NCBI GenBank assembly: GCA_964291215.2
Contig: OZ219791.1
Coordinates: 832,001-896,000 of the forward strand
Direction of reading: 5' to 3'
Length of the DNA: 64,000 nucleotides
From: Alphaproteobacteria bacterium
Lineage (GTDB): Bacteria; Pseudomonadota; Alphaproteobacteria; MPNO01; UBA830
In this document: positions 1 to 64,000 of the stretch, piece by piece
Position numbering within the stretch: position 1 is the first letter of the stretch
How the letters are laid out: every line of letters begins with the position of its first letter
The notes under the pieces: model-generated
The model's input: the letters and a program-made list of their open reading frames with translations, nothing else
Database searches by the model: none
What the model was told of the DNA's origin: nothing
Translations under genes and position numbers: made by a program

Positions 1-1257
1 GACTATCTCGAGCGCGCCGGGCTGCAGGAGGATCTCGACGCGCTCGGCTTCAATATTGTCGGCTTCGGGTGCACGACATGCATCGGCAATTCCGGCCCCC
101 TGCCCGAAAAGGTTGCCGATGCGGTTGAGAGCGCAGACCTCGTGGCCGGCGCCGTGCTTTCGGGCAACCGCAATTTCGAGGGACGGGTCCACGCCCAGGT
201 GCGGGCGAATTTCCTCGCTTCGCCGCCGCTTGTGGTCGCCTACGCCCTTGCCGGCTCGCTCAGGACCGACATGACGTCGGATCCGCTCGGGCTCGATTCG
301 GAAGGCGAGCCGGTGTATCTTGCGGACATCTGGCCCAGCAACGGCGAGGTTCGCGACACAATCCGCGACTGCCTGACCGACGAGATGTACCGCACCCGCT
401 ATGCCGACGTGTTCCAGGGCCCCGAACAGTGGAAGGCGATCGAAAGCCCTGGCAGCGAGACCTACAGCTGGCAGGATTCCAGCACCTACGTGAAGTATCC
501 AACCTTCTTTTCCGGGATGACGCGCGAGCCCGGCGAGGTTGCCGACATCGTTGGTGCGCGGCCGCTTCTCATGCTCGGCGATTCGGTGACGACGGATCAC
601 ATCTCCCCCGCCGGGAGCATCCAGCGCCAGAGTCCGGCCGGCGAATACCTGCTTGAGCGCCAGATCCGCCCGGCCCAGTTCAATTCCTACGGATCCCGCC
701 GCGGCAACCACGAAGTGATGATGCGGGGCACCTTCGCCAATATCCGGATACGCAACGAGATGACCCCGGGCATCGAGGGCGGTGTCACCGTCCATCAGCC
801 CTCGGGCGAGCAGATGCCGGTCTATGACGCGGCCATGAAATACCAGGCCTCCGGCACGCCGCTGGTTATCGTCGGCGGCAAGGAATACGGAACCGGCTCA
901 TCGCGCGACTGGGCGGCGAAGGGGACCGTGCTTCTCGGCGTGAAGGTGGTGATCACCGAGAGCTTCGAACGGATTCATCGCTCCAACCTGATCGGGATGG
1001 GAGTGCTTCCGCTGCAGTTCAAGCCTGGCGAGACGCGGCGGACGCTGAACCTCGACGGTACCGAGACCTTCGACATTTCCGGCATCGCGTCGGGCATGGA
1101 GCCGCGCTGCGAGCTTCGCTGCACAATCCGCCGGACCGATGGCTCGCACCAGGAAATCGCGCTTGACTGCCGCATCGACACGCTCGACGAACTTGACTAC
1201 TACCGCCACGGCGGAATTCTCCGCTATGTCGTGCGCAACATGCTCGAGGCCGCCTGA
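1..1257 (+). CDS. acnA: Aconitate hydratase A, 5'-truncated by window edge
   Basis: Frame open from base 1 (DYLERAGLQEDLDALGFNIVGFGCTTCIGNSGP); SGNRNFEGR, DSVTTDHISPAG, GSSRDWAAKG, SFERIHRSNL motifs. Confidence 0.97.
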   Translation, partial: DYLERAGLQEDLDALGFNIVGFGCTTCIGNSGPLPEKVADAVESADLVAGAVLSGNRNFEGRVHAQVRANFLASPPLVVAYALAGSLRTDMTSDPLGLDSEGEPVYLADIWPSNGEVRDTIRDCLTDEMYRTRYADVFQGPEQWKAIESPGSETYSWQDSSTYVKYPTFFSGMTREPGEVADIVGARPLLMLGDSVTTDHISPAGSIQRQSPAGEYLLERQIRPAQFNSYGSRRGNHEVMMRGTFANIRIRNEMTPGIEGGVTVHQPSGEQMPVYDAAMKYQASGTPLVIVGGKEYGTGSSRDWAAKGTVLLGVKVVITESFERIHRSNLIGMGVLPLQFKPGETRRTLNLDGTETFDISGIASGMEPRCELRCTIRRTDGSHQEIALDCRIDTLDELDYYRHGGILRYVVRNMLEAA

Positions 1258-1289
1258 CCGGGCCGGCGCGTCATGGCCGTCGGGACGGA

Positions 1290-2696
1290 TCAGACGTGAA
1301 TCGCCGCCCCGCCGACGCCGAGGGCGGCTTCCTTCACGGCCTCGTTGAGGGTCGGATGTGCGTGGCAGGTGTGCGCGATGTCTTCTGCCGAAGCTCTGAA
1401 TTCCATCGCCAGCGCAATCTCGGCAATCAATGTCCCGGCGTCGGCGCCGAGCACATGCGCGCCCAGGACCTCGTCGCTTGAGGCGTCGGTGAGAATCTTG
1501 ACGAAGCCGGCGGTCTCGCCGGCGGTGCGCGCCCGTGAATTGGCGGCAAGCGGAAACTTCCCTGACAGGTAGTCGATGCCGGCGTCCTTGAGCTGCTGCT
1601 CGGTCCTGCCCACGGACGCAGCCTCGGGCCAGGTGTAGACGACGGCGGGGATGGCGTTGTAATTCACATGCGCCGCCATTCCGGCCATGCGCTCGACGCA
1701 GGCGATTCCTTCCTCCTCGGCCTTGTGAGCGAGCATCGCGCCCGGTATCGCATCGCCGACCGCGTGGATTCCCTCGATGCTGGTCGCGTAGTGCTCGTCG
1801 ACGAGGATGGCGCCCCGTTCGTCGCGCCTGACGCCGAGTTCGTCGAGGCCGAGTCCGTCGGTGAACGGTACCCGTCCGATGGACACGAGCACGGCGTCTC
1901 CCGCGACCGTTTCCGCTGTGCCGCCGCCGGCCGGCTCGATGTCGAGGGTCACGCCGCCGTCCGCGGTTCGGGCGTCGGCAACCTTGGTGCCGAGCCGGAA
2001 TTCCATTCCCTGGGCCTTGAGGAGCCGGTGCAGGTGACGGCTGATCTCGGCGTCCATGCCGGGCACGATGGCGTCGAGAAACTCGATCACGGTCACGCGT
2101 GCGCCGAGGCGCAGCCATATGGAGCCCATCTCGAGTCCGATATAGCCGCCGCCGATGACGATCAGGTGGCCCGGAACCTCGCCGAGCGCGAGCGCTCCGG
2201 TTGAGGACAGGATGCGGTCCTCGTCGATCTCGATCCCGGGCAGCGGGGCGGGCACGGAGCCGGTGGCGACAAGGACCCGCGCGGTCTCGATCATCGTTGT
2301 CTCGTCGCCGGCGGATACCTCGACCCGGTCCGGCGCGGCGATCCTGGCGGTGCCGGCCATACCGTCGACGCCGTTCTTTTTGAACAGGAAGCCGATGCCG
2401 TTGCAGAGGTCCGCGACCACCTTATCCTTGCGCGCCATCATGACGGCAAGATCGAGTCCGACCTCGCCGGTCGTGATGCCGTGGTCCGCAAGATCGCGCC
2501 GGGCCTTGTCGAACAGGTGCGAGGAGTGAAGGAGCGCCTTCGACGGGATGCAGCCGATATTGAGGCAAGTTCCACCCCAGGTGCCGCGACTGTCGATGCA
2601 GGCTGTCCGCATGCCGAGCTGCGCGGCGCGGATCGCTGCGACGTAGCCGCCCGGCCCGGCGCCGATGACGACGAGATCGTATCCGTTTTCTGCCAT
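1290..2696 (-). CDS. lpdA: Dihydrolipoamide dehydrogenase (E3)
   Basis: GAGPGGYVAAIRAAQLG, GGTCLNIGCIPSK redox disulfide, HAHPTLNE; ATG at 2696 (MAENGYD). Confidence 0.97.
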   Translation of the reverse strand: MAENGYDLVVIGAGPGGYVAAIRAAQLGMRTACIDSRGTWGGTCLNIGCIPSKALLHSSHLFDKARRDLADHGITTGEVGLDLAVMMARKDKVVADLCNGIGFLFKKNGVDGMAGTARIAAPDRVEVSAGDETTMIETARVLVATGSVPAPLPGIEIDEDRILSSTGALALGEVPGHLIVIGGGYIGLEMGSIWLRLGARVTVIEFLDAIVPGMDAEISRHLHRLLKAQGMEFRLGTKVADARTADGGVTLDIEPAGGGTAETVAGDAVLVSIGRVPFTDGLGLDELGVRRDERGAILVDEHYATSIEGIHAVGDAIPGAMLAHKAEEEGIACVERMAGMAAHVNYNAIPAVVYTWPEAASVGRTEQQLKDAGIDYLSGKFPLAANSRARTAGETAGFVKILTDASSDEVLGAHVLGADAGTLIAEIALAMEFRASAEDIAHTCHAHPTLNEAVKEAALGVGGAAIHV

Positions 2697-2710
2697 CGCT
2701 TCCGCGCCCG

Positions 2711-3874
2711 TCACAGTGCGAGCAGGATCCGTTCGGGATCCTCGACGCACTGCTTGACCCGCACCAGGAACGTCACTGCTTCGCGGCCGTCGACGATGCG
2801 GTGATCGTAGCTGAGCGCGACATACATCATCGGTCTGATCGCGATGGCGTCGCCGACGGCGACCGGGCGGCGGTCGATCCTGTGCATGCCGAGAATGCCC
2901 GACTGCGGCGGGTTGAGTATCGGGGTCGACATCATCGAGCCGTAGATGCCGCCGTTGGTGATCGTGAAGGTGCCGCCGGAAAGATCTTCCATCGTCAGCT
3001 TGCCGTCGCGTGCCCGCGCCCCGAAATCGCCGATCGCCTTCTCGATCTCGGCAAAGGCAAGCCGGTCAACGTCGCGCAGCACCGGCACCACGAGGCCCTG
3101 CTCGGTGCCGACGGCAACGCCGATGTCGTAATGGTTCTTGTACACCAGGTCGTTGCCGTCGATCTCGGCGTTGACCGCCGGAAGCTCCCTGAGCGCAACC
3201 ACGCAGGCCTTGACAAAGAACGACATGAATCCGAGGCGGCAACCATGGCGTTCCTCGAACTCTCCACGGTATTTCTCGCGACAGGCCATGACGTTGGTCA
3301 TGTCGATCTCGTTGAAGGTTGTCAGCATCGCCGCCGTGTTCTGGGCCTCCTTGAGCCGCTCGGCGATGCGTCGGCGAAGGCGGGTCATGGGCACCCGTTC
3401 CTCGCGCGGATCATCGGCCCGCACCGCCGCCACGGATGGCGGCGGTTCAGGTTCAGCCGCGGCCTCCCGGTTCTTCAGATGGGCCAGCACGTCACCCTTG
3501 GTGAGGCGGCTGTTCCTGCCGGTAGCCGGAATTGTTGCGGGATCGAGGCCCTTCTCCTTGACCAGCCGGCGCACAGCCGGCGACAGCCGGTCGCTACTGT
3601 CCGCGTCGGGCGTCGCCGGCCGGCCGGCTGCCGGCGCGCCGTCGCTGATGGTGCCGAGCAGAGCGCCCACCTCCACATTGTCGCCTTCGTGCGCGACGAT
3701 CTCGGCGAGGGTGCCAGCGCTTGCCGCGGGAATCTCCAGCGTGACCTTGTCGGTTTCGAGCTCGACGACCGGTTCGTCCCGGGCGATGTTGTCGCCGACG
3801 GATTTGATCCACTTGCTGACGGTGGCCTCGGTAATCGATTCGCCGAGAACCGGAACGAGGATCTGGATGGTCAT
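2711..3874 (-). CDS. sucB: 2-oxoglutarate dehydrogenase E2 succinyltransferase
   Basis: Lipoyl domain ETDKVT, catalytic [11 protein letters not shown]; start MTIQILVP at 3874. Confidence 0.96.
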
Positions 3875-3894
3875 TCTGCGCCTCCCGATAAACG

Positions 3895-6747
3895 TCAGGC
3901 GGTAAGGGCCTGCGCGACCAGCTTCGCCTGTTCGCGGTTGTGCTTGCCGAACGAACCGGTCGCCGGAGCCGCCGCTTCCGGCCGCCCGGCATAGGAGGGG
4001 CGTCGCGCGGCGACATCCAGCCCGTCGAGAACTCTCTCGATGCGGCGGTCGACGAAGCTCCATGCCCCCATGTTCTCCGGCTCCTCCTGGCACCACACCA
4101 CGGCGGCTGCGGGATATTTCCGGAGTTCCTTGGCCAGCGAGGCTTCCGGGAACGGGTAGAGCTGTTCGAGGCGGATCAGTGCGACATCGTCGATACCCTG
4201 TTCTTCTCGTGCCGCCAGTAGGTCGAAATAGACCTTGCCCGAACACAGGACTGCCCGTTTCACGCGGTCGTCCGGCGCCAGCGCGGCGGTTTCGGGAAGG
4301 ACGCGGCTGAACGCGGTCCCGGCCCCCAGATCGTCGAGCGCTGAAATGCACCGCTTGTGCCGGAGCAACGATTTCGGGCTCATGATGACCAGCGGCTTGC
4401 GGAAGTTGCGCAGGACCTGGCGCCGCAGCGCGTGGAAGTAGTTGGCGGGGCTGGTAAGGTTGCAGATCTGCCAGTTGTCCTCGGCGCACAGCTGCAGGTA
4501 GCGTTCGAGCCGGGCCGACGAATGTTCCGGCCCCTGGCCCTCGAAGCCGTGCGGCAGGAGCATCACCAGCCCCGACATGCGCAGCCATTTGGATTCGCCC
4601 GACGATATGAACTGGTCGAAAATGAACTGGGCGCCGTTCGCGAAATCGCCGAACTGCGCTTCCCAGACCACCAGCACGTTGGGATCGGCGAGGCTGTAGC
4701 CGTACTCGAATCCGAGCACCGCGGCTTCGGAGAGCGTGCTGTTGCGGGCGATCATCTTCTCCTGGTTGCCCGGCCGGATCTGCTCGAGGGGGATGTAGGG
4801 CTGCTCGGTTTCCTGGTCGATGACAACCGCGTGGCGCTGCGAGAAGGTGCCTCGCGCCACGTCCTGTCCGCTGATGCGCACCAGGAACCCCTCGGTAAGC
4901 AGGGTTCCGAAGGCGAGCGCCTCCGCCGTCGCCCAGTCGATGTCCTGGCCGGTCTCAATGGCCTTGCGGCGATTGTCGAAGAAGCGCTTCAGCTTGGGAT
5001 TGAGGTTGATGGCCCCGGGAATGGTGGAGATCGCCATCCCGACCTCGTTGAGGTGGTCGGCCGCAACTCCGCTCTCGCCCTTGCGCTGCTCCATGGACGG
5101 GGCGGTCGTTAATCCTGACCACACGCCCTCGAGCCAGTCCGCCTTGTTGGGCCGGTAGGATGTGGCGGCCGCAAAATCCGCGTCGAGCCGGCCGCGTATC
5201 TCCGCCTCGATGTCGGCCAGCCACTTCTCGGTGACGAGGGATTCCCCGAGCAGCTTCTCGGCGTAGATCTCGCGCGTGCTCGGATGGTTCGAGATGGCGT
5301 TGTACATGCGCGGCTGCGTGAAGGCGGGTTCGTCGCCCTCGTTGTGTCCGAAGCGCCGGTAACACCACATGTCGATCACCACATCCTTGCGGAAGCGCTG
5401 GCGGAATTCGGTGGCGATGCGGCAGACATGGACGACCGCTTCGACATCGTCGCCGTTGACGTGGAAGATCGGCGCCTGCGCCATCTTGGCGATCTCGGTC
5501 GGATAGCGCGAGGCGCGGGTGGCGCTCGGGTTGGTGGTGAAGCCGATCTGGTTGTTGACCACGAAATGAATCGTGCCGCCGGTCCGGTAGCCCTTGATGT
5601 CCGACAGCCCGAACGTCTCAGCGACGATGCCTTGCCCCCCGAACGCCGCGTCGCCGTGCATCAGCAGCCCAAGAACCTTCTTGCGTTCCCGGTCTCGGTG
5701 CTGGCGTTGCTTCGCGCGTACCTTGCCGACGACAACAGGGTCGACCGATTCGAGATGCGACGGGTTGGCCGCCAGCGAGATGTGGACGGGTTCGCCGTCG
5801 AACTCGCGGTCGGTGGAGGTTCCGAGGTGGTACTTGACGTCGCCCGACCCTTGCACATCGTCGGGCAGGACGACGCCACCCTGAAACTCGGAGAAAACGG
5901 CGGCGAATGGCTTCTTCATCACGTTGGCGAGCACGTTCAGGCGGCCGCGATGGGGCATGCCGACGACCACCTCCCTGATGCCGAGCTGGCTGCCGCGTTT
6001 GAGTATCTGTTCGATGCCTGGCACCAGCGACTCACCGCCGTCGAGCCCGAACCGCTTGGTCCCCGGATGCTTGACGTGGAGGAACTGCTCGAAGAGTTCG
6101 GCCTCCGCCAGCCGTTCGTAGATCGTCGCCTTGCCGAGATCGGTGAACTGCGTCTGGTTGTGGATGCCCTCGATTCGTTCCTGGATCCAGGTCCGTTCCT
6201 CGGTCGAGGTGATGTGCATGTATTCGACACCGATATGGCCGCAATAGGTCTCGCGCACGCGGGTGACGATGTCACGGAGCGTCGCCTTCTCCCCGAGCCC
6301 CAGCCGGTCGTGAATGTAGATCTCGCGGTCTTGATCGCGTTCGCTGAAGCCCCAGGACTCGGGATCAAGTTCGGTGTGGTTCAGCGGCCCCTCGATCCCG
6401 AGGGGATCGAGCCGGGCGTAGAGATGCCCGCGCACGCGGTGCGAGCGGATCAGCATCAGGACTTGGATGGAGTCGCGCGATGCGTCCGAGAGGCTTTGGG
6501 CGGTGCTGTTGGCGGGCGCCGCCGGGCGGGCGCCGCCGGCGCCAATGACCTTGGTGTCGCGCGGTGCCCAGCTGGCGCCTGCGAGATCCCTCAGGATCTC
6601 GGGCGCCTCGTCCTCGATTTCGGCGAAGAAGTCCGCCCATTCGGCATCCACCGCGCCACGGTTCTCGAGATAGCGCGCATGAAGCTCGGCCACGAAAGCG
6701 CCGTTGGCGCCTGTGAGCGCGGTGTTCCGGACAGGGTGATCGGTCAT
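3895..6747 (-). CDS. sucA: 2-oxoglutarate dehydrogenase E1
   Basis: [34 protein letters not shown] motifs; 950 aa. Confidence 0.98.
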
Positions 6748-6815
6748 GGTCTCGGCAGCCTCTCCGTGCGCCCGGTCTACTGGAGCAACAGTGCTGCAAC
6801 TATAGCTCCGCCAGC

Positions 6816-7691
6816 CTAGCCGTTCATCGCTTTCAGCATCGTCGTACCGATTTCCGCGGGCGACGCCGATACCGTGATTCCGGCGCTCTTCATTGCCTCG
6901 ATCTTGTCGCCGGCACTGCCCTTGCCGCCCGAGATGATCGCGCCTGCATGTCCCATGCGGCGGCCGGGTGGCGCGGAGATGCCGGCGATGAAGCCGACGA
7001 CCGGCTTCCTCACCGGCGATGTCCTGATAAGGTCGGCGGCGTCTTCCTCGGCCGATCCGCCGATTTCACCAATCATCACGATGCCCTCGGTCTCGTCGTC
7101 ATCGAGGAACATCTCGATGCAGTCGACGAAGTTCATGCCCTGGACGGGATCGCCGCCGATGCCGACACAGGTGCTCTGGCCGAGCCCGATCCCGGTGGTC
7201 TGCGCGACCGCCTCGTAGGTCAGGGTCCCCGATCGCGAGACGATGCCGATCCTGCCGCGCATGTGGATGTGACCGGGCATGATGCCGATCTTGCATTCGT
7301 CGGGCGTGATCACGCCGGGACAGTTGGGACCGATCAGCCGGCTGGCGGAACCCGACAGCGCGCGTTTGACGCGGACCATGTCGAGTACCGGTATGCCCTC
7401 GGTGATGCAGACGACGAGCGGGATGCAGGCGTCGACGGCTTCGAGGATGGCGTCGGCCGCGAACGGTGGCGGCACGTAGATCACCGAGGCGTTGGCGCCG
7501 GTCACCGCCGCCGCCTCGGCAACGGTGTCGAAAACCGGGAGGTCGAGATGCGCCGTGCCACCCTTGCCGGGCGTCACCCCGCCCGCCATTGCGGTGCCGT
7601 AGGCAATCGCCTGTTCCGAATGGAACGTGCCCTGGGCGCCCGTGAACCCCTGGCAGATGGCCTTGGTGTTCCTGTCGACCAAAACCGACAT
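6816..7691 (-). CDS. sucD: Succinyl-CoA synthetase alpha subunit
   Basis: [31 protein letters not shown]; start overlaps sucC stop. Confidence 0.97.
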
Positions 7692-8860
7692 CAGACGCCC
7701 TCCCCCGCGACCCGGACAGCCTTCTCCGCGGCGTCTCCGAGATCGTCCGCAGACACGATGGGCAGCCCGGACTCCTCCAGGATTTTCTTGCCGAGATCGA
7801 CATTGGTGCCCGCCAGCCTGACGACCAGGGGCACTCCGAGGCTGACCTCGCGCGCCGCTGCGACCACCCCCTCGGCGATCACGTCGCAGCGCATGATGCC
7901 GCCAAAGATGTTGACGAGGATGGCCTCGACGCTGCTGTCCGACAGTATGAGCTTGAATGCGGTGGTAACCCGTTCCCTGGTCGCCCCGCCGCCGACATCG
8001 AGGAAGTTGGCGGGCGCACCGCCGCACAGCTTTATGATGTCCATGGTGGCCATCGCAAGACCGGCGCCGTTGACCATGCAGCCGATATTGCCGTCGAGCT
8101 TGATGTAGTTGAGTTCATGGTGCGTGGCCTCAAGCTCCATCGGGTCCTCTTCCACCTCGTCCCTGAGTTCGAGAACCGCTTCGTGGCGGAACAGCGCGTT
8201 GTCGTCGAAATTCATCTTCGCGTCGAGCGCCAGCACCTCGCCGCCGCCGGTGACTACGAGCGGGTTGATCTCGATCACCGAGGCGTCGAGATCGGTGAAG
8301 GCGTCATACATTGCCATCACGAACCGCGAGACCGATCTAATCTGCTGGCTCGTGAATCCGAGCGCGAATGCCAGCCGGCGGGCATGGAAGGGCTGGAGGC
8401 CGGTGGCCGGATCGATGGCGAGCTGGTGGATCTTCTCGGGCGACATCGCCGCGACCTCCTCGATCTCCATGCCGCCTTCCGTCGATGCTATCACGGTGAT
8501 GCGGCTCGCGGCGCGGTCGACGAGCATGCCGAGATAGAGTTCCCGGGAGATGTTGCACCCGTCCTCGACATAGACCCGCTGGACGACGCGTCCCTCTGGG
8601 CCGGTCTGGTGGGTGACCAGCGTCATGCCGAGCATGGCACGCGCCGTCTCGCGGACCTCCTCGACCGACCGCACCACCTTGACGCCGCCGCCCTTGCCGC
8701 GTCCGCCGGCATGAATCTGCGCCTTGACCACCCAGACGGGGCCGCCGAGTTCCGCCGCCGCCTCGGCGGCTGCGTCTGCCTCGGTGGCCATCCGGCCACG
8801 CGGCACGGCAACGCCGTATCCGGCCAGGAGTTCCTTGGCCTGGTATTCGTGAACGTTCAT
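7691..8860 (-). CDS. sucC: Succinyl-CoA synthetase beta subunit
   Basis: [44 protein letters not shown]. Confidence 0.98.
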
Positions 8861-8914
8861 CTGCTGTTCCGTTTCCTCGATCCGCCGTCGGGGCAGTCGG
8901 AAGGCGGCCGCCAG

Positions 8915-9949
<1,035 letters not shown>

Positions 9950-10008
9950 CTACAGGGCGGCTAGTTAACGCAGATCAGGACTCAATACAAGGGCATGCGC
10001 GTCGCCGT

Positions 10009-10150
10009 CAGGACTTTCCCACGCTGCACTCGATCTTGCCGACTGCTGATGGAGGGAGGTTGTACAGCCTGCCGGGTTTTCTGGCTTTGGGGCCGTCCAC
10101 GGGTCGCCGCAGCCGAAAAACCTGGCAAGAATGCAGAAATTTGTGCCCTA
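10009..10150. mobile_element. Terminal fragment of an ISAs1-type element (second subfamily)
   Basis: CAGGACTTTCCCACGCTG and following ~100 bp resemble the element end at 32905-33000. Confidence 0.6.
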
Positions 10151-10164
10151 TTCAGCGGTCATTG

Positions 10165-10260
10165 GTAACTGCCCCCCCTGGTTTCGACTTGATGTCGGGG
10201 TGGAGCAACGAATGGGTTTTCGTTGAGATCTGACACTGCAGATCGATTCGGTTAGTGTGA
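10165..10260 (+). mobile_element. IS66-family left-end fragment, truncated at IS630
   Basis: GTAACTGCCCCCCCTGG... matches left ends at 17819, 51862, 59388. Confidence 0.8.
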
Positions 10261-10265
10261 ACTTC

Positions 10266-11516
10266 CTAGTAGTATAACATTATTGGATTGACGAATATAG
10301 TGACTTCAGTTTCGTTCGGGCATCCTTCGTCGTGAAACGCCAGTCGACAGTGACATCGGCCGCATTGCGCCGTTCCGCCCACGCCGCCGTCTCCTGCCGC
10401 ATGGTGTCTCTGTCGGGAATGCGTCGCCGAAGGCATTGCCGCGACAGCGCACCGATCTCGATTTCGGCCATGTTGAGCCAGCTTCGGCGTGTAGCGAAAC
10501 TCGAACCGCTTTCGCACCCGCCTCCTCGGGCTCGAAGGCTTCATACAGCGACTGTGCGTGTTCAGATTGTCCAGCACGATCTTCCTGTCGGGGAAATGGA
10601 TGTCGGCAAGCTCCCGGATGAAGTGCGCCCAGTCCCGCGGCGGTCGGTGACTTTCACCGTGCGCCAGTTCTCGTTGGGCGCAAAGGCCATGAAGAGGTTG
10701 GCCGTGCCGTTGCGCTCATATTCATAGTCGACCACCTCCGGCTGACCGGGGGATGCGGGTTTCCTGCTGCCGGCTGGCCTCGCACACCAGCACCTCATCC
10801 CCGGCAAAGTCCCGCTGATAAATGTCAAGTACGTCCGCCGCTACGAACTGTGCGCTCCGGTGCGGTGGAATGCACCAGTACTGCTTCAGCCACGGTTTGA
10901 TCTCTTTTTTTAGCGTCTTCCTGACCGTCTCTTCCGAAATGCGCTCGACAATCTCCATCTCCACCAGACGGCCGGCGAGCAGCTTCAGCGTCCACAGCCC
11001 TCGGGCGGGGACGAACAGGGCGACCAGCTTCGCCTCCATCGCCCCGTCCAGCCGTTTTGGCCGGCGGTTCACCTGCTCCTTGCGGCTGAGGGCGGCGTCC
11101 AGCCCCTCCAGGACGCAGCGCTTGCGCAAACGCTCGACCGTCGCCGTGCCCAGCCCTTGCGCAATGTCGGCATCGACAAGCCGAGCGCCGTCGCGCCCCT
11201 AGTCGGCCAACATCAGGATTTGTGCCCGGCGCCAGGCAGCCCCGGTGCCGTCGACAATTGCCTTCAGATCCTGGCGCTCCTGCGCTGAAAGGGTCACGCG
11301 GTAGAGCTTCCTGCCCCGAGAGTTGGCCATATGCGCCGCTCCTGTCATTGCGCCGAAGACCTGCGGGCATGCCCGTTGTCCGGACCTGCGCATGGGGCTG
11401 CCTGCCTGTTCGGCATCTGCCCGTGTGGATATCGACACTGTCCGGATTCCAACGGATGCCGACACGGAAATACTACCCACAAAAAAACCATCAATACAAT
11501 GCCGGTGGACTACTAG
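10266..11516 (-). mobile_element. IS630-family element, degraded (copy 1)
   Basis: CTAGTAGT...ACTACTAG ends at a CTAG site; fragments DYEYERNGTANLF, LDNLNTH, LNMAEIEIGAL, DWRFTTKDARTKL across frameshifts. Confidence 0.9.
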
Positions 11517-11770
11517 GCTAGCTCCGCCAAGTCCTGATCCTGGCTGAATATTACGGCTACATCGAGAGCGCCGTTGCGCGCGATTCGCACCATGTCGAGA
11601 CCAATCCGAAGGTCTGTTTCCTTCTCGCGCTGTGCCGGCACACCATGCGTCGTACCGTCCGGAAGCGGGACCCGCTCGGAGCGCGGTTTCCGGGAGGTCG
11701 CGAGAATCCCGACGCGGCTCATTGCGGTCGGGCACCGCGCCCGGCACGCCGGATCTTTCCTGGCGTCGGG
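11517..11770 (-). pseudogene. NYN (LabA/DUF88-like) domain fragment
   Basis: REKETDLRIGLDMV...DVAVIFSQDQDLAE resembles NYN acidic motifs; cut by IS630 and IS66. Confidence 0.6.
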
Positions 11771-13872
11771 GTATCTCCTCACCCCTCCGCAGAGGCGGGT
11801 TTGGCGTTGTGCATCTTGATCATGTCGGCGGCGAGTGCGATCCGGATGGCGGCTGTAGCCGAGTGCGGCCATGGAGGTGAGATAGCTTGAGCTTCGGCAC
11901 CAGGCCTCGGCGTGGAGCCGGGTTCGGAAGCATCCGGACATCTTGACCTTTGCCATCCGGATTTTCTGCTCGCCGGTGTTGTTGGTGAAGCTGACGTCCG
12001 GGTGCGCCAGGCTAACTGGTGGAATGTTGCCGGGTGCAAGTCCCGGCAGGAAGAGAGGCTAACCACCACTTTCTCCGTGAACCATGCGTCGTGAGGCGTC
12101 AGGCGAAGCGTTGGGGAGCGGCAGGCGTGGGCCGGGCTATTGAGCCACGAGATGCTTTGAAACCGGAGTGCCGAGGTCGTGGCCGAAGGCAACACCCCGC
12201 GAGCCGCGTTGGTGAGGCGAGCGGGGGCTCCGCGGGGTCCGAGAACCATGGCCGAAGCAGGGACCTGGGAGGTCTTGCCCCTCTGTCGTGGAGGGGCCGC
12301 AGAGGAAAGGAACTATTCCGTAAACCGATGATGAACGAGAAGTCAGATTCGGCCATAGTACCGCTGAAGGCAGCGAACAAAGGTTCTCCGGAGCCTGCGG
12401 AGTTGCTGGAGGGAAGGGCAATGCGATTGGCCCGCGCCGCGCGCAGAAGCGGGGGTCACAGGCGGCTGAACGCAGGTAGCGAAGAGGAACCCGGAAGAGC
12501 GTCTTTACTCCACCACGTGATGTCCTGCACGACGCGTTCCATTCCTTGAGGAAGGACGCGGCGGCGGGGCGTTGTGTGGCAAGCGTACGCGGAAGGGGTG
12601 GAACTGGTTGACCTACACGACCGTGTGCACAGGGGTGCGTACCGAGCGCCTCCAGGGTCTACATTCCCAAGGAGGATGGAGGGCAACGACCGCTTGGCAT
12701 TGCCTCGCTGGAGGACAAGATTCTTCAGCGGGCAGTGTGATTCTGGTGCCGCTCTACGAAACGGAGTTCCTCGGTTTCAGCTACGGTTTCCGGCCGGGGC
12801 GCATCACGCGCTCGACGCCGTCACGGTGGAACGGCGGAAGGTCAACTGGATCGTTGACGCCGACATCCGTGGGTTCTTCGACAATCTCGACCGCGACCAT
12901 CTGATTGCGATGCTCGAGAAACGGATCGGGGGGTTATCCGGCTGATCATCAAGTGGCTGAACGCCGGCGTCATGGAAGGGACCGACTGGCAAGGGAACAC
13001 CGCAGGGGGCGATTGTATCGCCCTGCCTCGCGAACGTTTACCTGCACTACGTGCGACTGGTTCCAGAACCACTGGCGCAAGCGGATGGCTGGAGGCGACA
13101 CGATCATTATGCGGACGACTTCGTGTGCGGCTTTCAGCATCTGGGCGATGCGCAGCGCTTTCTCCGGGACCTTGGGGAGAGGCTGGCCCACTTGAACTGC
13201 ACCCGGAAAATCATCGAGTTCGGTCGGTTTGCCAGAGCGAACCGCCGGAAGCAGGGCAAGACGTTCGACTTCCTCGGCATGACGCACTTCTGCGAACAGA
13301 CGAGGAAAGGCAGGTTCAGGGTCGGTCGCAAACCGTCTCGCAAACGGGCACCCTGCGGCGGATCAAGGGGGCCTTGCGCATGCGATGGCACGACAACCGG
13401 CACGAAACGGCCAAGTGGTGAGTTATCAACGGCTGCTACTACGCCGTCCCGGGAAGCAGTCAATCCCTGCAGGGGTTCATACACCAATGCAAACGGCTGC
13501 TCATGCGTGCCCTTCGGCGACGCTCCCAAAAGGACTTCACCGGGGACATAGACACCCTTGCCACCGCCCACTGAGCCAGCATCCGCCACCCGTGGCCAAA
13601 CCAGCGCCTTGTCGTCAGGGGAGGAGCCGGATGCGAACAGCGCATGTCCGGTTCTGTGCGGGGGGACCGGGGCAACCCGGTTCCCTACCGCAATGTCGCT
13701 CATGAAGCGCAGGACGGACTCTTCGTGCCTTGCGAGACGCTCCTGGAGGTTGTGCGCGTTCGCAATCCGTCCGCGTTTTTCTTTCTGTCGGGGCGGGATT
13801 TCAGGCAGTTCCTTCGCCCCCCTCCCCGGTCAGGATGGTCCGGTATCGCTTGATGACGCTGCGACGGTCGGC
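11771..13872 (-). mobile_element. IS66-family 3' remnant (divergent variant) interrupted by a group II intron
   Basis: Right end GTATCTCCTCACCCC at 11771; KRYRTILT, LRFMSD|PDVSFTNN..EQKIRMAKVKMSGCFRT. Confidence 0.85.
12002..13694 (+). mobile_element. Group II intron with frameshifted RT/maturase
   Basis: 5' GTGCG; domain V GAGCCGGATGCG...CGCATGTCCGGTTC (~13623-13655), domain VI and terminal AAT; RT fragments FLGFSYGFRP, WIVDADIRGFFD, YADDFVCGF, FDFLG. Confidence 0.92.
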
Positions 13873-13975
13873 CTTATATGATCAGGTTTTGTCCCCGTGA
13901 TGATGCAATCATCCACAGCGGTCGGGGGCGGGAAAATGTGGATAACCTCGACTATGGGAGAGCGCCCGGTCCATG

Positions 13976-14170
13976 GTTGCAGAGAGATTCCGCTCCCTTG
14001 TGCGAGAACGTACAGGGGAGCGGGGATCAAACGATCTCCGCGGAGGTTGCCGTTTCGCCCCTGGCCTTGCAGAGTCGTTCCCGAGCGTGGTCGGCCAACC
14101 TCCTTTGGCGTCCCTTGCGTCCTGAATGGATGCTTGGGTTTGAACCGTATCATCACAAGGCGAGGAGCAA
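13976..14170 (+). ncRNA. Putative bridge RNA of IS110 copy 1 (boundaries approximate)
   Basis: 5' hairpin; GGAGGTTG..CAACCTCC stem enclosing TCCCGAG (14079-14085, complementary to target flank CTCGGGA); second loop ATGGATGCT (14126-14134) identical to element right end. Confidence 0.8.
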
Positions 14171-14174
14171 GGGA

Positions 14175-14983
14175 TGATGGTCAAGGTAGTAGCAGGGGTC
14201 AGCAAGGCCAGTCTGGACATCTGGCGCGTCGTTTTGCGAACGACGCCACGGGCGCGTGGCTTCGCAGCCTCGAGGTGACCCGTGTGGTGATGGAGGCGAC
14301 AGGTCGCTATCACCGCAGGGTTCACCAGTGTCTTCATGACCGGGGCTTCGAGGTTGTCTTGGTCAACCCGTTGCGGGCTCGGCGCTTCGCCGAGGCGATG
14401 GGCCATCTGGCCAACCGCGTTGACGCCAAGATCGGCACGGTGCGATCTCGAGCCTGTGGCCCCTCAGGAAGCCTTCCTCAAGAGCCTAGGGGATCTCCTG
14501 GTGCCGCGCTTGTCGACGCCAGGCAAGTGGCCAAATGAGGTGGATGGCGAGACCGTCACAAGGGCCTCGGCGGCCGATCTCGATGACCGCATTGCCGGCG
14601 CGGCGATCAAAGCGGTGATCGCCGGTGATCCCGAGCAGAGGTACGCCATCCTGACCTCGATCCCCGGTCCAGTGACCGCCGCAGCCCTTCTTTGTTGGAT
14701 GCCCGAACTCGGCAGTCTCGACCGTCGTCAGGCGGCAGCCTTGATCGGGGTGGCGCCGATAGCCAACGACCACGGCGCTCGGCATATCCGAGGCGGGCGC
14801 CGGAGGCCACGTGATCTCCTGTTCATGGCCGCGACCTCGGCTGCACGCTTCAACGCGGATCTGGTGTTCGAACGCCACAAGACCGCCGGCAAGGCCCACA
14901 AGGTCGCCATTGTCGCCGTGATGCGCAAGCTCTGGCGAACACCTTGCTGCGACAGCAGCGTTGCCCGAAGCACCGGTGAGTGA
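14175..14983 (+). pseudogene. IS110 DEDD recombinase, frameshifted and internally deleted
   Basis: RuvC-like and Tnp domain motifs split over frames; the first catalytic Asp and the KTD and SG motifs appear deleted. Confidence 0.88.
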
Positions 14984-15000
14984 GCGAAGGAGACCCCCTC

Positions 15001-15438
15001 ATGGCCCTCACCTCTGCCGAGAAACAGCGCCGTTATCGGGAACGCCGCAAATCTCTGCCCACGGAAAGCCTCGTCGTTCCCGTGCGCAACGCTGGCGCGA
15101 TGCGGTGGCTCGGTGCAGTGCAGGAGCACTGTCGGGACTGTCTCGACAGTCTCCCCGACGCCCTGCGCGACACGGCTTGCGGAGAACGTCTGCAGATCAT
15201 CGTCGAGGCTGACATCGCGGATCTTGAGGACATCGAACCGCCGCGCGGCTACGGACGGGACACTTGGAACCCCATTGAACATGATAACGTTACCATGCAC
15301 GGGGACGCTGGACGGCAAGGTGGCCGCGCTCACGTGACCGTGAGCAATGGACGGCAACCCGCCGCCGGGACCACAAGCTGCATGTCGCCTCACTCGCAGG
15401 ACATCGACAAGGCGGAACCCCGGACCGCCTGTGGATAA
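15001..15438 (+). CDS. Small accessory protein inside the IS110 element (possibly partly decayed)
   Basis: RBS GAAGGAG 14986-14992; MALTSAEKQRRYRERRK...DIEPPRGYGRD; deleted homologs at the same position in copies 2-4. Confidence 0.6.
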   Translation: MALTSAEKQRRYRERRKSLPTESLVVPVRNAGAMRWLGAVQEHCRDCLDSLPDALRDTACGERLQIIVEADIADLEDIEPPRGYGRDTWNPIEHDNVTMHGDAGRQGGRAHVTVSNGRQPAAGTTSCMSPHSQDIDKAEPRTACG

Positions 15439-15495
15439 CCACAGAAAAAATTACCGCGGACACCCGCAAAAACCTTGCCTGGAAACATGGATGCT

Positions 15496-15870
15496 CGGGA
15501 TGGTGCGATGCCATCATCGACCGCGCCAGCGACTTGTCCTCGTCGGCAACCGGAACCACGCCGATCTCGCCAAGACGGCACGACAGGTGCCTGTCGGGAT
15601 AATCCGGCGACGGGGCCAGGGACTCCGGGGTCACCGAGCCTCCGGCAGGCCGAGTGCGGCGGAGAACTTCGGAAGCGCGGTCGAGGCACAGTTCTCCCTT
15701 CGCGTTCCGCCAGTCCTCACGCTCGCAGAGCTCACGTGCCAGGAAGGTCCGCGTGCAATCCCCGGCGCCAAGCCGTGCCTTCAGCCAGTCAACCGTCTCG
15801 CCGCCATAATGTCGCAGGCCGATTCTCATGGAACCGTATATACGGCGTCAGTTGCTTCGAGTATACAGTG
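15496..15870 (-). mobile_element. 5' fragment of a DUF4338-IS4-type element, target of IS110 copy 1
   Basis: MRIGLRHYGGETVDWL..LARELCEREDWRNAKGELCL..MMASHHPE, homologous to the 17789 ORF start. Confidence 0.75.
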
Positions 15871-17818
15871 TTCGGTTGAAAGGATGTGGACGGCGGTGAC
15901 GGCGTCGAAGGCGAGGCACTTCTTCAGATCGTCGGCCCTGTTGAGCCGGCGGTTTTTGATCCGGGTCCCGGTCTTCAGCGTGCGGAACTAGGTCTCGATG
16001 CTCCATCGCGTCCGGTACCAGCGCAGGACGGTCGCCGCGTGCACGGCCTCCGCTTGCGCCGGGCGCTCAGCAGCAGCAGCGCCTCGTCGCCGTCATCGGT
16101 CTTGCTGGCCGAGACCGCGAACATGGACACAGGTTCCGCGTCGCCCTCGCGTTGCGGCGGCGCCACCTCGACCTGTGCCGTGCGGATCTCGAGATGGACA
16201 ACGCGCTTCTTGCGGGCGCACGGGCCGGCGGCGGCCGGGATCGTCAGCTCCGTCACCGCCACGGGCCGCCGGGCCGCGACATGCTCCCACAGGCACTCCT
16301 CGTTGCCGTTGGGCGTCCGCACGCGCTGTCTCGCCGAGCGGCTCGCCCGCACCAGCAGCGCAGCCCCGGTGTCCACGGCATGGGCGAGCAGCTCCCGGAA
16401 GTCGCCCTCGCGGTCGCAGACCGAGACCACCCGCGTGTCCGGGCAGGCCGTCGCGAGCTCTCGTGCCCGCTCGAGACCGGCGACCCGGCGCCGGCTGTCC
16501 TCCCCGGGCTCCTGCCGGAAGGCCGCGTCCATCGTGAACAGGCCCAGGGGCCGGCCCTCCGGCGTCACCGCCAGACCGGCATGGGCGAGAATGTCGACGC
16601 TCCCCTTGTCGCCCCCGCCGATCCCGTCAGGACCCTTCGTCGACCCCGGGCCGCTGTAGTCGAGTGCCGTCGTGTCCTGTATCGCAAGGACAAGAGGCCC
16701 TGTCCGACAACGCTCGACTCGACATGCGCCTCCAGAACGTGCTCCATGGAGACCCTCGGGTTCGACAACAACCGGCAGGCGGCCTTCTGCTCCGCCTTCT
16801 CCGAAAAGATGACCGGCAGGTCCTCCCCCATGTTCTCCATCCAGGCCCGGCCCATGTCAACGATGCGCCGCCGCATTCGCCCGTCGGTATGGCGCGTGCG
16901 CCCGTACTCCCGCTCCGCCCAGTCCGCGTCAGTGCCGTCATAGGCGCCCGCCAAGGCGCCGAGTGGACGTCGCTGTGTCCCGTGGAGCGCCGCCCGCCAG
17001 CCGCTCTCCAGCGCCAGGACCCGCACCGTGCGAACCTCGCCGCGGCGCCCGCTGGTCCGCCCGGCCACGGTCCAGCCGGCGCAGTGGTAGCAGTAACCGC
17101 TGTGCTCCCACCGGACGCACCGCATAACGGGCCTCCCAGTCGTCGGCGATGCGCTCCGTCGCCATGCGCAGGACCCGGGAGGCCAGCCCGTAGACCCGGA
17201 CGCCGGGAAGCAGGAGAAACCGATGATGGCAGATCACGCGCCTGATGTTGGCGGCGCGGGCGTCGGCAGACCATCCGATCCACTTGTCCCGCGCCCGCAG
17301 CTGCCAGGTCGCGGACCCGAAGCCGATCCCGCCGAGCGTGCCGTGGTGCTGCGAGCGGACCCAGTAGCGCATCTGGCCGCCGGGCGAGCGCGCCCATCCC
17401 AGCGGGTGGTGCGTCGCCATCATCGCCTCCCAGAGCCGGCGATCGTCGGTGCCGCCCACCAGTTCGAGCGAGACCGGGCCGAGATCCTGCAGCAGGCAGG
17501 CGAGCTTGGTGTCGGGCACGTCATCGGACGGGACGGCGGGCACGACGGTCGGATCGGGGGTGCTCCGCGGCGGCGGAAGCTCGAGACCCACGCGCTCGGC
17601 GAGCGCCGGCAGCACCTTCGCTGCCGCCGACAGGCACGGACGACCAAGCGCGTTGCGCCAGCCGGTGCGCTCGCAAAGCTCGCGAGCCAAATCGTGACGG
17701 GTGGCGGCGGCGGAGCGCAACGCGCCAGCGAACCAGTCAAGTGTCTGTGAATCGAAATGGCGGAGACCGACCTGCATGCCCGCAAGCATGCACGAAACGA
17801 ATTACCTATACAAATCTG
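15871..17818 (-). mobile_element. IS4-family (IS50/Tn5-like) element with N-terminal DUF4338 domain, degraded, 3'-truncated
   Basis: HHPLGWARSPGGQMRYW..RARDKWIGW..RFLLLPGVRVYGLAS; AEREYGR..DGR; VVSVCDREGDF; FRTLKTG. Confidence 0.85.
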
Positions 17819-19299
17819 GTAACTGTTCACCCCCTGGTTCCGGCTTGATGTCGGGGTAGAGTAACGAACGGGTTTACGTGGAGATTTGACATTGCAGGCC
17901 GATTCGCTTAGTGGTGGTCATCGAGAACGACGGGGACCGCCAGTGGGCTACTTTGGATCGAAGGCGACGAGCGGGCTGTGCCAGCTGCTTCCGGGGCTCC
18001 AGCCCCCGCATGATCTGTATGTGGAAACGCATCTCGGAGGCGGCGTGCTGATGAAGCGCAAGGCCGGGTGATGGCGACGGGCGGCGCGCGAGGAGTTCGA
18101 AGCGGCCAAGACCGCGGCGCTGCCGGCAAGGTGGCGGAAGAGGCCGTCATCCGCGTCTTCGTCATCCTGCTCGACATCCTCATCGTCGTCCTTCTGGAGA
18201 AGACCACGCACGAGCCGGAACTCCGGTCTGCCGCCGTCACAGACGGACAAGAGCGTGCCGGGAGCAACGGCCCGAAGCCGAACCAGCAGATGGGCGACAA
18301 CCTGCGCAAGATCATCGTCGAGGAGACGGTCGCGGCCTGCGACGCCTGCGGCGCCGACGGCCCCGTCGATCGGGAGCGCCGCACGACATCGTGTTCGAGG
18401 TCGTCGAGCGTCGACGCCGAGGAATGCCCGAAGTGCAAGGCCCGGGGCCGGTTCCCCGACAACATCCCGTGCAGTACGGCATCCAGGCCCTCGTCATCAA
18501 CCTGCTGGTCGCCCAGATGCTGTCCCTGCGCCGTGCCGTTGCGTTCGTGCAGGCGATCTCTGGCATCAAGCTCTCCGAGGCCTCGGCTATGCTTTCACGA
18601 TGTGTCATGGGAGGAAGCCGCCGTGGCGCACCTCCTGCAACGCCCGATGTCGATGATTTCGGATCAACAGTAAGTGGCTCCATGTCGTGGGGCCCTGACG
18701 TGCAAGTTCCCGCACCGCAAGCGCGGGCAAGAGATCGGCCCGTGCTACAAGGGCGTCCTGGGCCTCGTATATGGCAGTGTAGCCACCAGCTGTGCGGTAG
18801 CCACCAGCTGCGCGAACTGACCTTTGTCGTCGAGGCTACCGCGCGACTGATGAAGGGCCTGCTCCGCGAGGTCTGCCACAAGGTCAACAAGAGCGCATCC
18901 AAGACCCTGAACGACGCCGGGCGCAAGCGCTACCGCACCATCAGGGCGCCAAGGAACTGCCCGACATCCCGACGAAAGGAAAACGTGGACGCAAGTCCGA
19001 CGCGCACAACCTGCACGAACGTCTCGTGAAACACGAAAACCTGCGCTTCATAGACAACCCCGACGTCAGCTTCACCAACAATGCCGGAGAACAGAAGATC
19101 AGGATGGCAAAGGTCAAGGTGTCCGGATGCTTCCGCTCCACGCAAAAGCATGGTGCCGGGGCTCAAGCTACCTCACCTCCATGGCCGCACTCGGCTACAA
19201 CCCACTCGTCGCCACCCAGATCGCCCTCGACGGAAAAGCCGCAGACATCATCAACGAGCACTATGGCCAATCAGAACCCAACAAGGGGTTAGTAGATAC
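17819..19299 (+). mobile_element. IS66-family MTase-bearing element, deleted derivative
   Basis: TIRs GTAACTGTTCACCCC / GGGGTTAGTAGATAC; 8-bp TSD CAAATCTG. Confidence 0.93.
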
Positions 19300-19319
19300 C
19301 AAATCTGATACTTTGAAAG

Positions 19320-20060
19320 GGTCCTGACCCGCGGAGCCCCGGGGCTGTTTGCCCGGCTGCGCGCCTGCCGGGGCACCCTGCAGATCGACATTCCCCGCCT
19401 GACGTCCCGGCCGAAGTCCTCGGGGCGGAAGAAGCAGCCCGGCCGCACGCTGCGCCGGAACGCGGTACTCGAATTGCGCTGGTCACGCTGCCGGCGACTG
19501 CCAACTACCCCGATGCCGCGCCCGTGACCGCGCTGCATCTCCTCGAGACGGACCCGCCGACCGGGGAGTTCCCGGTGGAATGGTTCCTGCTGACCGACCT
19601 TCCGGTGGACCACGCGGCGCGGGAGACCGTCGGCTGGTATGCGCTGCGCTGGCGGATGCTGGTTCCGGGTGCTGAAGTCCGGTTGCCGGGCGGAACACCT
19701 GGCGACGCGCAAGGCCTGCCGGCTGGAACGGCAGATCACGATCCACGCCGTGATCGCCTGGCGTCTTTTCGGGCGGGACGTTCCGACGATCGAGCCCGAC
19801 TGCCTGTTCTCTGACCTGGAACTCCGCTTCCTCTCCGACTATGCCCGCCGATACCGGCTGGACCCACACTCGGGGCGGCGGTGACACTGGTGGCGATCCT
19901 CGGCGGATATCTGAACCGCAAGCATGATCCGCTACCGGGCGACCAGACGATGTGGCTATCCGCGACTGGCCACCGCCACGCTGGCCTATGAATGCCTGCT
20001 TGAGGCTCTCGGCCTGGATCCGACATCGGAAGGATACAATCAAGCTCTGCGCAATTTATG
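19320..20060 (+). pseudogene. IS4-family transposase C-terminal remnant
   Basis: PVEWFLLTDLP, WYALRWR, FRVLKSGCRAE, LGGYLNRKHDPLPG. Confidence 0.8.
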
Positions 20061-21261
20061 CCCTCGTTCCATAGTGAAGTGCAACACATGATGGGTTGTG
20101 GTCATGTGTTTTTAGACGCATGATGTTGCGGAGCGGTAGCGGCGAGAGTTTCTGTGCAAGATGAAGGGAGCTTGTTCATGTCCAAAGGCTACCGTCACCT
20201 ACGAAGAGCGATGCCAGATTGAGGCGTTACAGAAAAGGGGTCTTTCACAAGGTGCGATTGCTCGGCAGCTGGGCCGATCAACAATTTTCCGGGAGATCAA
20301 GCGCAACACCGGGGGACGGGGTTACCGTCACAAGCAGGCGCAAAGGATGGCAGAAACGCGCCGCAGGGCCGCCTCGTCTGTTTCCTGGCGGTTGACGCCT
20401 CGGGTTGAGGCTCAGAAAAAGCTGCGGGAGGGCCCCGAGCAGCGGCCGTTTTCGACTGGAGGGCCGTGGGTCGGCAACGGATCCATGATCGCCGAAGATC
20501 GGAGAGCCGGGGGCGTCTTGTGGAAGAAGCTTCGGCGGCGCGGCAAGAAGCCGAACTGGAAGGGTGGATGCCATTCCGGCCGGGTGGACATTTCCGAGCG
20601 CCCTGCGGAGGCAAAGGAACGGGTTGGCGACCGGGAGCCATCATCGGCAAAGCTCACAGTGGAGCTGTCGTGTCGATCGTGCCACGAAATACGCCTTGCT
20701 GGGTGGACAGAAAGACACGGTTGGTATGATCCGCCTGCTCGGCTCTGGTGCGCTATTGGTCCACACAATCACAACGGCAAGGAGTTCGCAGACCACAGGC
20801 GTGTCGCTGAAGCATTTGACGCAGATTTCTTCTTCGCCTTTCCATTCTTGAGAGCGCGGCTTGAATGAGCACACCAACGGCCTGGTGCGGGAGTACTTCC
20901 CGAAGGGCACGGACTTTCGCGCGACATGCAACGAAGATGTTCAGAAGGTGCAGGATCGGCTCAACACTCGGAAAGTCCCGGGATCGCCGACGGAGGTAAT
21001 CTTGAAGTGAAACCGCCCTGACCATCTGCGTTCCGAAGCCGCAACGTGCAGCAGGGTCCATGCCGCGCGACGGCGAAATAGTGGCTTGAAGCCGACAAAG
21101 GCGTTGCATAAGCTTGATGTTGAAGGAACTGAAGCTGTTCCTAGGCGGAATCGAGAGTGGCAGAGGGGGAAAATTTGTGCAACATCCGGCCCTCATCGCA
21201 GTGAGGGCGTAGCCCGAACGGAGATGAGGGCCGGATGTTGCACTTCAGACTGGAAGTGGGG
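20061..21261 (+). mobile_element. IS30-family element, degraded (copy 1)
   Basis: TIR cores TGAAGTGCAACA / TGTTGCACTTCA; ERCQIEAL..IARQLGRSTIFREIKRN, NGKEFA, NEHTNGLVREYFPKGTDF. Confidence 0.9.
21177..21243. repeat. 21-bp perfect inverted repeat with 25-nt loop at IS30 right end
   Basis: GTGCAACATCCGGCCCTCATC-N25-GATGAGGGCCGGATGTTGCAC. Confidence 0.9.
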
Positions 21262-21395
21262 ATATATAAAAGCTGACGGTGCTTTCGCTACGCGTGGTGT
21301 CGGACGGAGCGACGTTCTTCGAGGGTGTCGACCCGAGATGGCGGATCGCGCTTGGGAGGACTTCATGACCGAGATCGGGACATAAGGGCCGGACG

Positions 21396-22181
21396 ATGCG
21401 CATTGGGGTGATCGGATATGGTTTTATCGGGCGCTCCATCGTGGAACGGATCGATGGCAGCGGCGGGCTGTTCGAGACTGCCTTCGTCTACAATCGAAGC
21501 GCCGATGCCCTGGTCGGGCTAGATCCCGCGCTCCGGCTCGACGACCTTGGCGGAGCGCGCGAACATCGTCCCTCGCTGATCCTTGAATGCGCCCATCCGT
21601 CCTTTACCGCCCGCTTCGGTGCGGAATTTCTGGAATTCGCCGACTACATGCCACTCTCGGTCACAGCGCTCGCCGATGACGGGCTCAGGACCCGGCTTGA
21701 AGAAGCGGCGAACGCGCATGGCACGCGGTTGTTCGTACCGAGCGGCGCACTCCTCGGCGGAGACGAGCTGTTGTCGCGGTCCGGGCAGTGGCAACGGGTT
21801 AGGATTACCTTCCGTAAGCACCCCGACAATATCGACTTCGCCGACAGCGGCGTGGATCCGGCGACGATCGACGGCGAGACGGTGATCTACGAGGGCTCGG
21901 TCCGCGGTGTCGCGCGACTTTACCCGCGCAATGTCAACACCATGGTGACTTGTGCGCTGGTTGCGACCGGCCTCGATGAATGCGAGGCGCGCCTGGTTTG
22001 TGATCCCGGGCTCGATTGCGCGGTAGCCGAGGTCGAGGCCTGGGACCACCAGGGCGGTATGTTCCGCACCGAGAAACGCCAGCCCGCCGTCGGCGTCTCC
22101 GGCACCGAAATGGTGCATTCCATCTGGTATTCCATCTTGCGCATGAGCGGCAGCCGGAGTCATGCGATAGAGTTGGTGTAA
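21396..22181 (+). CDS. Aspartate dehydrogenase-like (NadX/DUF108) oxidoreductase
   Basis: GYGFIG Rossmann motif, ECAHP, PSGALLG, FRKHP, YPRNVN. Confidence 0.8.
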   Translation: MRIGVIGYGFIGRSIVERIDGSGGLFETAFVYNRSADALVGLDPALRLDDLGGAREHRPSLILECAHPSFTARFGAEFLEFADYMPLSVTALADDGLRTRLEEAANAHGTRLFVPSGALLGGDELLSRSGQWQRVRITFRKHPDNIDFADSGVDPATIDGETVIYEGSVRGVARLYPRNVNTMVTCALVATGLDECEARLVCDPGLDCAVAEVEAWDHQGGMFRTEKRQPAVGVSGTEMVHSIWYSILRMSGSRSHAIELV

Positions 22182-22227
22182 CGGTATGCTTGGAGTCGAA
22201 AAATCGAAACCGATAATGGAGGATATT

Positions 22228-23208
22228 ATGTCCATGCTGAAATCGTGGTCCGTGGTGGCCACCCTCGCCCTGGCTGCCCTGGTTCTGTTATCTCAACCCG
22301 GATCGGCCGCGGACAAGAAGGTCGCGATCGCGAACCTCGGTCCCCATTCCGTCCTCAAGCTGGTGATCGACGGCTTCAAGGCGGGCTTGGAGAGCGGCGG
22401 CTTCAAGGAAGGGGCGGGGGTCGAGTACATTTACAAGGATGCGAATTTCGATCCGGCACTGGTAGCACAGGTGCTGACTGCGCTGGAGGCGTCCGATCCC
22501 GATCTGTTGTTGACCATCACGACACCCATCACCCAGGCGTCCAAGCGGGTGATCCGCAACAAGTCGCTGCCGATCGTTTTCGCGCCCGTCACCGATCCGG
22601 TGGACGCGGGGCTGGTTAAATCCTGGGACAAAGGGAGCGCGCGTTTCGTCGGCGCCTCCAATCTTCAGGACATGGATACGGTCATCGCGAAGGCCAAGAC
22701 GATCCTGGGCAAGGTGTCGACGATGGGGCTCCTGTTCAATCCGGGCGACGCGAACGACCGGGTGAACGTCAAATACGCCGAAGCCGCGGCGAAGAAGGCC
22801 GGCGTGAAACTCAGGACGGTCAGCGTGGAGACGGTCAACGATATTCCGAGCCGGGTGGCGGGGCTGAAGGGGGTGGACTTCATCTACCTAATCCCGTCGA
22901 GCATGCTGCAGCCCTCTGTCGCGGTCATTGCCGCATCGGCCAAGCGCAACAGGATACCGGTGATCAACGCCAGCCCCGGCGGCGTGAAGGACGGGCATGT
23001 TCTGGCGGCGGTCTCGGTCTCGTGGCGGGATGTCGGCTTTCAGGCCGGATTGCTTGGCGCGAAGATTCTGAAGGGAGCCAAGCTGTCCGATCTACCGATC
23101 TTCAGGCCCAAGCCGAAGGATCACCGCGTGCTTCTGAGCGGCAAACGGTTCGGCGAGATGAAATTGCCGATACCGGCCGCGCTCAAGGACTGCAAATGCG
23201 TGATGTGA
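22228..23208 (+). CDS. ABC transporter substrate-binding protein (ABC_sub_bind / TrpX-like)
   Basis: Signal peptide; TITTP, PIVFAPVTDPVDAGLV; RBS GGAGG at 22218. Confidence 0.85.
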   Translation: MSMLKSWSVVATLALAALVLLSQPGSAADKKVAIANLGPHSVLKLVIDGFKAGLESGGFKEGAGVEYIYKDANFDPALVAQVLTALEASDPDLLLTITTPITQASKRVIRNKSLPIVFAPVTDPVDAGLVKSWDKGSARFVGASNLQDMDTVIAKAKTILGKVSTMGLLFNPGDANDRVNVKYAEAAAKKAGVKLRTVSVETVNDIPSRVAGLKGVDFIYLIPSSMLQPSVAVIAASAKRNRIPVINASPGGVKDGHVLAAVSVSWRDVGFQAGLLGAKILKGAKLSDLPIFRPKPKDHRVLLSGKRFGEMKLPIPAALKDCKCVM

Positions 23209-24008
23209 CCGGCCGCCGGCAAGGTCCGGCGTCGATCCGCGTTTACAACGCAAGCAAGGTTTTCGCGCCCGGCACGCAGAACGAAAAGACCGCCCTGAAC
23301 AAGGTGGCTTTCGCACTGGAGGACGGCGAATTCGCCGTCGTCATCGGCAGTAACGGTGCGGGCAAGAGTACGCTTCTGAACGCCCTTGCCGGCGAAATCC
23401 TGCTCGATTCGGGGGGAATCCTGATCGACGGACAGGATGTCCGAAGCCAGCCTGTCTACAAGCGGGCGAAGCTTATTTCGCGTGTGTTCCAGGACCCGAT
23501 GTTGGGCACGGCACCGGAACTCAGCATCGAGGAAAACCTCGCTGTCGCCGTCAGGCGCGGCAAGCGGAAGACCTTCAGGCTGGGGCTCAACCGACGTAAC
23601 CGGGAGTATTTTCGGGAGCGGATTTCCGTCCTCGGGCTCGGGCTGGAGAACCGCCTGTCAGAGAAGGTTCGGTCGCTCTCGGGTGGCCAGCGCCAGTCCC
23701 TGGCCCTGATCATGGCGGCCCTTCTCGCACCGCGGCTGATGCTGCTCGACGAGCACACGTCCGCCCTCGATCCGCGCGCGGCCGAGCTCGTGCTCAAGCT
23801 GACATCGGAGGTGGTGACCGGAGACAAGATCACCACCCTCATGGTCACCCACAATATGCAGCATGCGCTGCGCTTCGGCACAAGGCTTTTCATGATGCAC
23901 GAGGGCGGGATCGTCCTCGACGCGCCGGAGGAGGAGAAGGCGGGTCTCACCGTGAACGACCTAGTCGGGCGGTTCCTCGTCACCGACGACAAGATGCTTC
24001 TGGGCTGA
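23196..24008 (+). CDS. ABC transporter ATP-binding protein (start 23196 or 23205)
   Basis: GSNGAGKST, LSGGQRQ, LLDEHTSALDP. Confidence 0.92.
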   Translation: MRDVTGRRQGPASIRVYNASKVFAPGTQNEKTALNKVAFALEDGEFAVVIGSNGAGKSTLLNALAGEILLDSGGILIDGQDVRSQPVYKRAKLISRVFQDPMLGTAPELSIEENLAVAVRRGKRKTFRLGLNRRNREYFRERISVLGLGLENRLSEKVRSLSGGQRQSLALIMAALLAPRLMLLDEHTSALDPRAAELVLKLTSEVVTGDKITTLMVTHNMQHALRFGTRLFMMHEGGIVLDAPEEEKAGLTVNDLVGRFLVTDDKMLLG

Positions 24009-24016
24009 GCGCCGCG

Positions 24017-24898
24017 ATGGACTTCGTCGAGATTTATTTCAACCTGTTCGCGGTGAGCCTCGTCCAGGGCGCGATCTTCGCTTTTCCCGCGCTCGCCGTG
24101 ATGATCCCCTTCCGCATGCTGGGGCTGCCCGACCTGACCTCGGAGGGTGCCTTTCCCTTCGGCGCGGCGATCGTGGCAACGGTCACGGTTGCGGGCTTCG
24201 ATCCGGTGCTCAGCCTGTCGGCGGCGGTCCTGTTCGGCTTCGTCGTAGGCGCCGCCACCGCGTTGATCCATATTTTTCTGCGGGTACCCTCACTGCTCGC
24301 CGGGATCATCGTGCTGACCATGCTGTTCAGCATCAATATCCGGGTTATGGGAAAACCAAATACCGCGCTCTTCGACAACGATTCGATCTTCACCCTGGCG
24401 CTCGGCGCCGACGGGGGCGAGCCGTGGACCCAATTCGTGCTGATCCTCGCCTTGGCACTTGTCTTTGTCGTCGTCTTCTACTGGTTCCTTAACACCGAAC
24501 TCGGCATGGCGCTCCGCTGCGTCGGCGCCAACCAGACGATGTCCCGCGCGCAGGGTATCCCAACGAACTGTTACATCGTCGCCGGGATCGCCATGGCCGG
24601 CGGGTTCAGCGCCTTCGGCGGCGCGGTGATGGCCCAGCACCAAGCTTATGCCGACGTCAATATGGGGGTCGGTGTGCTGATCGTCGGCCTGGCGGCGACG
24701 ATCCTGGGCGAGACCTTGGTCGGGCGCAGTACCCTGACCCGCCAGCTTGCCGCTCCGGTGATTGGATCGCTAGCCTATTTCCAGGTGGTGGCGGTGGCGC
24801 TCGCGCTCGGCCTGAAACCCTCCGACCTCAAGCTGCTCACCGGCCTATTCGTGCTGATCACGCTCGCCACTCCCATCCTCATGCGCGCGAAACGGTAG
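24017..24898 (+). CDS. ABC transporter permease
   Basis: Hydrophobic; PDLTSEGAFP, ADVNMGVGVLIVGLA. Confidence 0.9.
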   Translation: MDFVEIYFNLFAVSLVQGAIFAFPALAVMIPFRMLGLPDLTSEGAFPFGAAIVATVTVAGFDPVLSLSAAVLFGFVVGAATALIHIFLRVPSLLAGIIVLTMLFSINIRVMGKPNTALFDNDSIFTLALGADGGEPWTQFVLILALALVFVVVFYWFLNTELGMALRCVGANQTMSRAQGIPTNCYIVAGIAMAGGFSAFGGAVMAQHQAYADVNMGVGVLIVGLAATILGETLVGRSTLTRQLAAPVIGSLAYFQVVAVALALGLKPSDLKLLTGLFVLITLATPILMRAKR

Positions 24899-25199
24899 AC
24901 TTTATCCCGGCACGACATGACCTTGTATGATCGGGGCCCTCGGCGGGTATGCCGATGTCCTGTTGGTGGCAGCTCCCCAACAGCGCTTTTAATTTACCCT
25001 GCCGTGGATTCCATAAGCCGGGCCGTTGTTCAGGTATCGGCTGTTTTCCGGGCCGGCCGCCGTTCCAAATCGCGTCCCGCCACTTCCAGATAATCGGCGC
25101 CGTGAAGACCAGCCCGACGGCGAAGAAGTCTCTTGCGCTGGAGCAGGAGGTTGCGCCTTTGGGCCGGCTTCTTGCCGAGGCTGGCGTTGACGCGCGGAA

Positions 25200-25626
25200 G
25201 TTGTCGGCATGTCTCGTGTTGTTCCCGATCAGGTGCAACCGCTCAAACCGTTCCTCGCGGCGCCAGCCAATTCAATGGTCCCGCGGCGCACAGCTGAAGG
25301 CGCCCGTCTGCCAGCCCGCAGCGCCAATCCACCGTCCGCGCCAGGTGAACACGTAGCGCAGACCTCGACCGGCAAACTGCTTGAAACCAAGATAGTGATG
25401 ACGGTCAACCACACGGTTCCAGCGACACACCTCATCGGGTCGCGCAAGGCCCACAACCACATCCCGGAGCGTAAAACTCTCCGGCGTCGCCTCGAACAAA
25501 CCCGTTCACTGTCCCTCTATCACAACACCGGATGTCACGGCGCTTCACAAAAAGTCAACGAAAATGCGAATCATCCGGAACAAGCGGAACCAATCCTTCC
25601 AATAAACCCAGCGTGGGATAGTTTTG
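25200..25626 (-). mobile_element. 5' fragment of a DUF4338-ISAs1-type element
   Basis: TIR CAGCGTGGGATAGTTTTG ending at 25626; HHYLGFKQFAGRGLRY..PRDH..IGNNTR. Confidence 0.75.
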
Positions 25627-26101
25627 CCGCTGTCGCAAGGTGATCCCATGCTTGTTGATGTGATGTGATCGGAGTCCTGATCGCGGCGCGGGTTGACGCG
25701 TTCGAGGCTGCGATTTTGAGATTTGCTGACGCGCTGTTGCGGCGCGGGGTGCGATTGGTCGACCTATCCGGGGCGAGCGAGAGGCCTTGGTTGCCGGGCT
25801 CGAAAGCTTGCGGTTTCTGTCGGGGAGAGAGGCGCGGTCAGCCTGGTCTCGTGATTGCGTGCAGGACCTGCTTGCGCTTGTCCGCATGGTTGTGTCGACG
25901 AAGCTGTTGAAGGGTTTGGTCAGCTTGCGCTTGTTGTGGATGATGACGGCGATTGCGAGGGTGATCGCGTTGTTTGCGAACGCGTTCGGAGCATGGAGTC
26001 GTCTTCGCGGAAGGTGGCATCGCGGACATGATGATGGCTCTCGACTACCCAGTGTCCGCGATTCCATGCGAGCAACTGTTGCGGCGAGGCGCGTTCGACC
26101 G

Positions 26102-27457
26102 AGCATCCATGTTTCTTGGCAAGGTTTTTGCGGGTGTCTGTGGTGATGTTTTCTGTGGTTGTCCACAAGCGGTATGGGATTTGCTCTGCGATCGAGGCGA
26201 CATGAAGCTTGTGGTCCCGGCGGCGGGTTGCCGTCCATTGGTCACGTGAACGCGGCTACCTTGCCGTCCCCGGGCACGTGACCGTCCGGGTTCCAGGTGT
26301 CCCAAGGCGGTTCGATCTCCTTGATGTCGACCTCGACGATGATCTGCAGACATTCTCCCCAAGTCGTGTCGTAGAGGGAGACTGTCGATACAGTCCCGAT
26401 CGCGCTCTCGGCAGGGGTGAGGGCCATGAGGGTGGTCTCCTTCGCTCACTCACCGGTGCTTCAGGCAACGCTGCTGTCGCAGCAAGGTGTTCGCCAGAGC
26501 TTGCGCATCACGGCGACAATCGCGACCTTGCTTGCCGGCAGTCTTGAGGCGCTCGAACACGCTTGCCAGGTCCGCGTTGAAGCGGGCCGGTTGCGGCCAG
26601 GAGATCGCGTGGCCTTCGGCGCCCGCCACGGATGTGCCGAGCACCGTGGTCGTTGGCGCCACCCCGATCAAGGCTGCCGACGCTGCCGAGTTCGGGCATC
26701 CAGAAGGGCCGCGGCGGTCACCGGACCGGGGTCAGGATGACGTAGCTCTGCTCGGGATCACCGGCGATCACCGCTTTGATCGCCGCGCCGGCAATGCGGT
26801 CATCGAGATCGGCCGCTAAGGCCCTTGTGACGGTCTCGCCATCCACCTCATCTGCCACCTGCTTGGCGTCGACAAGCGCGGCACCAGGAGATCCTCCAGG
26901 CTCTTGAGGAAGGCGGAGCCACAGGCTCACCGTGCCGATCTTGGCGTCGAAGCGGTTGGCCCATCGCCTCGGCGAAGCGCCCGCAACGGGTTGACGAGAA
27001 TAACCTCGAAGCCCCGGTCATGAAGACACTGGTGAACCTTGCGGTGATAGCGGCCTGTCGCCCACCACCCGGCTCACCCCGAGGCCGCGAAGCCACCTGC
27101 CCGTGGCGTCGTCCGCAAAACAATGCGCCAGATGTCCAGACTGGCTGACCCCTGCTACTACCTTGACCATCGTCCCTTGCTCCTCGCCTTACGATGGGTT
27201 CAAACCCAAGCATCCATTCAGGACGCGAGGGACGTCAAGGGAGGTTGGCCGACCACACTCGGTCGCGGCTCTGTCAAGGTCGAAATGGCAACCTCCGCGG
27301 AGATCGTTTGATCTCCGCTCCCCTGTGCGTGTTCGCTCAGGGAAGCGGAATCTCTCTGCAACCATAAACCGGACGCTCTCCCACAGATCCACATTTCCCC
27401 GCCCCCAACTGCTGTGGATGATTTCATCATCAAGGGGACAAAACCTGGTCATATAAG
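26102..27457 (-). mobile_element. IS110 element copy 2
   Basis: CT core at both junctions; homologous to 13873-15495. Confidence 0.9.
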
Positions 27458-27526
27458 GTCATGGCGTGTTCGGTTTTCCGGATTTCTTGAATTCGACGTG
27501 CCGAGTGACGCGGAAGATCTGCTTGA

Positions 27527-28752
27527 CTAGTAGTCCACCGGCATTGTATTGATGGTTTTTGGTGGGTAGTATTCCTGTGTCGGCATCCGTTGGAATCTGG
27601 ACAGTGTCGATATCCACACGGGCAAGATGCCGAACAGGCAGGCAGCCGCAGCCCCATGTGCAGGTCCGGACAACGGGAGCGGCGCAATGACAGGAGCAAC
27701 GTATATGGCCAACTCTCGGGGCAGGAAGCTCTACCGGGTGACCCTTTCAGCGCAGGAGCGCCGGGATCTGAAGGCGATTGTCGACGGCACCGGGGCTGCC
27801 TGGCGTCGGCGCCGGGCACAAATCCTGATGCTGAGGGGGCGCTTGTCGATGCCGACATTGCGCAAGGGCTGGGCACGGCGACGATTGAGCGCTTGCGCAA
27901 GCGCTGCGTCCTGGAGGGGCTGGACGCCGCCCTCAGCCGCAAGGAGCAGGTGAACCGTCGGCCGAAACGGCTGGACGGGGCGATGGAGGCGAAGCTGGTC
28001 TCGTCCCCGCCCGAGGGCTGTGGACGCTGAAGCTGCTCGCCAGCCGTCTGGTGGAGATCGTCGAGCGCATTTCGGAAGAGACGGTCAGGAAGACGCTAAA
28101 AAAAAGAGATCAAGCCGTGGCTGAACTGGTGCATTCCACCGCACCGGAGCGCACAGTTCGTGGCGGCGGACGTGCTTGACATTTATCAGCGGGACTTTGC
28201 CAGGGACGAGGTGCTGAGACCAGCCGGCAGCAGACGAAGGAAACCCGCATCCCTCGTCCCCCGGTCAGCCGGAGGTGGTCGACCATGAATATGAGCGCAA
28301 CGGCACGGCCAACCTCTTCATGGCCTTTGCGCCCAACGAGAACTGGCGCACGGTGAAAGTCACCGACCGCCGCGGGACTGGGCACACTTCATCCGGGAGC
28401 TTGCCGACGACCATTTCCCCGACAGGAAGATCGTGCTGGTCAATTTGAACACGCACAGTCACTGTATGAAGCCTTCGAGCCCGAGGAGGCGGGTGCGAAA
28501 GCGGTTCGAGTTTCGCTATACGCCGAAGCACGGAAGCTGGCTCAACATGGCCGAAATCGAGATCGGTGCGCTGTCGCGGCAGTGCCTTCGGCGACGCATT
28601 CCCGACCGCGACAGCATGCTGCGGGAGACCGTGGCGTGGGTCGAGCGCCGCAATGCGGCCGATGTCACTGTCGACTGGCGTTTCACGACGAAGGATGCCC
28701 GGACGAAACTGAAGTCACTATATCCATCAATATAATAATGCTAGACTACTAG
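27527..28752 (+). mobile_element. IS630-family element copy 2
   Basis: Inserted at CTAG of GCTTGACTAGTTGATC (empty site visible at ~37742). Confidence 0.92.
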
Positions 28753-30120
28753 TTGATCATCTTCGCCAGCGGGCTGAAGATGGTGCGCTGGCGGCCATGG
28801 GCGGGCTTTTCGCTGTAGCGTCCCGTGCTCGCGGTCTTCCAGTTGATGCTCTCGAAGGTGCGTTGCCCTTGACCATCAGTCCGCGCGATGGGTCTCGATG
28901 ATCAGCCTCGCGGGTGGTGTGGAGCGCGTCGAGGGTGAGCAGACGGCCGGCAACCGGTGCCGTCTCGAGCGCGGCGTGGACGGCAGCGATCTCCCCGTCG
29001 TGATAGTTGAAGATCGAATACCGGCCAGCGAGACCGTCTCGTAATGATCCTCGCCGGTGCGGCCGCGCTTGCCGTCGACCGCGTTGCCGACCTGCGGCTG
29101 CGCGCCGCATCCTCGATCCATCCCGGGTCGGTGTTCTGCAGCACCCGGTGCACGGTCGATCTGGAGACCGGCTTGTCCCTGTTCTTCCATGCTGCTCCAG
29201 CTCCTTCTGCGTCGTAGTGCGCCGCCGCAACCGCACCGTGCCGGTTCGCAAGCCAGCAAAATCACGCACAGCACCGAGGCGATGCGGTGCCCCTGCGCGC
29301 GCCGGAAAGCGCCGCTGATAAATCGAGCGCAACTCCTGCGCCGACCAGCGGCGCCCGCAACTCCCACGCCACAGGAAGCGGCGAACGATCCCGCGTCACG
29401 ACGCAACGGAAACACGTAAAGATCCTTCGCCTCCCCGGTCGGCGCCCGCTGGCGCGCGCATGGCCCCTGCCAACGCACTCCCGGTTCGCCGCCTTGTACA
29501 TGGTGCCGCTGAACTTCGTCGGCGAAACAAACGACTCCGCAACAAGTAACGGATGGCCGTACGCAGCCTCCCAGTCGCCACCGAGACGCCGCACCATCCG
29601 CGACAACGCAAACGAGGCAAGGCCCGGAAACGACCACCAGGAACAACAAACCTCGTGTTGTTCCCGGCAACCGCCTGAACTGTTCCTCGCGGCGCCAGCC
29701 AATCCAACGGGTGCGCAGCTGAGGGCGCCCGTCTGCCAGCCCGCAGCACCAATCCACCGCCCGCGCCAGGTGAACACGTAGCGCAGATCCCGACCGGCAA
29801 ACTGCTTGAAACCAAGGATGACGGTCAACGACACGATTCCAGCGACATCAGGCCGCGCAAGGCGCACAACCACATCCCGGAGCACAAAACCCTCTGGAGT
29901 CGTCTCAAAAAAATCCGCTGCCTCCACGACAACGGATACTACGCCGCTTCACAAAAAGTCAGCGAAAATGCGAATCATCCTGAACAAGCAAAACCGACCC
30001 TTCCAACAAACCTGGCGTGGGATCGCCGTGCCGCCGTCGTCATGGAGGTTGCGCGCCATGGCCCGCTGCGGCATGGTGTGCAGATTCACCCCTCTGTCGG
30101 CAGAATTGGGCGTTCAGGCC

Positions 30121-30645
30121 ATGAAGTCCGTCGATCTGAAAGAGCACATCAGGACGATACCGGACTTCCCCAAGCCCGGAATACTCTTCTATGACATCTC
30201 GACGCTGCTTCGCCACCCGGGTGCCTGGCGAGCGGCTGTCCGCGACCTGTCGCGGGTGGTCGGAGCAGATACCCCCGACATGCTCGCCGGTATCGAGGCG
30301 CGTGGCTTTCTCGTCGCCGGGGCGGTCGCTGTTGATCTCGGCGTCGGACTCGCCATGGTGCGCAAGACCGGCAAGTTGCCCGGCGCGACGCTGTCCCACA
30401 GCTACGAGCTCGAATACCGGGTCGACTCGGTGGAAATCCAGACAGATGCCGTGGAATCCGGCCGGAGCGTCGTTGTCGTCGACGACGTGCTGGCCACCGG
30501 CGGCACTGCGGCGGCGGCCATCGAATTGTTGCGCCGCGCCGGCGCTCGTGTCGTGGCGGCCGCCTTCGTCATCGAACTCGGTTTTCTCGACGGCCGCGAC
30601 TATCTCGACATCCCCGTGGTCTCGCTCGTCCGGTACGATCGGTAG
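30121..30645 (+). CDS. apt: Adenine phosphoribosyltransferase
   Basis: IRTIPDFPKPGILFYDI, GIEARGF, RKTGKLPG, VVDDVLATGGT. Confidence 0.96.
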   Translation: MKSVDLKEHIRTIPDFPKPGILFYDISTLLRHPGAWRAAVRDLSRVVGADTPDMLAGIEARGFLVAGAVAVDLGVGLAMVRKTGKLPGATLSHSYELEYRVDSVEIQTDAVESGRSVVVVDDVLATGGTAAAAIELLRRAGARVVAAAFVIELGFLDGRDYLDIPVVSLVRYDR

Positions 30646-30747
30646 CCAGCCACGCTACGGCCCGGGACGTGCACGACTACCGGGCTCACCTGCCATGCGG
30701 ATCTCGATGGAGGCGTGTTTTACCCGTGGCGGCGGAAGGCGGCCCCT

Positions 30748-32349
30748 CTAGCGTTCCGGGGGCTGCGCGGCGAACTCCGAATCCTTGAGACAGAAGCGCC
30801 CTTCCGGATCCTGCCACAGCGTCTCGTCCGCGTGGAGGATGCCGAGCGCGCGGGTCACGGCCTGGAATCCGCGGTCGGCGAATTTCTCGCAGAGCTCGGC
30901 GAAATAGAGTGGCCGTTCGGAGATCACGTGTCTGATCTCGGCGGCCAGCGCCTCGGGCGCGACATCGGCGACCGACGGGCTTGCGCCGTCGGCGGAGCCG
31001 AGGAAATCCTCCAGCCTCGCGTCGTCGGCATAGGCATAGCTTATCCGGTGGAACCGTTCGTGTGGCACGTTGTCGGGAATGGTCGCGTCGATGCCCATCT
31101 TCGCCGTCGTCGGCACTCGCGAATAGGGCCCGGGCGGGGGCAGGCTGGGATCGAGGGGTTTCGACCGCGCGCCGGAAATGATGGTCACATCGCGGTCTGC
31201 CTGGACCCGGGTTGCCACTGCCCATTCGACGTCGGTCGCGTCGAAGACGTCGATGTCGTCGTTGACCACCGTCACGTGCTTCATGTCGGCGACCGAGAGC
31301 GCGGCGAGGATGGCGTTCTTGCCGTCGCCGGCGAGCGGCCGGATCGCGATCACGGCATGCCAGTGGCAGCATCCGCCGGGTGTGATGTTGACCGCGGTGA
31401 CGTTCACGCCGGCCTCCGCCAGCACCCTGCGAACGGCGGCCTCGTAGATCGGGCCCGAAGGCCAGATGTTCTCCCACGGCATGTGCAGGGCGTAATAGAC
31501 TGGGTCCCGACGCATGGATACCGCCTTGATCCGGACCAGCGGGTTCCAGTGCAGTCCGCCCATGAGCCGTGTGAACTCGCCGAACCTTCCCTCGGGCCGG
31601 GTCCACCCCGTGGGCAGGATTTCCGCCTCGAGCACGATCTCGGCATCGGCGATGCACGGCAGGTCGACGGTGCCGCACTGTGTCAGCTTGACTCCTTCGC
31701 CGCGCATGCCGCCGGCGATACCGAGCTCGCTGACCCCGTCGCGCGCCTTGTAGGTCGCCGAGATCAACTCGAACGGATGCGTGCCGATATTGATCGAGAT
31801 GGGCAGCGGCCTGCCCTTAGCGAGGGCCTTCTCGACGTAGCGGTGGAGGTTGTTGGGCGTGACGATGTCGATGCCCGTCAGGTTGCGTTCCTTGACGAGA
31901 AATCGGTAGATCCCGGCGTTCAGCGGGGCGTCATCGTCGTCGGGGTCACGCGAGATCGTAACTCCCGCCGTGATCATGGGGCCGCCGTCGAGCACCGAGA
32001 ACAGCGGGATCGGCAGGTCATGTAGATCGACATCCTCGTCTTCGAGAACGACCTCGCGGACGGGGCCGCTGTTGACGAGATCCGGCGCGATCGGATGGTC
32101 GAGGCCATCGCGCAGACGGGCCTCGATTTCGGAGAAATCGCAGCCGGCGGCGATCGCGAGCCGGTTGCGGCTGTTGGTCACGCCAGAGACCACCGGCATG
32201 TCGTAACCGTTCACGTTGGTGAACACGAGCGCCTTGTCAGACTGGTCGACAAGGGTTGCAATATGGCGGATGTCGACCGGCTTCTCGATCCGGACCAACT
32301 CGTCGGCTGTGTGCAGATCGTCGATGAGGGTGCGAAAACTACCCGCCAT
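30748..32349 (-). CDS. UbiD-family (prFMN-dependent) decarboxylase
   Basis: DGGPMIT, NAGIYR, AEIVLE, PEGRFGEF, DDIDVFD..VEWAVATR, KMGIDAT. Confidence 0.9.
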   Translation of the reverse strand: MAGSFRTLIDDLHTADELVRIEKPVDIRHIATLVDQSDKALVFTNVNGYDMPVVSGVTNSRNRLAIAAGCDFSEIEARLRDGLDHPIAPDLVNSGPVREVVLEDEDVDLHDLPIPLFSVLDGGPMITAGVTISRDPDDDDAPLNAGIYRFLVKERNLTGIDIVTPNNLHRYVEKALAKGRPLPISINIGTHPFELISATYKARDGVSELGIAGGMRGEGVKLTQCGTVDLPCIADAEIVLEAEILPTGWTRPEGRFGEFTRLMGGLHWNPLVRIKAVSMRRDPVYYALHMPWENIWPSGPIYEAAVRRVLAEAGVNVTAVNITPGGCCHWHAVIAIRPLAGDGKNAILAALSVADMKHVTVVNDDIDVFDATDVEWAVATRVQADRDVTIISGARSKPLDPSLPPPGPYSRVPTTAKMGIDATIPDNVPHERFHRISYAYADDARLEDFLGSADGASPSVADVAPEALAAEIRHVISERPLYFAELCEKFADRGFQAVTRALGILHADETLWQDPEGRFCLKDSEFAAQPPER

Positions 32350-32459
32350 GTCGCCTGTTCCGTTGATGGAGTGTTCCGTTGGGAAGCGCCAGCATACATC
32401 AATTGCCGGCTCGCTTCGATGTCCATAACCGCACGTGTCGGGTTCGGTCCGAGGGATGC

Positions 32460-32720
32460 GCGACAAATTTGTGCACGCCCTGCGATTTCAGGCTGCCCTT
32501 CGCTCCCGGAAGTCGTCCAATCTGTTGCTGTGGACGGAGCAGCGCAGAGCGATAAGGGCATTGGCGCCGTCGAGGCTCCAGTGCATGTCGCCGTGTTTCA
32601 TGTGACCTCCGATCACGGACTTGCAGGCGCCCTCGACGACGCCTGTTGAGATGCACAGGTTCTGTTCTCGGAACCGGGGATAGCCCATGCGCGCCCGGTT
32701 TGTCTTGAAGTAGGCCATGT
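32460..32720 (-). pseudogene. ISKra4/UPF0236-like transposase C-terminal remnant
   Basis: YFKTNRARMGYPRFREQNLCISTGVVEGACKSVIG..MHWSLDGANALIALR. Confidence 0.75.
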
Positions 32721-32904
32721 GTAACTGCTCACCCCTTGGTTCTGGCTTGATGTTGGAGTAGAGCAACGAACGGGTTTTCGTGGAGATTTTACACTGTAGA
32801 TGGATTCGTTAGTGGTGGTCATCGAGAGCGACGGAGACCGTCGGTGGGCTACTTTGGATCCAAGGCGACGAGCGGGCTGTGCCAGCTGCTTCTGGGGCTC
32901 GGGT
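32721..32904 (+). mobile_element. IS66-family left-end fragment including the MTase start
   Basis: GTAACTGCTCACCCC; GYFGSKATSGLCQLL. Confidence 0.85.
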
Positions 32905-34600
32905 CAGAACTTTCCCACGCTGCATTCAATTTTGCTGTCTTCTGCTGTCCGGAGGTTTCACAGCGTGCCGGGTTTTCTGGTTTCGGGGCCGTCCGCAGTC
33001 GTCGCCGGCGGCGTTATCGGCGCGTGGGCGGGTTGTTTTCGGGATGTGGGCGGCGTCCGGGAATCGGCCGGACACCATTGGCGCTCAGGGCTGCGGCGGC
33101 TTCTCGGCGGTCGAGCCGCCGCCGTGTTTCGGCGAGGCTCTCGCGTCGGTTGGCGAAGATCACCGCGAGCGCGATGTTGTCGAGGCTGGCGCGGTTTGCG
33201 GGTCAGGCAGGCGTCCTCGCCGAAGACGCAGTCTCGGTGGTTCATGTTTTCCACGGCCCGCGGCCGCAGCAGTTCCTCTGGCGACGCGTGTTGCGCATCG
33301 AGCTGATGTACCGGTGTAGTCGTTGCCGCTCGCTGCGCCGCTGGCGCTCTTTCCCGGCGGCTCGCGGTAGCATGCGGGCGATCTGCCGGGGTAGTTGATC
33401 AGGCCCTCAAGCGGCACGCGCTGCTCGAGGCGGGCCTTGCCTCCTTGAAGCGGCCATCCGTCTCCCGGTCGATGCCGTCGAAGGTTTCGGGCGCCCTTGA
33501 CCGGGAAGACGTGGTCTGCGCCGCAGCGCCGGGTGATCAGCGTCGTGTGCAGCGCGGGTGATCACCTTGCCGCGGACATCGGTGCGCTCGAGGAGGTGGC
33601 CGCCAGCTCGCCGTCGTCGAAGTTCAACAGCGCGAAGGGTGCGCCGGAGCCGTGAGGGCCACGGTCTCGTGGTGGCCGCCGCGGATGCGCTTGCCGTCGG
33701 CGGCAAGCGCCCGGGCGAGCCGGCGGCCGAGCACATCCTCGAGCGCCTCGGGATCAATCGACCGGATGACCCGGTGGAGGATCGCCCCGGAGGGCGGCTC
33801 GCGCAGCTCCGTCCTCGGGTTCCGCCGATGGCCTCGAGCTCGTCCCCGGACAGCGGCCGCGCAAACTGCGCAGCTGCCTTTCATGTTCGCAAGCTCGGCG
33901 AGAACGTGAGCACACCGTGTGCTTTCTGCGCGGCGGAAGTCCTCGATCGCCGCCAGCTCGTCGTGCAGCGAACGCATCACTTCGGAACCCCGGGGAGGAG
34001 GAGGTAGGCGGCGCCCGGCAGCGCCTGCGGACGCGACAGCAGCCGTCGCGCCGCACAACGAAAATCTCCTTGCCATGGGGGTCGGTGCAACGCCCGTTGG
34101 CGCGGGCAAACCCCCTGGCACGCCAGCCCGCCGCCTTGTGCCCGCAAAACTCGCAGGATCGCAGAACGTCTCCGCCACCTGGTGGCCGCAGGCCCAGTCG
34201 TCGGCCAGCCGCCGCGTCGCAAGAAAGAAGGAGGCAAGGTTCGGAAACGTTCCCGGCGCCGCAAGCAGTCGCGTGTTGTCAGATCAAGCCACTGCTGCTC
34301 CGGCTTCCAGCCACCGGTCGCGGCACTTGAAGGCCCCGGCCAGACCACTGCCCCCTGAAGGACGCAATATGGCGCAGCCCCGCCAGACGGCGAAACCCGA
34401 GATAGTCGTCCATCAACGCAGCGGACGCTCCTCGGGCTTCGCGAACCTCGGACAGACCCTTCTGGAGCTGCGACGTGAATCGGACAGGACGCGATGTGCT
34501 TGTGAACCGACATCCCCGCACCATGACAACTCCAGTGCAGGAAAACCAGCGAAAACTGCAAAAAAATCTCTCACACCAACCCGCGCCCCCGCAAAACCCA
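32905..34600 (-). mobile_element. ISAs1-family DUF4338 element, second subfamily, heavily deleted
   Basis: TIR CAGAACTTTCCCACGCTG; MDDYLGFRRLAG, AETFCDPASFAGT, ALAADGKRIRG, ENMNHRDCVFGEDAC. Confidence 0.8.
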
Positions 34601-35060
34601 CAAGGTGATCCCATGCTTGTTGATGTGATGTGATCGGAGTCCTGATCGTGGCGCGGGTCGACGCGTTCGAGGCTGCGATTTTGAGATTTGCTGACGCGCT
34701 GTTACGGCGCGGGGTGCGATTGGTCGGCGTATCCGGGGCGAGCGAGAGGCCTTGGTTGCCGGGCTCGAAAGCTTGCAGTTTCTGTCGGGGAGAGAGGCTC
34801 GATCAGCCTGGTCTTGTGATTGCGTGCAGGACCTGCTTGCGCTTGTCGACATAGTGGTGTCGACGAAGCTGTTGAAGGGTTTGGGCAGCTTGCGTTTGTT
34901 GCGGATGATGATTGCGAGGGTGATCGCGTTGTTTGCGGGCGCGTTCGGAGCATGGAGTCGTCTTCGCGGAAGGTGGCATCGCGGACATGATGATGGCTCT
35001 CGACTACCCAGTGTCCGCGATTCCATGCGAGCAACTGTTGTGGCGAGGCGCGCTCGACCG

Positions 35061-37671
35061 AGCATCCATGTTTCTTGGCAAGGTTTTTGCGGGTGTCTGT
35101 GGTGATGTTTTCTGTGGTTGTCCACAAGCGGTGTGGGGTTTGCTCTGCGAGCGAGGCGACATGAAGCTTGTGGTCCCGGCGGCGGGTTGCCGTCCATTGG
35201 TCACGTGAACGCGGCTACCTTGCCGTCCCCGGGCACGTGACCGTCCGGGTTCCAGGTGTCCCAAGGCGGTTCGATCTCCTTGATGTCGACCTCGACGATG
35301 ATCTGCAGACATTCTCCCCAAGTCGTGTCGTAGAGGGAGACTGTCGATACAGTCCCGATCGCGCTCTCGGCAGGGCCGTGTCTCCTTCACTCACTCACCG
35401 GTGCTTCAGGCAACGCTGCTGTCGCAGCAAGGTGTTCGCCAGAGCTTGCGCATCACGGCGACAATCGCGACTTTGTGGGCCTTGCCGGCAGTCTTGAGGC
35501 GCACCAGGTCCGCGTTGAAGCGTGCCGGTTGCGGCCAGGAGATCGCGTGGCCTTCGGCGCCCGCCACGGATGTGCCGAGCACCGTGGTCGTTGGCGCCAC
35601 CCCGATCAAGGCTGCCGACGCTGCCGAGTTCGGGCATCCAGAAGGGCCGCGGCGGTCACCGGACCGGGGATCGAGGTCAGGATGGCATACCTCTGCTCGG
35701 GATCACCGGCGATCACCGCTTTGATCGCCGCGCCGGCAATGCGATCATTGAGATCGGCCGCCGAGGCCCTTGTGACGGTCTCGCCATCCACCTCATCTGC
35801 CACCTGCTTGGCGTCGACAAGCGCGCCACCAGGAGATCCTCCAGGCTCTTGAGGAAGGCGGAGCCACAGGCTCAAGATCGCCCAGCCGATCTTGGCGTCG
35901 ACGCGGTTGGCCCATCGCCTCGGCGAAGCCCGCAACGGGTTGACGAGAATAACCTCGAAGCCCCGGTCATGAAGACACTGGTGAACCTTGCGGTGATAGC
36001 GGCCTGTCGCCCACCACCCGGCTCACCCCGAGGCCGCGAAGCCACTTGCCCGCCAGCTCGTGGCGTCGTTCGCAAAACAATGCGCCAGATGTCCAGACTG
36101 GCCTTGCTGACCCCTGCTACTATCTTGACCATCGTCCCTTGCTCCTCGCCTTACGATGATACGGGTTCAAACCCAAGCATCCAGCGAGGGACGTCAAGGG
36201 AGGTTGGCCGATCACACTCGGTCGCGGCTCTGTCAAGGCCAAGGTCAAAACGGCAACCTCCGCGGAGATCGTTTGATCCCCGCTCCCCTGTGCGTGTTCG
36301 CTCAGGGGAGCGGAATCTCTCTGCAACCATAGCTCTCCCACAGATCCACATTTTCCCGCCCCCAAATGCTGTGGATGATTTCATCATCAAGGGGACAAAA
36401 CCTAGTAGTCTAACATTATTGGATTGACGAATATAGTGACTTCAGTTTCGTCCGGGCATCCTTCGTCGTGAAACGCCAGTCGACAGTGACATCGGCCGCA
36501 TTGCGGCGCTCGACCCACGCCACGGTCTCCCGCAGCATGGTGTCGCGGTCGGGAATGCGTCGCCGAAGGCATTGCCGCGACAGCGCGCCGATCTCGATCT
36601 CGGCCATGTTGAGCCAGCTTCCGTGCTTCGGCGTGTAGCGAAACTCGAACCGCTTTCGCACCCGCCTTCTCGGGCTCGAAGGCTTCATACAGCGACTGTG
36701 CGTGTTCAGATTGTCCAGCACGATCTTTCTGTCGGGGAAATGGTCGTCGGCAAGCTCCCGGATGAAGTGCGCCCAGTCCCGCGGCGGTCGGTGACTTTCA
36801 CCGTGCGCCAGTTCTCGTTGGGCGCAAAGGCCATGAAGAGGTTGGCCGTGCCGTTGCGCTCATATTCATAGTCGACCACCTCCGGCTGACCGGGGGATAC
36901 GGGTTTCCTGCTGCCGGCTGGTCTCGCACACCAGCACCTCGTCCTTGGCAAAGTCCCGCTGATAAGTGTCAAGCACATCCTCCATCGCCGCTACGAACTG
37001 TGCGCTCCGGTGCGGTGGAATGCACCAGTTCAGCCACGGCTTGATCTCTTTTTTTAGCGTCTTCCTGACCGTCTCTTCCGAAATGCGCTCGACGATCTCC
37101 ACCAGACGGCCGGCGAGCAGCTTCAGCGGGCACAGCCCTCGGGCGGGGATGAGCAGGCTAGGGCGACCAGCTTCGCTTCCATCGCCCCGTCCAGCCGTTT
37201 CGGCCGACGGTTCACCTGCTCCTTGCGGCTGAGGGCGGCGTCCAGCCCCTCCAGAACGCAGCGCTTGCGCAAACGCTCGACCGTCGCCGTGCCGATGCCC
37301 AGCCCTTGCGCAATGTCGGCATCGACAAGCCGAGCGCCCCCTCGTCAGCCAGCATCAGGATTTGTGCCCGGCGCCGACGCCAGGCAGCCCCGGTGCCGTC
37401 GACAATCGCCTTCAGATCCCGGCGCTCCTGCGCCGAAAGGGTCACGCGGTAGAGCTTCCTGCCCCGAGAGTTGGCCATATGCGCTGCTCCTGTCATTGCG
37501 CCGAAGACCTGCGGGCATGCCCGTTGTCCGGACCTGCGCATGGGGCTGCCTGCCTGTTCGGCATCTGCCCGTGTGGATATCGGCACTGTCCGGATTCCAA
37601 CGAACGCCGACACGGAAATACTACCCACCAAAACCATCAATACAATGCCGGTGGACTACTAGTCATATAAG
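35061..37671 (-). mobile_element. IS110 element copy 3, with IS630 inserted near its left end
   Basis: CT cores at 35061-2 and 37670-1; same ISAs1 site as copy 2. Confidence 0.9.
36402..37662 (-). mobile_element. IS630-family element copy 3
   Basis: CTAGTAGTC...GACTACTAG ends; homologous to copies 1 and 2. Confidence 0.92.
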
Positions 37672-39383
37672 GTCATGGCGTGTTCGGTTGTCCGTTTTCC
37701 GGATTTCCTGAATTCGACGCGCCGAGTGACGCGGAAGATCTGCTTGACTAGTTGATCATCTTCGCCAGCGGGGTGAAGACCTCGATGGTGCGCTGGCGGC
37801 CATGCGCGGGCTTTTCGTTGTAGCGCTGGCGGTCTTCCAGTTGATGCTCTCTCAAAGGTTTCAGGCGCGTTGCCCTTGACCATCATCATCCAGTCCGCGC
37901 GATGGGTCTCGACGATCAGCCGCGCGGTCTCGCGGGTGGTATGGAGCGCGTCGAGGGTGAGCAGACGGCCGGCAACCGGTGCCGTCTCAAGCGCGGCGTG
38001 GACGGCAGCGATCTCCCCGTCGTGATAGTTGAGGATCGAATACCGGCCAGCGAGACCGTCTCGTAATGATCCTCGCCGGTGCGGCCGCGGATGCGCTTGC
38101 CGTCGACCGCGTTGCCGACCTCCAGGCGCGGCTGCGCGCCGCATCCTCGATCCATCCCGGGTCGGTGTTCTGCAGCACCCGGTGCACGGTGGAGACCGGC
38201 TTGTCCCTGTTCTTCCATGCTGCTCCAGCTCCTTCTGCGTCGTAGTGCGCCGCCGCAACCGCACCGTGCCGGTTCGCAAGCCGCGCCATCACGCACAGCA
38301 CCGAGGCGATGCCCCTGCGCGCGCCGGAAAGCGCCGCTGATAAATCGAGCGGAACTCCTGCGCCGACCAGCGGCGCCCGCAACTCCCACGCCACAGGAAG
38401 CGGCGAACGATCCCGCAGCCGACGTCACGACGCAGCGGAAACACGTAAAGATCCTTCGCCTCCCCGGTCGGTATAGCGCCCGCTGGCGCGCGCATAGCTC
38501 CTGCCAACGCACTCCCAGTTCGCCGCCTTGTACATGGTGCCGCTGAACTTCGTCGGCAAGACAAACGACTCCGCAACAAGCAACGGATGGCCGTACGCAG
38601 CCTCCCGGTCGCCGCCGCACCATCCGCGACAACGCAAACGAGGTTCGGAAACACCCGGCGACCACCAGGAACAACAAACCTCGTGTTGTTCCCGGCAACC
38701 GCCTGAACTGTTCCTCGCGGCGCCAGCCAATCCAACGGGTGCGCAGCTGAGGGCGCCCGTCTGCCAGCCCGCAGCGCCAATCCACCGCCCGCGCCAGGTG
38801 AACACGCAGACCTCGACCGGCAAACTGCTTGAAACCAAGATACGGTCAACCACACGGTTCCAGCGGCACTAGGCCGCGCAAGGCGCACAACCACATTCCG
38901 GAGCGCAAAACCTTCCGGAGTCGTCTCAAAAAAATCCGCTGCCCCCACGACAACGGATACTACGCCGCTTCACAAAAAGCCAGCTAAAATGCGAATCATC
39001 CTGAACAAGCGAAACCGACCCTTCCAACAAACCTAGCGTGGGATCACCGTGGCAAAACCCAAGTGCTGCCTTGAAAAACAAACAGAATTTAGCGTAAGAT
39101 CACCCTGCCCTCCACCTCCTGCAAGCGCAGCTCCTCACAGCGACCCTCCGCAGCCTCGGCTCGAATACGCTTGCGATCGTACAGGGACTTCCGGGTGGCC
39201 GAATCATGACACGACGACTGCGGCATGTCGCCAGCGGCGTCCGCACCCGATGATGACACGAAATCCTCGATGCACATGACCATGCACGACCTGATAGTAC
39301 CGCCAAAAAAATTTACCAGTCTCCTTCTCCGAATCACCAAAATGAACCTCGGCGCAGATCGTCATCACCGCACGAACGAACGC

Positions 39384-40935
39384 TTACGCACCCGTCAGGG
39401 ATCCGTCGGTAACGACATGGAGCGATTGGGTCTTGCCGTCGACCCGGAAGCCGGTTTCGTCGACATGCAGCGCCGGGCGTTCCGGCAGCTCGGCGATGGC
39501 GGCCTGCTCCCATGAGTGCAGCGCGTCATACAGGCGCCTGACGTAGCCGAGACAGGTGCCTCGGAGAGCCTGAGCCCGGAGATCGCCTGCACCAGCGCGA
39601 CGGCCCGGCGCAGGGACAGCATTTTGGGCGACCAGCAGGTTGATGACGAAGGCCTGCAGACCGGTATCGTATTGCTGCGGCCCGGGCATGGTCTCGGGGA
39701 ACCGCCCCCGGGTCCGGCAATCCGGACATTCCTTGACCTCGGCGTCGACGCGAGTCTCGACGACCTTGAAGACGATGTCGCAGAGGACGCGACGCTCCCG
39801 GTCGACGGGGTCGACATCATTGAGGTCGGTGCCGCAGGCCTCACAGGCCTCGACGGTGACCGTCTCCTCGACGACGGTCTTCCGGAGGTTGGCGCCCGTC
39901 TGCAAGGTTCGCCCTTGCGCCCTTGCGCCGCTCGTCCTTGTCCGTCTGCGACGGCAGAAGGCCGGAGTTGGCGCCGGTCTTGCGGGTCGTCTTCTCCAGC
40001 AGGACGGTAATCAGGATGCTCGCCAAGGTGGACAGCACGCGGATCACGTCATCGACCTCTTTGGATATCTTGCCGGCCGCGCGCAACGCCGCGATTTGGG
40101 CCTTGGCCGCCTCGAACTTCTCGCGCAGCGACGCCGCGTTGACCGTCGCCATCACCCGGCCTCGACGGCCATGATCGCCTCGAGCACCGCCTGGCGCTCG
40201 CCCGGCGGCATCCTCCGGTACCCCGCCGCCCAGCGGGCGGCCTTGCGCTTGATGCGCTGACGGTCCGGGTGGTTCCGTCCGGCATGGCTGGCCGAGTGTA
40301 TCCGCCCGGGCTCGAAGTTGAGCCACACCACCTCGGTGCGGACCCGGGCCTGGGTCGTCACCTGCACGGCGATGCGGCGCCAGTCCCGCAGCAGGTCGTC
40401 GTACAACGCCGAAGGGTGGCCCGAGACCATCGCCTGACACGGCAGACCCTTGAGCAGTTCAAGGAGTTCGACATGGTCGGCTTCGGTGTAGTCGTGGCGG
40501 TACCGCCGGCCCGACCGGCGGGTCGCCTGCAGGTACGGCGGGTCGCTGCAGACCAGTTCCGTGCCCCGGAACGCAAAGCCGGCCAGGAACGCGTGGGCGC
40601 AGCCGTGGATCAGTTCCACCGGATAGTCGCACCCGAACTCGTCCAGCGCTCGCCGGTCCCGGTCGATCCCGATAGAGCGCAACGCCGGCACTTTGCGCTT
40701 CATCAGCGCGCCGCCTCCGAGATGCGTTTCCACATACAGATCATGCGGGGGCTGGAGCCCCAGAAGCAACTGGCACAGCCCGCTCGTCGCCTTCGATCCA
40801 AAGTAGCCCATCGGTAGTCCTCGTCGCTCTCGATCACCAACACTAACCGAATCGGTCTCCAGTGTCAAATCTCCACGAAAACCCGTTCGTTGCTTTACCC
40901 CGACGCCAAGCCGGAACCAGGGGGTGAGCAGTTAC
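39384..40935 (-). mobile_element. IS66-family element with intact MTase and decayed, 3'-truncated transposase
   Basis: Left TIR at 40921-40935; NSGLLPSQTD, CEACG zinc finger, LHVDETGFRVDGK. Confidence 0.9.
40152..40811 (-). CDS. DNA adenine methyltransferase (Dam/D12-like), IS66 passenger
   Basis: MGYFGSK, YVETHLGGGAL (motif I-like), SDPPY (motif IV), MVSGH; stop overlaps transposase ATG (TGATG). Confidence 0.88.
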   Translation of the reverse strand: MGYFGSKATSGLCQLLLGLQPPHDLYVETHLGGGALMKRKVPALRSIGIDRDRRALDEFGCDYPVELIHGCAHAFLAGFAFRGTELVCSDPPYLQATRRSGRRYRHDYTEADHVELLELLKGLPCQAMVSGHPSALYDDLLRDWRRIAVQVTTQARVRTEVVWLNFEPGRIHSASHAGRNHPDRQRIKRKAARWAAGYRRMPPGERQAVLEAIMAVEAG

Positions 40936-40972
40936 ACAAAAACTTAACAATATTGTCGTGCACCCCGGTCCG

Positions 40973-41160
40973 CACGACGACCCCATGCTAATTCGGAGAC
41001 GTGAAATCCGAATACGTTGGGGCTCATCACAGATCGCCTCCTTGATCGCAATTTTTGTGCCGAGAAGGCCCCATCGAGTCTTGGCGGCACGATTGCAGCG
41101 CGACGCAAACTGAGAAAATCTCGCCAGTCGTCGCCGGATTAGCAGCGTGGGATCACCGTG
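40973..41160. mobile_element. ISAs1-type MITE (188 bp)
   Basis: Ends CACGACGACCCCATGC / GCGTGGGATCACCGTG; 9-bp TSD CCCGGTCCG. Confidence 0.8.
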
Positions 41161-41270
41161 CCCGGTCCGAGTTCCCCGTTGAATTGTGGCGCCGGATCGG
41201 CTAACGCTGGCATTGGCGTTTCGGTCGCGAATGTCGGGCCGGGGCAGCACCTTGCGAAGGATCTGTACCG

Positions 41271-42470
41271 ATGACGGCTGCGACGATGGCGGTCCGCCGC
41301 GAAGTCCGCGCCATCAGCCTGATCGGCTTCGCGCATTTCCTTAGCCATTTCTACATGCTGTCGCTGGTTCCGCTGTTTCTCCTTGTGCAGGCGGAATTCG
41401 AGGTCTCGTTCGTCGAGCTGGGCCTGATCATTACCCTCTACAACGTGGCGACCGCGGTGCTGCAGACGCCGATGGGGGTTCTCGTCGACCGGTTAGGCGC
41501 TAGGCGCATCCTGATCGCCGGCTTGTTCGTCAATGCGTTCGCCGTCGCCCTAGCGGGCTTTGCCTCGTCCTACATGGAACTCCTGCTGCTCTTCCTAGTG
41601 GCCGGCGCGGGCAACAGCGTGTTTCATCCTGCCGACTACGTTATCCTTACCGCGTCCGTCGACCAACGGCGTCAGGGCAAGGCCTATTCGATCCATTCCT
41701 TTGGCGGTGCGCTGGGTTTTGCGGCCGCACCGTCGGTAATGATCACTCTCGCCAACTGGACGGACTGGCGCACGGCGCTGGTCATCGCCGGACTCGCAGG
41801 AATCGTTCTTTCCTTCGTGTTCGTGTTCTCCGGTGACACGCTGAAAGAAGATGCGAAGACGAAGTCCCAGCCCGACCGGCAGGTAACCCTGCGCCAGACC
41901 ATCACGGTTCCGGTGATGCTGTTCTTCCTGTTCTACGTGTGCATGGCGGCATCGTCGATAGGCTTGACGGGCTTTGCGGCGGTGTTCTTGCCCGAGATGT
42001 ACGGCATATCGATCCAGACGGCGAGCCACATGCTTTCGATCATGCTGCTGGCAGGCGCCGTCGGCACGTTGTTCGGCGGGCCGCTGGCCGACCGCACGCG
42101 GAACCACGATCTCGTGCTGACGATATGCTTCGGCGTAGGCGCGCTGTTGACCGTAGCGGTCGGAACCGCGGCCATACCTGTGTTTTTGGTGCTGGTGGCT
42201 TTTGCCGGCAACGGGTTCTTCCGGGGAATCGTCAATCCATCGCGGGACATCATGGTACGAGAGATATCGCCGCCCGCCGCGCTCGGCACGGTGTTCGCCT
42301 TCGTGACGACCGGCTTCAGCATTGGCCAGGGGCTGGCGCCCATCCTCTACGGGTTTCTACTAGACCACGGGATGGTTTCGGCCGTGCTTTATGTCTCAGC
42401 AGCCTTCACGCTGCTCATGATCGGCCTGTCGGTCTCCTCGCGCGAGCGCCGCGCCCGCCGTTCGGCGTGA
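41271..42470 (+). CDS. MFS transporter (Fsr-like)
   Basis: AHFLSHFY, GVLVDRLGARR motif A, GNSVFHP; many TM segments. Confidence 0.9.
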   Translation: MTAATMAVRREVRAISLIGFAHFLSHFYMLSLVPLFLLVQAEFEVSFVELGLIITLYNVATAVLQTPMGVLVDRLGARRILIAGLFVNAFAVALAGFASSYMELLLLFLVAGAGNSVFHPADYVILTASVDQRRQGKAYSIHSFGGALGFAAAPSVMITLANWTDWRTALVIAGLAGIVLSFVFVFSGDTLKEDAKTKSQPDRQVTLRQTITVPVMLFFLFYVCMAASSIGLTGFAAVFLPEMYGISIQTASHMLSIMLLAGAVGTLFGGPLADRTRNHDLVLTICFGVGALLTVAVGTAAIPVFLVLVAFAGNGFFRGIVNPSRDIMVREISPPAALGTVFAFVTTGFSIGQGLAPILYGFLLDHGMVSAVLYVSAAFTLLMIGLSVSSRERRARRSA

Positions 42471-42637
42471 TTCGCGCGGCAGGGCGACGCACAAAGGCTG
42501 GGCTCGGGACTGACTGGCATTCGGCGTCCCGGCTCCGAAGAGACCGGCCGATGGAACCTCCGGGCGCTGCGGCGCTCAGTGACTGCCGGCCTGAGGGATG
42601 CTGGCCGGGTGAAGGTCGTGTGGCGCGATTGGCCGGT

Positions 42638-42871
42638 TCACCGCGCCTTACGGATCCGAATCGTGAACACCCCGCCATTTTCCTCCAAGCCTAGGAGGAC
42701 ATGGCCGGTCTCGCGGCAGAACGCCTCGAAATCGCCCGGTGCCGCCGGGTCGTCGGCGCGGATCTCCATGAGTTCACCGCGGGGAATATCGCGCAGCCGC
42801 TTGCGGGCGCGTAGCACGGGCAACGGACACTTCAATCCGACGGCGTCGAGAATCGGGGCATCGTCAGGCAT
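42638..42871 (-). CDS. tusA: Sulfur carrier protein, TusA family
   Basis: LDAVGLKCPLPVL..ADDPAAPGDFEAFC. Confidence 0.88.
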   Translation of the reverse strand: MPDDAPILDAVGLKCPLPVLRARKRLRDIPRGELMEIRADDPAAPGDFEAFCRETGHVLLGLEENGGVFTIRIRKAR

Positions 42872-43095
42872 GGCGGGCGGAATCCGGTGTTTCGTGCAGT
42901 GATGGCCCGACCCCGGCGGGCTTTCCGGAGTGGTCGCGCCATGTGGCCCCGGCTTCACCGAGTCCTAGCTGGGGTTCTTGGGAGCTTTTAGAACTTTGTG
43001 CCTGTCGCCTCCAAATGAAGGTGCTCATGAAAGACGTGGGGATGCTGGAGCAGACACGAGCGTAGTGATGAAACACCAGCCCGCGCGCTTCTTTA

Positions 43096-43490
43096 GGGCC
43101 CGTCACGAAACAATCGCGTCTGTGTCGGGTGTTGGCAAGAGTGAATAGTTCCACTCGCCCTGGAATTTTGCGCGCTTGATGTCGAGGGCCTTTATCTCGG
43201 CATCCTTGATTCCCTTCGGACAGGTGTTTTCGTCGACATCGCAATAGACCTTGAGGCCGGCTTCGGTGGTGGTTGTTCTGATCAGGCTGACGATGGTGGC
43301 GAGGCTGCGCAGCGGCTTGCCGCGCCAGTTTTGGCTGATGAACGAGAACAGGCGATGCGGTTCCATTTGCTGGTGCCGGGCGGCAGGTGGCAGACCATGA
43401 TCTCGAGGCTGAGCTCCCTAGCGAACTTCTGCAGTTCGACCTTCCACAGCCGCACCCGGGCCCCGTTCGACTTTTTAACATCCCACACTT
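43096..43490 (-). pseudogene. ISAzo13-family transposase 3' remnant
   Basis: CHLPPGTSKWN, LFSFISQNWRGKPL, GEWNY. Confidence 0.85.
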
Positions 43491-44281
43491 ATACAAGTCC
43501 CCCGTTCCATAGTGAAGTGCAACACATGATGGGCTGTGGCCATGTGTTTTTAGACGCATGATGTTGCGGAGCGGTAGCGGCGAGAGTTTCTGTGCAAGAT
43601 GAAGGGGACTTGTTCATGTCCAAAGGCTACCGTCACCTACGAAGAGCGATGCCAGATTGAGGCAGAAAAGCGGTCTTTCACAAGGTGCGATTGCTCGGCA
43701 GCTGGGCCGATCAACAATTTTCCGGGAGATCAAGCGCAACACCGGGGGACGGGGTTACCGTCACAAGCAGGCACAAAGGATGGCAGAAACGCGCCGCAGG
43801 GCAGCCTCGTCTGTTTCTTGGCGGTTGACGCCTCGGATTGAAGCTCAGAAAAAGCTGCGGGAGGGCCCCGAGCAGATCAGCGGCCGTTTTCGACTGGAGG
43901 GCCGTGGGTCGGCAACGGATCCATGATCGCCGAAGATCGGAGAGCCGGGGGCGTCTTGTGGAAGAAGCTTCGGCGGCGCAGCAAGAAGCCGAACTGGAAG
44001 GGCGGATGCCATTCTGGCCGGGTGGACATTTCCGAGCGCCCTGCGGAGGCAAAGGAACGGGTCGGCGACTGGGAGCCATCATCGGCAAAGCTCACAGTGG
44101 AGCTGTCGCTGGTTGATCGTGCCACGAAATACATCTTGCTGGGTGGACAGAAAGACACGGTCGGTATGATCCGCCTGCTCGGCTCTGGTGCGCTATTGGT
44201 CTGCACAATCACGTCAGACAACGGAGTTCGCAGACCACAGGCGTGTCGCTGAAGCACTTGACGCAGATTTCTTCTTCGCCT

Positions 44282-47113
44282 GTATCTACTCACCCCTAGT
44301 TGGGTTCTGATTGGTCGTAGTGCTCGTTGATGATGTCTGCGGCTTTTCCGTCGAGGGCGATCTGGGTTGCGACGAGTGGGTTGTAGCCGAGTGCGGCCAT
44401 GGAGGTGAGGTAGCTTGAGCCCCGGCACCATGCTTTCGCGTGGAGCATGGTGCGGAAGCATCCGGACACCTTGAGCTTGAGCTTTGCCATCCTGATCTTC
44501 TGTTCTCCGGCATTGTTGGTGAAGCTGACGTCGGGGTTGTCTATGAAGCGCAGGTTTTCGTGTTTCACGAGACGTTCGTGCAGGTTGTGCGCGTCGGACT
44601 TGCGTCCACGTTTTCCTTTCGTCGGGATGTCGGGCAGTTCCCTGGCGCCCTGATGGTGCGGTAGCGCCTGCGCCCGGCGTCGTTCAGGGTTTTGGATGCG
44701 CTCTTGTTGACCTTGTGGCAGACCTCGCGGAGCAGGCTCTTCATCAGTCGCGCGGTAGCCTCGACGACAAAGGTCAGTTCGCGCAGCAGGTGGCTGCCGC
44801 ACAACTGGTGGCTACACTGGCCCATGTACGAGGCCCAGGACGCCCTTGTAGCACGGGATGTTGTGTTTTGATGCGGTACTGTAACTTGATGTCTGGAAAT
44901 TTGTCTGAGGTTTGCGCTTTGAGGCGTTTCACTGGGGGGGGGGGGCTAGCCCCCAGTGAAACGCGGCGCCATCGTGCTATCCCATGGAGCTGTAAACCTT
45001 CATGGAGGAAGTGAATGGACCTGCGACACACTACGACGATTGAGGCCGTTTTGGAACATCTGATCGCAAACGGAGCAACGGATCTGGGGCGGATCTTTGG
45101 TCAGCTCTTCGAGCTTGCGATGCAAATCGAGCGCGAGCAGCACTTGAAAGCGGGCCACCGGACACCGGAACGACAGGGCTATGCCAACGGCTACAAGCGG
45201 ATCGACTCCCCCACTGTTACCGTTCAGGTACCAAAGACGGCCGGTCACGGGGACGACCCGTCCCCAGTCGCTTGAACGCGGCCAGCGATCTTCTCGCGCC
45301 GTAGCCGAGATGTACATCAAGGGTGTTTCCACGCGGCAGGATGTAATGCGCGAGTTCGGGAGCCTGTCCTCTTCTCAGGTCAGCCGGGCCACTAGGTTGC
45401 TCGATGAAGAACTCGCCGCGCAACCGGCCCCTGATGAAATACCTGGATGCGCGCTACGAAAAAGCCCGCCATGACGGCGTTGTGCGCGATGTTGCAGTGC
45501 TCTCGGCCATCGGAATAGGGGCTGCAGGCACGTTCTGGCGCTCTCCGAGGCCGAGGTCCATTGGAGAGCCTTCCTGGAAAGCTTGCTAGCCCTGCATGGT
45601 ACGACCTTCATCGTCTCGGATGACCATGCCGGGCTGAAAGCGGCACGACGCGCGGTGCTGGGCGCGGCGACGTGGCAGCGCTGCCAGTTCCACTTGGCAC
45701 AAAACGCCGTGCACCGAACAACGACATCAGGAAACGTATTGGAAAACAGCTCAGAGCCACGCCTCCTCACTCCAAACCGCCGAGGCTGAACTGGGCGCCC
45801 TCGTGGCCAGCGACAAGCATCCAGGCTTCCTGGCTGGAAAAGAATGCGGGGCTCGCTGTCTTCACCTTGCCCGATGCTCACCACAAGCGCATGCGAACCT
45901 CGAACGGCATCGAGCGACCGATCCAGCAAGAGCTCAAGCGGCGCACCTTAAAAGTCAGGGTCTTTCCGAACCTCGCCTCGTTGGAGCGCCTTTCAACCGC
46001 GGTCCTCATCGACGAAAAATGGGAAACCGAAACCAAGATCAAATGGGAACAGCTCGATCAGCTTCACGACAATTTCCAGACATCAGGTTGCGTAATCGAT
46101 GATGCCGATTTCTTGCCTCCCGGCCGCGCTTGCGGTGCGGGAACTTGCACGTCAGGGTCCCACGACATGAAGCCACTTACTGTTGATCCGAAATCGTCGA
46201 CATCGGGCGTTGCAGGAGGTGCGCCACGGCGGCCTCCTCCCATGACGCATCGTGAAAGCATAGCCGAGGCCTCGGAGAGCTTGATGCCGGAGATCGCCTG
46301 CACGAGCGCGACAGCACGGCGCAGGGACAGCATCTGGGCGACCAGCAGGTTGATGACGAGGGCTTGGATGCCGATGCCGTACTGCACGGGATGTTGTCGG
46401 GGAACCGGCCCTTGGTCCGGGCCTTGCACTTCGGGCATTCCTTGATCTCGGCGCGGCGCTCGACGACCTCGAACACGATGTCATAGAGGACGCGGCGCTC
46501 CCGATCGACGGGGTCGACGCCGTCGGCGCCGCAGGCCGCGACCGTCTCCTCGACGATGATCTTGCGCAGGTTGTTTGTGTGGTTGGTGGTTGTCGCCCAT
46601 CTGCTGGTTCGGCTTCGGGCCCTTGCCGTTGCTCCCGGCACGCTCTTGTCCGTCTGTGACGGCGGCAGACCGGAGTTCCGGCTCGTGCGTGGTCTTCTCC
46701 AGAAGGACGACGATGAGGATGTCGAGCAGGATGACGAAGACGCGGGTCACGGCCTCTTTCGGCACCTTGCCGGCCGCACGCAGCGCCGCGGTCTTGGCCG
46801 CTTCGAACTCCTCGCGCGCCGCGTTGACCGTCGCCATCACCCGGCCTCGACGGTCATGATCGTCGCGAGCATCGCCTGGCGCTCGCTCGGCGGCATCTTT
46901 CGGTACTCCGCCGCCCGGCCTTGCGCTTCATCAGCGCGCCGCCTCCGATGGCACAGCCCGCTCGTCGCCTTCGATCCAAAGTAGCTCACTGGCGGTCCCC
47001 GTCGTTCTCGATAACCACCACTAAACGAATCGGCCTGCAGTGTCAAATCTCCACGAAAACCCGTTCGTTACTCTACCCCGACATCAAGCCGGAACCAGGG
47101 GGTGAGCAGTTAC
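44282..47113 (-). mobile_element. IS66-family MTase-derivative element, interrupted by IS256
   Basis: Both TIRs; 8-bp TSD CTTCGCCT (44274-81, 47114-21). Confidence 0.93.
44875..46097 (+). mobile_element. IS256-family element, degraded
   Basis: TIRs ..TGATGTCTGGAAATT / AATTTCCAGACATCA..; EMYIKGVSTR, YLDARYEK, VSDDHAGLK, WQRCQFH, RTSNGIER..ELKRR..FPN. Confidence 0.9.
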
Positions 47114-47592
47114 CTTCGCCTTTCCATTCTTGGGAGCGCGGCTTGAATGAGCACACCAACGGCCTGGTGCGGGAGTACTTCCCGAAGGGCACGGACTTTC
47201 GCGCGATATGCAACGAAGATGTTCACAAGGTGCAGGATCGGCTCAACACTCGGAAAGTCCCGGGATCGCCGACGGAGGTAATCTTGAAGTGAAACCGCCC
47301 TGACCATCTGCGTTCCGAAGCCGCAACGTGCAGCAGGGTCCATGCCGCGCGACGGGGAAATAGTGGCTTGAAGCCGACAAAGGCGTTGCATAAGCTCGAT
47401 GTTGAAGGAACTGAAGCTGTTCCTAGGCGGAATCGAGAGTGGCAGAGGGGGAAAATTTGTGCAACACCCGGCCCTCATCTCCGTTCGGGCTACGCCCTCA
47501 CTGCGATGAGGGCCGGATGTTGCACTTCAGACGGGAAGTGGGGACGTGATAAAAATTCCAAGCCACAAAAAGTGCCAACTTGGGATATGAGT

Positions 47593-47666
47593 TGGCTGGG
47601 GCGCCAGGATTCGAACCTGGGATCACGGGATCAAAACCCGTTGCCTTACCACTTGGCCACGCCCCA
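47593..47666 (-). tRNA. tRNA-Gln(UUG)
   Basis: TGGGGCG acceptor stem, anticodon arm ACGGG-TTTTGAT-CCCGT, GGTTCGAATCC, 3' CCA. Confidence 0.96.
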
Positions 47667-47782
47667 AAATCGTCGTGCCGCGAACATATGGAAGACATCC
47701 GGCCGCCGCAACAGGAAATCGCCGAAGAACATGTGCCGGAGGCTTGGCGGTGCGGCCGTCATTCGGGGACGCGGCCGCGCTA

Positions 47783-48941
47783 TGGGCTCGCGCCAAATCA
47801 GTTTGTTTATTTAGTGTGGATCTGCCATCGATGATGTCATGGAAGCGATGGTTGATACGCTGCGATCCAAGTTTGTGGTGTTGCGTCCGGTTCCGGACGA
47901 ACGCGCGCGGCGCCTGTGGGCGGCGACGGAGGCCCGTGCCATCGGGCGCGGAGGCGAGTGGTCGAGGCGACGGGGATGGGCACCGTTCGGCGCCGGAGGA
48001 GCTTGATTCGGAGTCTTCGAGTGAGATTTCTTCAGGACGTTTGCGTCGCCCCGGCGGCGGGCGCAACGGATCCGGGTTTGGTGGCGGCGCGAGCTTGAAC
48101 CGATGACGCGCGGCGATCCAGAGAGTTCGCTGCGGTGTCACAGTGCCGCACGGCTGGCGGACCGTCTTGCGGTCGAGGGCGTCAGCGAGCGCACGGTGAA
48201 CCGGCTGCTCCACGATCTGGGGTACAGCCTCCAGGCCAATCGCAAGTAGCATCCGGACCGGGATGCGCAGTTCCGACGCGCCGGGTGCGCGCGTTCCGGA
48301 GTCTGGGCCAGCCTGTGGTGACACGAAGAAGAAGGAAATCCAGTACCGCAATGGCGGCCGGAAATGGCGGCCCGAGGGCGACCCTGAAGCCGTCAACGTG
48401 CATGACTTCCCCGATCCGGAGCTCGGCAAGGCGATCCCCTGCGGGGTCTACGATCTCACCGCCAACGCCGGCTGGGTCAGCGTCGGACACGACACGGCGG
48501 CATTCGCGGTCGAGGCCGCTGGTGGCGGCAGATGAGCCGGCTGCTCTATGCCAGGCGCTTGCTGATCACCGCCGACGGCAGCAGCCGCAACCGGCTGTGG
48601 AAGCTGCAGCACCTTGCCGACGAACTCGGGTTGAAGGTGTCGGTGGCCCACTTCCCGCCCGGAAAGTGGAACAAGATCGAGCACCGGATGTTCTGCCATA
48701 TCACCCGGAACTGGCGCGGCCGGCCCCTCGTCAGCTACCAGGTGATCGTCAAGCTGATCGCCGCGACCACCACCGGCCTCATCATACGCTCGGACCTCGA
48801 CGAGAACAGCTATCCGCTCGGGGTCAAGGTCAGCGACGATGAGATGGACGGCCTCGCCATCCGCAGAGACCCGTTCCACGGCGAGTGGAACTACACCCTT
48901 ACACCACGGACATAACGATCAATTTATTTTGGCGAAATACC
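47783..48941 (+). mobile_element. ISAzo13-family element, degraded (ends approximate)
   Basis: LGYSLQANRK, VNVHDFPD..GKAIPCGVYD, LLITADG, HFPPGKWNKIEHRMF, HGEWNY; imperfect CGCCAAA / TTTGGCG ends. Confidence 0.85.
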
Positions 48942-49843
48942 TATCCGCCGGACAGTGCAGGCCGAACGGACAGCAGGCTCGTTGCCGCGATCCACCACCG
49001 GGGATGCGCCGCCCGCAGGCCGGTGGCAGCCTCGGATGCCTTCCGGACATCGGGAAAGACCGCAAAGCAGGTGGCGCCGCTCCCCGACATGCGGGCAAGC
49101 AGGACGGAGGGGAGGCGCTTGAGCGCCTCCAGGACAGGCGGGATTTCGGGCGCCACAGCCACAGCCGCCGCCGTCAGGTCGTTGCCGAGGGGAGCGAGGC
49201 CGGAGATCAATTCCTCCAGGTCGGCGGGCCGGGTCCACGCAGCTGGTTCCGACCAGGCGCCGGTTCTTGCTCCGAATACCGCGGGGGTGGAGACGGGCAC
49301 CCCCGGGTTGGCGAGGACGAGGCCACAGTCGGGCAGCGCCGGCAGCGTTTCGACGATTTCGCCGGTTCCGGAAACCAGCGACGGCATACCAGCGACGCAA
49401 GCTGGTACGTCGGCCCCGAACTGCTGGCCGAGCCTGGCCAGCTCGTCGTCGCCAGCGGGAAGGTCCCAAAGACGCACCAGCAGGCGCAACGCCGCCGCGG
49501 CATCGGCCGATCCGCCGCCGATGCCGGATGAGACCGGAAGGTTCTTCTCCAACCGCAGCCATGCGCCTCCGTCGACGCCGTAACGGGCCCGGAGCGCGCG
49601 AGCGACCTGGACGACGAGGTTGGCCTCCGGATCGGCCGGGAGGCTGGCAGCGAATTGGCCGTCAGCCGCAAGCGTGATCTCCGGCGCCGGACCCGCTTGA
49701 AGCCGGTCCGCGATCCCGGCGAAGCCGAACAGGCTCTGTAGCGTGTGGTAGCCGTCGGCGCGGCGGCCGGTCACCCTGAGAAACAGATTGATCTTTGCCG
49801 GCGCGTCGATCGCAACGGGACGGTTCCGCGGCCGCGCTACCAC
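48941..49843 (-). CDS. ispE: 4-diphosphocytidyl-2-C-methyl-D-erythritol kinase (start approximate)
   Basis: APAKINLFL..RADGYH, KNLPVSSGIGGGSADAA, RMSGSGATCF. Confidence 0.95.
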   Translation of the reverse strand: MVARPRNRPVAIDAPAKINLFLRVTGRRADGYHTLQSLFGFAGIADRLQAGPAPEITLAADGQFAASLPADPEANLVVQVARALRARYGVDGGAWLRLEKNLPVSSGIGGGSADAAAALRLLVRLWDLPAGDDELARLGQQFGADVPACVAGMPSLVSGTGEIVETLPALPDCGLVLANPGVPVSTPAVFGARTGAWSEPAAWTRPADLEELISGLAPLGNDLTAAAVAVAPEIPPVLEALKRLPSVLLARMSGSGATCFAVFPDVRKASEAATGLRAAHPRWWIAATSLLSVRPALSGG

Positions 49844-49851
49844 CGGTCGGC

Positions 49852-51633
49852 TCAGCTGTCCTTTTCCGGATCTGGAGCGGTGTTGAGGCCGTCGCGAATC
49901 TTGTCCTCGATGGTCTGGACGTCTTCCGGCTCCGGATCCAGCGACAAGGCTCGTTTCCACTGAAACCGCGCTTCTTGAAAGCGGCCGACCCGCCAGTAGG
50001 CGTCGCCGAGGTGGTCGTTGATGGTCGGATCCTGCGAGCGGAGTTCGACGGCCCGCTCTAGGTACCTGACAGCAGTCTCAAAATCCTTCATCCGGTAGAA
50101 GATCCATCCGAGGCTGTCCACGATATAGCCGTCGTTGGGCCGCTGCGAGACGGCGCGTTCGAGCATGCCGTGGGCGCGTTCGAGATTGATGCCCTGATCG
50201 GCCCACGAATAGGCAAGGTAATTGAGCACATAAGGCTGGTCCGGGCGCAGCCGCAGGGCATGTTTGAGATCCCGTTCCGCCAGTTCCCATTTCTTGGCGC
50301 GCTCGAATGCCATGCCCCGCTTGAACAGCAGGCGCCAGTGTCCCGCCTCTATGCTGTCGATTCCGTCGAGCGCCCTGCCATAGGCTTCTGCGGCGCTGTT
50401 GAACTCCTTGTTGCGGCGATGGAGGTCGCCGAGGCCGGCAAGGGCCTCGACGCGGACCGGCTCGTGGACCGCGAGCCGGCTGAAGAGCTCGGTGGCTTCC
50501 GGATCCCGCTCAAGCTGTTCGAGATTCCGCGCTATCCGAAGTTCCGCGGTCCATTTCAGCGGTCTATCGGCAGGGATCTGCCGATAGACCGCGATCGCGT
50601 CCTCATAGCGTTCCAGCGATTCGAGGATGCTTCCCACCAGCATGTCGGCAAGATGCAGGTCCGGATCCAGCCACGTCGCAAGGCGGCCGTAGATCAGCGC
50701 CATGCGCGCCGACGGCGGCTGGCTGATGGCGCTCGCGACATCGAGCAGTACTTCTGCCGCCCCTTCGGCCGCGCCGGCGATCGGGGGCGGCGGTTCGCCT
50801 CCGTCTTCCAGGCGTTCGAGCGCCTTCGCGATGAGTATCGATTCGGGCCGGTCCTTCAGGTACCGGGAATAGAGCTCCGCCGCCTTGTCGGCCCTTCCGT
50901 TTCTTTCGAGGAAGGCGCCGATTCTCTGGGCCATGCGTAGCGACAGGTCCTCGACGCTCTTTCCGGCGCGTTCGTAGTAGGCCAGCGCCTGCTCGTCGCG
51001 GCCGGCCTGTTCGGAGATCAGCCCGGCTTGAAAATCATGGAATACCTGCGGCTGCGACTTCTCCCCGATAACTGCCAGAGTTGTCAGCGCGGCGTCCGTC
51101 TGCCCGCTCTCGGCCTTCACCCAGGCGAGCAGCGTGTTGCGCAGCAACGCGCCGATATCGTCGTCGTCGGAACTCGCGAGCCTGGCCTCGGCCGAAGCCA
51201 GGTCGCCCTGCCTGATCAGGTCGAGCACGACCGCGAGATGAACGATTCCGGTTATCCTTCCGTCGTCGGCGATGGTCGCGGCCAGCTCCATTGCTCGGTC
51301 GATCTTTCCGGCCGAGAGCGTGACGAGGAACAGCTGATAACGCAGATACGGGTCGCCAGGATCTGCCGCGAGGGCTTGATCCAGAAAACTCGACGCCAAG
51401 GCAAAGTTCCCGACCTTGCGGGCCTGCCAGCCGGCGAGGTACCCGCCCAGCGCCTTGGCCGCAGGGCCGGGCATGAGCAGTCTCCTGGGCGCGGTATCGG
51501 TGCTGCCCGAAGCGGCGACCCGGACTTCGACGTCGAGGGCTCGTGGATCTGCTGCCCGCGGCTGGTCCGGTATGCATCCGGCGACGGCGACGGCTGTCAG
51601 GATTGTCGCAGTGAAAGTGAGAGGGAATGTCAT
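49852..51633 (-). CDS. TPR-repeat (lipo)protein
   Basis: Lipobox-like AVAGC; VLNYLAYSW, YIVDSLGW, DHLGDAYWRVGR; conserved upstream of ispE. Confidence 0.88.
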   Translation of the reverse strand: MTFPLTFTATILTAVAVAGCIPDQPRAADPRALDVEVRVAASGSTDTAPRRLLMPGPAAKALGGYLAGWQARKVGNFALASSFLDQALAADPGDPYLRYQLFLVTLSAGKIDRAMELAATIADDGRITGIVHLAVVLDLIRQGDLASAEARLASSDDDDIGALLRNTLLAWVKAESGQTDAALTTLAVIGEKSQPQVFHDFQAGLISEQAGRDEQALAYYERAGKSVEDLSLRMAQRIGAFLERNGRADKAAELYSRYLKDRPESILIAKALERLEDGGEPPPPIAGAAEGAAEVLLDVASAISQPPSARMALIYGRLATWLDPDLHLADMLVGSILESLERYEDAIAVYRQIPADRPLKWTAELRIARNLEQLERDPEATELFSRLAVHEPVRVEALAGLGDLHRRNKEFNSAAEAYGRALDGIDSIEAGHWRLLFKRGMAFERAKKWELAERDLKHALRLRPDQPYVLNYLAYSWADQGINLERAHGMLERAVSQRPNDGYIVDSLGWIFYRMKDFETAVRYLERAVELRSQDPTINDHLGDAYWRVGRFQEARFQWKRALSLDPEPEDVQTIEDKIRDGLNTAPDPEKDS

Positions 51634-51861
51634 GTTGCCGGCCACCTGCTGCGCCGCCGCCGCATCGGTCGAGGGGCAGCGGCGGACATGCGCTGACGGC
51701 CAGATTCGCTGAATCCGCTGCCAAACGCAATCCGTCGTGATGGCGGCTCTCCAAATTTGTCCGGCCATGGGCGCATTTGCCCCGGGCGGACCCAATTTCA
51801 GACGTCCTGACCTCGTGAGTTGACTTGATCAGTCCGGCTCCCCTTTTTTCCGCCACGAATG

Positions 51862-53359
51862 GTAACTGTTCACCCCCTGGTTCCGGCTTGATGTCGGGGT
51901 AGAGCAACGAACGGGTTTTCGTGGAGATTTGACACTGCATGCCGATTCGCTTAGTGGTGGTCATCGAGAACGACGGGGACCGCCAGTGGGCTACTTTGGA
52001 TCGAAGGCGACGAGCGGGCTGTGCCAGCTGCTTCCGGGGCTCCAGCCCCCGCATGATCTGTATGTGGAAACGCATCTCGGAAGCGGCGCGCTGATGAAGC
52101 GCAAGGCCGGGTGATGGCGACGGTCAACGCGGCGCGCGAGGAGTTCGAAGCGGCCAAGGCGCTGCGTGCGGCCGGCAAGGTGCCGAAAGAGGCCGTGATC
52201 CGCGTCCTCGTCATCCTGCTCGACATCCTCATCGTCGTCCTTCTGGAGAAGACCACGCACGAGCCGAAACTCCGGTCTGCCGCCGTCACAGACGGACAAG
52301 AGCGTGCCGGAAGCAACGGCCCGAAGCCGAACCGGCAGATGGGCGACAACCTGCGCAAGATCATCGTCGAGGAGACGGTCGCGGCCTGCGACGCCTGCGG
52401 CGCCGACATCGACGGCCCCGTCGATCGGGAGCGCCGCACGACATCGTGTTCGAGGTCGTCGAACGCCGCGCCGAGATCAAGGAATGCCCGAAGTGCAAGG
52501 CCCGGTTCCCCGACAACATCCCGTGCAGTACGGCATCCAGGCCCTCGTCATCAACCTGCTGGTCGCCCAGATTCTGTCCCTGCGCCGTGCTGTCGCGCTC
52601 GTGCAGGCGATCTCCGGCATCAAGCTCTCCGAGGCCTCGGCTATGCTTTCACGATGCGTCATGGGAGGAGGCCGCCATGGCGCACCTCCTGCAACGCCCG
52701 ATGTCGACGATTTCGGATCAACGGCAAGTGGCTTCATGTCGTGGGACCCTGACATGCAAGTTCCCGCACCGCAAGCGCGGGCAAGAGATCGGCCCGTGCT
52801 ACAAGGGCGTCCTGGGCCTCGTACATGGGCCAGTGTAGCCACCAGCTGTGCGGCAACCACCTGCTGCGCGAACTGACCTTTGTCGTCGAGGCTACCGCGC
52901 GACTGATGAAGAGCCTGCTCCGCGAAGTCTGCCACAAGATCAACAAGAGCGCATCCAAGACCCTGAACGACGCCGGGCCGTGCACAAGCGCTACCGCACC
53001 ATCAGGGCGCCAGGGAACTGCCCGACATCCCGACGAAAGGAAAACGTGGACGCATAGCAAACGCGCACAACCTGCACGAACGTCTCGTGAAACACGAAAA
53101 CCTGCGCTTCATAGACAACCCCGACGTCAGCTTCACCAACAATGCCGGAGAACAGAAGATCAGGATGGCAAAGGTCAAGGTGTCCGGATGCTTCCGCTCC
53201 ACGCAAAAGCATGGTGCCGGGGCTCAAGCTACCTCACCTCCATGGCCGCACTCGGCTACAATCATCACGTCGCCACCCAGATCGCCCTCGACGGAAAAGC
53301 CGCAGACATCATAACGAGCACTACGACCAATCAGAACCCAACTAGGGGTGAGTAGATAC
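51862..53359 (+). mobile_element. IS66-family MTase-derivative element
   Basis: Both TIRs; 8-bp TSD CACGAATG. Confidence 0.93.
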
Positions 53360-53451
53360 CACGAATGAACGATTTTCCCGGTTCTTGCTTGGCAACATAG
53401 CCGCGTGATGGTCCGATATACCATGATGCCTATGCTTGGATAATCCCGGCC

Positions 53452-53700
53452 ATGAACACGCTCGTGATGCACTCTCCTGAAGCCATCGGAACCTCGTGCT
53501 TCTCCCTTGCCGATGTCGACGGACAGACCGTCTACTTCTCGAACATGGAGCCCTGCCACGACGAGGGCGACCGGCCGGCGATGCTGCTGCGGATCGCCAG
53601 GCACGGCGTTCCTCAAAGAGACCTGCAGACGGCGTGAGCCGCGCGACCGTGCAGCGGGCGGTGAAGAAGCTCCGGAACCGGCCTCCGCATGATCTATGAA
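53452..53700 (+). pseudogene. HTH-containing N-terminal remnant, probably of a transposase
   Basis: HGVPQRDL / GVSRATVQRAVKKLR split by a frameshift. Confidence 0.4.
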
Positions 53701-53790
53701 CTGCCAGACAACGCACGCAAACTCGGCCCAGAAGCATCACCCTGATTGGAAGAAATCAAAGCCGAGGTCAGGATGTCTGAATTTCGCCCG

Positions 53791-55428
53791 TCACATGTTG
53801 GGATAGTTGGGGCCGCCGCCGCCTTCCGGGGTGACCCAGTTGATGTTCTGGGTTGGGTCCTTGATGTCGCAGGCCTTGCAGTGCACGCAGTTCTGGGCAT
53901 TGATCTGCAGCGCCGGATTTTCGCCGTCGGCGTCGCGCAGTATTTCGTACACGCCGGCCGGGCAGTACCGCTGTTCGGGGGCGTCGTAGCGTTCGAGATT
54001 GACCGAGATCGGCACCCGGTCATCCCTAAGGGTGAGATGGGACGGTTGGTTTTCCTCGTGGTTGGTGTTCGAGATGTGCACCGACGACAGCCTGTCGAAG
54101 GACACGATCCCGTCCGGTTTGGGGTAGTTGATCCTGGGTGCCTTCGTGGCGTCCCGAAGGCGCGCGTGATCCTCGTGATGGCGCATCGTCCAGGGCGCGC
54201 GGCCACGGAACAGGTAGGTGTCGATGGCCGCATGGGCGAGTCCGGCCCAGAGGCCCCAGCGAAAGGCAGGGCGGATGTTGCGCACGCCGCGGAGTTCCTT
54301 CCAGACCCAGCTGGACTTGAGCGCCTCGCGGTATGCCGCCGCCTCGGCGGCTTCGTCTTCGCCGGTGATCGCGAAAAACACGGCCTCGGCCGCCAGCATG
54401 CCGGATTTCATGGCCGTGTGCGTGCCCTTGATCTTCGCGACGTTGAGAAACCCGGCCGAACATCCGGCCAGCAGCCCGCCTGGAAAGGTGAGTCTCGGGA
54501 TCGACTGGAAACCGCCCTCGTTGATGGCGCGGGCGCCGTAGGCGACGCGGCGGCCGCCCTCGAAGGTCGGACGGATTGCGGGATGGGTCTTGAAGCGCTG
54601 AAACTCCTCGAACGGGCTCAGGTGCGGATTGTCGTAGTCCAGACCGATGACGAAGCCGGTCGCCACCTGGTTGTCTTCGAGATGGTAGAGAAAGGACCCG
54701 CCATAGGTTGACCTGTCGAGCGGCCATCCGATCGTGTGCACGACGCGGCCGGGATAGTGCCGGGCGGGATCGATCTCCCACAGTTCCTTGATTCCGATCC
54801 CGTAGGTCTGGGGCTCCACCCCGTCGCGGAGCGCGAACCTGGAGAACAGGGACTTGGCCAGCGATCCGCGGCAGCCCTCGGCAAAGATGGTCTGCCGAGC
54901 ATGGAGTTCGATTCCGGGCTCGAAGTTCGCCGTCGGCTCGCCATCGCGCCCGATTCCCATCGGTGCTGTTGCGACGCCAGTCACGCGGCCGTCGTTGCCA
55001 TGGAGGATCTCGGCGGCGGGGAAGCCCGGGTAGATCTCGACGCCGGCGGCCTCTGCCTGTTCAGCCAGCCATCGGCACAGATTGCCGAGACTGATGATGA
55101 AGTTGCCGTGGTTCTTCATCTGCGGCGGCGTGGGCAGCCGAACCGCGCCGGACCGGTGCAGGAACAGGAAACGGTCCTCGGTCGCCGGCGTGTTCAGCGG
55201 CGCGCCGCGCTCCTTCCAGTCGGGGAACAGTTCCGCGAGCGCCCGCGGCTCGAGCACGGCACCCGAAAGGATGTGTGCGCCGACCTCGGAACCCTTTTCC
55301 AGGACACAGACCGAGATATTCCTGCCGCTCTCCTTGGCAAGCTGGCGCAGACGGATCGCGGTCGACAGGCCGGCCGGGCCGGCACCGACGACGACGACAT
55401 CATATTCCATCGAATCCCGTTCCATCAC
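53791..55428 (-). CDS. Electron transfer flavoprotein-ubiquinone oxidoreductase
   Basis: [54 protein letters not shown]. Confidence 0.96.
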
Positions 55429-55536
55429 ATGCTCCGGCAGTTGGCGATCTATCGTCCACGGTGCTAGTGCGGGCGGCTTTCATGTATAACATGAGGCTCC
55501 CTTTCGAGGGTAGAGCACTACGGTCCGGGTGAAGAT

Positions 55537-56373
55537 ATGACCAGAGACGGATCCGGGGCGACGGCGGATCACGGGGATGGCGAGGCGCTGCTCGCCTGGT
55601 ATATCGACGCGGGCGCCGACGAGGCGGTCTCGGAAGAGCCGGTTGATCGCTTCGCGGCGGCGAGATCGGCGCCGCGAAGCAACGTTCGCGACGCCGTCCG
55701 GACGCCGCCAGTGCCGGGACAGGCTGCGGCCCCGCGGGTGCCGACGTTGCCGAAGTCGCACCGACAGACGTTCGACAATGCGCGCCAGCTGGCCGCCAGC
55801 GCCGCGACACTGGACGAGTTGAGGGCCGCATTCGAGTTCTTCGAGGGCTGCGCGCTCAAGGCCACGGCCCAGAACTTCGTGTTTGCGGACGGCAATCCGG
55901 AGGCCGGGCTGATGTTCATCGGCGAGGCGCCCGGGGCCGACGAGGACCGCCAGGGCCTGCCGTTCGTTGGGGCGGCAGGCAGGCTGCTCGACCGCATGCT
56001 GCAGGCGATCGATATCGATCGGGAACGGGCCTACATCACTAATATCGTCCCCTGGCGCCCGCCGGGAAACCGCCCGCCGACGGATCCCGAGGTCGCCATG
56101 TGCCTGCCCTTCGCCAAGCGGCACATCGAACTGGTCGCGCCCCGGATTCTGGTGCCGCTTGGCGCGGTGGCGGCCAAGTCTCTGCTCGGCGCCACCGAGG
56201 GCATCATGAGGTTGCGGGGCCGCCGGAAGATCTACAGGACCGACGACGATCGCGAGATCTCGACGCGGCCGATGCTGCATCCGGCCTACCTGCTGCGCAA
56301 TCCCGCTGCCAAGCGCGAGACTTGGCGCGATCTGCGCGAAATCCGCCGCGATCTGGCGGGAACCGGGAGCTGA
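55537..56373 (+). CDS. Uracil-DNA glycosylase family 4
   Basis: [32 protein letters not shown]. Confidence 0.93.
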
Positions 56374-57762
56374 CAGGGCATCTTTCGGATCGTGCCGGTC
56401 ACCTGCGTGGCGAGCGGCGCGGATATTCCGCGGCTGCGACGCCGGGAGGCTTGCGTCAACCACGGCGATCCCACGCTAGGTTTGTTGGAAGGGTCGGTTT
56501 TGCTTGTTCAGGATGATTCGCATTTTCGCTGGCTTTTTGTGAAGCGACGTAGTATCCGTTGTCGTGGGGGCAGCGGATTTTTTTGAGACGACTCCGGAGG
56601 GTTTTGCGCTCCGGGATGTGGTTGTGCGCCTTGCGCGGCCTGATGTCGCTGGAACCGTGTTGTTGACCGTATCTTGGTTTCAAGCAGTTTGCCGGTCGAG
56701 GTCTGCGCTACGTGTTCACCTGGCGCGGGCGGTGGATTGGTGCTGCGGGCTGGCAGACGGGCGCCCTCAGCTGCGCACCCGTTGGCTGGCGCCGGCGAGG
56801 AACAGTTCAGGCGGTTGCCGGGAACAACACGAGGTTTGTTGTTCCTGGTGGTCGTTTCCGGGCCTTGCCTCGTTTGCGTTGTCGCGGATGGTGCGGCGGC
56901 GACTGGGAGGCTGCCGTTGCTTGTTGCGGAGTCGTTTGTCTTGCCGACGAAGTTCAGCGGCACCATGTACAAGGCGGCGAACTGGGAGTGCGTTGGCAGG
57001 AGCTATGCGCGCGCCAGCGGGCGCTATACCGACCGGGGAGGCGAAGGATCTTTACGTGTTTCCGCTGCGTCGTGACGTCGGCTGCGGGATCGTTCGCCGC
57101 TTCCTGTGGCGTGGGAGTTGCGGGCGCCGCTGGTCGGCGCAGGAGTTGCGCTCGATTTATCAGCGGCGCTTTCCGGCGTGCGCAGGGGCACCGCATCGCC
57201 TCGGTGCTGTGCGTGATTTTGCTGGCTTGCGAACCGGCACGGTGCGGTTGCGGCGGCGCACTACGACGCAGAAGGAGCTGGAGCAGCATGGAAGAACAGG
57301 GACAAGCCGGTCTCCACCGTGCACCGGGTGCTACCGACCCGGGATGGATCGAGGATGCGGCGCGCAGCCGCAGGTCGGCAACGCGGTCGATGGCAAGCGC
57401 ACCGGCGAGGATCATTACGAGACGGTCTCGCTGGCCGGTTTCGATCCTCAACTATCACGACGGGGAGATCGCTGCCGTCCACGCCGCGACGGCACCGGTT
57501 GCTGGCCGTCTGCTCACCCTCGACGCGCTCCACACCACCCGCGAGGCTGATCATCGAGACCCATCGCGCGGACTGATGGTCAAGGGCAATGCACCTTCGA
57601 GAGAGCATCAACTGGAAGACCGCCAGCGCTACAACGAAAAGCCCGCGCATGGCCGCCAGCGCACCATCTTCACCCCGCTGGCGAAGATGATCAACTAGTC
57701 AAGCAGATCTTCCGCGTCACCCGGCGCGTCGAATTCAAGAAATCCAGAAAACCGAATACGCC

Positions 57763-59208
57763 ATATGACTAGGTTTTGTCCCCTTGATGATGAAATCATC
57801 CACAGCAGTTGGGGGCGGGAAAATGTGGATCTGTGGGAGAGCTATGGTTGCAGAGAGATTCCGCTCCCTTGAGCGAACACGCACAGGGGAGCGGGGTGCG
57901 GGGATTAAACGATCTCCGCGGAGGTTGCCGTTTTGACCTTGACAGAGCCGCGATCGAGTTTGGTCGGCCAACCTCCCTTGACGTCCCTCGCTGGATGCTT
58001 GGGTTTGAACCCGTATCATCACAAGGCGAGGAGCAAGGGACGATGGTCAAGGTAGTAGCAGGGGTCAGCAAGGCCAGTCTGGACATCTGTGCGACGGGCA
58101 TTGTTTTGCGAACGATGCCACGAGCTGGCGGGCAGGTGGCTTCGCGGCCTCGGGGTGAGCCGGGTGGTAATGGAGGCGACAGGCCGCTATCACCGCAAGG
58201 TTCACCAGTGTCTTCATGACCGGGGCTTCGAGGTTATTCTCGTCAACCCGTTGCGGGCGCTTCGCCGAGGCGATGGGCCATCTGGCCAAAACCGACCGCG
58301 TCGACGCGTTGATGTTGGCCAAGATCGGCTGGGCGATCTCGAGCCTGTGGCTCCGCCTTCCTCAAGAGCTTGGAGGATCTCTTGGTGCCGCGCTTGTCGA
58401 CGCCAAGCAGGTGGCAGATGAGGTAGATGGCGAAGGCGAGACCGTCACAAGGGCCTCAGCGGCCGATCTCGATGATCGCATTGCCGGCGCGGCGATCAAA
58501 GCGGTGATCGCCGGTGATCCCGAGCAGAGGTACGCCATCCTGACCTCGATCCCCGGTCCGGTGACCGCCGCGGCCCTTCTTTGCTGGATGCCCGAACTCG
58601 GCAGCGTCGGCAGCCTTGATCGGGGTGGCGCCGATGGCCAACGACCACGGTGCTCGGCACATTCGTGGCGGGCGCCGAAGGCCACGTGATTTCCTGTTCA
58701 TGGCCGCAACCGGCCCGCTTCAACGCGGACCTGGTGCGCCTCAAGACTGCCGGCAAGGCCCACAAGGTCGCGATTGTCGCCGTGATGCGCAAGCTCTGGC
58801 GAACACCCTGCTGCGACAGCAGCGTTGCTGGGCGCCTGAAGCACCGGCACGGTAAGTGAGCGAAGGGGACACCCTCATGGCCCTCACCCCTGCCGAGAGC
58901 GCGATCGGGACTGTATCGACAGTCTCCCTCTACGACACGACTTGGGGAGAATGTCTGCAGATCATCGTCGAGGCCGACATCAAGGAGACCGAACCGCCTT
59001 GGGACACCTGGAACCCAGACGGTCACGTTACCATGCCCGGGGACGGCAAGGTAGCCGCGTTCACGTGACCAATGGACGGCAACCCGCCGCCGAGACCACA
59101 AGCTTCATGTCGCCTCGCTCGCAGGGCAAATCCCACACCGCTTGTGGACAACCACAGAAAACATCACCGCAGACACCCGCAAAAACCTTGCCAAGAAACA
59201 TGGATGCT
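57763..59208 (+). mobile_element. IS110 element copy 4 (left junction eroded by a small deletion)
   Basis: Homologous to copies 1-3; retains AKTDRVD; right end ATGGATGCT. Confidence 0.88.
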
Positions 59209-59387
59209 CGGTCAAGCGCGCCTCGCCGCAACAGCTGCTCGCATGGAATCGCGGACACCGGGTAGTCGAGAGCCATCATCATGTCCGCGACGCCACCTTC
59301 CGCGAAGACGACCCCATGCTCCGAACGCGCCCGCAAACAACGCGATCACCCTCGCAATCATCATCCGCAACAAACGCAAGCTGCCCA

Positions 59388-60880
59388 GTAACTGCTCACC
59401 CCCTGGTTCCGGCTTGATGTCGGGGTAGAGCAACGAACGGGTTTTCGTGGAGATTTGACACTGCAGGCCGTTTCGTTTAGTGGTGGTCATCGAGAACGAC
59501 GGGGACCGCCAGTGGGCTACTTTGGATCGAAGGCGACGAGCGGGCTGTGCCAGCTGCTTCCGGGGTTCCAGCCTCCGCATGATCTGTATGTGAAAACGCA
59601 TCTCGGAGGCGGCGCGCTGATGAAGCGCAAGGCCGGGTGATGGCGACGGGCGGCGCGCGAGGAGTTCGAAGCGGCCAAGATCGCGGCGCTGCCGGCAAGG
59701 TGGCGGAAGAGGCCGTGATCCGCGTCTTCGTCATCCTGCTCGACATCCTCATCGTCGTCCTTCTGGAGAAGACCACGCACGAGCCGGAACTCCGGTCTGC
59801 CGCCGTCACAGACGGACAAGAGCGTGCCGGAAGCAACGGCAAGGGCCCGAAGCCGAACCGGCAGATGGGCGACAACCTGCGCAAGATCATCGTCGAGGAG
59901 ACGGTCGCGGCCTGCGACGCCTGCGGCGCTGACATCGACGGCCCCGTCGATCGGGAGCGCCGCACGACATCGTGTTCGAGGTCGTCGAGCGCCGCGCCGA
60001 GATCAAGGAATGCCCGAATTGCAAGGCCCGGGGCCGGTTCCCCGACAACATCCCGTGCAGTACGGCATCGGCATTCAGGCCCTCGTCCCTGCTGGTCGCC
60101 CAGATGCTGTCCCTGCGCCGTGCCGCTCGTGCAGGCGATCTCCGGCATCAAGCTCTCCGAGGCCTCGGCTATGCTTTCACGATGCGTCATGGGAGGAGGC
60201 CGCCGTGGCGCACCTCCTGCAACGCCCGATGTCGACGATTTCGGATCAACGGCAAGTGGCTTCATGTCGTGGGACCCTGACGTGCAAGTTCCCGCACCGC
60301 AAGCGCGGGCAAGAGATCGGCCCGTGCTACAAGGGCGTCCTGGGCCTCGTACATGGCAGTGTAGCCACCAGCTGTGCGGCAGCCACCTGCTGCGCGAACT
60401 GACCTTCGTCGTCGAGGCTACCGCACGACTGATGAAGAGCCTGCTCCGCGAGGTCTGCCACAAGGTCAACAAGAGCGCATCCAAGACCCTGAACGACGCC
60501 GGGCGCAAGCGCTACCGCACCATCAGGGCCCAGGGAACTGCCCGACATCCCGACGAAAGGAAAACGTGGACGCAAGTCCGACGCGCACAACCTGCACGAA
60601 CGTCTCGTGAAACACGAAAACCTGCGCTTCACAGACGACCCCGATGTCAGCTTCACCAACAATGCCGGAGAACAGAAGATCAGGATGGCAAAGGTCAAGG
60701 TGTCCGGATGCTTCCGCTCCACGCAAAAGCATGGTGCCGGGGCTCAAGCTACCTCACCTCCATGGCCGCACTCGGCTACAATCATCACGTCGCAACCCAG
60801 ATCGCCCTCGACGGAAAAGCCGCAGACATCATCAACGAGCACTACGACCAATCAGAACCCAACTAGGGGTGAGTAGATAC
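59388..60880 (+). mobile_element. IS66-family MTase-derivative element
   Basis: Both TIRs; 8-bp TSD GCTGCCCA. Confidence 0.93.
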
Positions 60881-61210
60881 GCTGCCCAAACCCTTCAACA
60901 GCTTCGTCGACGCCACTATGCCGACAAGCGCAAGCAGGTCCTGCACGCAATCACAAGACCAGGCTGACCGCGCCTCTCTCCCCGACAGAAACTGCAAGCT
61001 TTCGAGCCCGGCAACCAAGGCCTCTCGCTCGCCCCGGATACGCCGACCAATCGCGCCCCGCGCCGTAACAGCGCGTCAGCAAATCTCAAAATCGCAGCCT
61101 CGAACGCGTCGACCCGCGCCGCGATCAAGACTCCGATCACATCACATCAACAAGCATGGGATCACCTTGGCGTCAACGCCCGAGCCTTGCCGCTGGCGGC
61201 GAACTCGGTT

Positions 61211-63094
61211 ATGAAACATCGCGCCACCGCTTCTGGCGAGAGCGGCGGTCCGGTCGCCCGCTGTCCCGGGCGGCGCACATGTCGGGGCATCGGTTTGTCG
61301 AAGCGGGCTTCTGCTGGACGGAAACGGGCTTGGGTGGCGCCGTGCCTCCTCGCCGCGCTGTTCCTGGCATCGCCGGGTGCTGCGGGCGCGTCGGGTCCGA
61401 ACCCGGCCGCGCCGGCGGCCGCGGCTGTGGATATCCCGCCGATCCTCTCGGCGGCCGACCGCGACCGCTACAGCCGCATCTTCTCTCTCCAGGAGACCGG
61501 CAAGTGGCGCGCCGCCGACCAGCTGATCCGCAAGCTCGAAAGCCGGATCCTGCTCGGCCATGTGCTCGCCCAGCGCTATTTGCATCCGACCCGCTACAGG
61601 TCGAAATACGCCGAGTTGGTTGCCTGGCTCAAATCCTATGCCGACCTGCCCGATGCGAGGCGCATTTACAAGCTGGCATGGCGTCGGAAGCCACCGCGCA
61701 CGCAGGCGCCGAGGAAGCCGCCCGCGCGGATCGCCAAGGCTGCAGACCTGCCCAACATCATCGAATATTCGGGCTACCGCCCGGTGCGCCGCACGGAAAG
61801 AAGGATCATCTGGAAGGTCCGAGGGATGGTCAACCGGCGCCATCTGTCGGCGGCGGCACGGTACATCTCGGACCCTGAAACGCGCCGCCGCTTAGGGAGG
61901 TCCGGCTACTTCTTGGCCCGCACCATGATCGCGTCCGGCTGGTTCTTCTACGGCGATGCCCCACGCGCCCTGAAAATGGCCGGGGATGTCGCCAGGAAGA
62001 CCGGCGATCTGCTACCCTACAGCCACTGGATCGTCGGCCTCTCGGCCTTCAGGCTCGACCGGCATGACGAGGCGATCACGCATTTCTCCGCGATCGCGCG
62101 GTCGCCCGGGCTGAGCGGCTGGGACCGCGCCGCCGGAGCCTTCTGGGCTGCCCGCGCTGCCCTGAAAAGCGGCAGGCCGGCGGAGGTCCGGCCATTCCTT
62201 CGCATCGCGTCGGCGGAGCCGCGCACCTTCTACGGAATCCTTGCCCGGCGCTGGCTTGGAGACGCCTTTCCCCTGAGCTGGGACTGTCCGCCCCTGACCG
62301 AGGCGCGCCTCGCGAGGGTCGTCGCCCTTCCGGCGGGACGCCGCGCACTGGCGCTGACCGAGGTTGGCCGCCACGACCGGGCCGACCGCGAACTCCGCAT
62401 GGCGGTGCCTGGCGACGATCCCGATCTTGCGGAGGCGCTCATTGCGGTGGCGGAACGCAAGTCCCTGGCGGCCGCCACCTTCCGGGCCGGCGTTGCGCTC
62501 TATGAGATTCCCGACCGGTTGCGCGTCGCCGCGCTCTATCCGCTGCCGCTGTGGAAGCCGCGTCGCGGCTTTCTCGTCGACCGGGCGCTGATCTACGCCT
62601 TCATGCGCCAGGAATCCGCGTTCAACACGCGCGCCCGCAGCCATGCAGGCGCGCGCGGCCTCATGCAGCTGATGCCGGCGACGGCGGGCTTCATCTCGGG
62701 CAAGCGGTTCCGCGGGGCGCGCACGAACCTGCTCTACGATCCGGAGACCAATGTCACTCTGGGCCAAGACTACATCCTGCATCTCCTCGACGACGACAAT
62801 GTCGGGCGCGATGTCCTCCTGCTCGCCGCCGCCTATAACGGCGGCCCCGGCAACCTCAAGAAATGGCAGCGGGTCGCCCGGCGCGCCCGGGTCGACGATC
62901 CGCTGATGTTCGTCGAGAGCCTGCCGGCCCGCGAGACCCGGATCTTCGTGGAACGCGTTCTCTCGAACCTCTGGATGTACCGCGAGCGGCTCGGCGAACC
63001 GGCGCCGACGCTCGACGCGCTCGCCGCCGGGAGGAGCCCCCTCCTTGCCGCTTCCGGCGGCTGGAAGGAAGCGGCCAGAAATGCCCGGGATTGA
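61211..63094 (+). CDS. Soluble lytic transglycosylase (SLT domain); start uncertain
   Basis: [35 protein letters not shown]. Confidence 0.92.
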
Positions 63095-63623
63095 TCCCAA
63101 CACACCATTCACCGCGATCAACATCGCGGTCCTGACGGTCTCTGACACCCGGACCCGCGAGGACGACCGGTCCGGCGACTTGCTCGCAGGGCGCATTGCC
63201 GAGGCCGGCCATGTCGTCCTCGACAGGGCTATCGTGCGGGACGACCGCGCCGCCATCGCCGCCAGGCTTCGGGAATGGATCGCCGATCCGCGCGTTGACG
63301 CCGTGGTCTCGACCGGAGGCACCGGCGTGACCGGCCGCGACGTCACGCCCGAAGCGTTTCACGACGTCTATGACAAGGAAATACCCGGATTCGGCGAGCT
63401 GTTTCGGATGCTGTCCCACGACACGATCGGCACATCCACGATCCAGTCGCGGGCAACCGCGGGGGTTGCCGGCGACACCTATCTGTTCGCGCTGCCGGGC
63501 TCTCCCGGCGCTTGTCGCGACGCCTGGGACGGAATTCTCGTCCACCAGCTCGATATCCGCTTCAGGCCGTGCAATTTCGTGGAACTGATGCCGCGGCTCA
63601 GCGAGAGCGATCCGGCCGGCTGA
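63081..63623 (+). CDS. moaB: Molybdenum cofactor biosynthesis protein B
   Basis: [41 protein letters not shown]. Confidence 0.95.
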
Positions 63624-64000
63624 GGTTGCCGCCAGCGACATCCGCCTGCCAGCGCCGGAACGCGGCGCCGTCGTCGATGTCGTCGAGTTCGCCGATCAGT
63701 GTCGTCCGGACGCCGGAGCGAATATTCGCCGTCGTGTCGGCCAGTGCATGGGGCCCGGACCAGCGGACGCCCTCGAACAGCCTGCCGACGCGCGCGCCGT
63801 GCACTGCGCCGACAAGCCAGTAGCCTCCGTCGCCTGACGGCCCGAAGACGAGATCGTTGCGTTTCAGCGCTTCGAAGGCGCAGGCGACGTGCCGCCGGCC
63901 GATGTCCGGAATGTCGCTGCCCACAAGGACGACCGGTTCCATTCCGAAACCGGCCATGCATCGGGCCATGCGTTCGCCGAGGTCGCCCGTACCCTGGGGG
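63598..64000 (-). CDS. DUF2064 / TIGR04282-like nucleotidyltransferase-fold protein, 5' part outside window
   Basis: [36 protein letters not shown]. Confidence 0.85.

Follow-up and report, generated by a model that had tools for sequence, protein, structure and literature searches.

The 64,000-nt window, by which we mean the whole stretch of DNA analysed, carries four copies of an IS110 element. Copy 1 (13873..15495, + strand, 1,623 bp) runs from CT core to CT core, and all of its features lie on the + strand. Its left end (13873..13882) consists of the CT core and the right-donor half and precedes the segments of a predicted bridge RNA: a 5' stem-loop (13990..14023; inverted repeat I5 and fold), a target-binding loop closed by a stem and enclosing an inner hairpin (14042..14103), and a donor-binding loop (14110..14175; fold z -3.4) made up of an outer stem, left donor guide, hairpin, right donor guide, and handshake GC. 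The target loop holds the left target guide TTTCGCCCC (14053..14061) and the right target guide TTCCCGAG with the handshake dinucleotide CG (14078..14087), and the donor loop holds the left donor guide ATGGATGCT (14126-14134) and the right donor guide ACAAG (14155-14159). A frameshifted recombinase pseudogene with DEDD RuvC and Tnp domains (PF01548, PF02371) follows at 14177..14983, with its first catalytic Asp and its Ser loop deleted, and a long non-coding right end (14984..15495), including the left-donor half ATGGATG-CT, completes the copy. The right flank (15496..15883) comes from host H, a DDE element present in many copies, and an empty copy of it showed a Tnp_DNA_bind match and a weak DDE_Tnp_1 match in Pfam. 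The left flank (13700..13872) belongs to a different multicopy repeat, and copy 1 is a hybrid junction, since empty copies of that repeat run on into another sequence.

The other three copies all lie inside host A, a DruA-DDE transposase element. Copy 2 (26102..27457, -) carries the left guide TTTCGACCT (27277-27285) and the right guide CGACCGAG (27258-27265). Copy 3 (35061..37671, -) carries the guides TTTTGACCT and CGACCGAG and is interrupted close to its left end, which lies at 37663-37671, separated from the remainder by a 1,247-bp insertion; we take the nested element (36404..37655, -) to be of the IS630 type from its motifs and TA/CTAG ends. In nine IS110 copies (this one and eight others), the left end was displaced by insertions of 1.1-2.7 kb a few bases inside, making it a hotspot for other elements. 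Copy 4 (57760..59208, +) has lost its left junction, and its right guide CGATCGAG (57951-57958, +) mismatches its flank CTCGGTCA. The four copies were 83-84% alike over about 1,150 nt.

A sequence-only reading of this DNA had recognised the IS621 bridge RNA layout, with the target loop followed by the donor loop and a CT core, and this was borne out as a predicted RNA. Every letter and coordinate that it quoted proved correct on re-reading of the sequence, including the donor match (ATGGATGCT at 14126-14134 recurs at 15487-15495), the target-loop match of copy 1 (TCCCGAG at 14079-14085, whose reverse complement stands at 15494-15500), and the TGACCT shared between the left guide TTTTGACCT (36242-36250) and its left flank. 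The chance of any single such match anywhere in a 300-nt left end was 0.001-0.023, and the matches fell at fixed loop positions. The match of CGACCGAG in copies 2 and 3 to the flank CTCGGTCG also stood, but its quoted length of 8/8 was about one base too long, since right-guide position +6 matched in only 0.39 of the pairs in the source genome (G000) and 0.09 of those in relatives. Long terminal inverted repeats were absent, as had been stated, although a sub-terminal 3-bp inverted repeat (CAT/ATG) exists. Two site types do occur in the window, but copies 2-4 have identical flanks because all occupy the same site in a multicopy host IS, which leaves two independent flanks in the window instead of four. 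Only copies 1 and 2 kept all 9 nt of the donor guide. The left guide of copy 1, TTTCGCCCC, fits an empty-site allele of its right-flank host and not its current left flank, with which it shares one contiguous non-core base; TTTCGACCT of copy 2 showed three contiguous matches to its own left flank.

A consensus fold of 18 sequences left both target guides unpaired, with double changes in just 3 of 34 target-stem pairs. Burial of the guides in stems, which the sequence-only reading had regarded as evidence against itself, was thus not seen in the consensus, but single-sequence folds paired parts of the guides, which weighs against the explanation favoured below. The donor-loop outer stem showed compensatory changes between G000 and relatives. 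Per-position match rates defined the target guide as 4-5 bases to the left and 5 to the right of the core. The left donor guide matched the element's own joined ends over 8-9 nt, and the right donor guides (ACAAG, ATAAG, GTAAG, or GCGAG) stood against the ends CTTGT, CTTAT, or CTCGT, with one mismatch between the right donor guide of copy 1 and its own end. The first base of the target-loop handshake was C in 86 and T in 36 of 123 cases, against a G at donor position -1, and the donor-loop handshake G faced a C at target position -1 in 94 of 104; these bases fit post-exchange pairing by the rule described in PMC11208158. The 5' strand of the target-loop stem of copy 1 lacks 6 nt that were kept in only 1 of 65 copies. 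Class B copies, for example that at G000:C1:340552 (-), combine a 6-nt loss from the 5' strand with a 5-nt loss from the 3' strand of this stem, yielding a perfect 10-bp stem, which represents either chance or a selected repair.

Joining the ends in silico produced a sigma70-like -35/-10 pair, TTGCCA/T-17 nt-TATGAC/T, in all four copies tested, as a consensus match only. The predicted hexamers in copy 1 are TTGCCT in the right end (15475-15480, +) and TATGAT in the left end (13877-13882, +). IS621 likewise forms a junction promoter across its joined ends (PMC13626964). No end-to-end joint of the element, as in a circle, was seen in the contigs searched. Empty host alleles carried a single CT and no duplication, corresponding to scarless insertion at a dinucleotide core.

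To the extent of its assembly (6.15 Mb, two contigs), G000 is rich in repeats: 35.5% of it is repeated DNA and 27.6% is present in at least five copies. BLAST searches of G000 returned 66 left-end and 70 right-end matches, of which 59 pair into full elements of 1,132-1,684 bp when a ceiling of 1,750 bp is applied; with left match c15 excluded from the alignment and c39 without a loop, 64 with a right guide remained. The GIDVSK motif was kept in 2 of 58 copies, and none kept three of the four catalytic motifs. The best tblastn matches in G000 contained stops and at least 35 gap residues, and no G000 copy had a recombinase with D, E, D, D, and S intact in one frame, so the assembly held no intact helper. 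Both Pfam domains, PF01548 and PF02371, were nevertheless found on copy 1 and on intact relatives; the missing catalytic residues mean that the copies are dead, not that they are non-members of the IS110 family. Two IS110-family genes of another subfamily (G000:C1:480856-481293 and 884303-884740) are located in open frames of 429-431 codons and were apparently spared by erosion.

Assemblies of marine Paracoccaceae and of other Alphaproteobacteria yielded intact relatives (98 loci confirmed, 79 kept), as did metagenomes (at least 106 matches, 80 kept). Their best PDB match was IS621, with E values of 4e-27 and 2e-29. The closest intact relative among the matches listed, L154, encodes a 315-residue recombinase that aligns to IS621 (E 2e-29) and retains both the DEDD and the Ser motifs; copy 1 was 85% identical to this 1,840-bp element, with 27 deletions of at least 4 nt. 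Among 59 guide-bearing relatives, 47 had 300 open codons. A DNA match was found in 1 of 40 related genomes, blastn against plasmid sequences gave no match to the element, the exact donor-loop pattern had 0 matches in metagenomes, and an Rfam gathering scan placed no family over the element, its matches being a group II intron and tRNA only. Assignment to the IS1111 group was considered and rejected: of 45 inverted repeats, the 25 longest included no terminal arms, and the guides lie upstream of the recombinase, not downstream. Judged by these comparisons, the element is an IS621-type IS110 with a predicted bridge RNA and a new member of this group of bridge systems, dead in this genome.

Guide/flank covariation over the genome copies, which the sequence-only reading had proposed as a check, was present for both guides, each of which takes in the core. 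In G000, the right guide matched 4.27 of 5 positions versus 3.29 after permutation (n=33 distinct pairs, 17 perfect; p=1e-4), and the left guide 3.08 of 4 versus 2.33 (n=24 distinct pairs, 10 perfect; p=1e-4). Within-genome permutation in other genomes gave 4.24 versus 3.59 for the right guide (p=0.001) and 2.91 versus 2.46 for the left (p=0.002). The idea of several specificities on one scaffold within one genome held in kind, but G000 has 17 target-guide pairs, not two, and all six other genomes sampled with at least four guide-bearing copies had 2-5 pairs each. Among 18 reconstructed sites, 13 matched a guide pair at 9/9 non-core positions, two had one mismatch, and three had two; five of the 18 were rebuilt from one junction and a chosen empty-host allele, and a minority allele was used in three (hosts H and I and the c39 left junction). 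The 13 matched sites correspond to ten distinct guide pairs; as background, 9/9 matches occurred at 0.06% of CT sites overall and at 1% of those reading C-CT-CG. The metagenome relatives L152, L154, L155, and L156 provided four further guide-flank fits by eye, two of them with wobble. Copies whose flanks do not fit their own loop, named beforehand as counter-evidence, do exist: 16 of 33 distinct right-guide pairs in G000 were imperfect over five positions, as were 14 of 24 left-guide pairs, which weighs against the explanation that follows.

That explanation, which we consider very probable, is that the element is a dead, much-amplified IS621-type IS110 that kept one donor loop and acquired 17 target-guide forms in this genome, ten of them probably guiding insertion into matching sites. 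When the recombinase was intact, the element would have excised as a circle, with a promoter forming across its joined ends, and inserted at 4-5 bases plus CT plus 5 bases read by its own loop; both steps are established for IS621, and we infer them here. New specificities would likely have come from single guide substitutions reshuffled between copies by recombination, and would likely have been favoured, as insertion consumes matching sites, mostly in other multicopy IS. Gene conversion between dispersed copies would then probably have distributed the 5-7-nt deletions, exchanged guides among site classes, and produced hybrid junctions like that of copy 1. The sequence-only reading had not foreseen that all copies are pseudogenes, that most lie inside other IS, that they are mosaic, or that natural reprogramming had already been published.

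Most G000 copies sit inside other IS elements. Pfam analysis of ten multicopy hosts found DruA in four, three of these with DDE domains; one other host had Tnp_DNA_bind and a weak DDE match, one an IS630-type HTH with DDE_3, and four had no Pfam match, among them host C, whose sequence overlaps that of host E. No frame tested gave a Pfam match for the multicopy host repeats L096, L098, and L104, which measure 1.5-1.7 kb. DruA (PF14236) was fused to or paired with multicopy transposases at L095:184-1941, L099, L100, and L101 and at 16938-17789 of the window; these transposases are of the DDE_Tnp_1_assoc and Tnp_DNA_bind types and host many IS110 insertions. Three sites were single-copy on both sides. 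Loss of gene insertions would yield the same skew to IS hosts without any aim at IS.

Perfect targets were scarce in empty host copies (7/23, 1/14, 1/22, 1/8, and 19/34). A first depletion control, based on windows conserved in occupied copies, overstated this effect and was replaced by comparison with all 11-mers of the same hosts, in which the effect was smaller: the targets fell at quantiles 0.18, 0.06, 0.008, 0.06, and 0.50, with a combined p of about 0.004 and no depletion in host E. This scarcity gives moderate support to target exhaustion.

The modest depletion under the unbiased control also suits a rather unlikely alternative, in which genuine insertions were few, the large site classes grew as cargo carried by their host IS or through conversion into empty host alleles, and the matches are mostly inherited rather than a product of repeated targeting. 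The occupied host A copies do cluster (p=0.0005), so part of class A was co-amplified; nine IS110 copies share one deleted left junction, unusable by the recombinase and also counted as a sign of conversion; and 6-7 fixed frameshifts are common to classes A, B, C, and E. Such copying accounts for copy numbers but not for the number of specificities: with one row per site and its majority guide, 11 of 16 sites matched perfectly, compared to 3.1 after permutation. Moreover, occupied copies of hosts B, C, and E formed no clade within the host family and showed no correlation between host and IS distances, and relatives with open frames covary likewise.

Guide diversity in G000 was 0.30, four times the 0.07 in the rest of the left end (57 haplotypes, p=2e-4). 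Nine of the 17 guide pairs formed one network of single substitutions, five of these nine having their own occupied site, and left and right guides were found in all four combinations. In another genome, five elements (L019, L021, L022, L026, and L060; four with open frames) had guides differing at 3-8 of 10 positions, while divergence was 1-9% across the coding sequences and, where it could be counted, 6-12% at third positions. These sister guides appear to diverge several-fold faster than the scaffold, in a comparison made against site classes none of which is truly neutral; at least one guide difference is built in, because the pairs were picked one per guide.

Guide change is most simply explained by point mutation and reshuffling under selection for unused sites, and this is, on balance, the probable account. 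We regard as quite improbable that a dedicated or templated process rewrote the guides instead, for example through the complex nicking half-matching DNA of its own loop. IS621 has been reported to recombine at half-matches (10.64898/2026.08.31.748434), the guide halves occur in all four combinations as noted, and L026 and L060 differ at three right-guide positions but by only 1.2-1.4% in the remainder. However, the right guide of L026 is that of L021 and L022 from the same genome, for which plain conversion suffices, and single steps join the nine G000 pairs.

Conversion has left further marks. In host A, 11 of 19 copies carried the right guide of another class, and these non-matching guides likely came from gene conversion. 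The distance between classes A and C was no greater than that within classes. As the copies are mosaic, many guides no longer fit their own flanks. Hybrids of two sites were flagged in 6 of 38 copies tested, copy 1 included, although one of them, c25, may alternatively be a further insertion. In its empty copies, the repeat that forms the left flank of copy 1 runs on into a sequence that the guide pair of another copy matches exactly, while both guides of copy 1 fit an empty allele of host H. Recombination between dispersed copies likely caused these mismatches and hybrids; gene conversion of dead IS was reportedly described by Cordaux in 2009. The window also contains a group II intron remnant (12037-13694) with 67-77 genomic copies. 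In the 3' core of this intron, 7-nt deletions were common to 36/67 and 41/67 copies; a group II intron ribozyme must act in cis, and the shared core deletions were therefore likely spread by conversion.

Deletions shared within such a core also bear on the idea that recombinase-dead copies moved on as bridge-RNA-only elements with a helper in trans, since lost, while their guides kept changing. This is unlikely in our view, even though the donor ends are common to all copies, class B copies are 2.5% apart and share seven frameshifts, and IS621 excision needs donor recognition only (10.64898/2026.08.31.748434). Shared deletions are found as well in the intron core that has to act in cis, the assembly lacks an intact helper, and the inner donor-loop strand was kept in just 29 of 65 copies. 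In classes A-C, the target loop had 29-36 deletions per kb and the CDS 23-27. Losses of equal density in the two regions speak against a non-autonomous phase in which the loop was protected.

All 11 repeat queries in G000 showed an indel peak at 5-7 nt. A set of 220 out of 1,157 repeat segments yielded 2,779 distinct indels; 1,663 of them (60%) measured 5-7 nt, compared to 281 single-nucleotide indels and 164 that were 2-4 nt long. The repeats concerned in the window are those at 10000-21271, 25213-30036, 32715-48945, 51856-53786, and 56457-61175. In alignments of the IS110 copies with their relatives, the gaps fell overwhelmingly in G000. The rate of 5-7-nt events per 100 substitutions increased about 10-fold or more, from 1.4 in two-copy repeats to 24 at 60 or more partners, whereas 1-nt indels stayed flat; at 1-4% divergence it was 3.3, 6.5, 10.7, 20.8, 25.4, and 33.8 with rising copy number, against 2.3-6.6 for 1-2 nt. 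The low-copy end of this trend is confounded by selection, as the substitutions of some low-copy pairs showed codon bias. In single-copy regions aligned with G002-G004 (71-77% identity, about 398 kb), gaps of 5-7 nt numbered 3 on the G000 side and 27 on that of the relatives, counts that are unpolarised and too noisy to be informative.

Microhomology was modestly enriched at the deletions (none in 25-36%, versus 52-57% at random positions), and the deletion ends showed no strict motif, only weak positional biases among non-independent events. Searches of G000 for candidate causes found no Ku, NucS, Piwi, or ATP-dependent ligase, while MutS and MutL were present. Two CRISPR arrays were identified (G000:C1:574394-581198, 97 repeats; C2:2068685-2069553, 17 repeats), and none of their 112 spacers targeted repeats of their own genome, the one weak self match lying in single-copy DNA. 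Loops of at least 5 nt may escape MutS, although our literature search found no paper on this point. As a working idea, the deletions arise or are favoured in heteroduplexes of diverged copies, where loops of five or more bases escape MutS; this leaves the sharp drop above 7 nt unexplained.

Assembly or polishing artefacts are a most improbable source of the mosaics and short deletions. About 27% of the genome does lie in repeats of at least five copies, and no contig among those listed spans the whole element. Yet guide variants, together with some of these deletions, recur in contigs of three runs from one study, one run possibly being the source sample; a 400-kb sample of G002, which belongs to the same genus, showed the same 5-7-nt peak (5-6 nt in its repeats); the IS110 copies of eight other assemblies had just two events of 5-7 nt; and the core genes in the window are intact. 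Samples of G003 and G004 contained too few repeats for this comparison.

A broader reading, which we offer only tentatively, is that this lineage erodes multicopy DNA by copy-number-dependent removal of 5-7 bases, spread between dispersed copies, and so silences transposons, introns, and RNA-guided elements in a bacterial parallel to repeat-induced mutation; the IS110 copies would then record, step by step, a bridge RNA walking to new targets under selection imposed by target exhaustion. A literature search, thin on subscription papers, found nothing on 5-7-nt, copy-number-dependent erosion. As far as the available text of PMC6054270 goes, indels in bacterial pseudogenes follow a power law with an excess of 3n lengths, in contrast to the 60% of 2,779 indels at 5-7 nt seen here. 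Endosymbiont IS fossil records (PMC3205602) resemble the present case in their many degraded copies and in conversion between dead copies.

The element shares with IS621 and ISCro4/IS622 (PDB 8wt6, 9t56), as these are described in the available text of PMC11208160 and PMC11208158, a left-end RNA, here predicted, with a 5' stem-loop and a target loop before the donor loop, a CT core without duplication, a junction promoter, handshake bases, and a DEDD and Ser recombinase. It differs from IS621 in its register (4-5 left + CT + 5 right, versus 7 + CT + 2(-5)), its donor ATGGATG-CT, a right end of about 575 bp, its many guide pairs per genome, targets mostly inside other IS, and the death of all copies. 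Longer right guides in orthologues, as well as guide-target covariation over thousands of orthologues, were already noted in PMC11208160; a search of the readable text of its supplements found no entry for this donor, and its Supplementary Data 1-2 (guide-target bins) may already contain same-genome variants. Natural re-direction has been described between ISEc11 and ISXne4, IS1111-group elements of two species with transposases 72% identical (PMC11187229), where the scaffold was likewise kept, the target-matching segments replaced, and the new target matched. Here, by comparison, 17 pairs occur in one genome among elements about 3-14% apart, and several more genomes are alike. Further related work is found in PMC12288879, 10.1101/2025.05.14.653916, and 10.64898/2026.08.14.744561; the same search returned no paper on a within-genome guide repertoire.

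Between-species natural reprogramming is thus in print and the mechanism class is known; this genome adds an unusually full record of natural retargeting. Published evidence on how bridge RNAs naturally acquire targets compares distant orthologues. With one scaffold and one donor, the 17 pairs, their intermediates, the occupied and empty sites, and the intact relatives make mismatch tolerance, exhaustion, and shuffling testable, and the 4-5 + CT + 5 register provides a natural long-right-guide scaffold for engineering. If its copy-number dependence holds, the 5-7-nt deletion spectrum would point to an undescribed way in which transposons are inactivated and genomes reduced.

Follow-up and report, generated by a model that had tools for sequence, protein, structure and literature searches.

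The open reading frame that follows the recombinase of an IS110-group element in the window (the whole stretch of 64,000 nucleotides analysed here) is real, but the copy is dead; it belongs to a cassette that looks regulatory. The reading that we prefer, and to which we give about an even chance, is that a 96-aa gene, broken in the window, was captured by several unrelated insertion sequences together with a palindromic DNA site, and that its product would be a small DNA-binding repressor that binds the palindrome and damps the carrier. Bridge recombinases are in development as genome-editing tools, and their natural control has so far been explained by the junction promoter and by RNA–DNA geometry. 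If our reading is right, control would have a further, portable layer in the form of a protein repressor, adopted independently by several IS110/IS1111 lineages and by IS21, IS66 and IS3. Beyond transposition, the analysis assigns a specific predicted binding site to a large protein family that lacks annotation, and links the helix–site pair to phage replication origins.

The IS110 Element and Its Decay

The features of the element are listed in Table 1. Three tested features, as follows, establish that the carrier is a true IS110-group bridge-RNA element. First, the recombinase of intact relatives matches NCBIfam NF033542 with 213 bits, against a cut-off of 140, and has PF01548 and PF02371 intact. 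Second, the CT cores were placed where identity among the genome copies stops, the flanks beyond being different, and a CT core flanks both ends in all 33 parsable copies of the 57 full-length ones. Third, over 59 copies, 88% of positions in the right target guide fit the flank, with which the guide covaries, and the donor guides match the element ends. The bridge RNA region folds well in the relative L064 (z −3.4); Rfam gave no match in five loci. When the ends are joined, they are predicted to form a promoter-like TTGCC(A/T)-17 nt-TATGA(T/C), and a promoter assembled from joined ends is the layout that PMC11208160 describes for IS621. A promoter scan of L064, an intact element, returned no sigma-70-like site. 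Intact elements are about 1.85–1.97 kb long.

Table 1. Features of the IS110-group element, in window positions.
Feature	Position	Strand	Basis or remark
IS110-group element, decayed copy	13873..15495	+	left CT core 13873-13874, right CT core 15494-15495
-10-like hexamer TATGAT, predicted circle-junction promoter	13877..13882	+	sequence; function predicted from IS621 (PMC11208160)
Predicted bridge RNA, left end	13890..14170, limits approximate	+	guide-flank match; fold of relative
Bridge RNA target guides	near 14053-14062 and 14078-14085
Bridge RNA donor guides	near 14125-14135 and 14152-14160
IS110 recombinase pseudogene	14177..14983	+	PF01548 and PF02371 in different frames; alignment to intact relatives
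Ribosome-binding site GAAGGAG	14986..14992	+	sequence; retained in intact relatives
Accessory gene, damaged remnant of 96-aa protein	15001..15264	+	reads on to 15438
Palindromic site 1, candidate operator	15283..15294	.	GATAACGTTACC in window copy; GGTAACGTTACC in relatives
Palindromic site 2 remnant, left part deleted	15332..15339	.	spacing to site 1 is 52 nt in most of the intact relatives
-35-like hexamer, predicted junction promoter	15475..15480	+	TTGCCT in window copy, TTGCCA in most copies; predicted function

Several target-guide variants coexist in the window's source genome (G000), each fitting its own flanks, a natural reprogramming of the bridge RNA. Three nonamers (13909–13917, 13937–13945 and 15430–15438), which we take to be DnaA-box-like, are placed at +37, +65 and −66 relative to the cores in the majority of parsed relatives and are absent from seven of seven checked cassette-free recombinase loci; the two left nonamers could alternatively form an RNA stem. 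Just upstream of the IS110 copy, at 12500–13690, is a decayed reverse-transcriptase-like element that by eye resembles a group II intron.

Compared with an intact relative at about 92% identity, the window copy has 30 gaps. Its recombinase gene retains 798 of 948 nt, split over frames, and the first catalytic Asp codon is deleted. The accessory ORF is missing 7, 6, 6 and 5 nt in the linker segment, which puts roughly residues 18–36 out of frame and destroys a conserved DRRSRxQRW motif. A further 7-nt gap takes out the stop codon, so that the frame reads through to 15438 and gives 145 aa. The ORF of the window copy is a pseudogene of the 96-aa gene that intact relatives encode, and the 145-aa read-through and the core of about 87 aa named in the sequence-only reading are products of this decay. 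Other details of that reading hold. The ribosome-binding site stands before an ATG at 15001, from which the peptide MALTSAEKQRRYRERRK...PPRGYGRD is found; the N-terminus is basic and the C-terminus acidic (net charge +5 over residues 1–18 and −8 over 41–88); and the ORF lies inside the element, ahead of the right-end core. The 17-nt gap to the recombinase stop exists in the window, where a TGA at 14981–14983 precedes the ATG by that distance, but this stop belongs to a frameshifted frame, and in intact relatives the gap is 13–31 nt.

A search for the element in the 6.15-Mb source genome gave 82 match clusters, 57 of them full length. None of the 57 has a whole accessory gene or a whole recombinase gene (at most 822 of 948 nt), and the GIDV codons are kept in two. 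Most of the accessory ORF is retained in 10 copies, and the other 47 share large deletions in it. The three further copies in the window (26099–27458 and 35058–36403 on the minus strand; 57763–59211 on the plus strand) each keep 119–128 of the 291 nt of the accessory gene, in line with the deleted versions first noticed there. The 47 short copies have also spread, without the accessory gene and its sites; since every copy has a dead recombinase, their spread does not show de-repression.

Assembly error was considered as the source of the deletions and rejected: contigs from three public runs, all of one study and one of them perhaps the source sample, show the same short-variant junctions and cross the deleted stop. 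The same kind of deletion appears there, so the deletions lie in the DNA. Each of the 57 copies has 30–54 gaps relative to the intact relative, many of them common to dozens of copies. Among 192 distinct deletions, 90 are of 5–7 nt and a second peak is at 12–14 nt; microhomology is slight (mean 1.15 vs 0.76 by chance). Marker-gene completeness of the genome is 99% despite the widely shared deletions. The pattern suggests that deletions arose by an unusual process and that dead copies then spread or were converted.

The Accessory Protein Family

A profile or structure search of the core had been proposed as a check, and the ORF is more than a chance reading frame. A word search gave 68 homologues at E ≤ 0.001, most of them 93–99 aa, and a profile search extends the family to 1,624 clusters at the same threshold. 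In 12 IS110-borne accessory genes (65 pairs), the median dN/dS is 0.20, falling to 0.07 over the helix (first 16 codons); in the same four elements, dN/dS is 0.13 for the accessory gene vs 0.33 for the recombinase. Judged by these codon comparisons, the accessory gene of intact IS110 relatives is under purifying selection.

For an intact member, the predicted structure (pLDDT 90) shows a basic helix at residues 5–17, a linker, and helices at 34–57, 67–77 and 80–84. The helical hairpin is followed by a PPRGYGRD end. No Pfam family is matched by the window ORF; 58 members give only weak, scattered Pfam matches, the best being DinB_2 at E 0.0018, with no bZIP family at E ≤ 1. NCBIfam matched none of five accessory proteins, and PADLOC none of four at E ≤ 0.1. 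Two of four accessory proteins match PHROGs, in both cases only phrog_10506, of unknown function. The family profile finds nothing among PDB sequences at E ≤ 10, and ESM Atlas matches are hypothetical clusters only. A fold search with the damaged window model gave generic helical hairpins (best Z 6.3), and BFVD gave no match at E ≤ 0.001 for either the window or the intact model. A literature search of main texts without supplements, with few subscription papers and with ISfinder outside its scope, found no description of the accessory family or the palindrome. The family is thus large and without a curated name, and its pairing with the palindrome is new here.

Its distribution is patchy. The family was not found in four congeners or in 25 genomes of the same taxonomic family, and it is present in three of 400 other genomes of the class; two queries of the PLSDB plasmids gave no match. 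Three chromosomal-looking frames of 95–101 aa (L135–L137) have the same N-terminal helix, a different C-terminus and GTAAC half-sites upstream.

A Palindromic Site Beside the Gene

Across carriers, the accessory gene is accompanied by a palindrome of the form GTNAC-GTNAC. The counts come from two sets of loci, each taken from the best 80 of a longer match list and for that reason a biased sample: a genome set of 75 loci from 11 genomes, and a metagenome set of 79 loci from a more distant subfamily. In the present clade, GGTAACGTTACC lies about 25 nt past the stop codon; most IS110 copies have two such sites, spaced 52 nt apart, and IS21 copies a single one. A loose form of the site just after the gene is found at 71 of the 75 loci of the best-80 genome set, including 29 of 29 IS110 loci, vs 5 of 1,084 control windows; the pattern was fitted to those same 75 loci, many of which are copies, from 11 genomes. 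The core TAACGTTA occurs 11 times in the 6.15-Mb source genome, 10 of these within the element or its fragments.

In the distant subfamily, CGT(T/C/G)ACGT(A/G/C)ACG is mostly found some 10–35 nt before the start codon. The strict pattern lies upstream of the start in 56 of 78 loci of the best-80 metagenome set, and in 67 with a looser pattern; control windows gave 0–2 of 55–79 and shuffling a mean of 0.085. A conserved palindrome at a fixed position beside the gene is the arrangement expected of an autoregulated repressor–operator cassette. Overlap of the site with a promoter-like sequence is seen by eye in several free-standing members, where the site fills the 17-nt spacer between TTGCAA-like and TAGAAT-like hexamers, and is absent in the present lineage. 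Measured from the right core, the two sites of this lineage lie at about 180 and 230 bp, which places them about 155–205 bp upstream of the −35 hexamer.

Some variation in the arrangement is seen. Two loci, L074 and L075, carry the gene and have no downstream site. In L004, L006, L013 and L064, the palindromes lie within a longer inverted repeat, with TTGAWC before site 1 and GATCAA after site 2, and L002–L005 have a duplicated unit with four sites. A strict K/R-to-site code, in which AEKQ would go with GGTAAC and AERQ with CGTTAC, is suggestive, but L102, L103, L401 and L442 are exceptions.

A Proposed Role for the Cassette

The co-occurrence of helix and palindrome suggests that the N-terminal basic helix would read the half-site in a bZIP-like manner, as a dimer, and we regard this candidate interaction as quite probable. 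That the cassette would exert negative feedback on its carrier is, to us, an evenly balanced proposition. In most members, the site stands before the gene, and the protein would directly repress itself plus the downstream parts of the element, namely, istB, the tnpC of IS66, or the non-coding region in which the IS1111 bridge RNA probably lies. In the present lineage, the protein would be the last product of the transcript that starts at the circle-junction promoter, after which it would sit on the right end. Since the sites of this lineage do not overlap the junction promoter, simple occlusion fails, and a roadblock or loop must be supposed. Occupancy of the right end would, in turn, restrain the burst of bridge RNA and recombinase that comes from the circle, a negative feedback that is the weakest step of the proposal. 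The recombinase would need no accessory protein for chemistry or direction.

Carriers and Repeated Gain of the Gene

The accessory family is not specific to IS110; it is also carried by IS21, IS66, IS3 and distant IS110/IS1111 lineages. Within the best-80 genome set of 75 loci, the gene follows the present IS110 recombinase at 29 loci (nine genomes), IstB at 11 (three genomes) and an IstA-IstB-Toprim element at 28 (one genome), with seven having another or no recognised upstream gene. The 28 copies in one genome (L023, L026–L051 and L056) belong to an element resembling IS21, in which istA and istB are joined by a Toprim gene and the accessory gene. Among the 79 loci of the best-80 metagenome set, the upstream gene is of IS21 at 24, IS110/IS1111 at 17, IS66 at three, IS3 at two, a serine recombinase at two, an interrupting IS1380-type gene at two, and other or unknown at 29. 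One candidate carrier was rejected: L001 had looked like carriage by a large serine recombinase, but its protein is a fusion, through a deletion, of the recombinase and accessory gene of the IS110 element. Another distant IS110-like lineage (L077, L081, L083, L085 and L087, in G275; about 30–37% over short stretches) has a divergent accessory gene followed by CCGTTACGTAACGG-type sites.

The point at which the cassette joins its carrier differs. It may follow the recombinase or istB, or stand on either side of the right-end non-coding region; in an IS1111 lineage, it lies between the recombinase and the right-end non-coding region. It also stands inside operons, between tnpB and tnpC in IS66 and between istA and istB in one IS21.

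Relatives of the carriers can lack the gene. It was found in none of 28 loci with recombinases 29–55% identical to that of the present lineage, three of which have almost no downstream sequence, and in none of 30 loci of IS1111-type relatives of a soil carrier. Two IS1111-type relatives at 60–64% identity keep the same downstream non-coding region without the cassette. On a recombinase tree of 28 rows, the carrier label needs five changes and a single carrier clade is rejected (p-AU about 3e-60), a rejection obtained after 11 cassette-free IS1111 relatives were added; an earlier AU test without these controls did not reject one origin (p 0.37). In the accessory-protein tree, built from a short alignment in which four rows are less than half filled, IS110 and IS21 carriers are intermingled. 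IS110-family lineages gained the accessory gene more than once.

Carrier switching of this kind raises the possibility, which we consider less likely than our preferred reading, that the cassette is a self-regulating passenger: the protein likely binds the site, and would regulate just its own gene or genes of the host, leaving transposition unaffected, insertion sequences merely carrying it at junctions that tolerate inserts. Switching is frequent by this measure: on the protein tree, which uses the same short, partly filled alignment, 11 changes of the IS110 label are needed, and strong branches force at least four of them. The 29 of 79 loci of the best-80 metagenome set without a recognised transposase upstream, the existence of cassette-free relatives, and the commonness of cargo-bearing IS110s (bioRxiv 10.64898/2026.08.14.744561) agree with this explanation. 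It fits less well with the direct coupling of the gene to transposase operons, even between their genes, and with the stronger selection on the accessory gene than on the recombinase. Moreover, the sites of the present lineage follow the gene and cannot autoregulate it, yet two are retained at a fixed spacing. The sequence-only reading had held that simple cargo capture would show as homologues mainly in unrelated elements together with loss of the ORF from intact relatives. On the first count, homologues occur with like frequency in IS110 and in other elements, IS21, IS66 and IS3 among them; on the second, the nearest more distant recombinases lack the gene, and close intact relatives keep it, from which it follows that the gene is not inert cargo.

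The Basic Helix and Phage Replication Initiators

Besides members of the family, proteins on viral contigs that share only the helix (L107, L108, L130 and L131) have the site or half-sites just upstream. In a reverse test, 104 viral loci were chosen only for GCGTTACGTAACGC, and 26 of them, representing about 12 distinct proteins, have such a helix 15–160 nt before the site; equal control windows gave 0–3. Eleven of 13 tested helix–site viral proteins match phage replication-initiator families. With the present lineage's own form of the site, CGGTAACGTTACCG, the helix was found at only one of 120 viral loci, a result that counts against a simple shared code. In a number of initiator genes (L369–L463 and L276), GTTACGTAAC-type repeats lie just after the basic helix and encode NVT, ALRNA and RYVT linker peptides.

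The likeness to initiators allows another reading of the cassette. The protein might bind the iteron-like repeats that lie within replication genes of phages and impede their replication; alternatively, phage initiators might bind the sites of the element and switch it on during infection. In favour of this reading, phage replication-initiator genes contain a similar helix ahead of one form of the palindrome, and a benefit to the host would explain repeated capture by unrelated elements. The pairing at one of 120 viral loci for the lineage's site form speaks against it, as does the PADLOC result for the four proteins, and we consider the proposal unlikely. In its fullest form, which seems to us improbable to the same degree, bridge-RNA and DDE elements would repeatedly have captured a miniature initiator mimic without replication domains, one that jams phage origins or couples transposition to infection, and that would be a bacterial counterpart of bZIP recognition. 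Two further points count against the repressor reading that we prefer: the iterons of phage initiators could in truth be bound by another domain, next to which the helix merely lies, and the basic-helix motif is short and low in complexity, so that convergence can occur.

Very unlikely, in our judgement, is a third bridge component, e.g., a directionality factor that contacts the recombinase or bridge RNA and favours excision. Many excisionases are small and basic, like the accessory protein, and the gene is directly downstream of the recombinase in the 29 loci of nine genomes and the 17 of 79 metagenome loci counted above (best-80 sets). A recombination directionality factor would be expected to be dedicated to one recombinase type, and the accessory gene is common to IS21, IS66 and IS3, near-identical proteins accompanying these DDE transposases with their different chemistry; there are also sister recombinases without the gene. 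IS621, in turn, excises and inserts with recombinase and bridge RNA alone, and its directional bias is explained by the recombinase–RNA complex, DNA geometry and handshake guides (PMC13626964). The earlier suggestion of a three-component bridge system with a regulator or directionality factor is thereby divided: a regulator is plausible, given a conserved and selected gene with a candidate operator, but an IS110-specific third component or directionality factor is not supported.

Comparison with Known Systems

The proposed repressor–operator cassette carried by an IS110 element can be set beside several known systems. IS621, as described in PMC11208160 and PMC13626964, shares with the present element the CT core, the left-end bridge RNA with guides that match donor and target, a recombinase with PF01548 and PF02371, and a joined-end promoter, which is predicted here. 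IS621 is 1,279 bp long vs about 1.85–1.97 kb for the intact present element (the window copy is dead), and the present element differs by an extra 96-aa gene and paired palindromes between the recombinase and the right end.

The statement that characterised IS110 elements encode only the recombinase and bridge RNA is dated, since IS110 elements with cargo have been described in bioRxiv 10.64898/2026.08.14.744561. These resemble the present element in having added coding sequence inside the element ends. Their cargo, according to the same source, is adaptive genes (resistance, defence) gained by expansion, whereas what recurs here is a single small gene accompanied by a candidate site of its own, which IS21, IS66 and IS3 have too.

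RptR, the repressor of a restriction-modification island (PMC12255303), is a small all-helical autorepressor that binds short palindromes in a bZIP-like manner. It binds TAGCTA by a C-terminal helix, whereas the accessory protein would use an N-terminal basic helix on the candidate site GTNAC-GTNAC. RptR is unrelated and may serve as a functional analogy only.

Phage replication initiators and replisome organisers (PHROGs 9474, 10469, 3926, 2447 and 1408) have a like basic helix, E-R/K-Q-x-R-Y/F-R, with GTTACGTAAC-type repeats 15–160 nt past the helix, inside the gene. These initiators are about 300 aa long with further domains, and the accessory proteins do not match their PHROGs profiles. 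We take GTTACGTAAC to be the PAR-bZIP consensus. The likeness to eukaryotic bZIP proteins lies in a basic helix with N-x7-R spacing in many members (NAERQARYR). The two differ in what follows: in the model, the accessory helix at 5–17 is predicted to be followed by a linker, which separates it from the helix at 34–57, and a helical hairpin instead of a continuous leucine zipper.

What the first reader, a model, noticed from the sequence alone, without database searches (positions are those of the whole stretch)
15496..39051. DUF4338 (DruA/Mom-like) domain at the N-terminus of both ISAs1 and IS4 transposases
Seen: HHYLG..LRY..G..GW..RD.WIGW..NNTRF..ESFV.P..F.GT.YKAANW..VG motifs precede ISAs1 DDE motifs (29400-29900, 34100-34420, 38450-38900, 56600-57050, fragment at 25200-25500). 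A related domain precedes IS4 motifs (16940-17790, 15500-15830). From my recall of the families, this matches DUF4338, the Druantia DruA domain, and resembles the GNAT-like Mom DNA-modification family. Inference: with the IS66 MTase, three unrelated IS families here carry a putative DNA-modifying module upstream of the transposase, a convergent anti-restriction or self-marking strategy.
Basis: partly seen in the sequence, partly recalled or inferred. Interest (0 to 1): 0.7.

Follow-up and report, generated by a model that had tools for sequence, protein, structure and literature searches.

The report
Jumping genes carrying Mom-like enzyme domain
Broken copies of two unrelated kinds of jumping gene in this window descend from transposases fused to an extra domain whose predicted fold is closest to the DNA-modifying enzyme Mom of phage Mu; the same domain rides on at least five transposase families and likely marks DNA chemically, a role nobody has tested.

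Summary
Real, with corrections. All six DUF4338-bearing pieces in the window are decayed copies. Intact in-frame fusions lie elsewhere in this genome: Pfam DruA (PF14236/DUF4338) + ISAs1 transposase (two families) and + Tn5-type IS4 transposase. The same domain is a separate gene inside IS66 elements and is fused to IS630, IS701 and other IS4 transposases. The predicted fold is a GNAT whose top solved match is Mu Mom (8bv8, Z 14.8 against 12.5 for the next). Counterparts of Mom's H58, R111 and S124 are nearly invariant; Mom's essential HTH insertion and R151 are missing. It is not Druantia DruA proper. It is one module swapped between IS families, not convergence. Anti-restriction is unsupported: 2 of 72,556 plasmids and 0 of 50,697 phages match. 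Best reading: a likely adenine-acylating accessory enzyme that marks element DNA; activity untested. I found no paper on the fusion in ten searches, though three relevant papers were not held. This scan reported the same fusion before in other genomes.

The parts
15888..17817 (-). Decayed Tn5-type IS4 element (family A): helical N-terminal domain + DUF4338/GNAT + Tnp_DNA_bind + DDE, frameshifted, 3' end missing
   Evidence: intact-frame relative G405/L168 is 50% (N-terminal part) and 49% (DDE part) identical
17109..17477 (-). Pfam DruA (PF14236) match, first two thirds of the Mom-like GNAT domain; frame lost near 17100
   Evidence: E 3.7e-25
16751..16924 (-). Tn5-type transposase DNA-binding domain (PF14706), in another frame
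   Evidence: E 1.5e-7
15978..16856 (-). IS4 DDE catalytic region remnant
   Evidence: NF033590 E 7.9e-29 (below the whole-protein cut-off, fragment)
15496..15882 (-). 5' fragment of a second IS4-type element (family D): helical domain, linker and first GNAT residues; truncated by another repeat
25213..25626 (-). 5' fragment of an ISAs1 family-B copy with intact HHYLG...LRY...IGW...NNTR; truncated
   Evidence: 90.6% to P0002 residues 6-101
25636..30030 (-). ISAs1 family-B element, both 16-bp imperfect terminal repeats present, split by nested insertions; DUF4338 region about 29370-29880
32900..34600 (-). ISAs1 family-C element body (its left end lies at 39052-39101); DUF4338 region about 34050-34460; 55 small deletions
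34601..39051 (-). ISAs1 family-B element inserted into the left end of the family-C element, perfect 10-bp target duplication, split by nested insertions; DUF4338 region about 38400-38900
39052..39101 (-). Left end of the family-C element
56461..61169 (+). ISAs1 family-B element with both terminal repeats and an 8-bp target duplication, split by nested insertions; DUF4338 region about 56610-57100
40155..40811 (-).

Best explanation
These are decayed copies of insertion sequences whose intact transposases begin with a DUF4338 domain predicted to be a Mom-type GNAT, which likely transfers an acyl or aminoacyl group to adenines in DNA near the element and so would mark the element's own DNA. Shown: the in-frame fusions, the place of the separate gene inside IS66 ends, purifying selection, and spread over at least five transposase families. 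Predicted: the GNAT fold and the match of active-site residues to Mom. Inferred: catalysis on DNA, the donor (Gly-tRNA in Mom), and action in cis, because the domain is the first part translated of a fused transposase or is translationally coupled to it. The mark would tune end recognition or protect transposition intermediates, much as Dam methylation controls IS10 and IS50 (recalled). An N-terminal three-helix domain (IS4, IS66 versions) or the transposase itself (ISAs1) would replace Mom's DNA-binding insertion. The window's own copies are dead.
For: Fusions: P0001 and P0002 (DruA + PF13808 + PF01609; NF033564 over cut-off) and P0123 (DruA + PF14706 + PF01609 + PF02281; NF033590 over cut-off). 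Homologs: 118 of 120 listed and 119 of 120 listed carry the same domain pair. Fold: model pLDDT 92.6; Foldseek rank 1-2 is 8bv8, E 1.3e-7 against 9.7e-6 for the next entry; VIA Z 14.8, rmsd 3.3, 166 aligned, against Z 12.5; Mom is also the top GNAT for the ISAs1 model. Sequence links: PHROG 1384 'Mom-like' E 5e-6; two fusions pass the Pfam Mom cut-off; Atlas neighbours are Mom clusters at 0.87-0.90 (a lead only). Residues in 150 cluster representatives: H58 147, Y59 134, R111 150, S124 146, D149 as D/E 142, Y159 145. R111 is Mom-specific among GNATs (PMC7261163, passage). dN/dS is 0.12-0.29 in 28 pairs of the IS66-borne gene. The domains are basic like Mom.
Against: No activity data exist. Mom's HTH-like insertion (175-209, essential), W181 and R151 have no counterpart. 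In all 120 Tn5-type hits near P0123, Y59 is Pro and Y159 is Leu/Phe/Met, and the window's IS4 also has H-P. The R111 match was set by eye from spacing and strand position; MAFFT did not align it. Profile-profile support covers only the C-terminal motif (hhalign probability 71%), and a profile search of PDB sequences did not find Mom. The Z margin over protein and small-molecule GNATs is only 2.3. The Mom paper warns that GNAT substrates cannot be read from structure. Most ISAs1 transposases lack the domain (2 of 228 plasmid records match over 80% of the fusion), so it is not needed for transposition in general.
Confidence: 0.42

Rival explanations
1. Anti-restriction cargo: the enzyme modifies DNA broadly in the donor cell so that the element and its vehicle survive restriction in a new host.
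For: This is Mom's own role (PMC13219725 abstract). Near-identical elements occur in different genomes (98% protein identity) and close relatives in several phyla (names). An IS66 in the window carries a likely adenine methyltransferase.
Against: The module matches 2 of 72,556 plasmid records and 0 of 50,697 phage records, although these collections lean to cultured hosts. A fused, presumably scarce transposase is a poor way to modify a whole replicon (inference). Mom overexpression is toxic.
Confidence: 0.15
2. A protein- or tRNA-directed acyltransferase that regulates the transposase or a host factor, or acts as a mild toxin that keeps the element.
For: Ranks 2-50 of the fold search are protein and small-molecule acetyltransferases at Z 10.6-12.5. 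Rakesh et al. read DUF4338 fused to DndF as a possible protein-targeting GNAT co-effector (PMC10853773, passages). Mom's DNA-binding insertion is absent.
Against: The Mom-specific Arg and the H-Y, S, D/E and Y set are kept. No antitoxin-like partner was looked for or seen.
Confidence: 0.2
3. A non-catalytic, repurposed binding or sensing domain, for example binding charged tRNA or DNA and so gating transposase activity, most likely in the H-P clade of Tn5-type fusions.
For: Two aromatic residues important in Mom are fixed as other residues in 120 of 120 hits of that clade. An invariant RDxxIGW insert absent from Mom could be a new binding surface.
Against: H, R and S stay invariant even in that clade. 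A separate gene under purifying selection in IS66 suits an enzyme better than a tethered sensor (inference).
Confidence: 0.13
4. Anti-phage defence cargo, a mobile relative of Druantia DruA that benefits the host.
For: Same Pfam family as DruA. DUF4338 occurs in Druantia and DndF-type systems.
Against: PADLOC DruA models give only E 1.7e-6 to 0.006 for 4 of 5 IS-borne proteins and no hit for the fifth, against 4.5e-80 to 1e-291 for true DruA loci. True DruA lacks the H-Y, R and S motifs by eye. The elements hold no other Dru gene.
Confidence: 0.07
5. A neutral passenger that was captured once and hitch-hikes.
For: All window copies are pseudogenes that kept spreading or being homogenised without it.
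Against: dN/dS is 0.12-0.29. Near-invariant residues run across 150 clusters at 50% identity. At least five families have recruited it.
Confidence: 0.03

Closest known systems
Phage Mu Mom (PDB 8bv8, Pfam PF25680; PMC13219725, PMC7261163)
   Same: GNAT fold, top structural match; counterparts of H58, Y59, R111, S124, D149, G156 and Y159 in the same order; basic surface composition.
   Different: 17-18% identity; no HTH-like insertion 175-209, no W181 or in-register R151; extra RDxxIGW insert; Y59 and Y159 changed in one Tn5-type clade; fused or coupled to a transposase rather than a late phage gene; activity unknown.
Druantia DruA and DndF-fused DUF4338 (Pfam PF14236; PADLOC PDLC00001/2; PMC10853773)
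   Same: Same Pfam family, described in print as a GNAT domain.
   Different: IS-borne proteins match only part of the Pfam model (about positions 45-230 of 297) and barely match PADLOC DruA models; true DruA lacks the Mom-type H-Y, R and S motifs and sits on a very long branch; no Druantia operon.
ISAs1 family (NF033564)
   Same: PF13808 + DDE domain, terminal repeats of about 16 bp, target duplications of 8-10 bp.
   Different: An extra N-terminal domain of about 200 aa (about 600 aa in all); most ISAs1 transposases lack it.
IS50/Tn5 group of IS4 (NF033590; PDB 1mus, 1muh)
   Same: Tnp_DNA_bind + DDE + Tn5 dimerisation domain.
   Different: About 300 extra N-terminal residues (helical domain, Pro-rich linker, GNAT); about 780 aa in all.
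IS elements with passenger genes, including methyltransferases (transporter IS; recalled, my two searches found no passage)
   Same: An accessory gene inside IS ends, as in the IS66 version.
   Different: Here the same module recurs in five or more families, mostly as a fusion, and is a GNAT, not a methyltransferase.

Membership tests
Pfam PF14236 (DruA/DUF4338) | Score over the curated cut-off (27 bits) | tested here: met
   89.1 bits for window 16941-17801, 73.7-83.9 bits for the three intact fusions
Druantia type I DruA | Strong match to DruA system models | tested here: not met
   E 1.7e-6 to 0.006 or no hit against 4.5e-80 to 1e-291 for true DruA
Druantia type I DruA | Operon with other Dru genes | tested here: not met
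   The domain lies inside IS ends with only a transposase; the genome was not searched for DruE
Mom family | GNAT fold closest to Mom | tested here: met
   Predicted models
Mom family | Pfam PF25680 over cut-off | tested here: inconclusive
   P0123 domain 14.2 bits, below 27.1; 2 of 48 relatives above it; no match in G000
Mom family | H58, Y59, R111, S124, D149, Y159 | tested here: met
   134-150 of 150 representatives per position; R111 placed by eye; Y59 and Y159 not kept in the P0123 clade
Mom family | R151 and the essential HTH-like insertion 175-209 | tested here: not met
   Gap of 26 columns and no conserved Arg in register
Mom family | Gly-tRNA-dependent N6-adenine modification of dsDNA | not testable with these tools
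   Needs expression and LC-MS
Mom family | Homodimer | not tested
   No complex prediction was run
ISAs1 | NF033564 over cut-off (70 bits) | tested here: met
   91 and 102.7 bits for the intact copies
ISAs1 | Terminal inverted repeats and target duplication | tested here: met
   Family B: 16-bp imperfect repeats, 8-10 bp duplications; family C ends not resolved
IS4, IS50/Tn5 group | PF14706 + DDE + PF02281, NF033590 over cut-off | tested here: met
   P0123 280 bits against 160; the window copy is a fragment with PF14706 and a partial NF033590 hit
IS4, IS50/Tn5 group | Terminal repeats and target duplication | tested here: inconclusive
   No convincing repeat for the single intact copy; the window copy lacks its 3' end

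The most novel reading that the evidence does not exclude
Insertion sequences of at least five families share a mobile, Mom-derived enzyme that uses charged tRNA to hypermodify adenines at their own ends: an epigenetic writer carried by transposons, which would tie transposition to the cell's translation state and add a chemical step to cut-and-paste transposition.
Probability: 0.25. Interest if true: 0.85.

Novelty: new variant of a known kind. Interest (0 to 1): 0.52.

Why it matters
Minimal insertion sequences are thought to need only a transposase. A selected accessory enzyme related to a DNA-hypermodifying phage protein, recruited by five or more IS families and spread over thousands of protein clusters, would be an unstudied layer of transposon control or defence evasion, and a source of new DNA-modifying enzymes. 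It is directly testable with the assays built for Mom. It also warns that Pfam 'DruA' hits often mark insertion sequences rather than Druantia: 14 of 18 hit genomes in a phylum sample held the IS-type domain and 5 a true DruA-type protein (one both).

Tried and rejected
Pfam on window ORFs: 26 of 31 gave nothing because of frameshifts. Sequence searches of PDB with P0124, A1 and A3 did not find Mom. hhalign of whole-protein alignments against Mom gave low probabilities, 22.5% and 1.3%; a global hhalign misaligned the N-terminal half. The N-terminal 100 residues were left unexplained: the Atlas gave unnamed clusters, and the fold search barely tested that part. The careful tree did not finish; only quick trees were used, and the DruA outgroup branch is too long to root on. 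Monophyly of the IS66-linked domains was not rejected (p-AU 0.06). P0376, labelled ISAs1 but nested among IS66 domains, may be a nested-insertion chimera; not checked. The comparison of domain and transposase conservation (64% against 54% in ISAs1, 71% against 69% in IS4) is biased because hits were chosen on the domain, so I do not rely on it. An assembly artefact as the cause of the deletions was rejected. No RNA holder was listed. Pfam hits to DUF6312 and Pertus-S5-tox at E 0.1 or worse are below cut-off and treated as chance. Literature: ten searches found no paper on the fusion. Iyer 2009 and Iyer 2013 were not held and Kaminska 2008 was not tried; these could mention Mom-like domains in transposons. 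Supplements were not read. One fetched paper was unrelated.
Full report
Setting. The window is G000:C2:832001-896000 of a 6.15-Mb, two-contig genome, 99.3% complete. Much of 10-61 kb is nested, multi-copy mobile DNA. I did not determine the organism; the nearest named loci are mostly alphaproteobacterial MAGs.

Observation. The cited motifs are present but broken. The IS4-type element at 17817-15888 (-) gives Pfam DruA at E 3.7e-25, then Tnp_DNA_bind and an IS4 catalytic region in other frames. The ISAs1-type pieces belong to two families. Family B has three elements with both terminal repeats (30030-25636, 39051-34601, 56461-61169; target duplications of 8-10 bp, the first imperfect) and a 5' fragment at 25626-25213. 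Family C lies at 34600-32900, with its left end at 39101-39052, split off by a family-B insertion. Against intact copies, the long window copies carry 33-55 small deletions each. These are real: contigs of three public runs (one study, possibly including the source sample) cross deletion sites near 28780, 29103 and 29173 without gaps. The piece at 15882-15496 is only the 5' end of a second IS4-type family and no transposase follows it in the window.

Intact forms. The genome holds one intact copy among 51 family-B and one among 41 family-C matches of 600 bp or more. P0002 and P0001 read DruA + DDE_Tnp_1_assoc + DDE in one frame and pass the ISAs1 model. P0123 (772 aa), from a different IS4 family, reads DruA + Tnp_DNA_bind + DDE + Tn5 dimerisation domain. 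For the window's own IS4 family, G405 holds a single frame with DruA + Tnp_DNA_bind + DDE, 50% and 49% identical to the two window pieces. In the protein collection, 118 of the 120 listed (of 549) hits to the P0002 domain carry PF14236 with PF13808, and 119 of 120 (of 1242) hits to the P0123 domain carry it with PF14706. Both searches were limited to lengths near the query.

Spread. The same domain is a separate 290-aa gene (P0124) in IS66 elements of this genome. In 76 of 79 related loci, which come from far fewer genomes, it overlaps the stop of a tnpC-type ORF (L027 confirmed as IS66, the rest judged by the same C-terminus). It lies inside the ends of a 3,208-bp element with perfect terminal repeats, 8-bp duplications and identical copies. 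In L108, L110 and L126 it lies upstream of tnpC instead. A profile of 21 domains matched 10,673 clusters at 50% identity (2,125 at E 1e-30). I scanned 48 of the best 150 (those of 355 aa or more, less two already known): 22 ISAs1, 13 Tn5-type, 3 IS66, 2 other IS4, 1 IS630, 1 IS701, 6 with DruA only. In a phylum sample 19 of 301 genomes matched PF14236; of the 18 besides G000, 14 held the IS-type domain (a transposase shown in the locus for 8) and 5 a true DruA-type protein, one both.

History. Quick trees of the domain sort by partner: 27 of 28 ISAs1 rows form one branch (SH-aLRT 99), the 19 Tn5-type rows one side of a branch (95) when DruA is left out, and IS66 rows fall in three places, though one IS66 clade is not rejected (p-AU 0.06). 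This is one module moved between element families at least five times, not independent invention. The root and direction are unknown. The IS66-borne gene has dN/dS 0.12-0.29 over 28 pairs from 8 loci, against 0.19-0.39 for the end of tnpC.

Fold and residues. The model of P0123 1-290 (pLDDT 92.6) has a three-helix N-terminal domain with a short hairpin, a linker and a GNAT. Mu Mom 8bv8 ranks first by Foldseek (E 1.3e-7) and by VIA-align (Z 14.8, rmsd 3.3, 166 residues; next Z 12.5). For the whole ISAs1 model, Tn5 transposase ranks first and Mom is the top GNAT. The Mom paper (PMC13219725; abstract, structure section, discussion and passages read) names R111, S124, R151 and the HTH-like insertion as essential and H58, Y59, W48, D149, Y159 and W181 as important; it does not mention transposases, DruA or DUF4338. 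MAFFT puts H58-Y59 on HHY, S124 on LAS, D149 on ETFVD and G156/Y159 on GxxY. R111 it misplaced; I assign it by eye to the Arg of NNTRF, which lies in the equivalent strand 14-15 residues before the Ser (13 in Mom). Counts in 150 representatives are H 147, Y 134, R 150, S 146, D/E 142, G 150, Y 145. PMC7261163 (passages) states that this Arg is conserved in Mom homologs but not across GNATs. Against membership: the HTH insertion, W181 and R151 are missing, and the clade around P0123 has Pro for Y59 and Leu/Phe/Met for Y159 in 120 of 120 hits.

DruA. PMC10853773 (passages) already calls DUF4338 a GNAT, in DndF fusions. PADLOC DruA models hit the IS-borne proteins at E 1.7e-6 or worse, against 4.5e-80 to 1e-291 for true DruA loci, and those lack the H-Y, R and S motifs by eye. 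The IS clade is therefore closer to Mom in its active site than DruA is.

The methyltransferase. An open ORF at 40811-40155 with a DPPY motif precedes an IS66 tnpC remnant and has 43 tblastn matches in the genome, several identical. Profile support is weak. It is unrelated to DUF4338, but it suggests that IS elements here do carry likely adenine-modifying passengers.

Mechanism. I commit to a Mom-type adenine-acylating enzyme acting near its own element (0.42). The steps from fold to catalysis, donor, substrate and purpose are all inferred. Anti-restriction in transit is weaker: P0124 matches 2 of 72,556 plasmid records and none of 50,697 phage records, and only 2 of 228 plasmid records with an ISAs1 match hold the fusion, with the caveat that these collections under-sample the hosts. 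A protein or tRNA target, or a non-catalytic role in the H-P clade, remain open.

Novelty. The architecture is visible in Pfam annotations and both parent families are known. Ten literature searches (listings only, except the papers named) found no description of the fusion or of a DUF4338-Mom link; Iyer 2009 and 2013 were not held and supplements were not read. PMC7824862, PMC4738411, PMC13463889 and PMC13639185 were seen as passages and say nothing on it. Seven earlier notes of this scan report the same fusion in other genomes; they are not independent support. Verdict: a real, selected, unstudied accessory module; this window shows only its ruins.

Noticed in passing
whole genome; window 28748-30030, 32900-34600, 37677-39044, 56461-57752: Multi-copy IS copies differ from the intact copy by only about 3-7% substitutions but mostly carry 10-63 small deletions with a size peak at 5-7 nt, little excess microhomology, many shared by 25-41 copies. 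Supported by run contigs. Other notes of this scan describe the same process in this genome.
   Followed up: partly
window 40155-40811 (-): Open DPPY-type methyltransferase ORF upstream of an IS66 tnpC; 43 matches in the genome, including several identical 234-aa frames of a related family, suggesting recent spread.
   Followed up: partly
L003, L004 (G000:C2:528386, C1:780208); L027-L105: IS66 elements with a separate DUF4338 gene coupled to the tnpC stop; a third family carrying the module in this same genome.
   Followed up: yes
window 25636, 30030, 34601, 39051, 56461, 61169: Both terminal repeats of ISAs1 family B contain GATC, reminiscent of Dam control of IS10/IS50 ends (recalled); could be chance.
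   Followed up: no
window 25626-25636 and 34601-39101: Family-B elements inserted twice at or just inside the left end of another DUF4338-ISAs1 element, hinting at a target preference.
   Followed up: no
window 11700-13900 (+): Eroded group II intron reverse transcriptase (YADD motif), about 65 copies in the genome.
   Followed up: no
window 44860-46100 and 13872-15498: Eroded IS256-like and IS110-like elements, about 60-100 copies each; names from motifs and, for IS256, a Pfam hit on a related copy.
   Followed up: no
window 19392-20042 (+): C-terminal part of a further Tn5-type transposase, 34% to P0123 residues 532-761.
   Followed up: no
P0436: Protein with DruA + DDE_Tnp_1_assoc + D12 adenine methyltransferase; may be a nested-insertion chimera.
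   Followed up: no
L107 (G281:C1:2600364-2604227): True DruA-type gene directly beside a TniQ gene, suggesting a Tn7-like context.
   Followed up: no

Follow-up and report, generated by a model that had tools for sequence, protein, structure and literature searches.

A decayed IS110 element with matching guides sits mostly in other insertion sequences of an alphaproteobacterial genome

The alphaproteobacterial genome studied here carries about 70 copies of a decayed IS110 element whose predicted guides match the sites that these copies occupy. Most of these sites lie within other insertion sequences (IS). Elements with a DUF4338 domain, which we take to be the older name of DruA (PF14236), are over-represented among them. 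The bias toward IS is genuine; so is the DUF4338 excess, though it is modest. Probably, guides drift, alleles that match multicopy and dispensable DNA survive, and the IS bias is the outcome of this filter rather than of a programme against one family.

Our analysis started from a window (the whole stretch of 64,000 nucleotides) in which repeated DNA makes up 57%, compared to 31% of the whole genome. The window contains four IS110 copies. These copies, their parts and their hosts are the following:

13703..13872, minus strand: fragment of an IS66-family transposase gene, left of copy 1
13875..15493, plus strand: IS110 copy 1 (older subfamily gamma), flanked by IS66 on the left and DUF4338-IS4 on the right
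15496..17820, minus strand: DUF4338-IS4 DNA right of copy 1; junction at ..SMMASHHPE; an IS4 match adjoins
25636..30030, minus strand: host of copy 2, a DUF4338-ISAs1 element of family F2 (coordinates of the termini), DruA match at 29442-29897
26104..27455, minus strand: IS110 copy 2 (subfamily alpha), CT cores at 26102-26103 and 27456-27457
26250..26427 (lower end approximate), minus strand: remnant of the passenger ORF of copy 2 (about 120 aa in the relative L032)
26450..27170, minus strand: IS110 recombinase pseudogene of copy 2, its frame broken by many short deletions
27180..27239, minus strand: predicted donor-binding loop of copy 2, containing ATGGATGCT, identical to the element's right end plus core
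27240..27296, minus strand: segment of copy 2 (from the fold of the intact relative L032)
27527-28753: IS630-like insert in the host of copy 2 (DDE_3 match)
35063..37669, minus strand: IS110 copy 3, at the same site as copy 2 in another F2 copy (34601-39051)
about 36407-37662: IS630-like insert in the left end of copy 3
about 57764-59206, plus strand: IS110 copy 4, at the same site as copy 2 in F2 copy 56461-61169

As originally predicted, copies 2 to 4 occupy one site in an ISAs1 transposase gene, where the frame reads KTEHAMT on one side and SVERASPQQLL on the other, with a single CT core. The F2 host matches Pfam DruA/PF14236 and NCBIfam ISAs1, both above the cut-off. Copy 4 has the host variant SVKRA, the right target variant CGGTCA, a 7-nt deletion at its left junction, and a right guide that is that of another site class. 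The right flank of copy 1 lies in a DUF4338-IS4 element as had been stated, and the SMMASHHPE position is homologous to the DruA match in the related IS4 element L005; the IS66 transposase gene on the left had been overlooked. Since the right flank is DUF4338-IS4 but the left flank IS66, copy 1 is a recombinant of two insertions. Inside this IS66, at 12500-13700, lies a decayed frame that we take, by its motifs, to be group II intron reverse-transcriptase-like. Pfam finds no IS110 domain in the window's own ORFs because the frames are broken. A search of viral contigs with the DUF4338-ISAs1 protein found no relative. The claim that no copy hits a host gene is correct for the window, rich as it is in repeated DNA, but not for the genome, where one copy splits a host gene. 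A stretch of 13 nt at 24922-24934 (CTTGTATGATCGG) matches the left end of IS110. It comes directly after an ABC permease gene, is preceded by ATGAC and has no element behind it; possibly it is the remnant of a lost copy.

Judged by its sequence, the element is an IS621-like IS110 with a predicted 5' bridge RNA. Genome-wide there are 83 merged matches, of which 59 are nearly full-length, and right junctions number 68. A full recombinase frame is found in none of the 59 near-full copies, and a domain search of the copies gives fragments only. Relatives in five other alphaproteobacterial assemblies match a 78-residue query at 81-88% and keep the same ends. At least three of them (L032, L041 and L042) have an intact recombinase frame. 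L032 (88% identical) matches PF01548 and PF02371, reaches 202 bits against NF033542 (cut-off 140) and aligns with IS621 over residues 8-301 (E 2e-28). Its GID, MEATG, KTDRVD and SG align with those of IS621, and presumably they hold the catalytic D-E-D-D residues and the serine. The first D and the SG are deleted in window copy 1.

The left end consists of about 285 non-coding nucleotides before the start codon, with both loops inside. In L032 this end is predicted to fold into two long hairpins whose internal loops contain the guides (z -5.97, 0/200 shuffles). One loop contains ATGGATGC, which is the element's own right end; the other contains two target-matching segments. A search of Rfam gave no match for the bridge RNA region. 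Both junctions have a CT core, the empty site has a single CT, and a target duplication is absent. A passenger ORF of about 120 residues lies 3' of the recombinase gene; it has three matches, two of them from this genome, and no family match was found. In relatives (L032:3361-4020; compare window 15001-15480) the passenger ORF is followed by 2-3 imperfect repeats of about 100 nt. Both element ends carry TGTGGATAAC-like words, which we take to resemble DnaA boxes. Membership in the IS1111 group was rejected: the guides lie upstream of the transposase gene and not downstream, and in place of the sub-terminal repeats of that group (11-13 bp) the only inverted match is an imperfect one of 9 nt, about 18 nt inward from the right end. 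When 60 related genomes were compared at the DNA level, only short, weak matches turned up, and the element was not found in those searched.

The claim that the element is RNA-guided gains support from the L032 fold and from guide-target covariation, all of it evidence at the sequence level. In the relatives, guide and target agree at 102 of 120 positions, compared to 60.7 after shuffling (0/20000; 15 distinct guide-target rows). In this genome the left guide scores 69 against 52.8 shuffled (1/20000) and the right guide 99 against 78.5 (0/20000). Seven sequences from relatives (L036-L040, L148 and L149) share one guide with a CC core position, which apparently works on the left target in two registers that differ by one base.

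Guides vary within the genome. The 63 parsed copies carry 20 guide alleles, mostly 1-2 bases apart. A single allele (TTCCGTC/CGGGAA, 17 copies) is found at IS1634, at DUF4338-ISAs1, at a low-copy repeat and at a host gene. Perfect 11-mers in unique DNA stay empty 10 times for the beta guide, 6 times for site A and 10 times for site D, while the filled junctions in IS copies number 14, 21 and 11, respectively. The guide is unable to distinguish these empty 11-mers from the filled IS sites. The site-C 11-mer (TGACCTCGATC) is also present in the element's own recombinase gene in 62 copies, and no self-insertion was seen among them.

Filled sites were counted against empty ones, as had been suggested; empty sites keep the single CT. 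At site A, 21/28 matching alleles are filled, compared to 0/14 mismatched ones; at site B, 14/16 compared to 0/12. We did not use occupancy by allele for event counts because it fits guided insertion and co-conversion alike. Equally matched sites are filled very unequally: 14/16 at site B, but only 1-2 of about 25 at site H.

The copies occupy 20 distinct sites. Nine lie in DUF4338 elements, five in other IS (IS1634, ISNCY, IS630 and IS66), one in a low-copy repeat and five in unique DNA. Seven of the 20 rest on one junction only. The variant flank E28 was merged with site D, and E58, whose left end is broken by another IS, was left out. The hosts at named sites are:

Site A: ISAs1 family F2 (DUF4338), 20 right junctions
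Sites D, E and H: ISAs1 family F1 (DUF4338), 11, 5 and 1 right junctions
Sites J and T: ISAs1 family F1 (DUF4338), left junctions only
Sites G, L and M: IS4-type (DUF4338), 4, 2 and 1 right junctions
Sites B and N: IS1634-like gene, 14 and 1 right junctions, weak NCBIfam match (E 7e-4)
Site C: ISNCY-like gene, 3 right junctions
Site K: IS630-like gene
Site I: IS66
Site P: unique DNA, splits the host frame DFFALPE / DDKRTVERPEDR, which has other breaks

Motifs also support the IS1634-like identity that we assume for the B/N host gene, and it is from motifs that we take the host of site K to be IS630-like. The host frame at site P presumably resembles a 2-oxoglutarate iron dioxygenase, again by motifs; its three pieces have no match in NCBIfam.

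Mapping all insertions across the genome, as the original prediction proposed, places 14/20 sites and 64/68 right junctions in other IS. Insertions are thus not mostly outside IS at the frequency expected from IS density. Coding regions hold 13 of the 14 IS sites; the remaining one, site L, lies about 35 nt inside an end. Of these 14 sites, 12 are in families at least as diverged as IS110. Family F1 has five sites within 2.1 kb, at which all three subfamilies are represented. The DUF4338 targets are scattered over positions on both strands and do not coincide with conserved catalytic codons of one family.

Relative to the host transposase gene, copies at A, B, C and E are in sense (42 right junctions), and those at ten sites (D, G, H, I, J, K, L, M, N and T) are antisense (22). 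Read-through from the host promoter might help the sense copies. The first 30 nt of the IS110 left end are themselves an insertion hot spot for IS256-like elements, for IS630-like elements (at CTAG) and for IS66 (copies E11, E13, E24, E58; E22, E26, E38, E39, E42, E61; E33, E35, E53). In E33 and E35 the IS66 end lies at one shared position, although the right flanks of the two copies come from different sites.

We measured the bias against nine unguided IS families, taking one end each, with 623 distinct ends. Of these control ends, 316 adjoin repeats and 51 (8%) adjoin DUF4338 elements. For IS110, 15/20 sites are in repeats (Fisher p 0.04 versus control) and 9/20 are in DUF4338 elements (p 2e-5). 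The IS bias exceeds repeat density (31% of the genome; p 5e-5). The DUF4338 elements cover 3.6% of the genome yet hold 44/68 junctions.

The expected DUF4338 share of repeat sites is 13-14% by multicopy target words, and 23% (about 27% by base sum) for older families only. With the two sites from which the idea arose (A and M) set aside, DUF4338 elements hold 7 of the 13 remaining repeat sites (p 0.0008 at 14%, 0.015 at 23% and 0.037 at 27%). Compared to control families of similar age, the share is 9/15 for IS110 versus 16/92 (p 0.001).

The DUF4338 excess is not inherited, because it is missing from the relatives. In the five related genomes, 28 right ends fall into 22 distinct sites, of which clearly 5 and possibly 2 are mobile DNA. 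A match to a DUF4338 element within 700 nt (outside IS110) was found at 0/22 sites, although DruA matches number 85, 16, 19, 35 and 2 in these genomes. All three multi-copy sites of the relatives are in mobile DNA (IS66 three times, IS5 four times, an intron twice), and most single sites are not. In these same genomes (G061-G065), DUF4338-fused transposase frames of 700-900 aa are abundant (up to 85 matches); in 14 control genomes there are none.

Hence the proposal that the guides are programmed against DUF4338 elements keeps the over-representation (9/20 versus 51/623) but not the DUF4338-specific programme. The second-largest class (14 junctions) is IS1634-like, one allele serves an IS1634, a DUF4338-ISAs1 and a host gene alike, and no site of the relatives is in such an element. 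The further idea that competitors are inactivated finds no support in the hosts, since filled and empty ones are both decayed.

To explain the distribution, we favour drift of the guides followed by a filter on outcomes, which we consider probable. Point mutations would make guides drift, and a new site would open to a guide that has mutated or that tolerates mismatches. Matches in unique DNA would mostly stay empty as insertions there are purged, as the empty sites suggest. A match in an IS of 10-50 copies would offer many harmless targets. Filled sites could then spread when further insertions are made by a recombinase and a guide that act in trans, or when gene conversion carries them from one host copy to another; transposition of the host in trans may contribute as well. 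Dead copies may be moved in trans or spread by conversion. The DUF4338 excess likely arises in part from such elements being old, long and numerous while IS110 was active, which leaves an unexplained residue. Three observations count against this model: the controls do not fully remove the DUF4338 excess, family F1 is targeted by all three subfamilies, and equally matched sites are filled unequally.

How many insertion events lie behind the copies was judged differently at first. The original prediction read the deletions shared by copies 2 to 4 as a sign of composite copying and held only two independent events to be certain. Neither point stands. Each of the 18 deletions recurs in half or more of those copies of the subfamily that sit at other sites; the deletions are subfamily traits, and we rejected them as proof of composite copying. 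The floor is 20 events if one-sided junctions count and 13 if they do not.

A comparison of the IS110 and host phylogenies had also been proposed originally. The IS110 body tree has three subfamilies. Copies from sites A and D mix in it, and bodies with the same guide allele cluster whatever their site. Among 344 polymorphic columns, no character is diagnostic of site A. The host-flank tree covers site A only, and there the filled hosts are scattered instead of forming one group (9 changes, of which strong branches require at least 3), with haplotypes scrambled by conversion. Of the 12 filled F2 copies in which both ends could be located, six are bordered by perfect target duplications of 8-10 nt, so their ends are usable.

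Gene conversion is likely common. Four-gamete tests are failed by 2226 of 3741 SNP pairs (60%) at all distances, distances of host-left, body and host-right are uncorrelated (rho -0.15, 0.16 and -0.10) while outer duplications are often intact, and all 21 filled A sites share one derived 6-nt deletion. Therefore repeated insertion, conversion and composite copying are indistinguishable, and the true event count is hidden. Another likely recombinant is copy E82 (C2:3385610-3387055). Its left flank is that of site H and its right flank that of site D; both sites belong to one host family, and its body falls between two subfamilies. Recombination between two IS110 copies likely produced it.

Alternatively, each site may have been entered a single time, in part off-target, with the high copy numbers at A, B and D due only to composite copying by the host transposase or to conversion. 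In this case the guides would say little about strategy. The derived deletion at site A would fit (0/3 undeleted alleles are filled), as would the four-gamete failures, the many site-A copies that carry site-D guides and the perfect duplications around filled F2 copies. However, the filled A hosts are not one group and no character marks the site-A bodies. Flank and body distances are uncorrelated too, although conversion would also erase such a signal. Furthermore, the count of 20 distinct sites is unaffected by how the copies at each site multiplied. We consider this explanation unlikely.

A second alternative is that the lineage was selected, at the host or the element level, to retarget DUF4338 transposase genes repeatedly, silencing and riding them. 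We judge this quite unlikely. In its favour are the excess of sites and junctions in DUF4338 elements over the control, the five sites in one family reached from all three subfamilies, and the behaviour of F2: it is inserted inside the IS110 copy E51/E52 and therefore moved after IS110 had arrived, so that hitch-hiking of IS110 on F2 is possible. Against it, the relatives target no such element in genomes with 2-85 DruA matches, and at two of their loci a DUF4338-IS4 lies inside IS110 instead. In this genome 11/20 sites are elsewhere and the target positions are scattered on both strands. The excess shrinks to p 0.015-0.04 once corrected for age, and filled and empty hosts are equally decayed. 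The boldest version would have the IS110 bridge RNA repeatedly reprogrammed, in three subfamilies, onto DUF4338-fused transposase genes since their knockout was favoured, a self-retargeting control of rivals in which dead copies are moved in trans by any available guide. To this speculation we give little credence.

Finally, mosaic copies and shared deletions could be artefacts of assembly or polishing in repeats, as 7-14 indel events per kb between copies of 92-97% identity in every repeat family and the lack of a contig spanning the copy 2 locus in the sequencing runs examined might suggest, but this is highly improbable given a genome 99.3% complete by a marker set, contigs of run X1 (possibly the source sample) that match window-specific stretches of copy 2 and host with 0 differences or gaps, gap lengths in IS110 copies that peak at 5-7 nt and not at 1 nt, and matching empty sites for the junction classes. 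Decay proceeds mainly via 5-7-nt deletions in all IS families, and short repeats (at least 2 nt) flank 39% of 96 gaps, compared to 19% at random. Contigs of the sequencing runs also show joints that skip the element; they may come from the copy 2 locus or from empty paralogues alike.

That IS110 elements target other transposons is already published. For IS621, the available text describes loops that can be reprogrammed and a guide provided in trans (Durrant et al. 2024, PMC11208160), which supports parts of the mechanism favoured above. Our element shares with it the CT core, the long left non-coding end, the order of target then donor loop and the short DEDD+Tnp recombinase. It differs in its targets (IS genes here, REP repeats for IS621), in the passenger ORF 3' of the recombinase, in its broken copies and in the many guide alleles in one genome. 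So does the excision of IS621, which needs the RNA and may act between copies, according to the part of the source available (PMC13626964).

The closest parallel in target choice is ISEc21, an IS110-group element whose target is described as lying inside an IS3-family transposase gene (Siddiquee et al. 2024, PMC11187229). Like our element, it thus enters a transposase gene that belongs to a different IS family. Its single target lies at conserved DDE codons, whereas our element uses 14 sites, on both strands, spread over six IS groups. The same text gives natural redirection by few guide changes, for single pairs (ISMch6, ISXne4) (PMC11187229). IS4321/IS5075 (IS1111-group) and IS1383, of the IS110 family, also insert into other transposons. 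In the available accounts their targets are terminal repeats (those of Tn21 and the inverted repeats of IS1384, respectively), whereas 13/14 IS sites here are in coding regions. Cargo-bearing IS110 elements, as far as their preprint describes them, likewise have extra DNA behind the recombinase, locus rearrangements and a guide possibly in trans (bioRxiv 10.64898/2026.08.14.744561). The cargo here is one small ORF without family match, and no resistance gene was seen. Among mostly open-access main texts, whose supplements may list similar targets, we found no report of IS110 targeting DUF4338 or of such a guide series in one genome.

What is useful here is the natural record of guide change. 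About 20 guide alleles, 1-2 bases apart, stand beside their targets and their empty matches and form a readable series on natural bridge-RNA reprogramming. From it one could quantify how far guides tolerate mismatches in nature, their action in trans and the filter that retains insertions in repeats. The relatives L032, L041 and L042 offer recombinases that look functional and have naturally different guides. Should the DUF4338 excess turn out to be selected, insertion sequences would here be in RNA-guided conflict with one another.
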